A stretch of DNA of 64,000 bases from Podarcis liolepis (lineage: Eukaryota). How positions within the stretch are numbered: position 1 is the first letter of the stretch; every line of letters starts with the position of its first letter. The notes under the pieces were generated by a model. That model searched no databases, had not been told where the DNA came from, and saw only the letters and a list, made by a program, of their open reading frames with translations. Shown here in pieces: positions 1 through 64,000 of this stretch. The position numbers and the translations under genes were made by a program. Location of the stretch: assembly GCA_965112155.1 (NCBI GenBank), contig OZ218105.1. The stretch is one strand, 5' to 3'.

Positions 1-1687
1 TATCGTTTTGATCCAAAATGTACACCCACACAGTGGCGTTGTTGCTGAGAGAGGGAGAGCCGCCATCTTGGGCCTTCACTTGGATCTGAAACTCCCTGAA
101 TTGCTCATAGTCAAAGGAGCGCTGTGCATAGATAGTTCCCGTCTCAGAGTTGATGGAGACGTAAGAGGAGAGAGGCAGCTCCTCCATGTTGCTGTTGTGG
201 ATGGAGTAAGTGATACGTGAGTTGCGGTCCAGATCCGGGTCCGAGGCTTTGATGGAGAAAATGGAGGCGCCTGAGGGATTGTTTTCAGGCACAAAGACAC
301 TGTAGGTTGATTTTTCAAAGGCAGGTGGGTTGTCATTGATATCTGAAATCTGCAGGGAGATGGTTTTGTTGGAGGAGAGAGGGGGGCTACCTTTGTCGGT
401 GGCCGTGATTGTGATGTTGTATCCTGAGGCTTTTTCTCTGTCCAAAGGACTGTCTGTGAGGATTTTATAGTAGTTCTTTGAAGTTGACACTATTTTAAAT
501 GGTACATTACCTTGTAGATGGCAAGTAATTTTTCCATTTTCTCCAGAATCTTTATCCTTTACGTTGATGAGAGCAATTAGTGTTTCAGAAGCAGAGTCTT
601 CAGGAACTGGACTAGATAAGGAGGCCAGAATGATCTCTGGAGCATTGTCATTCTCATCTATAATCTTTATATCAACATTACAGTGAGCCACTAATCCACC
701 TCCATCTCTTGCTTCAACTGTCATAGTGTACTTCTCTGTTTCCTCGAAGTCAAGGGTCTCCTTAATTGTAATTGTTCCACTTTGTGGATCTAGTCTAAAT
801 TTCTCATAGACTTTTTCTGGGACTTTACTGAATGTGTAACTGATCCGACTATTTGAACCTTCATCCCTATCAGAGGCTTTTACTTGGAGTATGGGGGACC
901 CCACAGGGGAATTTTCCCTCAGGCTAACTGTATAAACCTCTTGAGTGAAGACTGGTGGGTTGTCATTGGCATCTGTGACGTTAATCCATATCTGGGCAGT
1001 CCCAGTTTTTTTGGGTTCACCTCCATCAAGAGCCGTGAGGATCAACTGAAGCGAGTGCTCACTTTCCCGATCCAAAGGTTTCTGCAGCACCAATTCTGCA
1101 TATTTATGGCCGTCCAGACTATGCTTAATTTCTAATATAAAGAACTGATTTAGGCTTAACTGATAATTCTGGAGAGAATTAATCCCAATATCAGGATCTT
1201 CAGCTTTCCCAAGGGGAAATCTGGTACCCGGCAATGTAGATTCAATTATATCTAGTCTAATATTGGATTCTAGGAATTGTGGGGCATTATCATTAATGTC
1301 CTGAATTGCTACACTTACATGGAAAACATTCAATGGCTTTTCAACCATAGCTTCAAAATCAATAATGCAGTGTGTGCTCTCTCTACACATCCCCTCACGA
1401 TCTATCCTCTCATTCACATACAGGTTTCCATTTTCAGCATTGATAGTGAAATATGGCTTTTTACCTTCAGAAATGATATGCAGGTTTCTGTTCTTCAGTT
1501 CTCTGGCATTCAGACCCAGATCCTTGGCAAGATTTCCCACCAAAGATCCCTTTGCCATCTCCTCAGGGATGGAATAGTGAACCTCTTCCAAAACTGCTCC
1601 ACAGAACAAAGATGAAAATATCAGAAGGGTAATATGCCTTCCTGGTGTTTGAAAGCTCTCTCCATGAAGGATTCCTCTCATCTTCAT
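1..1687 (-). CDS. PCDHGB: Protocadherin gamma B-like variable exon 1 (partial: signal peptide, EC1-EC5; runs off the left edge)
   Basis: Colinear with the intact exon at 11393-13822 at the same offset of 12135 bp at both ends. ATG at 1687 (MKMRG), alternative ATG at 1681. Probably missing from the ORF track because no stop lies in the window. Symbol is subfamily level only. Confidence 0.9.
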
Positions 1688-1927
1688 TTTCCTCTTCGCT
1701 TTGATGAGCACAGGATTTCAGATTTCCACCAAGACAGGAGGTTTTTCACCCCCTAGTAAAAAAAAGAACTGGATCCTTTGGCTTTGTATGTGCTGCAGTG
1801 TTTTCTGTTTTCCAGCTGAAACGTTTGTTCCAGCGTCTGCTGGTTTTCCCGATGTGCAGTTTGGGACAAAGAGATCTCTCTGCAGAAAGCATCAGTGCAA
1901 CTTCAGCTGCCCATGGATTGCCGCCTT

Positions 1928-1967
1928 GTCCAACAGTGACACTGTGAGTCTGAAACCGAGAACTGCA
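1928..1967 (-). promoter_or_regulatory. Pcdh promoter CSE / CTCF site of exon 1 (CACT variant)
   Basis: Minus strand TGCAGTTCTCGGTTTCAGACTCACAGTGTCACTGTTGGAC, 241 bp upstream of the ATG. The same 40-bp motif precedes all 11 exons. Confidence 0.85.
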
Positions 1968-4900
1968 ATCTTTTCCCAGTGATTTTTCTCTCCTAATTCA
2001 TGACATAGTAGTATTTTTATGTAATGACTCAGACCATATTCTCATACAGGCTATGTGAATATGTCTGTTAGAACGTGCTATCTGTTCACCATTATAATCA
2101 TCTTCAAATGAATATTTGCAGCAATAAAAACAGCAATCAATTTATAGCACTATTTCCACGATTTCTTTTTAAAAAATCAGAATAGCAGACTGCAGTATGA
2201 GAATGATATTGTTATTTATAATAAAAGACTTTTAAACAAATTAGAAAAATATTGTATTAGGTATTTACAGGCATCTTAGACTGTGTGTGGAAAGCCTAAG
2301 GACGTGTCTGAAAATTGTGTTTACCTTTACATAATTTCACTGAAAATAGTGCCACATCTCAAGTCCTATTTTGTCACCTTATGTCCACACGATTTCTGGT
2401 CTGTTTGTGTAGCTTCCTCCTTCAACAGATGTACTGTGTCAGTATTTACCTTTGCCATTTTCCCCACCTGCCCATTTGTCCAGTTACGATAGACACTTTG
2501 CTGATTTCATTTAGTTTGTGGTGTGTGCTATTGACCTTACACAACACCCCAGCTACTTCACAATATCACAGTTATGGTTAATCCTCTCTACGTATGCAAA
2601 CAATATGGAGATCCCTATTTTGCCGGGGGACGAGATAAGACAACCAGAAAGCTAATCAGAAATCTCAGCAGTCCTTTCAGTATTTTAGGAAGTTACATGT
2701 GGTCTCCAGCTGTCAATACAACTTCATTTAATCAAGGAACAAAACTGAATAAATAAGCCCTGGGTGTTATATCCTGGATCTCAAATGTTCTGAGCTTTCC
2801 CCTCCATTTTTAAACTTCTTTTTCTATGTTTATGTGGTAGCTGAGCACACTGCAATTGTCAGTCATGGGCCTGTCCCCTAATTCCTTCCAACAGCTAGCA
2901 CCAACCCTGGCAAGAACACTCCTCCATCCTCACATCTGCCCTACTGGCCATGAGCCCAGCAGGGAGTTGGAGGGGGTTGTTCATTGAAGGCTTAAGGAAC
3001 TCAAGTACCTGCTAAGATATCCCACAATACTATGATCAGAAATACAGTTATCCATCTATTCATGCATTCATGTCATGTAAGTATCATAGCTAACATGTTG
3101 GTACAGCAGTTCAAGAATTCAACATGCTTCGTGTATATTGAGCTGGTCTCATTTAAAAAAGAAAACTGTGAACCAGGAATTCCATGGTATGAATTTTGCC
3201 TCTGACAGGAACTCAATTATATAAGAATTCTAAGATAATGTGTCAAATCCAGACGCCATCATACTTAGAGTAGCCCCACTTAAACAAATTTGACTTAAAT
3301 TAGTCTTGTTTGACTAATTGATCCAAGGATAACTAATTCTGAATTTGACCCATTATATGCAATGCCCTTTGAAACTTATAAATATCATATACACAGTATC
3401 ATTATTATTGTCTAAATCATGAGGCAGAAATACACGACGCAGGTAGGTAGCATTACTGAAAAAACTGACATGGAAATTGAAGACAGCAAGAGGCCAGGGA
3501 AAATATGATAACTTTTATGCAGTCTTGGATGACTTTATAGATTATACAAACAATGAGGCATGTGGCAGAACAGTGCCTTGGCATAACTGTCAACTTTTCC
3601 CTTTGCTTGCGAGGAATCCTATTCGGAATAAGGGAATTTCCTTTGAAAAAAGGGAAACGTTGACAGCTATGTGCCTTGGCCTACAGCACAGTTTGGTGTG
3701 CATGAAGCACATATTTTATTTTATTTTTCCTCCTTCCTTCTTGCCTTTGAATAATCCCTGCAGACCAGCCCTGCTGCTGATACAATATATATTTGTAGTT
3801 GTGATCAACAGTCAAAGAGATGGAGGTTATTATGTACCATTTTGTTTCTGTTGAGATTGAAATAATTTTAGAATATACACTTTAGCAAAGCTCTGTGGAG
3901 TATTTGAAGATAACTGTCTGGCTGTATGTAGTTGTTTTATTTTTGTTTTAAATAAATTTTAAAAATAAATAAATGCACAATGCATGTATTTAAGAAAATA
4001 TCCCACATTATCTGTGCGCCTGTCTGTCTCTCAGACAGTCGTTTAGAAAGAGCTTTGATGCAATGTGGTTTCACTTAAAGGAATATGGGGGCTGGAAATA
4101 GCCACAATCGACTCATTTATTTACGTCTGCTCTGATTTCTACCAAGTTGAAGGCCTTCCTTGCAGGTCACATTTAATTGGTGACCCCACTCTGGACTTAA
4201 GATTGGGATCAGTACTGAAACTGGTATTTGCTCTTCACTCAATTTTGTGTAGAGGAGGACATTTAAACACCAGGAGCAGGTAAATCTTAGGTATGAGATA
4301 ATTAGTTCTCCTTTCCACATCCACCCAAGCTAGTAAGGACGCTATGAGGCTAAGCATCCTTTTATGCCATGTTGCGCCCACTCTAGGTTCCTTAGGTTTC
4401 TAACCTACATAGAACATGTGCATTGTGGACTATTTAAATGGAATACTGGTATCTAGATGTAGCAAGGCTTTAAATCTCCACACTCTGAATTTTAATACTG
4501 AATTCCAGTATTAAAATAAGAAAAATGTGTCGACTAAACTAATCTAGATGTCATTAGTTTGATAAGGCAATTCAATCAGATGTTTCTGGAACTTTCCTCG
4601 TCATTGAATGAAACAGGGAAGCTCTAGATCTGAACTATGTATAAATACTTTATACAATGATGTTTAATGTGAATTGTAGGCAGCAATTCATTGTATAATT
4701 TCTAAGTGAAATTATATAAACAGCATAATTCACACTCATAACTTAGATTCAAACAATCTACTGAAGTTCATGGTAGCTGCAGTTCATTAAACTGAAAACT
4801 CACACAGTATAAATTAACAAATTTATAATTAATTTGATTTTATGGAGAAGGAAGTAAAGCATAATTTACAGACACCTCTCAAAAGTATATGTCTTTAAAA

Positions 4901-5356
4901 TCTATTGCTTAAAAAAATTGCTAGTAATACTAATAACAGTGACAGTATTTTCTGCTATATAGCAAGGTGCCCTCCTATGATTCTACAGCCAAAATTTCTG
5001 CCCCCCCCCAAGCCAAGTAATGTGAAAAACAAAGTTCTTTCCCTCACTTTATTTAATTTAATAAAAGTAGTTGAAGGTCAACTCCTCAAAATACTAGTTG
5101 TTCAAATGACAACAAGATAAGTTCTACCAGATGGTTTCAAGGGCATGGCTCGAAGCTGTAATGTGTAGCTTCCCCATGGAGTGAAAAGGACGCATCCTGA
5201 TTCATGAAAGCCAAATGATGTAAGAGCCAAACTATTCATTTATATGATGAAAAACAAAAAGGCAGTCACATTAACTGGATAAAAAGCACTCTGACAATGT
5301 CACTAATGGCAAAGAATAATAGATAATGTCATTTAATTTCAGAAAACAAACCTTAC

Positions 5357-7777
5357 CTGTTCTCCATTATCTACTGCAGAATCAAAATTGTTCCCTACAT
5401 TGCCTGTAAAAGGCACAGCAGGTTTCTCACTGCTTAGAATATTGTCTGCCATCTGAACATTGGGTGTCAGGAAGGCAAACTCATTCTTCCTGGTCTCAGA
5501 AGACAGACACAGCTGGTAGGAATAGGGCAAAGTCCCATCTTCAAAGTTGGGTGGGAAGATGGCACCATTCTTGGAATGGGGAACAGGACCAAAGCACTGT
5601 AGGAACCTGGGATGCCCTGAGTGACGGAGCTTCATTGTAACGGCCAGAATCACAGTCAAGAGGAACAAGAAGGAGATCACAGCTAAGGCCAGCACCAAGT
5701 AGAACTGCAGGTCAGACTGATAGTCCAAGCTGCTGGGTTGGCTCTTCATTTCCGGAAGGGCCTCCTGAAAGTTCTCAGCAAACACCAGGTTCAGAGTCAT
5801 GGTGGCCGAGAGAGACGGCTGCCCGTTATCCTTCACCGTAATGACCAGTCTCTGTTTCACAGCGTCTCTCTCCACAAAGGCCCTGGCTGTCCTGATCTCT
5901 CCAGTGTGAGAACCAACCGTGAAGAGTGCCGGCTCAGTGGCCTGAGTCAGGTGGTAGGAGAGCCAGGCGTTGTGTCCAGAATCTGCATCCACGGCCACCA
6001 CCTTGGTGACAAGATAATCTGCCTCGGCCGAACGAGGCACCATCTCAAACAAGATTGAGCCCTTGGCTTCTTGTGAGGGGGACAGGATACGAGGGCTGTT
6101 ATCATTCCTGTCAAGAACAAACACTCTGACGGTCACATTGCTGCTGAGAGGCGGAGAACCCCCATCTTGGGCCTTCACTTGCAGCCGAAACTCTCTGAAT
6201 TGTTCATAGTCAAAGGATCTCTGGGCATAGATGGTGCCAGTCTCTGAATTAATGGAGATATAGGAGGAGATGGGAAGCTCCTCGATGTTGCTGTTGAGGA
6301 TGGAGTATGTGATCCGTGAGTTCTGGTCCACATCGGGATCAGAGGCTTTGATGGTGAAAATGGAGGCACCTGAAGGATTGTTTTCTGGCACGTAGATGCT
6401 GTAGATTGATCTCTGAAAAGCAGGGGCATTATCATTGATATCTGAGATCTGTAGTGAGATTGTTTTGTGTGTGGAAAGAGGTGGAGTTCCTCTATCAGTG
6501 GCTGTGATTGTAATATTGTATGCAGGAGCTATTTCCCTATCCAGAGGACTGTCGGTCTGGAGCTTGAAGTAATTGTTAGATGAGGGAAGAATTTTGAAGG
6601 GTAAATTATCGTTTAAGTAGCAAGTAACCTTCCCATTATCTCCACTATCTTTGTCATTCACATTGATCAGTGCAATGATTGTTCCTGGCAGAGAATCTTC
6701 AGGAACAGGACTGAACATGGAGGCTAAGGTCACATCTGGGGCATTATCATTCTCATCTTGAACCCTTAGCTCAATGTTAGAATGTGTCACCAATCCACCA
6801 CCATCTTTTGCAGCAACTGTCATAGTATATTCATCATCGTCCTCAAAATCCAGTTCCTCCAGAAGAGTGATTCTACCACTGATGGGATCCAGCCTGAATT
6901 TCTGTTCAGCAGTTGCCGGTATGTTGCTAAAATGATACCTGATTTGGGCATTTGTACCTTCATCCTTATCAGAGGCTGCAACCTGGAGAACAAGTGACCC
7001 AACAGGAACATTTTCAGATAAGCTGACCTTGTACACCTCTTGAGTGAAAACAGGTGGGTTGTCATTGGCATCAGTAACATTAATCCGTATCTGGGCCGTC
7101 CCAGTTTTCCTAGGCTCACCCCCATCCATAGCAGTAAGAACCAAGTGAAGGGTCTGTTCACTTTCTCGATCAAGAGGTTTCTGTAGCACCAGTTCTGCAT
7201 ATTTATTTCCATCTTTTCTCTCTCTCACTTCCAAATTGAAATACTGATTGGAGCTCAGCTGGTAATCCTGGAGAGAGTTCATCCCAATGTCAGGATCTTC
7301 CGCTTTCCCAAGGAGAAAGCGGGCCCCAGGCAAGGTTAGTTCGCCTGTCTCCAGGTTGATGTTGCCATTGAGGAATTGTGGTGCATTATCATTAACATCC
7401 TGTATTTCCACTAGTACATGGAAAATATTCAAAGGGTTTTCCACCACAACTTCAAAATTAACAAAGCAATTTGGATTTTTGCCACATATCCCCTCCCTAT
7501 CAATCCTGTCATTTACATAGAGGTTTCCATTCTCTGCATTGATACTGAAATGCTGCATTTTAGCCACAGACACAGTGTGCAGATTGCGATGTTTTAGTTC
7601 TTTGGCGCTCAGTCCCAGGTCCTTGGCGAGGTTCCCCACAACGGAACCCTTTGCCATCTCCTCAGGGGTTGAATAATGAATCTGCTCTGATGCAGCCCAA
7701 CAGGTAAAAGACAAGAGAGAGAGAAGCAGTACTTGCCTTGTGAGTGCCCTGCCATTCCCTGGGTGCCTTCTCTCCAT
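5357..7777 (-). CDS. PCDHGB: Protocadherin gamma B-like variable exon 2 (807 codons)
   Basis: ORF 5339-7777 with six cadherin repeats (DxNDN, LDRE, AxDxG), TM and gammaB motifs [10 protein letters not shown] and [13 protein letters not shown]. Donor CAG|GTAAGG at 5357/5356, phase 0. Confidence 0.95.
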
Positions 7778-8048
7778 CTGGCTGGTTCTCTCAAAAACAG
7801 GCTGCTTCCTTTTCTCAGTTTCCTATGCTCAAGCTCTCACAGTGATGAAGGAAACAACATGAGGTATCACTGAAGAAGAATAAACTGCCCTTGTTCTCAT
7901 ATGTGTGCAAAGCAAAAGAGATTTTTCCTTCTCTGCACGAGTTCCGTCACTGTGCTCTTCAGCTGGCCTGATCTGAATAGCAGGGATGGGAGTTACTGCA
8001 GTCTAGGAAGCATCAATGGATGTCTATCCTCTCTCTGGCTCTCATACT

Positions 8049-8088
8049 GGCCAACACTGACACTTAGAGGACCAGTCAAGGAACTGCA
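8049..8088 (-). promoter_or_regulatory. CSE / CTCF site of exon 2 (CAGT variant)
   Basis: Minus strand TGCAGTTCCTTGACTGGTCCTCTAAGTGTCAGTGTTGGCC, 272 bp upstream of the ATG. Confidence 0.8.
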
Positions 8089-8598
8089 TTTTGTTCTATG
8101 AAAATAGACAGAGGTGAATAAATGCAGGTGTTTCTCCAGCACATACTGTACCTTCCTTTCTGCTCACTGAGTGGAGCATTTGAGAAGGCTTTTCCTTGGT
8201 GTTCTTTCTTAGTGTACAGCTACTCTAATTTATGTTCGTGGCGTTTCAGTACTGTGAAAATTGGGTTCATATCTGATACTGCAATTACATGAAGGTTATA
8301 CACATCTTCATTTTTTTTGAAACATGGAAACACTATTATTAATACATAAATATCCAGTTACATAGTAAAACTTTATCTTAAAATTAATGTATTACGATAA
8401 TAGTTACGCTATAGTAGCACAAGAGCTGTAAGTCAACTGTATTTTTGTTGTTGTTGCTTAAATAGAATATAAACACCCTATTGAAATTATTCTCTTTTTT
8501 TATCTCTCCTAAGTTGTTGGATGTCTGTTCATCAACATTTATGGAACAGAGTACAAGTTCTTCTCAGTGTTGGGTAGGAATTCCAAGAGTAATGTAAT

Positions 8599-8772
8599 AA
8601 AAGTGTAAAGGACCCCTGGATAGTTAAGTTCAGTCAAAGGCGACTATGGGGTGGCGGCGCTCATCTCTCTTTCAGGCCGAGGGAGCCGGCATTTGTCCAC
8701 AGACAGCTTTCCAGGTCATGTGGCCAGCATGACTAAACAGCTTTTGGCACAACGGAACACCTTGACGGAAGC
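8599..8772 (-). mobile_element. Sauria-type SINE, 3' fragment
   Basis: Plus strand gtaaaggacccctgga...cgactatggggtggcggcgctcatctc...ggccgagggagccggc...ggtcatgtggccagcatgact matches my recollection of the squamate Sauria SINE. The ACCTTT-like tail is at the left end. Confidence 0.75.
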
Positions 8773-8919
8773 TAGGCATGATCCAACAGGATAAAATGTT
8801 TGTTGGCACTTTACATGTGAGCTCATATCATGATAATAGCATCATGAAGTTTGGGAACTGAGAACAGTGGAGAGACAAGAGGTGTTAGAAGAAATCAATA
8901 GTGTCTAATTGAAAGAGTA

Positions 8920-9253
8920 CAGTGGTGCCTCGCAAGACGAAATTAATTCGTTCCGTGAGTTTTTTCGTCTAGCAATTTTTCGTCTTGCGAAGCACGGTGT
9001 CAGAAAAGTTTTGGAAAAGCTTCAAAAACCTCAAAAAAGGCTACCACACCGCGTTCTATGAGTTGCTCCTCGAAGTCAAGTCACAACTGTATTAACAGTG
9101 TTAAGAAAAAGGAAACAAACTTGCAAGACGTTTTCGTCTTGCGAAGCAAGCCCATAGGGAAATTCGTCTTGCGAAGCAGCTCAAAAACCGCAAAACCCTT
9201 TCGTCTAGCGAGTTTTTCGTCTTGTGAGGCATTCGTCTTGCGGGGCACCACTG
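8920..9253. mobile_element. Tc1/mariner-superfamily (Tigger/pogo-like) MITE, family 1
   Basis: TIRs CAGTGGTGCC(T/C)CGCAAGACGAA, TA target duplication on both sides, repeated internal CAAGACGAA motifs. Confidence 0.9.
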
Positions 9254-9604
9254 TATATGATAAAGGTTTTATTAGAAACTAACTAAAGTAATTTACTTTC
9301 AGTTTGTACGCATTAAAGGTAATATTGCTTTATAGAATATTGCTTTATAGAAGATAACATTGCTTTACAGAACAGCCTTTATTGCTCCATAGAACAGCCT
9401 CCAGGACCATAAACCCAATCTGGAGATGTGTATGCTATTCAAATATTTTTGCCTGCCATATATCCCCTTGAAACTGGAACCCCACGGAACGGAATTGACA
9501 TTTCCAAGTGATCACAACCAGAGTGCTGCCTAATTTTCAACATGCTTCTAGTTTTTCATCTGCTAGTCTATCACACAGAAACATTGCACACAATTCTATT
9601 TCAT

Positions 9605-9838
9605 AAAAACATAAGAAGAGCCCTGCTGGATCAGGCCAGAGCTCTATTGAGTCCAGCATCCTTTTCCCACTGTGGCCAACCAGATGCCCCTCAAAAGCTC
9701 TGCCCTTGGTCCACATTCAGAGGTGTCTGGTACTAGACATAATATAGCCAATGTGACAATGGTTTTTTCTAATCCCCCTTTAAAACCACCCAAGTAGGTG
9801 ACCATCATTGCACCTTGTGATAGTGATTCCCATTGTTT
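9605..9838 (-). mobile_element. CR1 LINE 3' end, left half of an interrupted copy
   Basis: acataagaagagccctgctggatcaggcc...gtccagcatcc resembles the start of the CR1 at 46020 and continues at ~10641. Confidence 0.7.
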
Positions 9839-10640
9839 GTTTGTTTAAATAAGTAAATTATTTAGAAATGGTTTATATAAAACATACAATTATCATTAAA
9901 TTCCTATTATGAAATCAAATAAAGCATATAGCCTTCATAAAGATCCAAATAAAGTATGTGGGTCTGTGTTATCTTGAACTTCATTGCAACAATAAATTAT
10001 GAAAAAACACACAGAAAGTTATCAGACTGCCTCCCCTCCCTGACTCTTAGTTGTATCATTGATAAAATATTCCATGCTGTAGTAATCCATTCCCCTAAAG
10101 TTGGTGTTCTTAGCCCCTGCTAAGACAAATAGTTGCTCTGGATACAGACACTAACTGTTGGAGTAATTATCTGTCTTCTGTTGTACTAAATCCTTAAAAT
10201 AACTAGATAAATCAATGAGAGAATCCATTGGCAAAGTGCATCCTGTAATTATTTCATTTTCTCTTATTACATCCACCCACAAATTCTTAATTTGGGACAT
10301 GCCTCCCAAATCTGTTGCATCCTAGCATTGGTTGAATTGTACCTCCAACATAATTATTTGCTGTGCTATAAATTTGACGAAACTGTGGGAGGCAGTGGAA
10401 GGCAGGAGTGCCTGGCGTGCTCTGCTCCATGGGGTCACAGCAAGTAAGACACGACTAAACAACTAAACAACAACCACCAAAATGTGACGAAGCCACAGTA
10501 GTGTCGTGTACCATAAAAAAATAAACATATATAAGTGTTTCTTAAGATTCACACTAATTGTTTGCTGCCATATCCATTTTCACTGATCCAATGTCCCAAA
10601 CGTCTGTGGCAATTACTTTGTTGCATTTAGTTGTCAACAA
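9839..10640 (-). mobile_element. Degraded L1/Tx1-type LINE 3' fragment
   Basis: Minus-strand translation with frameshifts gives WYTT..WLRHI...CWRYNSTNARMQQIWEACPKL..W, resembling the L1 ORF2 C-terminal cysteine-rich region. AT-rich tail at the left end. Confidence 0.55.
10382..10479 (+). mobile_element. Bov-B/RTE LINE 3' tip
   Basis: gcctggcgtgctctgctccatggggtcac...gacacgactaaacaactaaacaacaac, flanked by aaat(t/g)tgacgaa direct repeats. Confidence 0.8.
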
Positions 10641-10890
10641 GGAATTCCATAGTTTATCTATGCATTGTATAAAGAAGTACTTCCTTTTATCTGTTCTGAA
10701 TTTCCCAATGTTCAGCTTCATCCAGGCTCCAGTAGTATGAGGGGGGGGGATCTCTCTATTCATTTTCTCAACCTCATTCATAATTCTATACAGCTGTCTC
10801 ACTTCCCTTCTTGTATTTTATCCAAACTAAATATCCCTACAGAAGTTGTTGCACCCATGGATCATTTGGGATGCCTTTTTCTGTACTTGC
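10641..10890 (-). mobile_element. CR1 LINE ORF2 C-terminal fragment, right half of the interrupted copy
   Basis: ORF 10554-10802 contains YRIMNEVEK...MKLNIGKFRTDKRKYFFIQCIDKLWNSL, the typical CR1 ORF2 end. Confidence 0.8.
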
Positions 10891-11392
10891 TGTATTTCAC
10901 ACGACTTCTTTTTATGAATCCTCCAGAGAAGCCACACACAGTCCAAAATTATAATACAAATAAATAGGAAGCATTCATGTTCTATGCATTCTTCAGTTAA
11001 GCTGATGATAACAGGACAAATAAACTGTGCTTTGTGTGAGTGAAAAAGTACAAATCCATATTTTTAATTGATGAGGGGTGTATAAATAACTATATATTTA
11101 TGGTGACATGCTAATACACCACAGGAAGATTGAATACTCAAGCTGTATGCATGCCTACATTTCCTTTAATTCCTGAGATGAAGACTCACTCTGTCATTAT
11201 TCTATGATTCAGAATTTATGCTGCGTCTACCATTGCAATTTAAAAGCTACTTGCAGGAAAAGTTCTTCACAATCAGAACAACTGATGCCAATACTGTGAT
11301 TTGATTTTGCTGACACCATTTTATAGTAAAACAAAATAAAAATATTAGTTCTATTCCTATAAGGTAAGGCCATTTCTGAAAGCAAAACTTAC

Positions 11393-13822
11393 CTGCTCAC
11401 CAAACTCCTCTTTGGCATTGGCATCCCCACAGTTGCCATCCACAAGAACCACCTGAGAGCTATCATTGCATAGCAAGTTTTCTGCCACCTGGATATGGGG
11501 TTTTGGGAAAGAGATCTCCTCTTTCCTCATCTCTGACGATAGACAGAGTTGGTAGGAATAAGGTAAAGTTCCTTCTTCATAGTTTGGTGGAAATATGACC
11601 TGCGCCTTAGAAAAAGCATTAGGTTCAAAGCATTGGAATAATTTGGGATTTCCTGATTGTCGAAGTTTCATGACAATGACCAGTATCACCGTCAGGAGGA
11701 ATAAAAATGAGATCAATGCCAAAGCCAGCACCAAGTAAAACTGGAGATCAGAATGATGTTCTGTGTCACTGGATTGCCTAGTCATTTCTGGAAGTGCCTC
11801 TTGGAAGTTCTCGGCAATCACAAGGTTGAGGACCACAGTAGCTGAGAGTGGAGCCTTCCCATTGTCCTTCACCAAGATGACCAGCTTCTGTTTCACAGCA
11901 TCTTTCTCCAGAAGGGCTCGTGACGTCCTGATCTCTCCCGTATGGGTCCCAATGGTGAAGAGGGCCGGCTCTGTGGCCTGCAGCACTTGGTAGGAGAGCC
12001 AGGCATTGTGCCCAGAGTCAGCGTCCACAGCCACCACTTTGGTCACGAGGTAGCCTGGCTCTGCCGAGTGAGGAACCATCTCAAACAAGGCAGAGCCCTC
12101 AACACCCGGGACAGGATACAGAACGCGAGGGCTGTTATCGTTCTGATCCAAAATGTACACCCACACGGTGGCGTTGTTGCTGAGAGAGGGAGAGCCGCCA
12201 TCTTGGGCTTTCACTTGGATCTGAAACTCCCTGAACTGCTCATAGTCAAAGGAGCGCTGTGCATAGATAGTTCCTGTCTCAGAGTTGATGGAGACGTAAG
12301 AGGAGAGAGGCAGCTCCTCCATGTTGCTGTTGAGGATGGAGTAAGTGATACGTGAGTTGCGGTCCAGATCCGGGTCCGAAGCTTTGATGGAGAAAATGGA
12401 GGCACCTGAGGGATTGTTTTCAGGCACAAAGACACTGTAGGTTGATTTTTCAAAGGCAGGGGGGTTGTCATTGATATCTGAAATCTGCAGGAAGATGGTT
12501 TTGTTGGAGGAGAGAGGGGGGCTACCTTTGTCGGTGGCCGTGATTGTGATGTTGTATCCTGAGGCTTTTTCTCTGTCCAAAGGACTGTCTGTAAGGATTT
12601 TGTAGTAGTTCTTAGATGTTGACACTATTTTAAATGGTACATTACTTTGTAAGTGGCAGGTGATCTTTCCATTTTCTCCCGAATCCCTATCCTTTACGTT
12701 GATGAGAGCTATTACTGTTTCAGAAACAGAATCTTCAGGAACTGGACTAGATAAGGAGGCTAGAATAATTTCTGGAGCATTATCATTCTCATCTATAATC
12801 TTTATATCAACATTACAGTGAGCCACTAATCCACCTCCATCTCTTGCTTCAACTGCCATAATGTACTTCTCTGTTTTCTCAAAGTCAAGGGTCTCCTTAA
12901 TTGTAATTGTTCCACTTTGTGGATCTAATCTAAATTTCTGGTAGACTTCTTCTGGAACTTTACTGAATGTGTAACTGATCTGACTATTTGAACCTTCATC
13001 CCTATCAGAGGCTTTTACTTGGAGTATGGGGGACCCCACAGGGGAATTTTCCCTCAGGCTAACTGTATAAACCTCTTGAGTGAAGACTGGTGGGTTGTCA
13101 TTGGCATCTGTGACGTTAATCCATATCTGGGCAGTCCCAGTTTTTTTGGGTTCACCTCCATCAAGAGCTGTAAGGATCAACTGAAGCGAGTGCTCACTTT
13201 CCCGATCCAAAGGTTTTTGCAGCACCAACTCTGCATTTTTATGGCCATCTAGACTGTGTTTAATTTCTAATACAAAGAACTGATTTAGGTTTAACTGGTA
13301 GTTTTGGAGAGAATTAATCCCAATATCAGGATCTTCAGCTTTCCCAAGGAGAAATCTGGCACCTGGCAATGTGGATTCAATTATTTCCAGTCTAATATTG
13401 GCTTCTAAGAAATGTGGGGCGTTATCATTAATGTCCTGAATTGCTACACTTACATGGAAAACATTCAATGGCTTTTCAACCATCGCTTCAAAATCAATAA
13501 GGCAGTGTGTGCTCTCTCTACACATCCCCTCACGATCTATCCTCTCATTCACATACAGGTTTCCATTTTCAGCATTGATAGTGAAATATGGCTTTTTACC
13601 TTCAGAAATGATATGCAGGTTTCTGCTCTTCAGTTCTCTGGCATTCAGTCCTAGATCCTTGGCAAGATTTCCCACCAAAGATCCCTTTGCCATCTCCTCA
13701 CGGATGGAATAGTGAACCTCTTCCAAAACTGCTCCACAGAACAAAGATGAAAATATCAGAAGTGTTATATACCTTCCTGGTGTTTGAAAGCTCTCTCCAC
13801 GAAGGATTCCTCTCATCTTCAT
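11393..13822 (-). CDS. PCDHGB: Protocadherin gamma B-like variable exon 3 (810 codons)
   Basis: Track ORF 11357-13846 starts at GTG; first ATG is 13822. Motifs [19 protein letters not shown] and [13 protein letters not shown]. Donor CAG|GTAAGT at 11393. Confidence 0.95.
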
Positions 13823-14042
13823 TTTCCTCTTCTCTTTGATGAGCACAGGATTTCAGATTTCCCCCCAGTAAAAAAAGAACTGGATCCTTTGGCTTAATTT
13901 GTATATGCTGCAGTGTTTTCTGTTTTCCAGCTGAAACATTCGTTCCAGCGTCTGCTGGTATTCCCGATGTGCAGTTTGGGACAAAGAGATCTCTCTGCAG
14001 AAAGCATCAGTGGAACTTCAGCTGCCCATGGATTGCCGCCTT

Positions 14043-14082
14043 GTCCAACAGTGACACTGTGAGTCTGAAACCAAGAACTGCA
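14043..14082 (-). promoter_or_regulatory. CSE / CTCF site of exon 3 (CACT variant)
   Basis: Plus strand gtccaacagtgacactgtgagtctgaaaccaagaactgca, 221 bp upstream of the ATG. Confidence 0.85.
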
Positions 14083-16243
14083 ATCTTTTCCCAATGATTT
14101 TTCTTCCCTAATTCATGACATAGTAGTATTTTTATGTAATGACTCAGACCATATTCTCATACAGGTTATTTGAATATGCCTGTTGGAAAGTGTTATCTGT
14201 TCACCATTACAGTAGGTTAAAAGGAATCAGCTTCAAATTAATATTTACAGCAAAGAAAAAGTGGTAATCAATTTATAGCCCTATTTCCAATATTTTTTTA
14301 GGAAAAATCAGAATAGCAGACTGCAGTATGAGAATGCTATCGTTGATTATAATAAAACACTTTAAAACAAATTTGAAAAATATTGTATTAGGTATTTACA
14401 GGCATCTTAGACTGTGTGTGGAAAACCTAAGGACATGTCTGAAAATTGTGTTTATCTTTACATAATTTCACTGAAAATAGTGCCACATCTCAAGTCCTAT
14501 TTTGTCACCTTATGTCCACACGATTTCTGGTCTGTTTGTGTAGCTTTCTCCTTCAACAGATGTACTGTGTCAGTATTTACCTTTGCCATTTTCCCCACCT
14601 GCCCATTTGTCCAGTTACGATAGACACTTTGCTGATTTCATTTAGTTTGTGGTGTGTGCTATTCACCTTACACAACACCCCAGCTACTTCACAATATCAC
14701 AGTTATGGTTAATCCTCTCTACGTATGCAAACAATATGGAGATCCCTATTTTGCCGGGGGACGAGATAAGACAACCAGAAAGCTACTCAGAAATCTCAGC
14801 AGTCCTTTCAGTATTTTAGGAAGTTACATGTGGTCTCCAGCTGTCAATGCAACTTCATTTAATCAAGGAACAAAACTGAATAAATAAGCCCTGGGTGTTA
14901 TATCCTGGATCTCAAATGTTCTGAGCTTTCCCCTCCATTTTTAAACTTCTTTTTCTTTGTTTCCTGAGCACACTGCAATTGTTAGTCATGGTCCTGTGCC
15001 CTTATTCCTTCCAGCAGCTAGCAACAACCCTGCCAAGAACATTCCTCCATCCTCATATCTGCCCTACTGGCCATGAGCCCAGCAGGGAGTTGGAGGGGGT
15101 TGTTCATTGCAGGCTTAAGGAACTCAAGTACCTGCTAAGATATCCCACAATGCTATGATCAGAAATACAATTGTCCATCTATTCATGCATTCATGCCATG
15201 TAAGTATCATAGCTAACATGTTGGTAGAGGAGTTCGAGAATTCAACATGCTTCATGTATATTGAGCTGGTCTCATGTGAAAAACTGTGAACCAGGAATTC
15301 CATGGTATGAATTTTGCCTCTGACAGGAACTCACTTATATAAGAATTCTAAGATAATGTGTCAAATCCAGACTTCATCATACTTAAAGTAGCCCCACTTA
15401 AACAAATTTGACTTAAATTAGTCTTGTTTGACTAATTGATCCAAGGATAACTAATTCTGAATTTGACCCATTATATGCAATGCCCTTTGAAACTTATAAA
15501 TATCATATACACAGTATCATTATTATTGTCTATATCATGAGGCAGAAATACATGACGCTGGCAGTGCAATCTGGCCGGTAGCATTATTGAAAAAACTGTC
15601 ATGGAGATTGAATAAAGCAAGAGGCCGGGGGAAATATGATAACTTTTATGCAGTCTTGGATGACTTATAGATTATACAAACAATGAGGCATGTGGCAGAA
15701 CGGTGCCTTGGCATAGCTGTCAACTTTTCCCTTTGCTTGCAAGGAATCCTATTTGGAATAAGGGAATTTCCCTTGAAAAATGGGAAATGTTGACAGCTAT
15801 GTGCCTTGGCCTACAGCACAGTTTGGTGTGCATATTTTATTTTATTTTTCCTGCTTCCTTCTTGCCTTTGTATAATCCCTGCAGACCAACACTGCTGCTG
15901 ATACAATATATATTTGTAGTTGTGATCAACAGTCAAAGAGATGGAGGTTATTATGTACCATTTTGTTTCTGTTGAGATTGAAATGATTTTAGAATATACA
16001 CTTTAGCAAAGCTCTGTGGAGTATTTGAAAATAACTCTCTGGCTGTATGTAGTTGTTTTATTTTTGTTTTAAATAAATTTTAAAAATAAATAAATGCACA
16101 ATGCATGTCTTTAACAAAATATCCCACATTATCCATCCGCCTGTCCGCCTTTCAGACAGTTGTTTAGAAAGAGCTTTAATGCAATGTGGTTTCACTTAAA
16201 GAAATATGGGGGCTGGAAATATCCACAATCTACTCTAGAAGGC

Positions 16244-16269
16244 CAGTCAGTCAGTCAGTCAGTCAGTCA
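16244..16269. repeat. (CAGT)n microsatellite
   Basis: About 6 units. Present only in copy 2 of duplication A. Confidence 0.9.
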
Positions 16270-16836
16270 ATCCGTCTTGACATGACTTTTTTTTTACATC
16301 ACTCATGCAGGAACACACATGCCTATGAATTTGATTTTATGGAGAAGGAAGTAAAGCATAATTTACAGACACCTCTCAAAAGCGTATATCTTTAAAAGTT
16401 ATTGCTTTAAAAAATTGCTAGTAATACTAATAACAGTGACAGTATTTTCTGCTATATAGCAAGGTGCCCTCCTTTGATTCTACAGCCAAAATTTCTGCTC
16501 CCCCCCAAAGCCAAGTAATGTGAAAAGCAAAGTTCTTTTTAATGAAAGTAGTTGAAGGTCAACTCCTCAAAATACTAGTTGTTCAAATGACAACAAGATA
16601 AGTTATACCAGATGGTTTCAAGGGCATGGCCCGAAGCTGCAATGTGTAGCTTCCCCATGGAGTGAAAAGGATGCATCCTGATTCATGAAAGCCAAATGAT
16701 GTAAGAGCCAAACTTTTCATTTATATGATGAAATATAAAAGGCAGTCACATTAGCTGGATAAAAAGCACTCTGACAATGTCACTAATGGCAAAGAATGAT
16801 AGATAATGGCATTTAATTTCAGAAAACAAACCTTAC

Positions 16837-19257
16837 CTGTTCTCCATTATCTACTGCAGAATCAAAATTGTTTCCACTGTTGCCTGTAAAAGGCACAGCA
16901 GGTTTTTCACTGCCAATAATATTGTCTACCATCTGAACATTGGGTGTCAGGAAGGCAAATTCATTCTTCCTGGTCTCAGAAGACAGACACAGCTGGTAGG
17001 AATAGGGCAAAGTCCCATCTTCAAAGTTGGGTGGGAAGATGGCACCATTCTTGGAATGGGGAACAGGACCAAAGCACTGTAGGAACCTGGGATGCCCTGA
17101 CTGACGGAGCTTCATTGTAACGGCCAGAATGACAGTCAAGAGGAACAAGAAGGAGATCACAGCTAAGGCCAGCACCAAGTAGAACTGCAGGTCAGACTGA
17201 TACTCCGAGCTGCTGGGTTGGCTCTTCATTTCCGGAAGGGCCTCCTGAAAGTTCTCAGCAAACACCAGGTTCAGAGTCATGGTGGCCGAGAGAGACGGCT
17301 GCCCATTATCCTTCACCATAATGACCAGTCTCTGTTTCACAGCGTCTCTCTCCACAAAGGCCCTGGCGGTCCTGATCTCTCCAGTATGAGAACCAACCAT
17401 GAAGAGTGCCGGCTCAGTGGCCTGAGTCAGGTGGTAGGAGAGCCAGGCGTTGTGTCCAGAATCTGCATCCACGGCCACCACCTTGGTGACAAGATAATCT
17501 GCCTCGGCCGAACGAGGCACCATCTCAAACAAGGCTGAGCCCTTGGCTTCTTGTGAGGGGGACAGGATACGAGGGCTGTTATCATTCCTGTCAAGAACAA
17601 ACACCCTGACGGTCACATTGCTGCTGAGAGGGGGAGAACCCCCATCTTGGGCCTTCACTTGCAGCCGGAACTCTCTGAATTGTTCATAGTCAAAGGATCT
17701 CTGGGCATAGATGGTGCCAGTCTCTGAATTAATGGAGATATAGGAGGAGATGGGAAGCTCCTCAATGTTGCTGTTGAGGATGGAGTATGTGATCCGTGAG
17801 TTCTGGTCCATGTCGGAATCAGAGGCTTTGATGGTGAAAATGGAGGCACCTGAAGGATTGTTTTCTGGCACATAGATGCTGTAGAATGGCTTCTGAAAGG
17901 AAGGGGCATTATCATTGATATCTGAGATCTGTAGTGAGATCGTTTTGTGTGTGGAAAGAGGTGGAGTTCCTTTATCAGTGGCTGTGATTGTAATATTATA
18001 TGCAGGAGCTATTTCTCTGTCCAAAGGACTGTCTGTCTGGAGCTTAAAGTAGTTATTAGATGAGGGAAGAATTTTGAAGGGTAAATCATCCTGTAAATAG
18101 CAAGTAACCTTCCCATTATCTCCACTATCTCTGTCATTTACATTGATCAGAGCAATAACAGTTCCTGGCAGAGAATCTTCAGGAACAGGACTGAACATGG
18201 AGGCTAACGTCACCTCTGGGGCATTATCGTTCTCATCAAGTACAGTTATTTCAATGTTGGATTGTGCCACCAATCCACCACCATCTTTGGCTTCTACTGC
18301 CATGGTATATTCTTTAGTTTCCTCAAAGTTGAGCAGTCCCGTAAGAGTGACTATGCCATTAATTGGATCCAAACTGAATTTCTTGTGGCTGTTTGCTGGT
18401 ATGTTGCTGAACTGATACCTGATCTGAGCATAAGAGCTTTCATCTTTATCTGAGGCTACAACCTGGAGCACAAGTGACCCAACAGGAACATTTTCAGGTA
18501 TATTGACTTTGTACACCTCCTGAGTGAAAACAGGTGGGTTGTCATTGGCATCTGTGACATTAATTCGTATCTGGACAGTCCCAGTTTTTCTTGGTTCGCC
18601 CCCATCCAAGGCTGTAAGGATCAAGTGAATTGTCTGTTCACTTTCTCGATCCATAACTTTACTTAGCACTAATTCAGCATATTTATTTCCATCTTTTCTC
18701 TCCCTTACTTCCAAGGTGAAGTACTGGTTGGAGCTCAGCTGGTAATTCTGGAGAGAGTTCAACCCAATATCAGGATCTTCTGCTTTCCCAAGGAGAAATC
18801 TGGTTCCTAGAACAGTTGATTCTATGATCTCCAAGTTGATTATATCACCAAGAAAATGTGGTGCATTATCATTAATATCCTGTATAACTATTGTTATATG
18901 GAAAACATTTAAAGGATTTTCCATCACCACTTCAAAATTAATAAGGCAGAGTAGAGTTGTGCCACATATTTCCTCCCTATCAATTCTGTCATTCACATAA
19001 AGGTTTCCATTGTCTGCACTTATACTGAAATACTGCATTTTGTTCACAGAGGCAGCATGCAGATTGCGCCTTCCTAGATCTCTGGCATTCAGTCCCAAAT
19101 CTTTGGCAAGATTTCCCACAATCGAACCCTTTGCCATCTCCTCAGGGATAGAATAGCGAATCTGCTCTGAGGCAGCCCAGCAGGAGAAAGGCAAAAATAA
19201 GAGAAGCAGTACTTGCCTTCTGAATGTTCTGCCATCCTCTTCCTGCCTTTTGTCCAT
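16837..19257 (-). CDS. PCDHGB: Protocadherin gamma B-like variable exon 4 (807 codons)
   Basis: Track ORF 16819-19266 starts at GTG; ATG at 19257 (MDKRQ). Six EC repeats plus TM. Donor CAG|GTAAGG at 16837. Confidence 0.95.
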
Positions 19258-19523
19258 CCAGATCACTGAGAAATTTTCTGCCTCCTTTTCTGCAGCTTGT
19301 AGTGACCAGATCAGTTTCTCAATAGCACAGAGGAAATCTCTGTAAGTAAATATAAACTGTCTTCCTTCTTAGATTGTGAGGATTGGGAGCCTTTTCCTTT
19401 TTTTCAGCCAGACTGCAACGCCTTTGTGTTTTTCTCTTCGTCCAGTCTGTACAGAACTGATGAAACACTCACTTTGTAGGAGAAGCATAACTAGATCTCC
19501 ATCCTTTTTTCTGGCACCACACT

Positions 19524-19563
19524 GGCCAACAGTGACACTCTGAGGCTCAGAGAGAGAATTGCA
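19524..19563 (-). promoter_or_regulatory. CSE / CTCF site of exon 4 (CACT variant)
   Basis: Plus strand ggccaacagtgacactctgaggctcagagagagaattgca, 267 bp upstream of the ATG. Confidence 0.85.
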
Positions 19564-19902
19564 AATGTTGTTTTGTTATGAAAATAAAAAGCAGAAATAC
19601 TACCAGTATGATCCAGTAAAAAGGACAACTGAAAGAGTCAGATATTTGAGAATGCCCTCGTTTGGCTCTTTTGGAATTAATACTTCATTGCTTTTTAGAC
19701 TCACTTTTTAGATTTTTTCATGCTGGCCAGTGACTTTTAATGTCTTGGAACTGCTACTGTGACTATGAAGAGAACTTTCAAACTCCATGATCAGGCAATA
19801 CCTTCGTTATTGCCAACAAAAATGCCACAAATTCTAGCCCCTGAAATTGTCATATCAGAAATTTCCAGAGATGCAGTATTTTTACAATTCCATTTGCAGA
19901 AG

Positions 19903-20336
19903 TGTAATGGTTCTAGGGGTTGCTCGTACGTAAGCTTGTCCCAACACCTGGCTGGGTTGCCTGAGTGAACCTTTCCTGTCCGAGCAGCCACTCACCCGTG
20001 ACTGTCTCAATTGCTGGCAGAATCCGTCAGTGGGCATTTCTTAAACTTCTTCCAGCAAAGAAGCTCTTTGACGCCCAGTCTCCTCCTACTCTCCCTGCGC
20101 GGAAGCCTTCTGCGCAAGGAGGGCGTAGGCAGCGGAGGACCCCTACTCTCCCTGCTGGTCCCCAGCAAGGAGTCATGGGACCGCCTCGCCGATTCCCCCA
20201 TCTGCCCCCTTCTCCACTGGAGCTAGGCTGATTCTCTTCCCCAGAAGATGGGCTGCCTCTCCCACTCCCGGGACGCTCTCTGGGATCCCTCTGGAGCTTG
20301 CTCTCTCCCTCGGACACTGATGGCAGTTCCCTGACA
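19903..20336. mobile_element. Solo LTR (Gypsy/ERV-like), 434 bp
   Basis: TGT...ACA termini flanked by a perfect 5-bp TSD AGAAG (19898-19902 and 20337-20341). GC/CpG-rich relative to the flanks. Confidence 0.8.
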
Positions 20337-20833
20337 AGAAGTATTTACATTTTCTCAATCAGAAGCTCATACTTTATTGGACACTTCTGCCTGACCAGAG
20401 ATCTCTCTGTGTAACCTTTTTGGGAAAAATGAATAGCGTTAAAGCTGGAGCTAGATGTTCTTTCAAAGGATGTGGGGCTGGCATCAAAAGCAGCAGTTCT
20501 GTGTCTCTCCCTCTCACCAAAAGAACTCAAAGTAAAACAAAAGGTGTAACATGATGCCATTGCTTTCAAAGCTTCACCACCCATGCATGTGGCAACCAAT
20601 GAAGTGAGGAAAAATGCAACAAGATTCATTAGATGTTACAGCTTACAGAAAAGGAGAAGATGTGGGGTTGCTGCTTTTGGCGTTGGCATATATCCTTCTG
20701 CACGGGACTGTCTCAGATGGGCATTGAGGGCAAGGGAGGTTCTAATGCTAGTGGGACAAGCAGCCAATAAACCCAACCACCCATGTATGTACTTCTCATA
20801 CTTCGTGACTTTACCAAATACTTGTGTCAATTA

Positions 20834-21199
20834 CCCGTATTTTTCGCTCTATAACACGCACCAGACCATAACACGCACATAGTTTTTAGAGGAGGAAAAC
20901 AAGAAAAAAAATATTCTAAACAAAATAGTGGATATATGATTTTTGTGGTTCATGCTGTGGCCACAGACATGTGACCTGACAGTGAGTTTGGAGTAGCCCA
21001 ATGCAAAAATCCTGAGGATCCATGTGGATCCATGCTTTGTAACCACGGAGGAGGGAAGGAAGGGGAACCATGGATCCTCTGCTCACGACTGCAGCAGATC
21101 CCCCCCCCCACCTGCAGGCATTCACTCCATAACACGCACAGACATTTCCCCTTACTTTCTAGGAGGAAAAAAGTGAGTGTTATGGTGCAAAAAATACGG
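20834..21199. mobile_element. Tc2/pogo-like MITE, family 3
   Basis: Imperfect TIRs CCGTATTTTTCGCTCTATAA / TTATGGTGCAAAAAATACGG with TA flanks. Arms shared with 28455-28713. Confidence 0.85.
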
Positions 21200-21389
21200 T
21201 ACATTGTCTGCATATCATACATACAGGCTGCATGTTCCCCTGGCTTTGTCATCTTACCATTATGGAGGATCATGAGCAATCCAGACATCCTAAAAACTAT
21301 GCTGCTGTACAGTTCTAGGACGAGACACCAGAGAAGACCACATTTTCCATCAAGTGGCTCTTCTCGGTCTCACGGAGAGATCGTTCTCA

Positions 21390-21710
21390 TGGAGAGGGTA
21401 AGAATTGAATCTGGGACCTTCTGAGTACAACAAACTATAGAATTCTACCACTCAGCTATAGAATTCCAAATGTGGGGGAGTAGAGATTATTATTGGTCAC
21501 CTGTTTATCCCACTTTTCCTCCAAGAAGTTCAGGGCAGCTTAGAGGTAAGTGGGTGTGGGATCATTCCATTTTATCTTCTCAACAACCCTGGAGAAAGGC
21601 CAGGCTGAGAGAGATGTGACCAACACTGCCCAGTGAGCTTCTTTTTGGATGAGTAATTATTTGAACTTAAGATTCCATGGTTCAACATTCTGTCCATTGC
21701 ACCACAGGCT
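21390..21710 (-). mobile_element. Old SINE fragments (tRNA head plus MIR/core-like SINE)
   Basis: gaattgaatctgggaccttct...ctaccactcagctat and ccattttatc..caacaaccctg...aggctgagaga...cccagtgagcttc. Highly degraded. Confidence 0.45.
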
Positions 21711-22888
21711 TCAAATATAGAACCTCTCAAAGCTGCCATACCTAAGCATTGCCACAATACACTTATTATTAATATGTCTACTTATGTGAAACATATTCTG
21801 TTCATACTTGAGATACTTTTTCTATATATTTCTCATTCTTTGCTTTCTCCTAAAATGGTAAAAACATAAGCTGAAATCACTATGCATAGACTGCTGGTTA
21901 AAAATAATATACTCTGTCACATAAAGCCAAATTCCTATAACTAAATATTTAATATTATGGAGAATCAAAGACTGCAATGAAGTTGGTTTACAAACAGATG
22001 ACAGTAGGTCCCGTTCCACATGTGAATATTTATCATTTGATGACTGCAGCATCTAGTGTGAACACAGATGTCACACCACAAATAAAATGGCTGAATGTTC
22101 TGAAACACAAACTCAGCCCACAAATCCAACATATCAGTTCAGCTGCCAAGTGATCAAACTGTGTTCACACAGTTAACAAGTGATGTAGTTGTTCACATGA
22201 ACTAGCCCTAGATTTTATACTCAAGGTGTGAAAGCACATAATTAACTCCAAAGGTTTTCATACTTCTCAATAAGATTTGATTAATGCAGTTGTCGTATAA
22301 TGACTGTAATGTTTTAATTTAGCATGTTCTAAAGCTTCCCAATCATCTCAAACTCCTGAACTGTCTCAGACTTCCATTGGGAAAATACAGCTGATGAGTT
22401 TTGATCATATTATGGGTCTGTCACCATATGTGAGGTTAGAAATGAATTTCCCCATCCACAAGAGTGGTGAGTGATAAAACCTGGGTATCGTCCTCCCTTA
22501 GAAGTGTGTGTCATCTAAGAACTAGGCATACATTATACTTCCAACAAGGCAAATAAATGCATAATATTGTTTTGATCTCAAATCTACTTATATAACAACT
22601 ATGAAATAGTTTTTCTTGTCAAAGAGAGTAAGCAAACATTCACTCCGATTCTTTGTTTCCTGGGGGACTCTGTCAAATATTTATTTTGACCAAGAGAAGT
22701 CTAGTTTTTATGGGAAAAAGTGGTGGCATAGGTATTTTCAAATACCAAAAACTATAAGTTTCTGGTAAAGATAAAATAATATGAGTGGAAGAATGTTCTT
22801 CCAAACCCCTCGTCATGAAAGCACATAACAATTAATACAGGCATTATATTTAAAACCTCAGAGCCCAGATCTGAAAGGGATAGCTCAC

Positions 22889-25300
22889 CTGTGTATTGGC
22901 CGAATCTCCATTACTGCTATTAATATCTTCAGCAATGAGGAAGGGATCCTTTATTTCACATGTATCTTTATTGCTCAGAGTATTGGAATAATTTGCCTTA
23001 GAAATATTAAACTGACTTTTCCTAGAGTCTGTGGTGAGAGAAACCTCCTGGCAGTAGGAGTGCAGAAATGCTCGGACTCCATCGATCCCCACAAACTGTG
23101 AGACGGGAGCGCCACTGAAATTCACACTCCCTGACTCAAACAGTTGAGAATTTCTCCACCTGTGCAACTTGATGGCCAGTAACACAAGGAGGAAGATGAA
23201 GAACAAGCAGGAGACAAAAGCCACTGCAAGGACCAGGTAGAAGGTGAGGTCAGACGGAGGCTCTACAGGAGCTGAGATGCTGCTCAGGTCTGAGAGGATT
23301 GCAGGGATGGTGTCAGCCAGCACCACAGTCAGAGTGGCTGAAGCAGAGAGAGGTGGCTGCCCATTGTCCTTGACTAAAACCACCAGGCTTTGCTTGAGGG
23401 CATCTTTCTCCAGAAAGAAGCGGGCCGTCCTGATCTCTCCTGTGTGGAGCCCCAGAGTGAAGAGCCCTGGCTCGGTGGCCTTGATCAGCTGGTAGGAGAG
23501 CCAGGCATTCTGGCCAGAGTCTGCATCCACGGCCACCACCTTAGTGACCAGGTAGCCTGGCTCAGAGGAGCGAGGGGCCAGCTCTATCCCTGTGGAGCCG
23601 TCAGTGGGAGGGGAGGGGTACAGGATTTGGGGAGCGTTGTCATTCTGGTCCAGGATGAAGAGAGTCACTGAGACGTTGGAGCTGAGTGGTGGAGAACCTC
23701 CATCCTGGGCCTTGACCAGGAACTTCATCTCCCTCATCTCCTCATAATCAAAAGAGATCAGGCCATAGACAATCCCAGTCTCAGAGTTAATGGAGAGGAA
23801 GGAAGATACTGGGGAGTCACTGATGTTGTGCTCAATGATGGAATAAGTGACTCTGGAGTTCTCTCCACAGTCTGGATCATCAGCCTTCAGGGAAAATATG
23901 GAGGCCCCTCTTGGGTTGTTCTCCATTAAATAAGAAGTATAAACGGATTGCAGGAAGTGTGGAGGGTTGTCGTTTGTGTCTAAAATCTCAAGTGGAATAA
24001 CAATCGATGTGGAAAGTGGAGGGGCCCCATGATCCGTGACTGTGACAGTGATGTTGTAGGCTGCCACCTGCTCTCTGTCCAGGGCTCTTGCTGTCACCAA
24101 ACTGTAGTAGTTGCCATAGGCTTTTGTCAGTAGAAAGGGGAGGTTGCTGGGGATAGAGCACGTGACTTCTGCATTCTCTGCCGAATCCTCATCTTGCACA
24201 TTCAAAAGGGCTATTGCAGTCGCTGGTGGAGAGTTCTCAGGGATGGAGCTGATAAGTGAAGTTATTTCCAGTGTCGGTGCATTGTCATTTACATCAGTAA
24301 CAAATACTATGACAGTTGATCTGTCCAATAGACCTCCACCATCATGGACCTGGACCTCAATTTCATGAAGAGCAGAGTCCTCATAGTCTAAGCCTCTTGC
24401 AAGTGTAATTTCCCCAGTATGTGAATTCAAATGAAATATTTGTGAAGCCCTTTCTGTGATCTTTCTGAATGAATATTTCAGTTCCTTGTTGACACCTTCA
24501 TCCAGGTCAATGGCTTTTAATATAACCACTGTGGTACCAACAGGAATATCTTCCCTAACGCTTACTTCATAGCTATGGTGGCTAAAAACTGGTGCATTGT
24601 CATTAGCATCTAAAACTGTCACTTGAATCTGTACAGTTCCTGTCCTGACTGGATCTCCCCCATCATATGCTGTGAGGACCAGATTATGAATAGCTTCTTC
24701 TTCACGGTCCAAAGGCCTTTCCAGTACCAATTCAGTGTATTGTCTACCGTCAACTGTCTCTTGCACATTGAGGGAGAAATGGCTACTGTTGCTGAGTTTG
24801 TATCCCTGAAGGGTATTGGTGCCCAAATCAAGATCCTGAGCTTCATCAAGGGGAAAGTGGGTTCCGGGTGCTGTGGTCTCACTCATTCTGAGCTCCAGTT
24901 TCTCTGAATGGAAGGTGGGAGCGTTGTCATTAATATCTGTGATTTCCACTTCAGCACCATATACTTTCATTGAATCCCCCACTATGGTATCAAAATTCAA
25001 GACACACTTTTCCACTTGTCCACAGAGCACCTCTCTGTCTATTCTCTCTGTGACGTACAAATGGCCACTCTTATAATTCAAAGCAAAATACTGTGTCCTA
25101 CCTCGAGAAACAATGCGGACTCCACGGCGTGAGAGCTCTTTTAATTCCAGCTTCAGGTCTTTGGCGATGGGCCCCACGAAAGAACCTTTTTCTGCTTCTT
25201 CAGGGATGGAATAATGAATCTGCCCTGTAACAGCTTGCCAAACATGAACCAGAATGAAACAAAAGACAGCTCTCCTGCAATCCTGGGAAAAGGTTTCCAT
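22889..25300 (-). CDS. PCDHGA: Protocadherin gamma A-like variable exon 5 (804 codons)
   Basis: ORF 22850-25300 with gammaA signatures [35 protein letters not shown] and [22 protein letters not shown]. Donor CAG|GTGAGC at 22889. Confidence 0.95.
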
Positions 25301-25572
25301 TGCCAGTTGTACTTCTGTGCCAAGGTGAAGATCCTACTTCTTTGATAGAGTGGCTATATTTTAGATTTGTCTGTATGTGACTGAAATTCTTAATATATAC
25401 ACACAGACAACACAGATATCTCTATTGCCTGTATTTAAAATACAGATTTGATTTAATATAAGATCCTCCAGTTGTTCAGATTCCGTACGTGTGATCTCTC
25501 TTTCTGCATTTTCTGTAATGAAGCGGTTGGATGGGAAAGTTGAATCTCTTACTAAATTGTTCAGCCTTGGTT

Positions 25573-25612
25573 GGTAAACAGCGACACCCAGAGTCCTAAA
25601 ACAATAACTTCA
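25573..25612 (-). promoter_or_regulatory. CSE / CTCF site of gammaA exon 5 (canonical CGCT box)
   Basis: Minus strand TGAAGTTATTGTTTTAGGACTCTGGGTGTCGCTGTTTACC, 273 bp upstream of the ATG. Confidence 0.88.
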
Positions 25613-26575
25613 TCTTCTTGGTGCTTTCTGAAATGCCATTTTCCTTAGTATGGTATATTTCTCATCCTGATACATCAGCTGCAAGTACAGTAGATGACCA
25701 GAGTGGTACAGTAGATGACCAGAAAAAAACTCCCACTCCATTTGTGTGACATTTTGTAGCAATCCAGGTTCATGATTGAATCACACTTCTGATCATGGAA
25801 ACTGATTGTTCTCTGCTTATAATCATTATCCTGCTATTGTAGGCTGTTACTCTCCACACAGTCTCTTGGAAGTTGCTAGACACTGTGACGATCTTGTCTG
25901 AAATATCATGAAATATGCTTCCCTGATATTTTCTGGTACTTTAATAAGCATTTTTTCTGTTCAGATCTTAAATAACATGGAATCCAGCTAGAAACTCACA
26001 TGTATATATGCATGCACGCATGTGATCATAAATCTTTTCTGTGCTATCTAGAATTTAAACCAACTCTCTTATAAAAATAGATAACTCTTAAATTATGGGA
26101 ATAAAATAATGATAAATTATGTTTCCAAAATATTTATTTTTAAAATGTTTATCCCACCCATGCCCCCAAATTTGCTCAGGGCAACTTTATCTCAAGAAAT
26201 ATAAGGATAAGGTAACAGGAAGGGTTGTGCCCATAACATACACATTCATATGCACATTCACTCAAGGCCGAATACATGGTACATTAAAATAGCATGTGTG
26301 GACCCTGTGACTTGGATCAGTGCCGTGATGCAGGGGGTACCCTAATCAGGCTCTCATTTCCCCCCAACATGTTGCTTTGGGTGATCTGCACTGAGGTTCT
26401 GGCACAGAGAAAAACATTAGACCCGTCCATTCTCATGTTGTGGCCCTGATCAAAATTAGAAAATCTTCGCAACTGCTTCTACAAAGAAGAAAATTATATT
26501 AGGATCGCCAAATGCAGAGCTCCTATGTAACAAGTAGTTTATCTCTCAGAAGATCCATTGCGTTCAAGCATAGGC

Positions 26576-26616
26576 GTGTGTGTATGTGTAGACACACACA
26601 CACACACACACACACA
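26576..26616. repeat. (GT)n/(CA)n microsatellite
   Basis: gtgtgtgtatgtgtaga followed by (CA)12. Confidence 0.9.
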
Positions 26617-28454
26617 GAATCCTGAATCCCAAGAATTGCTGAATCCTATTTTAAACAATAGTGTTTTTTTGATTGAAATGTTTACATGCAGTCTCAAACA
26701 GGGCAGAGCACTACAAATAAATACAAAAATGGATTTTAAAGGACTCCCAATAATTTTTTTATTATAGTTATATTTTGCCTTTCCTCCAGTGAGCTTACAT
26801 GGCCCCCACCCCTCTTTTCTCTTCACAGTACAAATGATGTTGGTTAGGTTGGATAGGTCAGTGACAGGCTCAAGTTCACCCGGTGAGCTTCATGGCTGAG
26901 TGAGGATTTTAACCTATCTCTCCCCAATCCTTTCATCTCCAAACTTTCAGAACTTTGTGGGAGGGATTCAAGCACACAATTAAACTCAACTGAAGTGCTC
27001 TGATGCCATTGCACAACAAATCTGTTTGTAAAAAAAATGGGACTTTTTGTGGTTAGGCAAGTGCTAGGGAAATGCACTGGAAAGAGTGAGGTGGATGAAT
27101 GATTCACGGGAAGATGTATAAATGCTGCAGAAACAAATCAGGATCCATGCTCATTGTCACAGAACCTCCCTGCAAACAAATCAGAACAAGTGTGCAATAA
27201 AGATACTGTATAGTCTAACCTCCCCAGTAAGCTTTGTGCAAGGAAATCAGGATGACTTCTCAATAAACAGGTTGTCTCAAGGGGCCCCTAGTCCAACAGT
27301 CAAACAGCTACACCACAAGAACTTTCTTTCTATAAGCACTACATTTCTAGAAGCTTCATCTGACATCAAGCATGTCTGTAGGAATGTGATTCTGTCAAGT
27401 GTTTAGGGGGAAAAACATTTTATCTTATACTGTGTTGTGATGCTAAGCATGACATGAATTATCCAATTCTGATTTTGTCACCTAAAACTGCATCAAGTAT
27501 TCTCAAATTCTCTGCTTCTCTGAAATCTTTATCATCTCTTTCTTTCTAAACTGGTTTGAAAACTGATTCTTTTTTCCTTTTTTTAAAAAAAAAATCATAA
27601 AAGTGTAGAATTATAGCAAATGATTCGAAATGAGTGACCAAACTAATTCAAAAATATGGAGAAAATTACCACCACCCTATCTCTGAAATAAGTTAAGAAA
27701 AAAGCTTTGCAGAATGTTTGGAATATGCATCCACCTTCATCCAGCAACAAAGTATCCACACACAGATAACTGGATCTGAACCTGAATGCCCACCCTAGCT
27801 TGTCAGGGCTAAGTTAGTTTTTGCCTCTTTCCTCACCTGATCATTTTGTTTGGGTAGGAAGTTATTTGGTTAATGTGTGGAATCTTCAAATATTAGATTC
27901 CTCCATCCAAAATCTTAAATGGCACAGCCCAACATCACAGAAGGGTGCTGATTGTTTCAATTCTAAGTTGAGGATTGGGAATTTGGGCAGGTACAAGCTA
28001 TTAGAACAAATGAAAACTGAAGACATTGCTAATTATCTATTAGGTGCATAAATAATTCCTCTAGTATTCACTGCAATTAAAGGTGAAAGAATATTGCCGT
28101 ATCAAATGGCAGACATTATAAAGCACCCCAATTTTCATTGCATACAGGGGTGCTATGAAATGATATCATAAGATGTGAACTAAGTGGGTGGGATCCAAAA
28201 TTATTTATCACTTCCTCTTCCTTCCTCCTTCTCCACTCCCGTCACTTCCAGACTGTGACATATATGCACATTTATCCGCCTTATTAAGTATCCATATAGA
28301 TGGTAATATGTAGATCTGTAAATAAGTAACTACAGAGCACGTCTATAACGACAGTAGGATTAGTCAGAATTAATATAGATAAAATGATTGCTTCATTAAT
28401 GTTGAAGCAACTAGAAAAACAAGGACTATTTAGCATCTGTTATAAAAGAAATTA

Positions 28455-28713
28455 CCGTATTTTTCGCTCTATAAGATGCACCAGACCACAAGACACACCT
28501 AGTTTTTGGAGGAGGAAAACAAGAAAAAAAATATTCTGAATCTCAGAAGCCAGAACAGCAAGAGGGATCGCTGCGCAGTGAAAGCAGAAATCCCTCTTGC
28601 TCTTCCAGCTTCTGTGATAGCTGCGCAGCCTGCATTCGCGCCATAAGACGCACACACATTTCCCCTTACTTTTTAGGAGGGAAAAAGTGAGTCTTATAGA
28701 GCAAAAAATATGG
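28455..28713. mobile_element. Tc2/pogo-like MITE, family 3, second copy
   Basis: TIRs CCGTATTTTTCGCTCTATAAGA / TCTTATAGAGCAAAAAATATGG with TA flanks. Confidence 0.85.
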
Positions 28714-28856
28714 TATATTTCTTTTCCTCAAACTGTACATCATTATGAATCTATTGGAAGATACATCCACTATCTACAATATAGTTCTTCATATATAGAC
28801 ACAGTTTAAAAGTAGTGCAGGAGATAATGTGAATAATATCTAGAATGAAAACTCAC

Positions 28857-31316
28857 CATGTTTGCATTATCCATCTCAGAATTAAAATGGTTTTCTCTGC
28901 TGCCTGTAAAAGGTGGAGCAGTTTTGTCATCACAGATAACATTGTCTGCAATCTGAACGTTAGGTGTCAGGAATGCAAACTCATTTTTCCTGGTCTCTGA
29001 GGACAGACAGAGCTGGTAGGTGTAGGGCAAAGTCCCTTCTTCAAAATTCGGTGGGAATACGGTACCAGCCTTTGAAAAAGGAGTAGGACCAAAGCACTGA
29101 AGGAACTGAGGACTGCTTGATGTGCGAAGCTTCGTAACAACTGCCAGAATCACCGTAAGGAGAAATAAGAATGAAATCACAGCTAAAGTCAATACTAAAT
29201 AAAACTGTAGGTCAGATTGATTATGTGAATCAATACTTTCACTGCTCACTTCTGGGAGTGCCTCTTGGAAGTTCTCAGCAAACACCAGGTTGAGACTCAC
29301 AGTAGCAGATAGTGGTGGCTGCCCATTATCCTTGACTAAGATGATGAGCTTCTGCTTCACAGCATCTCTTTCCAGAAAAGCCCGTGAGGTCCTGATCTCC
29401 CCAGTGTGGGACCCAATTCTGAACAATGCTGGCTCTGTAGCCTGAAGCAGGTGGTAAGAGAGCCAGGCGTTATGTCCAGAATCAGCATCTACTGCCACTA
29501 CCTTGGTCACCAGATAATCTTCTTCTGCTGAGCGAGGCACCATCTCAAACAAGGATGAACCCTTGACTTCCTGCGAAGGGTAGAGGATTTGAGGATTGTT
29601 ATCATTCTGATCCACAATGAACACTTTCACTGTGGTGTTTCTGCTGAGTGGTGGGGAGCCACCATCTTGTGCTTTCACTTGGAACTGAAACTCCCTGATT
29701 TGCTCATAGTCAAAGGAGCGTTGGGCATAGATCATGCCATTTTCTGAGTTAATGGAGATATAAGAGGACAGAGGCAGGTTCTCCATATTACTATTGAGCA
29801 GAGAATAAGTGATTTGCGAGTTGTACTCTAGATCTGCATCTGTAGCCTTTACACGGAAAATGGAAGTTCCAGCTGGATTGTTCTCTGACAAATAGGTGAC
29901 ATAGGAAGATTTTTCAAAAGCTGGGGGGTTATCATTGATATCTGAAATCTGCAGGGAGATGGTTCTGTGGGTGGAAAGAGGTGGTGCACCTTTGTCTGTG
30001 GCTATAATTGTGATATTGTATTCTGGAGTGCTTTCTCTGTCCAAGGGTGCATCTGTAACCAACTTATAGAAGTTATTGGATGTAGCAATTATTCTAAATT
30101 GCCAATGACTTTGTAAATGACAAGTAATGTTCCCATTGTCTCCAGAATCTTTATCGTTTACATTGATAAGGGCTACCAGGGTTCCTATTGCAGAATCTTC
30201 AGGAATTGGGCTGGATAAGGAAGCCAGGATCACTTCTGGGGCATTGTCATTCTCATCTAATAGCTTTATTTCAACACTGCAATGAGTCACTAATCCACCT
30301 CCGTCTCTTGCTTCTACTGTCATTGCATATTTCTCTGCTTCTTCGTAGTCCAACAACTCCTTAACTGTAATTGTCCCATTCTGGGGATTTAGGAAGAATT
30401 TTTTGTGAGTGTTTTCAGGGATGTTGCTAAAACTATACGTGATATGACCATATGAGCCTTCATCTCTGTCTGTGGCTTTCACTTGTATTACTGAAGATCC
30501 TTTTGGGGTATTCTCTTTAAGACAGACCTTGTACACTTCTTGTGAGAAGATTGGTGAATTATCATTTACATCAATGACACTGATCCATATTGTGGCTGTA
30601 CCAGTTTTGGCAGGCTTCCCTCCATCCAGAGCCATAAGAATTAAATGGAAACTGCTTTCACTTTCTCGATCCAACTGTTTGTTCAGTACTAATTCTGCAT
30701 ATTTCTTCCTATCTTCTCTCTCTCTAGCTTCTACTATGAAATACTGATTGGGCATCAGGTGGTAATTCTGGAGAGAATTTATTCCAACATCTGGATCTTC
30801 AGCAAACCCAAGCACAAATCGGGCTCCTGGCAAAGTGAGTTCACTTGTCTCTAGTTTGATATTCTCATTCACAAAATGTGGTGCGTTATCATTGATATCC
30901 TGGATCTGTACAGTAACATGAAAAATATTCATAGGATTTTCAACCATCACTTCAAAACTAATGAGGCAATATGCATTGCTCCCACATATTCCTTCTCTGT
31001 CTATCCTGTCATTTACATATAGATTCCCATTTTCTGCACTGAGAGAGAAATATTGCTTTTTACCTAGGGAAAGGATATGCAGATTGCGATTTGCTATTTC
31101 TCCAGCATTCAGCTCCAAATCTTTGGCAAGATTTCCTACAATGGAGCCTTTTTCCATTTCCTCAGCGAAAGAATACTGAACGTGCTCTGAGGCAGCCTGG
31201 CACAACAAGGACAATAACAAGAGGAGTGGTACTTGCCTTTTTACCGACCCATTTTTCTCTTTGTGCCTGTTGTCCATCTGATTTGGTGAGACAATTGCTT
31301 TATTCTTTTCTTGCAT
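28857..31316 (-). CDS. PCDHGB: Protocadherin gamma B-like variable exon 6 (820 codons; alternative ATG at 31277)
   Basis: ORF 28806-31316 with six EC repeats, TM and PPNFEEGTLPYTY. Donor ATG|GTGAGT at 28857. Confidence 0.93.
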
Positions 31317-31552
31317 ATTTTCATTAGATGGAGATTCTCAAGTTCCCATCAAGACCCACAAATCCACAACAAGGAAGTATAAAAGCAGTCACTGTCCCTT
31401 TCTATACGTTGCAGTGGGTTTTATTTCCTTAGCAAAAGTGTTTTAACGTCCCTGTGTTCTACTATCTCCCAGTCCTGCAGTCTGTGGCTAAACAACAGCA
31501 CTGCAGGAAGCATCGCTTAGCAGATTCCATGCAGCACCATGAGAACTGCATT

Positions 31553-31592
31553 AGCCAACAGCGACACTCTGAGTCTGAGATGGAGAACTTCA
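31553..31592 (-). promoter_or_regulatory. CSE / CTCF site of exon 6 (canonical CGCT box)
   Basis: Plus strand agccaacagcgacactctgagtctgagatggagaacttca. Confidence 0.88.
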
Positions 31593-32636
31593 TGTGCTGT
31601 TTCCCCCCTTCCTCTAGTGCTTAGATGTAGAATACAAGAGCAATCTATTTTCAAATGCAGTATGAGAAGGTTTTCTTGATTTGTAACTACTTTTTGGTGT
31701 TTTGCTTTTACAGTAGCAGGAAATGGAAATATATTTCAAGTGCTTTAGAGATGCAACAACCTCCCCATCCCTCAAATTTTCCATTTTCCCTCTGTACTTC
31801 CACAGATAACTGATGGAAGAGATTGTTATCACTCAACAACATTTTGTAGCCAATTAATGCAACTTCTATGTCCAGCTCTCCTCTGTAAAACAATACATTT
31901 AATAAAATCCAGCGATATTACTATTTTTAAGGAAAATGTGAGCAACTAACAGAACAATCCTATGGAGGTTGGATAGGCAGCAGGGATGGCAGAGATAACT
32001 GTAGCAGAGGAACCAAGTGATGAATAGGGCATAAGATATGAGGTGGCTTCTTTACTCTCCCCATTTTCTTTCTTGTAAAAAATAATAATGGTTCCACAGG
32101 GAACCATCCTTGAGTAGGTCTGGGAAACAAGGGAATCTAAAGCCTCCCTGGAGACCCCCTTCTTGCCTTTTCCACCCATAGAGCACTGCCTGCAATACAG
32201 CCATGGCAACGGAGTGTTCTGTCACTGGTCAAGGAATGACCTCTCCAGTGGAGCTTCCTCTCTGCTGTTAGATAACCTCCTCTGCTCAAAGACAAAGGTC
32301 TGCAGAATCCCAGGTCCCCTGGGACCACTTACAACAGAGGACTAAAAAAGTCCTTGCTACTTACTCCAAACTCTTCTCTAAACGCTTGCACAAACACTTG
32401 TGAAACCGCACTGGTGGTTATTTTTCTAATTCATTTTATGCATGCCACTTACAGGGTACAAAATACAGAGAGAGGAATAAAACAGAGACCTTTAAAAATA
32501 GTTAACTTTGTCATCATTTGTCACTAAAATGTTGGCCTGGGTTTAAGGTGAATGCATAATGACATGCATGAGTGCTAAATAACAGTTTGGCCAAAGTTTG
32601 AACTGTTTGTCAATGTATCCTCAAATACTATTGTAA

Positions 32637-32748
32637 CATAGAATCATAGAATCATCTAGTCCAATCCCCTGCAATGCAGGAATATGCAGCTGTCCCATAC
32701 AGGAATAGAACCTACATCAGCATCATACTCTAACCAACTGAGCTATCC
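32637..32748 (-). mobile_element. tRNA-derived SINE with CR1-type tail (internally deleted)
   Basis: Minus strand GGATAGCTCAGTTGGTTAGAG (A box), GGTTCTATTCC (B-box-like), then GGACTAGATGATTCTATGATTCTATG. Confidence 0.7.
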
Positions 32749-33619
32749 AGGCTGACAATACTGCAGTACTATTAACATTTATATTCTAGCTGCACAGTTC
32801 TAGGAACATAGCTGAAATAGTTATGTAACTTCATTTAAAATACTGAAAGCAGCAGAAAGACCTCAGCACCAGATCATAACCATTGCCACCTGATTCATGG
32901 GAGTGAGTGTGCCATGAGAATTGGACTCTAGTTGGATTCACAGTCTGAGACCTCTACATATACAAAACTTGTTTTTGTATGAGTTTTGGAGACCCACCTT
33001 GCCCGCCCATCTCATTCATCAGTCACTCTATCCTTGCAGGTTGCTCTTCCTGGCCCAGGCAAACTGACTGTCAGTAAGCATTCCGAGTGTCTGTGCCAGA
33101 TGGTGTTTGCAGTGTTGAATGCTCTAGAAAAGACCCTCCTTTAACCACACCATGCATCTTGACACTTGACATGCCCATAGTGCTGTCCTCATACAGATAT
33201 GGTCCCCAGATAATATTGCTCCTGGCAAAGATCCATGGAAGCCTCTATGTCCTACCTTCAGTTTGAACAAACAGAGAGCTGGATCACTCCAGAAATGAAC
33301 AGCTCAGTACAATGTTGAAACTTGCATATGTGTGATCACAGAAGTGTGAATATAAATGATAAAATTATATGAATATACAAGATGACAGGTACAGAATTTT
33401 GTTATAATTCACATTTTAAGGCACTTATTTTCCAGGCTCCAGAAACTATGCATGGATACATATTCGTGGATTCAAAAGTTTGATAGAGTAACATGGTAAT
33501 TAAGCACATGTAAAAATGTGTTTATTACCATTCATCTTTAATCATTCCATTCCCGACCCCTTGTGCACGTCAGACGATTTGCTCCTTGGAGGAAGAGATT
33601 TGTCTATTTCTTGCTTATT

Positions 33620-34060
33620 TATCTACTTGATTTATACACTACTCTTCAAGCCACAGGTTTACAATCAGATCAAATAAAATAAAATAAAATACAATCAATA
33701 TATAAAATCCATAGACTAGCACAAATTTTTAAATGGAAAACACGGCAACTCATAACAATTCAACTAAGTAGCAATTTCAACAGCAACAGCAACAGCAAAC
33801 TAAAAACTTTTTTTCTAATCAAGTCTCTCCTTCTCCAAACATCACCTGAAAAAAGTTTGCCTTAACTAGCCACCTAAAATTATATTGATATGGGACTAGA
33901 TGCACCTTAGAAGGGAGGGAGTTTCACATGTGAGGAGCCACCACTGACACTGCCCTCCCCTGGGCCTTGCACCATCCTGTTTAGGGACCACCAAGAGGGC
34001 CTCATCTGCTAAAGCATGGGCAGACTGATATGGAAGAAAGTGGTTTTGCAGATATTGGGC
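33620..34060 (-). mobile_element. Degraded L2 LINE 3' end
   Basis: Minus translation ADEALLVVP followed by a frameshifted SVVAPxxWNSLP-like segment. (AAAAT)n tail region near 33670-33690. Confidence 0.45.
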
Positions 34061-35660
34061 ATCTCTGTAGAGTACCATGTACCCTGATGGTGAATCAACA
34101 ACAATTCTATGCAGATCACATACTTCGTCAAAGCACTCTCATCTATGCATTGGTCTCCAGGTGGCATCACATGATAAAGGAAGCAGTAAGAGAGGAACTG
34201 CGATTTATTTCACCCTTCATTTGTCCTTTCTAGTCTAATGCGCCAAGGGAGGGACGTATGAATGTCTTCTGAATGCATGAGCTCTAAAGGCATCTGATTC
34301 TGAAACATATCCAACTAACCACAAAACTTAAGAATGTTTGCAAATTGTTCGTAAATAGTATAACACAAGACATCAGTTTCACCAATGAGTGCTGGAGGAC
34401 ATCTGCAAAAAGTCTCTAAGCATAAAAATATTGATAAGCCAAAGGTTTACAGCCTAAGGGAGTTTGGCGCATGCATCTGAGAAAGCATGCATTGTAGCTT
34501 TCTTTGACTAGAAGGGAATATTAACACGTTGAATTGTATTGCAACCTGGACTGTTCCATTTTAACATCTATAGTTAGAACAATCGTTCAAAGGCCATTTT
34601 ATGTGTCCTCTTCATAATTTTAACATCATTAACAGCATGATCCAAATGAATGTTTACCTGGAGTTAACCCGAGGGACTTACTCCTGGGAGGGTATGTACA
34701 GAATTGGAGCCTTGGGGTGCTTCCAGGTGGAGGTTTAATATTACAAATGGTTCACTGAGATATTGCAAATGGGTCACTGTCAACATTTTTCTTAAAATGT
34801 ATTTTTATTAAAGATTTTCTTGGTTTACACATTGTCAACATTTTAAAAAAAATAATTGGATTGTCCGTGGCAACAGTTAAATGTGGCCTGGTGCTGGGAC
34901 TGTTGGCTATACCCTCACCACTGTATAGCCAGCAAGGTTACCAACAGCCTTATTACTGGGATTCTCAGCAGTCTACTGAGAAAAGCAGTTGGTAACCTTT
35001 ACCATAGCGAGGAAGGAACACAAAACAGCAAAGTGGGAGAGAAGTAATATCAGGGCTGTGAGTGACACAACTTCAAAGTTCTGGAAAGCAGTGAGGATGG
35101 AGAGAGAGGAGGTAGAGGAGGCTTAATATGTAAATAGGCTGGAAGGGGGAAACAACACTATTTAAGCTTGTGGGTTTTAGAAAGGAGAAGAGTCATTGTC
35201 TTTCTACAGAAAGGAATAAAGAACTCTAAATCAGAGATTGAAACACGGAGTACAGAAGAAACCTGAAAATCACTGATCACATCTTAAAGGGGGAAAATGC
35301 AACACATGAGCTTTTCTCTTATTAAAAAGAACTTGCCAAACTACTGAATTTCATAACTACTTGAGACACATTGCACTTTACTAACAAAAAAGGTGAAGGC
35401 TAGTGAAAAGTTGAAAGCCACAAGGTAAGTGGTAAGTTATCATGATATAAAAGAGACATAACACAGTGTTAGGTGTGCCTATTTTTCAGGAAAGTGTCCA
35501 TAATTGCTGACAGATGAGACTTGAGTCACAGATATGTCAGACTGAAATCTCAGTAAGTGACTGCAAAAAGGCCCACTTAAGTCAGAGGGGCCCATATATG
35601 CATAAATATGCACAATACAATAAAAATGTTTATGAGATGTGCAATGAAAATAATTTTTAC

Positions 35661-38081
35661 CTTGTCAATATTCTCCATCTCAGGATGTAAATTGTTTCCT
35701 TCATTGCCTGTAAAAGGAACACTAGGTTTCTCGCTGCTAACAATATTGTCTACCATCTGAACATTGGGTGTCAGGAAGGCAAACTCATTCTTCCTGGTCT
35801 CAGAAGACAGACACAGCTGGTAGGAATAGGGCAAAGTCCCATCTTCAAAGTTGGGTGGGAAGATGGCACCATTCTTGGAATGGGGAACAGGACCAAAGCA
35901 CTGTAGGAACCTGGGATGCCCTGATTGACGGAGCTTCATTGTAACGGCCAGAATCACAGTCAAGAGGAACAAGAAGGAGATCACAGCTAAGGCCAGCACC
36001 AAGTAGAACTGCAGGTCAGACTGATACTCCGAGCTGCTGGGTTGGCTCTTCATTTCCGGAAGGGCCTCCTGAAAGTTCTCAGCAAACACCAGGTTCAGAG
36101 TCATGGTGGCCGAGAGAGATGGCTGCCCGTTATCCTTCACCATAATGACCAGTCTCTGTTTCACAGCGTCTCTCTCCACAAAGGCCCTGGCGGTCCTGAT
36201 CTCTCCAGTATGAGAACCAACCATGAAGAGTGCCGGCTCAGTGGCCTGAGTCAGGTGGTAGGAGAGCCAGGCATTGTGTCCAGAATCTGCATCCACGGCC
36301 ACCACCTTGGTGACAAGATAATCTGCCTCGGCCGAACGAGGCACCATCTCAAACAAGGCTGAGCCCTTGGCTTCTTGTGAGGGGGACAGGATACGAGGGC
36401 TGTTATCATTCCTGTCAAGAACAAACACCCTGACGGTCACATTGCTGCTGAGAGGGGGAGAACCCCCATCTTGGGCCTTCACTTGTAGCCAGAACTCTCT
36501 GAATTGTTCATAGTCAAAGGATCTCTGGGCATAGATGGTGCCAGTCTCAGAATTAATGGAGATATAGGAGGAGATGGGAAGCTCCTCGATGTTGCTGTTG
36601 AGGATGGAGTATGTGATCCGTGAGTTCTGATCCATATCGGGATCAGAAGCTTTGATGGTGAAAATGGAGGCACCTGAAGGATTGTTTTCTGGCACATAGA
36701 TAGCATACAAAGATTTCTCAAAGGAAGGGGCATTATCATTGATATCAGATATCTGTAGTAAGATGACTTTATGGGTGTTCAGTGGGGGAGTTCCATTGTC
36801 AGTGGCTGTGATTGTAATATTATATGCAGGAGTTTTTTCTCTGTCCAAAGGGCTGTCTGTCAGGAGTTTGAAGTAATTGTTAGACGAGGGAACAATCTTG
36901 AAGGGCTGATCGTTTTTCAAATAACAACTAACCTTTCCATTCTCACCAGTGTCTTTGTCTTTTACATTGATCAGAGCAATTAAGGTTCCAGACACAGAAT
37001 CTTCTGGGACTGGACTAAATAAGGAAACCAGAGTTACCTCTGGGAAATTGTCATTCTCATCAATAATCTGTATTTCTACTTTACAGTGTGTTACTAATCC
37101 ACCTCCATCTTTTGCCGCAACTGTCATAGTATATTCTCTGGTTTCCTCAAAGTCTAATGGGCTCATAAGAGTGATTGTGCCATTACTAGAATGCAAGTTG
37201 AATTTCCCCTGAGCACTTTTTTGGATGTTGCTGAAATGGTAACTGATTTTGGCATTTGTACCTTCATCTTTATCAGAGGCTAAAATCTGGAGCACAAGGG
37301 AGCCAACAGGAGCATTTTCCTTCAGACTGACCTTGTAAACCTCTTGGGTGAAGATAGGTGGGTTGTCATTGGCATCTGTGACATTAATCCATATCTGGGC
37401 AGTTCCAGTCTTCCTAGGTTCACCCCCATCCAAGGCTGTGAGGATCAAGTGAATGGTCTGTTCACTTTCCCGATCTAGTGGTTTCTGAAGCACCAAGTCT
37501 GCAAATTTATTTCCATCCTGACTCTCTTTAACATCAAGGCTGAAATATGGATTGGGGCTGAGATGGTAATTCTGAAGAGAATTTGTCCCAATGTCAGGAT
37601 CTTCAGCTTCTCCGAGGAGAAATCGTGTGCCTGGTACAGTAAATTCACTTGTCTCCAAGTTGATTTTTCCATTGAAAAACTGTGGTGCATTATCATTAAT
37701 GTCCTGGATTGCTATTGTTATGTGGAAAATATTCAAGGGGCTTTCAATTACCATCTCAAAATTAATAAAGCAAAGCGGATTTTTGCCACATATTCCCTCC
37801 CGGTCTATCCTGTCATTTACATAGAGGTTTCCATTCTCTGCATTCATAGTGAAATATTTCATTTCATCCACTGAGACAGCATGCATGTTGCGATTCCCTA
37901 GTTCTTTGGCATTTAGTCCTAAATCCTTGGCAATATTCCCCACAACTGAACCCTTAGCCATTTCCTCAGGAACTGAATAATGAATCTGCTCTGAAGCAGC
38001 CCAGCAGGAGGGCAAGAATATTAAGAGAAGCTGTACTTGCCTTGTGAGTGCCCTGACATTCTTCTTGTGTCTTCTCTCCAT
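35661..38081 (-). CDS. PCDHGB: Protocadherin gamma B-like variable exon 7 (807 codons)
   Basis: ORF 35577-38081. Donor AAG|GTAAAA at 35661 gives the same 2421-bp exon length as its paralogs. Confidence 0.93.
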
Positions 38082-38326
38082 TTGGCTCTGTGAAAAATCA
38101 GCTGTTTCCTTTTTTAAAGAACCAGATCAAATTTTCACCAGTATGCACTAAGTCTCCATAAAAAAGAATAAACCGTCTTTCTCTTTAATTTGTAAAAATC
38201 ATGTTTGTATTTTCTTTATGTCAGCAGCAATGCTTTCTCTCTGTTCCCTGATCTGCACAGCACTAAAGAAGTAAGCTCACTGTAGAAAGGACCAGTGGAT
38301 TTCCATCACTGTATGGCTACTAGATT

Positions 38327-38366
38327 GGCCAACAGCGGCACTGTGAGGTTCAGCAGGAGAACTGCA
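38327..38366 (-). promoter_or_regulatory. CSE / CTCF site of exon 7 (canonical CGCT box)
   Basis: Plus strand ggccaacagcggcactgtgaggttcagcaggagaactgca, 246 bp upstream of the ATG. Confidence 0.88.
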
Positions 38367-38977
38367 AGGGATGCTTTCAACCTTTCAATTTAAGAGACAA
38401 TGCAACGTGGACATAATTAAAGTTTTATACATTAGGAAAAACATGCAACTTGAAGTTTACACAGGAGCTATTTCTACTGAATTTTGATTTGAGCTGAATA
38501 TTTGGGAATCTTTGTTTTGGAATCAATAACACTTCAAACCTTTCTATTTGCCTGGGTAAATGGCTTGCAATGTAGCAAAGGATTCTTTTCTTGGTATCTT
38601 GGAAATAATATTATCAAAGTTACAATCCTGAGCGCCAGAATCTCAACAGTCTCAACATTGTCATCTCAGGTTATATATATATAATCTCCTGTTTCCACTT
38701 AAAACAAATCTTGGGAAGTTTACTATATTTCCATGATAATGTCAAAACATAAAAACAATTTTCCCCCAACCACAGATCTCTTGCAGAACTTTCCCACTCC
38801 TTCCTTAGGAGAAAGGCTTGACGAGAGAGGGAGAAGAATTCTCCAAAGGGACTCCAAAGATGTCCCATCCCAGCCAATGAAGGGAATCTCTGTGCAGCTG
38901 GCAGCACTTGTGCTCTCCCACTCTTTCTGAAGATATTACAGGCATGATTGGTCCCTGCTGGGGCTATGTAGGATCAA

Positions 38978-39037
<60 letters not shown>

Positions 39038-39042
39038 TATTA
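38978..39042. repeat. (TAT)n microsatellite
   Basis: About 21 units, directly visible. Confidence 0.97.
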
Positions 39043-40723
39043 CCAAGGCTCTCTGACAGGGCAATTTTTATCTACTGCCAAGTTGGGAGTGGCAAGTTAA
39101 CAATCTGGCTTTGTCAAGGTACTTAAGTCCTAACTAGGTAGTAGAACAGGCAGGATCAGGGCAGAGTGCAGAGAGTAGGCTGGTGAACACACTGAGAAAT
39201 CAAGGTAGTGAAAAGACGTTTCCCCAAACCATTCATTGAAGGGTCACTGATTAAAGGAGATCTGGGACCGAGAGTATCTTAAGGCCTGGTTGCATGTGCT
39301 AGCCTGCTGTCTGGCCTAGAGGTGGGTGACACTAACAACAAAATATTAATATATAAGGGCAATAAAAAGCCAAGAACACATATTATACTCTTGCTCTTCA
39401 GGTCAAAGGGAGGCAGCAGGAGATGGTTTCTTAAAGTCTCATCTAAGTGGAAGAGAACTCCTCACTGGAGGTGCAGAAAGTAAGACAACTAAGTAGGGAC
39501 AGAAGACACAGATCAGTCGCTAACAATGTTGTGGCTTTAGTTTATCCCATTTATGTGTCTTGCACTTTTATTCTGGGATCCACAGTTCCAAGAGAGGAGC
39601 CACTGCAAAAAGTATAAGACTCAAACTAATTTCAGGAAGAAATGAAGCCATTGCTTAGAAAAGAGAATTATTATACTGTTTTACCGCATTGAAGGTTTTT
39701 GGTTTCTTTCAGTTTCTGTAATCTATAGTCAAGATTTTATATGACAAACTTCCATGTATTCATCTATTTTGTTCACTTCCATTTTGTTCATTTGTAATGT
39801 GCGGATACTGCATATAGGATGTGGATGTTATTGTCTGATGTCAGAAGCTATTAAGACCATTATGGACAGGTGAAACGGCAGTGGTTCTGCTTTTGCTATA
39901 CTTGTACTATCATCACCATCAACAACATTATCAGTATTATTGTTATCTTAATGAACTGATTCATATGATTTCACTGAGGGCTCATTTTTTTGCATTTTTA
40001 GACTTTTAAATTGCAAGCTGCTTTTAGGGTATAACCATAAATCATAAATAAAATAACCAGGCAGAGGCTTTTCAAAACAGCAAATAGTTTTGCACTATTG
40101 TGTTCTCTCTGGACATGGGATGTATATACCTTTGTGTTGGTAGCTCTACTTTACTTTTACATTTTTCTTAATTTAAATTATTCTTTCCTGTCCTTTCTAA
40201 GTTGGTTTTGCCAATGGCTATCCAAATTAAGATATACTAGAATTCATATAGGGGCTGAAGTGTGAGCTGTGAGATTCCTAGTTCTTCAGTTACAAATTTT
40301 CTAGGCAGCTTTAGAACTCTGACTTGCAGCCTCTGACAAAACTTGGGACCACACTTGACAGGCTTGCTCTAGCAGTTGAAAGGCAGATAAAAATGTTTAA
40401 AACTAAATACATTTCAGACTACAGACTAGGATAATGTATGTGAACATGTTCTAAATACTTGAAGTACTCTCTGGAAATTACTGATACTATGGGAGAAATA
40501 TATCAGATGTTTTCTCTTTCATAACATCCAATTAGCGATTTCATTCTAAGGCCCCACATGTTCATAATTTCAAGATAACCAAAGCCCCTTTCATTTTATT
40601 TTGCCCCAAAGAACCACAGGAAAACACCTTGGCCTGATTTCTCCTGGAAAATGTCTCCTCCACTCAACACATTTTCATAAACACACAAAAACAGAAAACA
40701 CATAGATATTTTCCAATAAAATG

Positions 40724-40800
<77 letters not shown>
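40724..40800. repeat. Compound (CA)n(TA)n microsatellite
   Basis: Directly visible. Confidence 0.97.
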
Positions 40801-40802
<2 letters not shown>

Positions 40803-40918
40803 CATTAAAAGAACCAATTCCAACAGTTTATTAACCAATCAGACTTGAAAGAATATTCAATCAAGTTGAACCAATTAGTTGGTTAAAGGTAGGTTGAAAA
40901 ACAATAAATTAAAATATA

Positions 40919-41207
40919 CAGTGGTGCCCCGCAAGACGAATGCCTTGCAAGACGAAAAACTTGCTAGACGAAAGGGTTTTGCATTTTTTGAGTCGTTCCA
41001 CAAGACGAATTTCCCTATGGGCTTGCTTCGCAAGACGAAACGTCTTGCGAGTTCTTGCGAGTTTGTTTCCTTTTTCTTAAAGCCGCTAAGCCGTTAATAG
41101 CCGCTAATAGCCACTAAGCCACTAATAGCCGTGCTTCGCAAGACGAAAAAACCGCAAGACGAAGAGACTCGCGGAACAGATTAATTTTGTCTTGCGAGGC
41201 ACCACTG
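40919..41207. mobile_element. MITE family 1, second copy in opposite orientation
   Basis: Same TIRs and TA flanks as 8920-9253, with an internal GCC(G/A)CTAA(TA) tandem array. Confidence 0.9.
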
Positions 41208-41318
41208 TATTAGTTGTATAAAAAAAGATTACGGAATCAGCAACAAAGATTCTTAAAAATTTCCATGCTCGAAGCAGCAAGAATGTATAAAGTAGGTACT
41301 GCTCAGATTAAAACTCAC

Positions 41319-43721
41319 CATATCAGCATTATCCATCTCAGAATTTAGGATATTGCCTCCATTGGCAGTCAAAGTCACATTAGACTTATCTGCGGTTTGA
41401 AGATTGGGTGTTGGAAAGGTGAACTCCTGTACCCTGGACTCAGAAGATAAGCACAGCTGATAGGAATACGGCAATGTTCCTTCTTCATAGTTTGGTGGGA
41501 AAATGACTGTGTTGTTTGAATGGGGAACAGGAGCAAAACACTGCAGAAATTTGGGCTTCCCTGATCGCCGAATCTTCATGAGAATGGCCAGAATCACTGT
41601 CAGGAGGAATAAGAAGGAGATCAAAGCTAAGGCCAGCACCAAGAAGAACTGCAGATCTGATTGATACTCTGAGTCACTGGGCTGGTGGCTAATTTCCGGA
41701 AGTGCCTCCTGGAAGTTCTCAGCAAACACCAGGTTGAGACTCACAGTAGCGGATAGTGGCGGCTGCCCATTATCCTTGACTAAGATGATGAGCTTCTGCT
41801 TCACAGCATCTCTTTCCAGAAAAGCCCGTGAGGTCCTGATCTCCCCAGTATGGGAACCAATTGAGAACAGCCCAGGTTCTGTTGCCTGGAGCAGATAGTA
41901 GGAGAGCCAAGCGTTGTGTCCAGAGTCAGCATCCACAGCCACCACCTTGGTCACCAGATAACCCTCCTCTGCTGAGCGAGGCACCATCTCAAACAAGGAG
42001 GAGCCCTCTACTCCTTGAGAAGGGTAAAGAATCTGAGGGCTTTGGTCATTCTGGTCCAGAATACACACTCTCACGGTGGCATTGCTGCTGAGGCGGGGGG
42101 AGCCTCCATCTTCGGCCCTCACCTCCACTTGAAACTCCCTGACTTGCTCATAGTCAAAGGAGCGCTGAGCATAGATAGTGCCAGTCTCAGAATTAATGGA
42201 GAGGAAGGATGAGAGAGGCAGCCCCTTAGTGATGCTGTTGCGAATGGAGTAGGTGATTTGAGCATTCTGGTCCACATCTGGGTCAGAGGCTTTGACCCTG
42301 AAAATGGAGGAGCCTGAAGGATTGTTCTCTGGGACATAGGCAGTATAATAGGGTTTCTCAAAGGCAGGGCAGTTGTCATTGATGTCAGAGATCTGCAGTG
42401 TGATGGTTTTGTATGTGGAAAGAGGGGGGTTGCCTTTGTCTGTGGCTGTGACTGTGATATTGTACTCTGGAGTTCTTTCTCTGTCCAAGGGGGCATCTGT
42501 GAGAAGCTTATAATAATTATTGGAGGCTGATACCATTTTGAATGGCAAATTGTATTGTAAATCGCAAGCAATCTTCCCATTATCTCCAGAGTCTCTATCA
42601 TTTACATTGATAAGGGCTACCAGGGTTCCTACTGCAGAGTCTTCAGGGATGGGGCTGGATAAAGAGGCCAGAATCACTTCTGGGGCATTGTCATTCTCAT
42701 CTAGGAGTGTTATTTGAACTTTACAGTGAGCCACTAATCCACCTCCATCTCTTGCTTCCACTGCCTTTACATATCCTTCTGTTTCCTCAAAGTCCAGAAC
42801 CTCCTTAACTATAATTGTTCCATCTTGTGAACCCAAGTGGAACTTCTGACGAGCACTTTCTGGGATGTTACTAAAACTATAGTTGATCTGGGCATTTGAA
42901 CCATCATCTCTATCTGTGGCTTTCACCTGGACCACTGAAGACCCTTTGGGGGCATTTTCTTTCAGCTTGACCGTGTATACTTTTTGAGTGAAGACTGGTG
43001 GGTTGTCATTTGCATCAATGACGGTGATCCATATTTTGGCTGTTCCAGTTTTGGCAGGCTTCCCTCCATCCAGCGCCGTAAGGATTAATTGGAAACTGCT
43101 CTCACTTTCCCGATCCAACTGTTTATTCAATACTAATTCTGCATATTTATTTCCGCCTTCTATTTCTCTCACTTCCAGAATAAAGTATGGATTTGTGCTA
43201 AGGTTGTAATCCTGGAGAGAATTCACCCCAAGATCAGGATCTTCTGCTTGTCCAAGGAGAAACGTGGTGCCTTGTAAAGAGGATTCAATTATCTCCAGCT
43301 TGATATCCCCATTTACAAAACGTGGTGCATGATCATTAATGTCTTGAATCTCTACAGTTACATGAAAAATATTCATAGGACTCTCAACCACCACTTCAAA
43401 ATTGATGGAGCAGAATGCAGTTTGACCACATAATTCCTCTCTATCAATCCTCTCCCTTACATACAAATTCCCATTTTCTGCACTGAGAGTAAAGTATTGC
43501 TTTTTACCTAGGGAAAGGATATGCAGATTGTAATTTCCTATTTCTCCATTATTCAGGCTCAGGTCTTTGGCCAGGTTTCCTACAATGGATCCCTTTTCCA
43601 TTTCCTCAGGGATGGAATAATGAATGTGCTCTGAGGCAATCTGACCACACAGAGAGAATAATAAGAGGAGAGGTACTTGCCTTCTTAGGGATCTGCTGCT
43701 ATCTTTCTGTCTGCCGGCCAT
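41319..43721 (-). CDS. PCDHGB: Protocadherin gamma B-like variable exon 8 (801 codons)
   Basis: ORF 41253-43721. Donor ATG|GTGAGT at 41319. It is 18 bp shorter in the cytoplasmic tail than its twin, exon 10. Confidence 0.95.
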
Positions 43722-43977
43722 CCCTCTTGCAGAGAAATGTGCTTTATCCTTTCTTTCTGTGATTAGTTAAATTGAGGAGTATTAAATCCCATTCACTCTG
43801 TAGAAGTGTTCAATAAAGAATCATGAACGAAGTCAGTAGCTGCTGCTGGATTTCTATACCTTGCAGTGGTTTTGTTCCTGTGTTCTGCTGTTTCCCGGCT
43901 CTGTAGTTTGTTCATGAGCAATCAAATTGCAAAAGCATCTGGTAGTGGATTCTCCACTCCTCCATGAGAACTATATT

Positions 43978-44017
43978 GGCCAACAGTGACACTCTGAGTC
44001 TTAGATGGAGAACTGCA
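43978..44017 (-). promoter_or_regulatory. CSE / CTCF site of exon 8 (CACT variant)
   Basis: Plus strand ggccaacagtgacactctgagtcttagatggagaactgca, 257 bp upstream of the ATG. Confidence 0.85.
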
Positions 44018-46019
44018 AGATGTGTCTTTTCTTTTAAGTAAATAACATGTAAAGGATTTCTTGCCATTTTTAATCTTACATACAATGATTCTCAGGTAGA
44101 GAATCTTTTGTGGTATGGTAAAAAAATAATAATTAGAGTTTGGTGTCTGTGTTTTGAAATTAGGAGAAGCAACAACTCAACTTAATTAGACAAAACTCAC
44201 CTACAGAAAACAAGCAAATTATATATTTTAGAAATTATCCCTTTCCCAAGTAATTTATGTCATTTTCCCTACCTTATTACCCCTGAGTACTTAGGAATGA
44301 TAGCTTCAAAATACCAGAGAAAATTGATTATTTTGTAATAAATATACAAGGGTGCTGAAAATTATTCCAGTCATTTAATTTGCCCCTACGGTGCTTTCAC
44401 ACTTTCATAGCAGCACATTTGGCATAGCTCATGGGGGTGCGCTTCAGAAAACTGAACTGACTGATTAGTGTCCTTGTCTGATAGTACAGTTGTGCAATCA
44501 TATTTTTCTGACAGTTAGAAACTATTCATCCATATAGGTACGTGTCAACGTATTTAACCCCAGGAAGTGGTTCTCAGACCTAATGAATTCTGAGTTTAAA
44601 AGTTATTTTCCCAAAATGTGCAATAAGGCCTTTGGAATCTTTGTGTCACACAAAATTTCCCCTCTAAGGTACCACAGTTCTACTTTCTATTGCACCAACT
44701 GTCTTGCTGGCAATCGTCTCCTCAACTACTTGCCAGTTGAGGCACTTAATCAGTCATGTAAGTAGCTGTGTTAGTTGACAGTGATGTGAGTGATTCGGGA
44801 TACCTGGAGAAATTCCTAATGTTTGGCAAGTTCTTTTTCTTCTCTTAAGGCATTACTTGACTTATGCAACTCAGTCATATAATGAGAACAGCACTAAAAG
44901 TACAATGCTTACTCAAGATCATGCTACAGTTTTTCTTGGGAACTTGAATCCTCTCTCTCCCCACCCCTCAGGCTTTCCATAGGCTTCCCTCCCTTCCCAG
45001 ATCACACCCCTCAACCTCTCACTGGCCTTCTTCCATGCCCTCCTCAAGAACTTTTGCTGGCTGCAATGTGTCCTTGAACTAGGATATTGCTGCTTGCCTG
45101 GCTGGAGGACTCACAGATCTATAGAAGTGGAGATATTGAAACCTCTGAATTTTACATGGTTGAAATGTGGTCTATTGTACAAAGGTAAGAGTCACAACAA
45201 TAAAATATCACGGTTAGAATGCTAAACAGTGGAATGCTAGATTACGTTGTGGAATACTAAAGCAGCACTTGACAAGGCATCATCTAGCACTGTTATGGCT
45301 GCCTACATGTCCTGTAAAATCACTTACTATACTTTTCCCATGATGTAGAGAGAAGGAGAATGTAGTCTAGAATATTTGGCTCCAATGTGAACACATTATT
45401 ATGAGTAGAAGAGGAAAGCATGCAATATATGTTTTAATCCCTTGCATTGTAAATTGGTACACTCAGAGGAGGACTAGAAGATCCGTGTTTATTTTCTGAA
45501 CTTCCAGATCAGTATTGTATTCTTTTGATGAAATTCTGAACAATATGGTGACATAGTTCAAGTGTGTGTGTCTTCCTCAGAAGTAGAACCTTTACAGTGC
45601 ATGCGTATATTGCTTCGTTCAGTGAATGGGACCTTCATTTAAAAGCTTTCTCAGGTTAGAGAGCTGAGCAAAATGATAGCAGCTGCTTCTACACTGGAAC
45701 AAAGATTAAACACAAAAGTGACTATTTTGGAGCAGCTCTTAGTCTTCACCAAAATCACAGGTGTTTGGGACAAATATGTGCATGCTTGTGTGTGCAGGTG
45801 CACACACAAGTCCCATCCTCAACATTTCTGTGTGTGCACATTCATTTCAGACCTCCTGCATTTGGCACACCTCCTTGGCTGAATTCAGCCCCAAACTCTT
45901 AGCCTCAGCAACTTGACATCTACACAAAACATAGCTATGACATAAAATACAGGCAAATCCACAGTCTCTTCACTTTCTAACAGAACCTCTGTAGATAGAA
46001 TAAATTAGAAGCACATGAT

Positions 46020-47060
46020 TAACATAAAAATATAAGAAGAGCATGTTGGATCAGGCCAGTGTCCTATTTCATAATATTATTTTCCTTGCGGTCAACAGGT
46101 TGCCTGCAGGAAGCCCAAAAGTGGGACCTGTGTGCAACAGCACTCTCCTCACTTCTGATTCCCCACAACTGGTATTCAGAGACATACTCTCTCTAACTAT
46201 GGAGATAGAACCTAAACACCATTGCTAGCAGGCCATGAAATAATGTTGAACATGAATGTGTCCATTTCTCTTTTAAAACCACCCAGGTTAGTGGGCATCA
46301 CTACCTCTCATGGGAACAAACTCCGCAGTTTAACTCAGTGCTATATGAAGAAGTATTTTCTGCTGTCTGTCCTGAATCTTCCAACATTCAGCTTCACTGG
46401 ATGTGTCTTAGTTTTAGTGTTATGTGGGGAAGGGGCACTTATCCATCCACACTTTCCATACAACGCATGATTATATACACCTATACCATGTCTTCACTTA
46501 ATTGCCTTTTCTGTAAGCTGTATCAAAGTAAATTAAAAGGGTGAATGGCTCCATCCCCTTGCCAATTTTGGTTCATATTTTCCAGCTCCACCTTACCTGT
46601 TTTTAGGTAAGTTGACCAGAACTATACACAGTATTCCAAAATTTATTTTCTTTTTTTTCACAGCTGCCTCATGCTATGTCATCAAACTGTTCGCTATGAC
46701 CCCAAGATCTCATTCCTGTTTAGTCCCCATAAGCATATAAGTGAAACAACAGTTATTTTGGCCCACTTTAAACTTGTTCACATTAAATTGCATTTGCCAT
46801 TTTACTGCCCATTCACTTGGTGTGGTTTGGAGAGCTCCTTTGCAAGCTCTTTGCAACCCCTTCTTGTTTTAACCACTCTGAACTATTTGGGATTAGCAAA
46901 CTTGGCTACATCATGGTTCACTCCTAATTTTAGATCATTTATGAACAAGTTTAAAAGCTCAATACTGATTCTTGGAGGATCATACTTTCTACATCTCTCC
47001 ATAAGGAGAATCGTCACTTTATTCCTACTCTCCACTTACCAATCTCCTCTTATTCCATAA
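46020..47060 (-). mobile_element. Degraded CR1 LINE 3' portion
   Basis: CR1 3' end plus gaagaagtattttctgctgtctgtcctgaatcttccaacattcagcttca, homologous to 10670-10720. Confidence 0.75.
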
Positions 47061-47147
47061 CTGCTAAAATAGAATATAAAATTCTGCAGAAATGCGGGGA
47101 AGAGTATCAAAGGTGCAATACAAATAATTCCTGACCATAAAGCTTAC

Positions 47148-49568
47148 CTCTTCATCCTTAGCCTTTTCAGAATGAAAATTGTTTCCACTGTTGCCTGTAA
47201 AAGGCACATCAGGTTTCTCACCGCTAACAATATTGTCTACCATCTGAACACTGGGTGTCAGGAAGGCAAACTCATTCTTCCTGGTCTCAGAAGACAGACA
47301 CAGCTGGTAGGAATAGGGCAAAGTCCCATCTTCAAAGTTGGGTGGGAAGATGGCACCATTCTTGGAATGGGGAACAGGACCAAAGCACTGTAGGAACCTG
47401 GGATGCCCTGACTGACGGAGCTTCATTGTAACGGCCAGAATGACAGTCAAGAGGAACAAGAAGGAGATCACAGCTAAGGCCAGCACCAAGTAGAACTGCA
47501 GGTCAGACTGATACTCCGAGCTGCTGGGTTGGCTCTTCATTTCCGGAAGGGCCTCCTGAAAGTTCTCAGCAAACACCAGGTTCAGAGTCATGGTGGCCGA
47601 GAGAGACGGCTGCCCGTTATCCTTCACCATAATGACCAGTCTCTGTTTCGCAGCGTGTCTCTCCACAAAGGCCCTGGCGGTCCTGATCTCTCCAGTATGA
47701 GAACCAACCGTGAAGAGTGCCGGCTCAGTGGCCTGAGTCAGGTGGTAGGAGAGCCAGGCGTTGTGTCCAGAATCTGCATCCACGGCCACCACCTTGGTGA
47801 CAAGATAATCTGCCTCGGCCGAACGAGGCACCATCTCAAACAAGGCTGAGCCCTTGGCCTCTTGTGAGGGGGACAGGATACGAGGGCTGTTGTCATTCCT
47901 GTCAAGAACAAACACCCTGACGGTCACATTGCTGCTGAGAGGGGGAGAACCCCCATCTTGGGCCTTCACTTGCAGCCGGAACTCTCTGAATTGTTCATAG
48001 TCAAAGGATCTCTGGGCATAGATGGTGCCAGTCTCTGAATTAATGGAGATATAGGAGGAGATGGGAAGCTCCTCAATGTTGCTGTTGAGGATGGAGTAAG
48101 TGATCCGTGAGTTCTGGTCCATATCGGGATCAGAAGCTTTGATGGTGAAAATGGAGGCACCTGAAGGATTGTTTTCTGGCACATAGATAACATATGAAGA
48201 TTTCTGAAAGGAAGGGGCATTATCATTGATATCTGAAATCTGTAGTGAGATTGTTTTGTGTGTGGAAAGAGGTGGAGTTCCTCTATCAGTGGCTGTGATT
48301 GTAAGATTATATGCAGGAGCTATTTCTCTGTCCAGGAGACTGTCTGTCTGGAGCTTGAAGTAATTGTTAGATGAGGGAAGAATTTTGAAGGGTAAATCAT
48401 CCTGTAAATAGGAAGTAACCTTCCCATTATCACCACTATCTCTGTCATTTACATTGATCAGAGCAATAACAGTTCCTGGCAGCGAATCTTCAGGAACAGG
48501 ACTGAACATGGAGGCTAACGTCACTTCTGGGGCATTATCATTCCCATCAAGAACATTTATTTCAATGTTGCAGTGTGTCACCAATCCACCTCCATCCTTT
48601 GCTGCTGCTGTCATAGTATATCTTCTTGTTTCCTCAAAATCCAACATCTGCAGAAGGGAGATTATGCCATCAACTGGATCCAGGCCAAATTTCTTTTGTC
48701 CATTCACTGGAATGTTGCTGAATTCATATCTGATCTGGGCATTTAAACCATCATCTTTGTCAGAGGCTACAACTTGGAGCACAAAGGACCCAACAGGAGC
48801 TTCTTCATGCACACTGACCTTGTACACTTCTTGAGTGAAAACTGGTGGGTTGTCATTGGCATCTGTGACATTAATCCATATCTGGGCAGTCCCCGTTTTT
48901 CTGGGTTCCCCCCCATCCAAGGCTGTAAGGATCAAGTGAAGAGAGTGCTCACTTTCCCGATCCAAAGATTTCTGCAACACCAGTTCTGCATTTTTACTTC
49001 CATCTTCCATTTCTCTAACTTCCAAACTGAAGTACTGATTGGTGCTCAACTGGTAATTCTGGAGGGAATTCATCCCAATGTCAGGATCTTCAGCTTTCCC
49101 AAGGAGAAATCGTGCGCCTGGTACAGTAAGTTCACTTGTTTCCAAGTTGATGTTATCATTGGGAAACAGTGGTGCATTATCATTAATGTCCTGAATTGCT
49201 ATAGTTAAATGGAAGATATTGAGGGGATTTTCAACTACCACTTCAAAATTTACTACGCAAATGGGAGTTATGTCACATAGCTGCTCCCTATCTATTCTGT
49301 CACTTACATAGAGGTTTCCATTCTCTGCATTAATACTGAAATACTGCATTTTGTTCAAAGAGACAGCATGCAGATTGCGCTTTGCAAGATCTCTTGTATT
49401 CAGTCCCAAATCCTTGGCCAGATTCCCCACAATCGAACCCTTTGCCATCTCCTCAGGGATAGAATAACGAATCTGCTCTGAGGCAGCCCAGCAGGAAGGC
49501 GACAAAAGTAAGAGAAGCAGTACTTGCCTTCTGAGCGCTCTGCCATTGTCTTCGTGTCTTCTGTCCAT
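47148..49568 (-). CDS. PCDHGB: Protocadherin gamma B-like variable exon 9 (807 codons)
   Basis: ORF 47064-49568. Donor GAG|GTAAGC at 47148. Confidence 0.95.
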
Positions 49569-49827
49569 CTGGCTTTACAACAATTAGCTGCTTCCTTTTG
49601 CAGATCAGATCAAAGCCCCATCAAGGTGCAGGATTACCATAAGGAAAAATAAGCTGCCTTTCTTCTTAATGTTTATAGAAAGTAGTTGAATTTTCTTTTC
49701 CTTTCTAGCAGGATTGCTCTGTCTTTGTGATGTGCTGCTTGTCCAACTTGCACAGCAATGATTAAACAGTTGCTCCTTAGGAAACACATGCGTGGATCTT
49801 TTCTCTTATCAGTCTGGCTGCCACACT

Positions 49828-49867
49828 GGCCAACAGTGACACCCTGAGGCTCAGATGGAGAACTACA
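49828..49867 (-). promoter_or_regulatory. CSE / CTCF site of exon 9 (CACT variant)
   Basis: Plus strand ggccaacagtgacaccctgaggctcagatggagaactaca, 260 bp upstream of the ATG. Confidence 0.85.
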
Positions 49868-50689
49868 AGGGATTTTTCTCATTTAGTTGAAAATAGAACA
49901 GCAGTTTGGGTATTATATTTTGGAATGTGAAGGAGAAACATCCCAATGCTAAGAGGTGCTCAGCAATGGAGCTGCTTTGCTGCAGTTATTCAAGCAGAGC
50001 CTGGACAGTCATATATTGGGGATTCTCTCTTTCCTGCAGGGCTTGGCATTGGGGTGGGAATCTCCTCTGATAGGATTCTGTGTTTCTCCAAGTGCAACTT
50101 TCCTTGTATACAAGGATCTGCTTCCACAATTTATGCGCCAGCATTTCTTTTCTCCTTTCTATTTTTGAATTACCTCTTCAGCGGCTTTTACTTTAAGGGG
50201 TTTTACTACAGTGACTGTTGCACTGTTTTGTCTGGATATAATTTGTACTAAAAGAGAAACTTGACTAAGCTTCATAGAATGAATGGAAACTAGAACTACG
50301 GCACTGATATCCCAGCACTGATATACCATTGATCTTATTTTGCATTTCCCTGACAGAAACATGGGCAATTGTTACTGATATCTGTGATTTCTGCTTTGAT
50401 GCCAAAGATATAATCTCAAAATGTAACAGATAATTTTACCCAATCACAGATCTCTTGCTTTTTTCAGTTTTATTAGAAGGGATTTCCCCCCCAAATAAAT
50501 CAGAATAAACCTATGAGTTGACAATGATCTCAGCTGTCCTGTAGAACACAAACATAAACCAAAGTGTGTCAAACGAAAACAAAACAAACACAGGGTTTTT
50601 TAGTGTTTGATTAGAAACCAGATCTTTTGCTCTCCTATTCTTGTTAGTTTCTTCCTTCCTCCTAAAAAACAACAACATTGGCTTTGAGA

Positions 50690-51360
50690 AAGAAAAGGTG
50701 TTAGCAGGTGACAATATTGATATAGTAGCACCCCCTATGAACCTACTCATTCAGGAGGACCCCACCCAACGCACACAACTGACCAATTATCCAGCCTCAG
50801 GGAGACCCACTCAAAGCTCCTCTGTCTTGCCAGGATTCAGAGTTTTGTTGGCCATCATTCAGCTGAACACTAAGCCTAGGCACTAGTCCAGGGATTGCAC
50901 AACCGCTTCTGATTTAGAAGTTACAGAGAAGTAGAGCTCAGCATCATCAGCATGCTGATGACACCTTGGCCAAAATTGCTCAATGACTATCTCCAGAGGC
51001 TTCATATATAGATGTCAAACAGCACTGAAGACAAAATGGTACCCTGTGGCACCCACCAGCACAACTGCCAGCGGGCTCAAAGACAATCACCCAAGGTTGT
51101 TTTCAGAAACCAACTCTGGAAATAGAACCAGAACCATTGTTAAACAGTGTCTCCAGTACCCATCCCATTAAGTCAGTTCAGAAAGATATAAAGGTAATTG
51201 TGTCAAAAGCCACTGAGAAAGAAATCAGGTAAGGTTAACAGGATTATACTTCCCCTGTACTTCTCCTAGTAAAGATCACCCATCAGTGACAAAGGTCAAT
51301 TCAGACCCATAACCGAGGCCTGAAAGCAAATTGAAATGGGTCAAGATAATTTGTTTTGTT
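50690..51360 (-). mobile_element. Degraded L2 LINE reverse-transcriptase fragment
   Basis: Minus-strand translation gives VPQGTILSSVLFDIYMKPLE...CHQHADDAELYFS and SVAFDTI, which are L2-type RT motifs. Confidence 0.75.
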
Positions 51361-51505
51361 CCAGAGTACTTGTATCGTCACTTCTGACATTGTGGTCTGA
51401 CATTGTGGCTCCTTGTGATATTCAAGTCAACTAGCAGTTACAACGTTATCCTAAAGCAAATCTTTGAAAGACAGGTAATGTATCCCTCAGTCAGCATTCC
51501 TTCTC

Positions 51506-51601
51506 ATGTCAGGAGTGCTCTGATGGTGTTTCCTGCTTGGCAGGGGGTTGGACTCGATGGCCCTTGTGGTCTCTTCCAACTCTATTCTATGATTCTATGA
51601 T
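51506..51601 (+). mobile_element. Young, 5'-truncated CR1 3' tip
   Basis: ggcagggggttggactcgatggccc...ttccaactctattctatgattctatgat with the ATTCTATG octamer tail. Absent at the paralogous site ~63712. Confidence 0.85.
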
Positions 51602-52175
51602 TCCCCTTTCCCTACTCCATCCCAACACCAGAGCACATTAGTTTTCCCCCACCTATATTTTATGAATAAGAACAAATCAGTGTGCCTTCCTGACATATCA
51701 TTTCCAGGATTTAATGATCCCCTGTGGCATTATTTCATGGGCAATATTAGATTCACTTACTGTGTGCTACAAAGGTTTCCCCTTCTCAAACACTAGTTAC
51801 CATGGGTGGTATCCAGTGTTCTAGACCCAAGTAGAGCTAAATAGTATCTACATTATACAATTCCACATATTATACAAAATCTATATGCTACACCATGTTA
51901 AAGAGAGAATTATGTAGATACTATGGGAAGCAAATTTGCTATAAAGGACATATCAAGAATTGCACCTATTGCACAACTATTTTGGAAGAAATAATACTGA
52001 ACTAATCCCTGGATTTGTATTTGAGTAAATAGTGGGGATAATAATTGATTCATCAAAGATAGATCTATCAGTCCCAACTTTCTTTGGTTTTTGTCTTTAT
52101 CTGTTTGTCTTTATCTGTGATTGAGTTCCCTGAACTTCAAAAAGCATGTCACATTTATACCAGCTGTAGAAATTA

Positions 52176-52408
52176 CAGTGGTACCTCAGGTTACATACGC
52201 TTCAGGTTACATACGCTTCAGGTTACAGACTCCGCTAACCCAGAAATATTAAGAACTTTGCTTCAGGATGAGAACAGAAATCATGCAGCGGCGGCGCAGC
52301 GGCAGCGGGAGGCCCCCATTAGCTAAAGTGGTGCTTCAGGTTAAGAACAGTTTCAGGTTAGGAACAGACCTCCGGAATGAATTATGTTCTTAACCTGAGG
52401 TACCACTG
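52176..52408. mobile_element. Tc1/mariner-superfamily MITE, family 2
   Basis: TIRs CAGTGGTACCTCAGGTTA / TAACCTGAGGTACCACTG with TA flanks and an internal TCAGGTTACATACGCT tandem. Confidence 0.9.
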
Positions 52409-52774
52409 TATAAGGCACAAGAGAAGACATTAGTTAGAAAGGGGAATAATTACACTTATTTGACTGACTGGATTTTAATCTATAGTACAATGCTTTAGAT
52501 TATTAATCTTGTAAGATTAATTTTGTTGTACTGATATATTTTATGTTTAAGATTATTTTAATTTCCTTATTGTTTTGTATCATTTCCTATGTCAACTTGG
52601 GGTATGTGGATTTTATATGGAAGTGCTAATTCACTTTGCCTTTCCTTATATTAAAAGTTTCCTTTCATTACTCTCAATACATTGCTATGGTCTGTGACTA
52701 TCACAATGCATTCATTCATGACAGGCCGAGGCGTGAGCTTTGGGCTAGTGATGTTCCAGTTCAAAAAGCAGAAA

Positions 52775-52926
52775 GGTCATAGCTCAGTGGTAGAGCATCT
52801 GCTTTTCCTTCAAAAGGTTCAAAGTTCAATCCTCAGAATCCTGAGGTAGGAAAGCGAAGGTCTTCTGTATGAAGACCTGGAGAGCTGTTGCTAGTTAGTG
52901 TGGACAGTACTGAGCTTGATGGACCA
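52775..52926 (+). mobile_element. tRNA-derived squamate SINE (Squam3-like), degraded
   Basis: CATAGCTCAGTGGTAGAGCATCTGCTT A box, GTTCAATCC B box, body ...CCTGGAGAGCTG...TACTGAGCTTGATGGACCA. Confidence 0.7.
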
Positions 52927-53616
52927 AGTGTGTCCGTAGTCTTGAGGGAAACCCTAGTTTTACAGAAGTACAAAAAAACAAGAGAAGGTTGTTCAGAAAC
53001 TGATCAAAGACAGCAGAGCATGCTCAGTAGAAACACAATGCTCAATGCCTGTTGGAGGAGAAAAATATAAAACAGGGGAGGAGGAGGAATGAGATATTAT
53101 GGAAAAAGCTGGCTGAAACCAGACCCCACTTCTTACTCTGTAACATTCAAAGCACAATAATTCTTCAGTAAAGATCTCCAAAACCTCAGCTAAAAGTCTG
53201 AAGCAAGTCTGCAGATTTACAAATTGCACACACCTCGTCCCTTACATATGCCAAGAGACCCCACCATTTGCAGCATTGTGTTGGTTCTATAGGGACATTC
53301 AGCTGAATTCATGAAGATCAAGATTAGGGAAAGAGGGTAAAGTATATACAAATATTCAAAAGGGAATCAGAGGGAATGAAATGATTAATTAAACTATATT
53401 ACCTGTATATGCAGAGATGAAAGAGTAAACTGATTATTACAACATACTTTTAAATATTAAATCTCAGTAAAAAAAAATTGCACCAATTGTGTTGTAGCAG
53501 ATACTGCTCAAAAGAAAACTCTCCAAGATGAGTGAGCTTAAAATATATTAGTACTCTATTCATATGCAGGGAATGCAGAATCTGTTCACCATGTACTGTT
53601 TAAAAAAACAACTCAC

Positions 53617-56037
53617 CATATCAGCTCTACCCATCTCAGAAATTAGGATATTGCCTCCATTGGCAGTCAAAGGTGCATCAGACTGAGTGTTGCATGAAAT
53701 ATTCTCTGCAGTTTGAAGATTGGGTGTTGGAAAGGTGAACTCCTGTACCCTGGACTCAGAAGATAAGCACAGCTGATAGGAATAGGGCAATGTTCCTTCT
53801 TCATAGTTTGGTGGGAAAATGACTGTGTTGTTTGAATGGGGAACAGGAGCAAAACACTGCAGGAATTTGGGGTTCCCTGATCGCCGAATCTTCATGAGAA
53901 TGGCCAGAATTACTGTCAGGAGGAATAAGAAGGAGATCAAAGCTAAGGCCAGCACCAAGAAGAACTGCAGATCCGATTGATACTCGGAGTCACTGGGCTG
54001 GTGGCTAATTTCCGGAAGTGCCTCCTGGAAGTTCTCAGCAAACACCAGGTTGAGACTCACAGTAGCAGATAGTGGTGGCTGCCCATTATCCTTGACTAAG
54101 ATGATGAGCTTCTGCTTCACAGCATCTCTTTCCAGAAAAGCCCGTGAGGTCCTGATCTCCCCACTATGGGAACCAATTGAGAACAGCCCAGGTTCTGTTG
54201 CCTGGAGCAGATAGTAGGAGAGCCAAGCGTTGTGTCCAGAGTCAGCATCCACAGCCACCACCTTGGTCACCAGATAACCCTCCTCTGCTGAGCGAGGCAC
54301 CATCTCAAACAAGGAGGAGCCCTCTACTCCTTGAGAAGGGTAAAGAATCTGAGGGCTTTGGTCATTCTGGTCCAGAATGCACACTCTCACGGTGGCATTG
54401 CTGCTGAGGCGGGGGGAGCCTCCATCTTCGGCCCTCACCTCCACTTGAAACTCCCTGACTTGCTCATAGTCAAAGGAGCGCTGAGCATAGATAGTGCCAG
54501 TCTCAGAATTAATGGAGAGGAAGGATGAGAGAGGCAGCCCCTCAGTGATGCTGTTGCGAATGGAGTAGGTGATTTGAGCATTCTGGTCCACATCTGGGTC
54601 GGAGGCTTTGACCCTGAAAATGGAGGAGCCTGAAGGATTGTTCTCTGGGACATAGGCAGTATAATAGGGTTTCTCAAAGACAGGGCAATTGTCATTGATG
54701 TCAGAGATCTGCAGTGTGATGGTTTTGTATGTGGAAAGAGGGGGGTTGCCTTTGTCTGTGGCTGTGACTGTGATATTGTACTCTGGAGTTCTTTCTCTGT
54801 CCAAGGGAGAATCTGTGAGAAGCTTATAATAATTATTGGAGGCTGATACCATTTTGAATGGCAAAGTGTGTTGTATGTCACAAGTAATCTTCCCATTATC
54901 TCCAGAGTCTCTATCATTTACATTGATAAGGGCTACCAGGGTTCCTACTGCAGAGTCTTCAGGGATGGGGCTGGATAAAGAGGCAAGAATCACTTCTGGG
55001 GCATTGTCATTCTCATCTAGGAGTGTTATTTCAACATTGCAGTGAGCTACTAATCCTCCCCCATCTCTTGCTTCCACTGCCATTGCATATCCTTCTGTTT
55101 CTTCAAAGTCCAGAGGCTCCTTAAGTGTTATTGTCCCATCTTGTGGATCCAGGTAGAATTTCTGGCGAGCAATTTCAGGGATATTACTAAAACTATAGTT
55201 TATCTGGGCATTTGAACCATCATCTCTATCTGTGGCTTTCACCTGGACCACTGATGACCCTTTGGGGGCATTTTCTTTCAGCTTGACCACATATACTTTT
55301 TGAGTGAAGACTGGTGGGTTGTCATTTGCATCAATGACGGTGATCCATATTTTGGCTGTTCCAGTTCTGGCAGGCTTCCCTCCATCCAGCGCCGTAAGGA
55401 TTAATTGGAAACGGCTTTCACTTTCCCGATCCAACTGTTTATTCAATACTAATTCTGCATATTTCTTTCCATCCTTTCTTTCTCTCACTTCCAGAATAAA
55501 ATACTGATTTGTGCTAAGGTTGTAATTCTGGAGAGAATTCACCCCAAGATCAGGATCTTCAGCTTGTTCAAGGAGAAACGTGGTGCCTTTTAAAGAGGAT
55601 TCACTTATCTCCAGCTTGATATCCCCATTTACAAAACGTGGTGCATGATCATTAATGTCTTGGATCTCTACAGTTATATGAAAAATATTCATAGGACTGT
55701 CAAGCACCACTTCAAAATTGATGGAGCAGAATGCAGTTTGACCACATAATTCCTCTCTATCAATCCTTTCCCTTACATACAGATTTCCATTTTCTGCACT
55801 GAGAGTAAAGTATTGCTTTTTACCTAGGGAAAGGATATGCAGATTGTAATTTCCTATTTTTCCATTATTCAGGCTCAGGTCTTTGGCCAGGTTTCCTACA
55901 ATGGATCCCTTTTCCATTTCCTCAGGGATAGAATAATGAATGTGCTCTGAGGCAATCTGACCACACAGAGAGAATAATAAGAGGAGAGGTACTTGCCTTC
56001 TTAGGGATCTGCTGCTATCTTTCTGTTTGCCGGCCAT
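53617..56037 (-). CDS. PCDHGB: Protocadherin gamma B-like variable exon 10 (807 codons)
   Basis: Track ORF 53560-56040 starts at GTG; ATG at 56037. Donor ATG|GTGAGT at 53617. Confidence 0.95.
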
Positions 56038-56293
56038 CACTCTTGCAGAGAAATGTGCTTTATCCTTTCTTTCTGTGATTAGTTAAATTGAGTAGTATTA
56101 AATCCCATTCACTCTGTAGAAGTGTTCAATAAAGAATCATGAACGAAGTCGGTAGCTGCTGCTGGATTTCTATACCTTGCAGTGGTTTTGTTCCTGTGTT
56201 CTGCTGTTTCCCGGCTCTGTAGTTTGTTCATGAGCAATCAAATTGCAAAAGCATCTGGTAGTGAATTCTCCACTCCTCCATGTGAACTATATT

Positions 56294-56333
56294 GGCCAAC
56301 AGTGACACTCTGAGTCTTAGATGGAGAACTGCA
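56294..56333 (-). promoter_or_regulatory. CSE / CTCF site of exon 10 (CACT variant)
   Basis: Identical to the exon 8 element, 257 bp upstream of the ATG. Confidence 0.85.
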
Positions 56334-58336
56334 AGATGTGTCTTTTCTTTTAAGTAAATAACATGTAAAGGATTTCTTGCCATTTTTAATCTTACATACA
56401 ATGATTCTCAGGTAGAGAATCTTTTGTGGTATGGTAAAAAATAATAATTAGAGTTTGGTTTCTGTGTTTTGAAATTAGGAGAAGCAACAACTCAACTTAA
56501 TTAGACAAAACTGACCTACAGAAAACAAGCAAATTATATATTTTAGAAATTATCCCTTTCCCAAGTAATTTATGTCATTTTCCCTACCTTATTACCCCTG
56601 AGTACTTAGGAATGATAGCTTCAAAATACCAGAGAAAATTGATTATTTTGTAATAAATATACAAGGGTGCTGAAAATTATTCCAGTCATTTAATTTGCCC
56701 CTACGGTGCTTTCACACTTTCATAGCAGCACATTTGGCATAGCTCATGGGGGTGCGCTTCAGAAAACTGAACTGACTGATTAGTGTCCTTGTCTGATAGT
56801 ACAGTTGTGCAATCATATTTTTCTGACAGTTAGAAACTATTCATCCATATAGGTACGTGTCAACGTATTTAACCCCAGGAAGTGGTTCTCAGACCTAATG
56901 AATTCTGAGTTTAAAAGTTATTTTCCCAAAATGTGCAATAAGGCCTTTGGAATCTTTGTGTCACACAAAATTTCCCCTCTAAGGTACCACAGTTCTACTT
57001 TCTATTGCACCAACTGTCTTGCTGGCAATCGTCTCCTCAACTACTTGCCAGTTGAGGCACTTAATCAGTCATGTAAGTAGCTGTGTTAGTTGACAGTGAT
57101 GTGAGTGATTCGGGATACCTGGAGAAATTCCTAATGTTTGGCAAGTTCTTTTCTTTTCTAAAGGCATTACTTGACTTATGCAACTCAGTCATATAATGAG
57201 AACAGCACTAAAAGTACAATGCTTACTCAAGATCATGCTACAGTTTTTCTTGGGAACTTAAATCCTCTCTCTCCCCACCCCTCAGGCTTTCCATAGGCTT
57301 CCCTCCCTACCCAGATCACACCCCTCAACCCCTCACTGGCCTTCTTCCATGCCCTCCTCAAGAACTTTTGCTGGCTGCAATGTGTCCTTGAACTAGGATA
57401 TTGCTGCTTGCCTGGCTGGAGGACTCACAGATCTATGGAAGTGGAGATATTGAAACCTCTGAATACTGCATGCTTGAAATGTGGTCTATTGTACAAAGGT
57501 AAGAGTCACAGCAATAAAATATCACGGTTAGAATGCTAAACAGTGGAATGCTAGATTACGTTGTGGAATACTAAAGCAGCACTTGACAAGGCATCATCTA
57601 GCACTGTTATGGCTACCTATATGTCCTGTAAAATCACTTACTATACTCTTCCCATGATGTAGAGAGAAGGAAAATGTAGTCTAGAATATTTGGCTCTGAT
57701 GTGAACACATTATTATGAGTAGAAGAGGAAAGCATGCAATATATGTTTTAATCCCTTGCATTGTAAATTGGTACACTCAGAGGAGGACTAGAAGATCTGT
57801 GTTTATTTTCTGAACTTCCAGATCAGTATTGTATTCTTTTGATGAAATTCTGAACAATATGGTGACATAGTTCAAGTGTGTGTGTCTTCCTCAGAAGTAG
57901 AACCTTTACAGTGCATGCGCATATTGCTTTGTTCAGTGAATGGGACCTTCATTTAAAAGCTTTCTCAGGATAGAGAGCTGAGCAAAATAATGGAGCTCCT
58001 TCTACACTGGGAGAAAGATTAAACACAAAAGTGACTATTTTGGAGCAGCTCTTAGTCTTCACCAAAATCACAGGTGTTTGGGACAAATATGTGCATGCTT
58101 GTGTGTGTGTGCAGGTGCACACACAAGTCCCATCCTCAACATTTCTGTGCATGCACATTCATTTCAAACCTCCTGCATTTGGCACACCTCCTTGCCTGAA
58201 TTCAGCCCCAAACTCTTAGCCTCAGCAACTTGACATCTACACAAAACACAGCTATGACATAAAATACAGGCAAATCCACAGTCTCTTCACTTGCTAACCG
58301 AACTTCTGTAGATAGAATAAATTAGAAGCACGTGAT

Positions 58337-59386
58337 TAACATAAAAATATAAGAAGAGCATGTTGGATCAGGCCAGTGTCCTATTTCAGAATATTATTTT
58401 CCTTGCGGCCAACTGGTTGCCTGCAGGAAGCCCAAAAGTGGGACCTGAGTGCAACAGCACTCTCCTCACTTCTGATTCCCCACAACTGGTATTCAGAGAC
58501 ATACTCTCTCTAACTATGGAGATAGAACCTAAACACCATTGCTAGCAGGCCATGAAATAATGTTGTACATGAATGTGTCCATTTCTCTTTTAAAATCACC
58601 CAGGTTAGTGGGCACCATTACCTCTCATGGGAACAAACTCCGCAGTTTAACTCAGGGCTGTGTGAAGAAGTATTTTCTGCTGTCTGTCCTGAATCTTCCA
58701 ACATTCAGCTTCATTGGATGTGTCTTAGTTTTAGTGTTATGTGGGGAAGGGGCACTTATCCATCCACACTTTCCATACAACGCATAATTATATACACCTA
58801 TACCATGTCTTCACTTAATTGCCTTTTCTCTAAGCTGTATCAAAGTAAATTAAAAGGGTGAATGGCTCCATCCCCTTGCCAATTTTGGTTCATATTTTCC
58901 AGCTCCACCTTACCTGTTTTTAGGTAAGTTGACCAGAACTATACACAGTATTCCAAAATTTATTTTCTTTTTTTTCACAGCTGCCTCATGCTATGTCAAC
59001 ATCTTCATCAAACTGTTCTCTATGACCCCAAGATCTCATTCCTGTTTAGTCCCCATAAGCATATAAGTGAAACAACAGTTCTTTTGGCCCACTTTACACT
59101 TGTTCACATTAAATTGCATTTGCCATTTTACTGCCCATTCACTCGGTGTGGTTTGGAGAGATCCTTTGCGAGCTCTTTGCAACCCCTTCTTGTTTTAACC
59201 ACTCTGAACTATTTGGGATTAGCAAACTTGGCTACATCATGGTTCACTCCTAATTTTAGATCATTTATGAACAAGTTTAAAAGCTCAATACTGATTCTTG
59301 GAGGATTATACCTTCTACATCTCTCCATAAGGAGAATCGTCACTTTATTCCTACTCTCCACTTACCAATCTCCTCTTATTCCATAA
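58337..59386 (-). mobile_element. Degraded CR1 LINE 3' portion (duplicate of 46020-47060)
   Basis: Near-identical copy carried within duplication B. Confidence 0.75.
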
Positions 59387-59473
59387 CTGCTAAAATAGAA
59401 TATAAAATTCTGCAGAAATGCGGGGAAGAGTATCAAAGGTGCAATACAAATAAATCCTGACCATAAAGCTTAC

Positions 59474-61894
59474 CTCTTCATCCTTAGCCTTTTCAGAATG
59501 AAAATTGTTTCCACTGTTGCCTGTAAAAGGCACATCAGGTTTCCCACCGCTAACAATATTGTCTACCATCTGAACATTGGGTGTCAGGAAGGCAAACTCA
59601 TTCTTCCTGGTCTCAGAAGACAGACACAGCTGGTAGGAATAGGGCAAAGTCCCATCTTCAAAGTTGGGTGGGAAGATGGCACCATTCTTGGAATGGGGAA
59701 CAGGACCAAAGCACTGTAGGAACCTGGGATGCCCTGACTGACGGAGCTTCATTGTAACGGCCAGAATGACAGTCAAGAGGAACAAGAAGGAGATCACAGC
59801 TAAGGCCAGCACCAAGTAGAACTGCAGGTCAGACTGATACTCCGAGCTGCTGGGTTGGCTCTTCATTTCCGGAAGGGCCTCCTGAAAGTTCTCAGCAAAC
59901 ACCAGGTTCAGAGTCATGGTGGCCGAGAGAGACGGCTGCCCGTTATCCTTCACCATAATGACCAGTCTCTGTTTCACAGCGTCTCTCTCCACAAAGGCCC
60001 TGGCCGTCCTGATCTCTCCAGTATGAGAACCAACCGTGAAGAGTGCCGGCTCAGTGGCCTGAGTCAGGTGGTAGGAGAGCCAGGCGTTGTGTCCAGAATC
60101 TGCATCCACGGCCACCACCTTGGTGACAAGATAATCTGCCTCGGCCGAACGAGGCACCATCTCAAACAAGGCTGAGCCCTTGGCTTCTTGTGAGGGGGAC
60201 AGGATACGAGGGCTGTTATCATTCCTGTCAAGAACAAACACCCTGACGGTCACATTGCTGCTGAGAGGCGGAGAACCCCCATCTTGGGCCTTCACTTGCA
60301 GCCGGAACTCTCTGAATTGTTCATAGTCAAAGGATCTCTGGGCATAGATGGTGCCAGTCTCAGAATTAATGGAGATATAGGAGGAGATAGGAAGCTCCTC
60401 AATGTTGCTGTTGAGGATGGAGTATGTAATCCGTGAGTTCTGGTCCATATCGGGATCAGAGGCTTTGATGGTGAAAATGGAGGCACCTGAAGGATTGTTT
60501 TCTGGCACATAGATGCTGTAGGTTGATCTCTGAAAAGCAGGGGCATTATCATTGATATCTGAGATCTGTAGTGAGATTGTTTTGTGTGTGGAAAGAGGTG
60601 GAGTTCCTTTATCAGTGGCTGTGATTGTAATATTATATGCAGGAGCTATTTCTCTGTCCAGGAGACTGTCTGTCTGGAGCTTGAAGTAATTGTTAGATGA
60701 GGGAAGAATTTTGAAGGGTAAATCATCTTGTAAGTAGCAAGTGACCTTTCCATTATCTCCACTATCTTTGTCATTTACATTGATCAGAGCAATGACAGTT
60801 CCTGGCAGCGAATCTTCAGGAACAGGACTGAACATGGAGGCTAACGTCACTTCTGGGGCATTATCATTCCCATCAAGAACATTTATTTCAATGTTGCAGT
60901 GTGTCACCAATCCACCTCCATCCTTTGCTGCTGCTGTCATAGTATATCTTCTTGTCTCCTCAAAATCCAACATCTGCAGAAGGGAGATTATGCCATCAAC
61001 TGGATCCAGGCCAAATTTCTTTTGTCCATTCACTGGAATGTTGCTGAATTCATATCTGATCTGGGCGTTTAAACCATCATCTTTGTCAGAGGCTACAACT
61101 TGGAGCACAAAGGACCCAACAGGAGCTTCTTCATGCACACTGACCTTGTACACTTCTTGAGTGAAAACTGGTGGGTTGTCATTGGCATCTGTGACATTAA
61201 TCCATATCTGGGCAGTCCCCGTTTTTCTGGGTCCCCCCCCATCCAAGGCTGTAAGGATCAAGTGAAGAGAGTGCTCACTTTCCCGATCCAAAGATTTCTG
61301 CAACACCAGTTCTGCATTTTTACTTCCATCTTCCATTTCTCTAACTTCCAAAGTGAAGTACCGATTGGTGCTCAACTGGTAATTCTGGAGGGAATTCATC
61401 CCAATGTCAGGATCTTCAGCTTTCCCAAGGAGAAATCGTGCGCCTGGCAAAGTGGATTCAATTATCTCCAAGTTGATGTTATCATTGGGAAACAGTGGTG
61501 CATTATCATTAATGTCCTGAATTGCTATAGTTAAATGGAAGATATTGAGGGGATTTTCAACTACCACTTCAAAATTTAGTACGCAAATGGGAGTTATGTC
61601 ACATAGCTGCTCCCTATCTATTCTGTCACTTACATAGAGGTTTCCATTCTCTGCATTAATACTGAAAAACTGCATTTTGTTCACAGAGACAGCATGCAGA
61701 TTGCGCTTTGCAAGATCTCTTGTATTCAGTCCCAAATCCTTGGCAAGATTCCCCACAATCGAACCCTTTGTCATCTCCTCAGGGATAGAATAACGAATCT
61801 GCTCTGAGGCAGCCCAGCAGGAGAAAGGCAAAAGTAAGAGAAGCAGTACTTGCCTTCTGAGCGCTCTGCCATTGTCGTCGTGTCTTCTGTCCAT
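59474..61894 (-). CDS. PCDHGB: Protocadherin gamma B-like variable exon 11 (807 codons)
   Basis: ORF 59390-61894. Donor GAG|GTAAGC at 59474. Confidence 0.95.
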
Positions 61895-62154
61895 CTGGCT
61901 TTACAACAAATTAGCTGCTTCCTTTTGCAGATCAGATCAAAGCCCCATCAAGGTGCAGGATCACCATAAGGAAAAATAAGCTGCCTTTCTTCTTAATGTT
62001 TATAGAAAGTAGTTGAATTTTCTTTTCCTTTCTAGCAGGATTGCTCTGTCTTTGTGATGTGCTGCTTGTCCAACTTGCACAGCAATGATTAAACAGTTGC
62101 TCCTTAGGAAACACATGCGTGGATCTTTTCTCTTATCAGTCTGGCTGCCACACT

Positions 62155-62194
62155 GGCCAACAGTGACACCCTGAGGCTCAGATGGAGAACTACA
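62155..62194 (-). promoter_or_regulatory. CSE / CTCF site of exon 11 (CACT variant)
   Basis: Identical to the exon 9 element, 261 bp upstream of the ATG. Confidence 0.85.
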
Positions 62195-63019
62195 ATGGAT
62201 TTTTCTCATTTAGTTGAAAATAGAACAGCAGTTTGGGTATTATATTTTGGAATGTGAAGGAGAAACATCCCAATGCTAAGAGGTGTTCAGCAATGGAGCT
62301 GCTTTGCTGCAGTTATTCAAGCAGAGTCTGGACAGTCATATATTGGGGATTCTCTCTTTCCTGCAGGACTTGGCATTGGGGTGGGAATCTCCTCTGATAG
62401 GATTCTGTGTTTCTCCAAGTGCAACTTTCCTTGTATAAAAGGATCTGCTTCCACAATTTATGCTCCAACATTTCTTTTTTCCTTTCTATTTTTGAATTAC
62501 CTCTTCAGCGGCTTTTACTTTAAGGGGTTTTACTACAGTGACTGTTGCACTGTTTTGTCTGGATATAATTTGTACTAAAAGAGAAACTTGACTAAGCTTC
62601 ATAGAATGAATGGAAACTAGAACTACGGCACTGATATCCCAGCACTGATATACCATTGATCTTATTTTGCATTTCCCTGATAGAAACATGGGCAATTGTT
62701 ACTGATATCTGTGATTTCTGCTTTGATGCCAAAGATATAATCTCAAAATGTAACAGATAATTTTACCCAATCACAGATCTCTTGCTTTTTTCAGTTTTAT
62801 TAGAAGGGATTCCCCCCCCCCCCAATAAATCAGAATAAACCAATGAGTTGACAATGATCTCAGCTGTCCTATAGAACACAAACATAAACCAAAGTGTGTC
62901 AAACGAAAACAAAACAAACACAGATAGGGTTTTTTAGTGTTTGATTAGAAACCAGAGCTTTTGCTCTCCTATTCTTGTTAGTTTCTTCCTTCCTCCTAAA
63001 AAACAACAACATTGGCTTT

Positions 63020-63570
63020 GAGAAAGAAAAGGTGTTAGCAGGTGACAATAGTTTTGTTGGCCATCATTCAGCTGAACACTAAGCCTAGGCACTAGTCCAG
63101 GGCTTGCACAACCGCTTCTGATTTAGAAGTTACAGAGAAGTAGAGCTCAGCATCATCAGCATGCTGATGACACCTTGCCCCAAATTGCTCAATGACTATC
63201 TCCAGAGGCTTCATATATAGATGTTAAACAGCACTGAAGACAAAATGGTACCCTGTGGCACCCACCAGCACAACTGCCAGCGGGCTCAAAGACAATCACC
63301 CAAGGTTGTTTTCAGAAACCAACTCTGGAAATAGAACCAGAACCATTGTTAAACAGTGTCTCCAGTACCCATCCCATTAAGTCAGTTCAGAAAGATATAA
63401 AGGTAATTGTGTCAAAAGCCACTGAGAAAGAAATCAGGTAAGGTTAACAGGATTATACTTCCCCTGTACTTCTCCTAGTAAAGATCACCCATCAGTGACA
63501 AAGGTCAATTCAGACCCATAACCGAGGCCTGAAAGCAGATTGAAATGGGCCAAGATAATCTGTTTTGTTC
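63020..63570 (-). mobile_element. Degraded L2 RT fragment (duplicate, with a ~125-bp deletion)
   Basis: Copy of 50690-51360 lacking 50717-50841. Confidence 0.72.
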
Positions 63571-64000
63571 AAGAGTACTTGTATCGTCACTTCTGACATT
63601 GTGGTCTGACATTGTGGCTCCTTGTGATATTCAAGTCAACTAGCAGTTACAACGTTATCCTAAAGCAAATCTTTGAAAGACAGGTATGTATCCCTCAGTC
63701 AGCATTCCTTCTCCCCTTTCCCTACTCCATCCCAACACCAGAGCACATTAGTTTCCCCCCACCTATATTTTATGAATAAGAACAAATCAGTGTGCCTTCT
63801 TGACATATCAATTCCAGGATTTAATGATCCCCCGTGGCATTATTTCATGGGCAATATTAGATTCACTTACTGTGTGCTACAAAGGTTTCCCCTTCTCAAA
63901 CACTAGTTACCATGGGTGGTATCCAGTGTTCTAGACCCAAGTAGAGCTAAATAGTATCTACATTATACAATTCCACATATTATACAAAATCTATATGCTA

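Follow-up and report, generated by a model that had tools for sequence, protein, structure and literature searches.

Likely tolerated loss of the CpG in promoter CTCF-type elements of a lizard Pcdh-gamma cluster

In mammals, each alternate exon of the clustered Pcdh genes is preceded at a fixed distance by a single forward-oriented promoter element (CSE or pCBS), which is built from an upstream module plus a core that closes with a CGCT box and is absent before the distal gammaC-type exons (PMC7811963, PMC3333863). By definition, such an element binds CTCF and is required for transcription. The box is called highly conserved and its methylation is reported to preclude CTCF binding (review PMC7811963); its first cytosine, core position 12 (C12), has been used as a methylation lock in Pcdh work (bioRxiv 2022.03.09.483674). 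A methylation-gated alternate promoter of the mammalian type is expected to be chosen stochastically in single neurons, in step with its methylation. Models assume that a demethylated promoter CTCF site, C12 included, locks the chosen Pcdh, whereas structural work describes C12 as nearly insensitive. CTCF zinc fingers ZF4/ZF3 bind CpG, methyl-CpG, and CpA, and C12 is called methylation-insensitive (PMC10484683). Measured KD values are 163 nM for the unmethylated site, 428 nM with C12 methylated on the motif strand, 77 nM on the opposite strand, and 303 nM on both, i.e., a 2-3-fold effect on affinity (PMC10325916 Table S2). In the general CTCF core, CA is an ordinary accepted variant at positions 12-13 (PMC10484683, PMC10325916), and it recurs in the lizard elements described here. 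Elements lacking the CGCT box are not new as such: according to the cPcdh passages of PMC4978886, the alpha CSEs of Xenopus tropicalis and zebrafish have none and their gamma box is less conserved than the mammalian one; those passages contain no analysis of CpG decay or amplification. The green anole cluster shares the delta-alpha-beta-gamma order and the gammaB expansion with our locus, but its promoters were not analyzed in that paper, in which the word "CpG" is absent (PMC2764143). Our literature search, with subscription papers mostly outside its reach, found no description of a CG>CA pattern in reptile Pcdh promoters.

The window, a stretch of 64,000 nucleotides, is part of the Pcdh-gamma cluster of the lacertid lizard Podarcis liolepis. 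It contains eleven large single exons with six cadherin repeats, arranged in tandem on the same strand as is typical for clustered Pcdh-gamma genes. The closest PDB proteins of the two exons searched were gammaA9 and gammaB4, respectively, and the other nine were placed as gammaA or gammaB on the basis of the tree. The first exon extends past the window edge with its frame staying open in the neighboring stretch. A search for tRNA genes found none. Scanning the window with a matrix seeded on six sites returned exactly one 40-bp element per ATG, located 260-315 bp upstream, ungapped and oriented with transcription at all 11 promoters, which confirms the elements listed by the first-pass annotation. 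They scored 41-64 bits compared with at most 7 bits everywhere else in the window; since the matrix was trained on these same sites, the scores speak to sharing and position, not to CTCF binding. The earlier box counts of three CGCT, seven CACT, and one CAGT were likewise reproduced, and the upstream module reads TGCAGTT in six promoters, TGTAGTT and TGAAGTT in two each, and TGCAATT in one. The features are as follows.

1..61894, minus strand: Pcdh-gamma variable exons (n = 11), open frames of 827-850 codons
1928..1967, minus strand: CSE/CTCF-type element, CACT; gammaB-type exon, ATG 1687; six-copy family
8049..8088, minus strand: CSE, CAGT; exon ATG 7777; six-copy CAGT family
14043..14082, minus strand: CSE, CACT; exon ATG 13822; family shared with the 1967 site
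19524..19563, minus strand: CSE, CACT; gammaB-type single-copy exon, ATG 19257
25573..25612, minus strand: CSE, CGCT; gammaA-type exon, ATG 25300
31553..31592, minus strand: CSE, CGCT; single-copy exon, ATG 31277 or 31316
38327..38366, minus strand: CSE, CGCT; C occupies core position 11; exon ATG 38081
43978..44017, minus strand: CSE, CACT; exon ATG 43721; duplicate of the 56333 site
49828..49867, minus strand: CSE, CACT; exon ATG 49568; duplicate of the 62194 site
56294..56333, minus strand: CSE, CACT; exon ATG 56037
62155..62194, minus strand: CSE, CACT; exon ATG 61894
41312..63050, no strand: recent two-gene tandem duplication, 41312-50716 versus 53610-63050, 97.2% identical
1..16235, no strand: end of an array of two-gene units (CACT + CAGT promoters), about six repeats, reaching about 62 kb to the left of the window

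Across the cluster, all 45 gamma alternate promoters carry one such element in the same orientation, and the scan found none upstream of the distal gammaC-type exons. Core positions C2, G8, G10, C12, and T15 are invariant in all 45; considering these positions together with the published structures, the 11 window elements are predicted to be CTCF sites. Tolerance of A at position 13, as presumed previously, is backed by the binding of CpA by ZF4/ZF3 (PMC10484683). However, the gamma core is non-canonical, differing from the general CTCF core at positions 3, 6-7, and 11, so that affinities and methylation responses published for other CTCF sites may not transfer.

In contrast to mammals, for which we rely on the general description of the box rather than on per-gene boxes, the C12pG is kept in only 20 of the 77 alternate promoters of the entire cluster (alpha 6/12, beta 0/20, gamma 14/45). 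The CGCT box occurs in only 3 of the 11 window elements and 14 of the 45 gamma elements, the remainder being variants at the homologous position. The CpG at C2 is missing from all 45 gamma promoters and present in 3 of 12 alpha and 1 of 19 beta promoters; 30 of the 45 gamma cores are devoid of any CpG. Unlike in Xenopus tropicalis and zebrafish, a single subcluster holds CG and CA boxes in an interleaved arrangement, and their states can be mapped onto a tree. The view that most promoters have lost the CpG is correct as a count for the window (8/11), but this count is inflated by tandem amplification of CA units, and CG persists in 14 of the 23 promoter lineages of gamma. The estimate of about five independent cases marks the upper end: the CA promoters of the window fall into five lineages, possibly derived from as few as three mutations. 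CA also arose in single-copy genes, namely three in gamma and 5 of 12 in alpha.

In the outgroup promoters, namely delta, alphaC1, and gammaC3-like, positions 12-13 read CG, and this CpG is likely ancestral. Within the 45 gamma alternates, position 13 changed seven times, on the exon tree as well as on the promoter tree, and C12 not once, in line with the proposed footprint of methylcytosine deamination. A second CpG at core positions 9-10 went the opposite way: it is TG in 44 of 45 gamma alternates, whereas the delta, alphaC1, and gammaC3-like genes retain CG. Background CpG decay in six recent families is strand-symmetric (106 CG/TG versus 97 CG/CA columns), against which seven of seven changes in one direction are unexpected (p=0.006); thus, decay within the gamma element appears to be filtered by CTCF preferences. 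In parallel, retention of CG in 14 of the 23 lineages contrasts with a background of 0.075 and exceeds neutral decay, for which a crude estimate of survival is <2%. Consequently, G13 would be under selection or else protected from methylation in the germ line; selection, if true, would mean that the CpG matters.

CpG islands over promoter and 5' exon were detected at none of the 77 alternates and are present at the delta, alphaC1, alphaC2, and gammaC3-like promoters, a difference newly observed here. In human, PCDHGA7, GB3, and GB6 have annotated promoter CpG islands (PMC6617643), in contrast to the lizard alternates. The CpG observed/expected ratio is 0.11-0.41 in all 77 alternate promoters, compared with 0.23 for the cluster bulk, and CpG density outside the element barely differs between the box classes (0.215 vs 0.159, p=0.057). 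Mammalian methylation-gated promoters are marked by a CpG at C12 or C2 of the CTCF core and by a CpG island; neither hallmark characterizes the lizard promoters.

Taken as a whole, CpG loss at the lizard Pcdh anchors is likely tolerated mutational decay. The explanation we favor, with some reservation, is repeated CpG-to-CpA conversion by methylcytosine deamination, the CpG being a dispensable modifier instead of a switch. The alternate promoters are as CpG-poor as the surrounding bulk DNA, which suggests that they are methylated in the germ line and would lose CpGs equally on either strand. Only G13>A outcomes are seen in the gamma element, presumably because zinc fingers 3-4 need C12 and accept CpA. 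A few CA-bearing units were then amplified in tandem, raising the CA count. CTCF would bind CA sites and unmethylated CG sites with roughly equal strength, the CA sites forgoing only the 2-3-fold tuning by methylation; promoter choice would then still operate via cohesin-driven enhancer contacts and chromatin access. Against this explanation stand the CG retention above neutral expectation, the Pcdh-specific reports of C12 as a lock, and the amplification of CA units only. The first-pass proposal that CA sites escape a methylation gate is not supported as worded, since C12 is a weak sensor (2-3-fold, PMC10325916) and CAC and CAG are preferred contexts of non-CG methylation (PMC7978034, PMC7736785), so that CACT is not unmethylatable.

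Amplification is unevenly distributed between the box types. Among gamma lineages, none of 14 with CG but six of nine with CA were amplified (Fisher p=8e-4; association noticed post hoc), and per event all three amplified units are CA/CA pairs, compared with 4 of 22 neighboring pairs (p about 0.003, also post hoc). With 97% identity and dS of 0.06-0.22, the duplicates are unlikely to be an assembly artifact. Plain decay would not lead one to expect CA promoters in each of the three recent gamma amplifications.

These data could also reflect two promoter classes, with CG promoters gated by methylation as modeled in mammals and CA promoters constitutively bound by CTCF, chosen at a higher frequency or under a different rule, and for that reason favored or permitted in amplification. 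We regard this as possible but doubtful. The amplification bias, the strong retention of CG in single-copy genes, and the CpG-free gamma cores without any C2pG fit it, as does the fact that the T opposite A13 mimics an opposite-strand methyl group, which doubled affinity. However, the link to amplification is post hoc and comprises three events only, and redundancy, repeat methylation, or homogenization could have fixed CA after amplification. CA likewise occurs in single-copy genes of gamma and alpha, the measured C12 effects are small, and RNA of a close relative, with depths that cannot rank genes, gives no evidence of a class bias. A wider proposal, that lacertids choose isoforms without the mammalian methylation lock, use CpG-free, constitutively bindable anchors as a separate, repeatedly amplified class, and lack an island gating added in mammals, is put forward as speculative and rather unlikely.

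It is improbable that the CA box remains a methylation target in neurons, with one modifier swapped for another. Methylation outside CG generally reaches low levels at individual sites and lacks symmetric copying. In favor of such a swap, non-CG methylation of the DNMT3A type has CAC as its context in neurons and CAG in stem cells (PMC7978034, PMC7736785), and a methyl group on the motif-strand C12 lowers affinity 3-fold (PMC10325916).

Purifying selection on the CA-class genes is normal, with dN/dS of 0.13-0.29 in 13 CA/CA pairs and 0.19-0.26 in five CG/CG pairs. Their gamma frames are intact in 30 of 31 cases, one exon being frameshifted. Two CA-type and two CG-type exons were compared with RNA of the close relative (~97-98% alike), and all four are covered, with sense-strand reads in the stranded run. 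This check used four runs against 20 of the 64 kb, with CA/CG labels taken from the P. liolepis boxes, and it indicates presence only, because paralogues cross-map and contig depths cannot rank genes. Simple decay of dying CA promoters in genes turning into pseudogenes, named earlier as a possible refutation, could draw on the frameshifted exon and the CpG-poor promoters but is largely refuted by the otherwise invariant element, the matching dN/dS of both classes, and the RNA coverage of CA-type exons, and we consider it very improbable.

The lizard cluster offers a natural test of whether a methylation lock on a CTCF looping site is needed. As CG and CA versions of the anchor are neighbors here, in part on exons that are almost identical, this need is directly testable: like behavior of both classes would render the CpG dispensable, and unlike behavior would reveal a natural two-class choice system. 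Mammalian alpha exons have a second CTCF site within the exon (eCBS). In the 12 lizard alpha exons no such site was prominent: with a matrix built from CSEs and hence weak for eCBS, they gave best exonic CTCF-matrix scores of 6-10, compared with 15-27 for the CSE.

The 11 large clustered-protocadherin exons of the window all lie on the minus strand:

G000:C8:84816001-84880000, the window, with its 11 exons on the minus strand

Among solved structures, gammaA was the best match for the exon with its ATG at 25300 and gammaB for that with its ATG at 19257. The product of the former shares 97% identity with a gamma-A4-like protein of Podarcis muralis, which places the animal among the lacertid lizards. 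The region examined (the window, 200 kb to its left and 600 kb to its right) contains the full set of variable exons: delta contributes one, alpha 12 alternate and two C-type, beta 20, and gamma 45 alternate and five gammaC-type exons, the last gammaC exon being left out of the tabulation. Subcluster labels beyond the window derive from position, signal motifs and tree, and the names delta, alphaC and gammaC3 are our own reading of these. One gammaA-type and one beta exon (G000:C8 about 84970300 and 85085000) are split into two frames.

Each window exon is preceded by one ungapped 40-bp CTCF-type element (CSE) in a single orientation, 260-315 bp 5' of the ATG (11/11), and the box near its core end reads CGCT in three, CACT in seven and CAGT in one, as the first-pass annotation had reported. 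The CSEs with an altered box are a real feature of a known element. The box corresponds to positions 12-15 of the 15-bp CTCF core in the numbering of PMC10484683. At positions 12-13, gamma alternates carry CG in 14 of 45 and CA in 31 (25 CACT, six CAGT), alpha alternates CG in six of 12, CA in five and AG in one of uncertain register, and beta elements CG in 0/20, with TG in 11, TA in five and CA in four (one element coming from a separate search). No convincing element was found upstream of alphaC2 and three gammaC exons, which were left out of the counts, and a CpG at C2 occurs in none of the 45 gamma elements. T12 (TGCT, TGGT, TAGT) characterizes 16 of the 20 elements of the beta subcluster (G000:C8:85030000-85142000) and no gamma element; beta core positions 6-11 are nearer to the canonical CTCF core than those of gamma, and we infer that this stronger core compensates for T12.

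The loss of the CpG from most promoters, as first described, holds for eight of 11 in the window, but collapsing recent copies leaves 23 gamma promoter lineages (the seven-copy family counting as one despite three sub-branches), 14 of which keep CG, well above the background CG/(CG+CA) of 0.075 in gamma promoters (p=8e-11). The caveat that duplications inflate the count proved justified, with gamma CA falling from 31/45 promoters to 9/23 lineages. In 11 near-identical pairs, differences are 6.5 times as frequent at CpG bases as at others (about 15-fold excess per dinucleotide in a crude count), so that neutral survival would be below 2% on branches 0.26-0.9 changes per site long. The box CpG is leaking slowly, not purged; its retention would reflect either selection on G13 or shielding of G13 from germ-line methylation by bound CTCF.

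The proposal that CG>CA is a deamination footprint gains support from the distribution of changes. Parsimony, which counts changes without direction and permits reversions, places seven at position 13 on both the gamma exon tree and the promoter tree (box excluded), and zero at positions 2, 8, 10, 12 and 15; a protein tree including the gammaC3-like gene, minus one frameshifted exon, gives eight at position 13. CG is the likely ancestor because it is found in delta, alphaC1, the gammaC3-like gene and the mammalian box. CpG columns in six recent families vary to TG in 106 cases and to CA in 97, and on this background seven of seven one-way changes have p=0.006. A second CpG, at core 9-10, reads TG in 44/45 gamma alternates and CG in CpG-island promoters; the two decays are mirror images, and each therefore kept its invariant base. 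The box change is probably tolerated CpG decay: CpGs of alternate promoters would decay and be tolerated, CTCF preference would filter this decay such that outcomes sparing invariant bases survive, and duplication would multiply the CA-bearing promoters.

In the 1 kb surrounding the beginning of the first cadherin repeat, 77/77 alternates have a CpG o/e of 0.11-0.41 with 4-17 CpG per kb (bulk cluster, 0.23). Since all are as CpG-poor as the bulk, the box change would be one symptom of this condition. Islands of 1.5-3.6 kb (o/e 0.82-1.03) occur at delta, alphaC1, alphaC2 and the gammaC3-like gene, three other gammaC exons have an o/e of 0.36, and the last, untabulated one overlaps a 1.1-kb island. 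To our knowledge, CpG islands are found at all mammalian alternate promoters. The human PCDHGA7, GB3 and GB6 promoters are annotated as islands according to PMC6617643, in contrast to 0/77 lizard alternates.

Methylation of the CGCT CpG precludes CTCF binding according to a review (PMC7811963), and in a preprint the lock includes C12 of the alpha12 site (bioRxiv 2022.03.09.483674). Structural work describes CTCF as methyl-sensitive at C2, insensitive at C12 and accepting CpA (PMC10484683), in agreement with the suggested tolerance of A at position 13. For one human site, C12 methylation is reported to lower affinity 3-fold on the motif strand (PMC10325916, Table S2), raise it 2-fold on the opposite strand and lower it 2-fold on both. 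As the CA box has T in place of the opposite-strand methyl-C, CA boxes are predicted to bind CTCF well. CAC and CAG are described as preferred non-CG methylation contexts (PMC7978034, PMC7736785), so the CA box is not strictly methylation-proof, and the methylation-independent binding originally proposed does not gain support in its first form. With respect to the antisense model (bioRxiv 360206), a CSE-derived matrix, a weak test for an exonic CTCF site, gave no clear second match in the 12 alternate alpha exons (G000:C8:85286000-85383000), and the mammalian antisense route may be without its anchor in lizard alpha. A reverse-oriented CTCF-like match (window 12159 and 24, + strand) lies 1552 bp into the exon, an offset shared by the gammaB exons of the six-copy CACT family and of two CG relatives, and may be a coding coincidence.

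That CG and CA mark two functional promoter classes appears unlikely. Its best sequence support is recent amplification, seen in 0/14 CG but 6/9 CA lineages (p=8e-4) as three two-gene units, all on CA/CA pairs, compared with 4/22 neighbouring pairs being CA/CA (p about 0.003), a link observed post hoc. However, CG genes are among the older duplicates, and the link is explained equally well if amplification was followed by relaxed constraint and homogenisation. The different promoter-choice logic proposed for the lizard is possible but improbable. Exons 43721 and 56037 differ from an exon at about 68000 in window coordinates by about 0.02-0.04 changes per site and their promoters by about 0.5, which suggests exon-limited gene conversion and leaves almost the same protein with a CG promoter in one case and a CA promoter in the other.

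Simple decay, in which CA promoters would be dying and their genes turning into pseudogenes, was largely rejected, with purifying-type dN/dS alike in both classes (0.13-0.29 in 13 CA/CA pairs, 0.19-0.26 in five CG/CG pairs, 0.22 in one mixed pair), intact frames in 30/31 CA-class gamma exons and RNA of a close relative over CA-type exons. In window 11301-31300, this RNA (four runs, two presumed RNA, with cross-mapping paralogues and possibly different box alleles in the relative) covers two CA-type and two CG-type exons, intergenic DNA being empty except for repeats; reads of the stranded run lie on the sense strand, and one RNA contig spans the 5' leader of a single-copy CA gene (19022-19440). 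Short interspersed repeats between exons (window about 15300-15970, 20835-21170 and 28450-28720) show very high RNA depth and loose ends.

Xenopus and zebrafish alpha elements are reported to lack the CGCT box, which is also less well kept in Xenopus gamma than in mammals (PMC4978886). The anole cluster paper (PMC2764143) makes no mention of CpG, and the searched literature contained no reptile description of this box pattern; published mammalian sequences probably exist and could lower its novelty.

C11, the weakest base in published CTCF binding tests according to PMC10484683, was found only together with G13 (5/5 alternates and the gammaC3-like gene), its carriers being the CSE at window 38366 and elements of five gamma genes beyond the window. 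In close relatives of these elements A13 is accompanied by T11, and positions 11 and 13 seem to change together. The spacing between upstream module and core is one base shorter in most gammaA-type promoters (beyond the window) than in most gammaB-type promoters.
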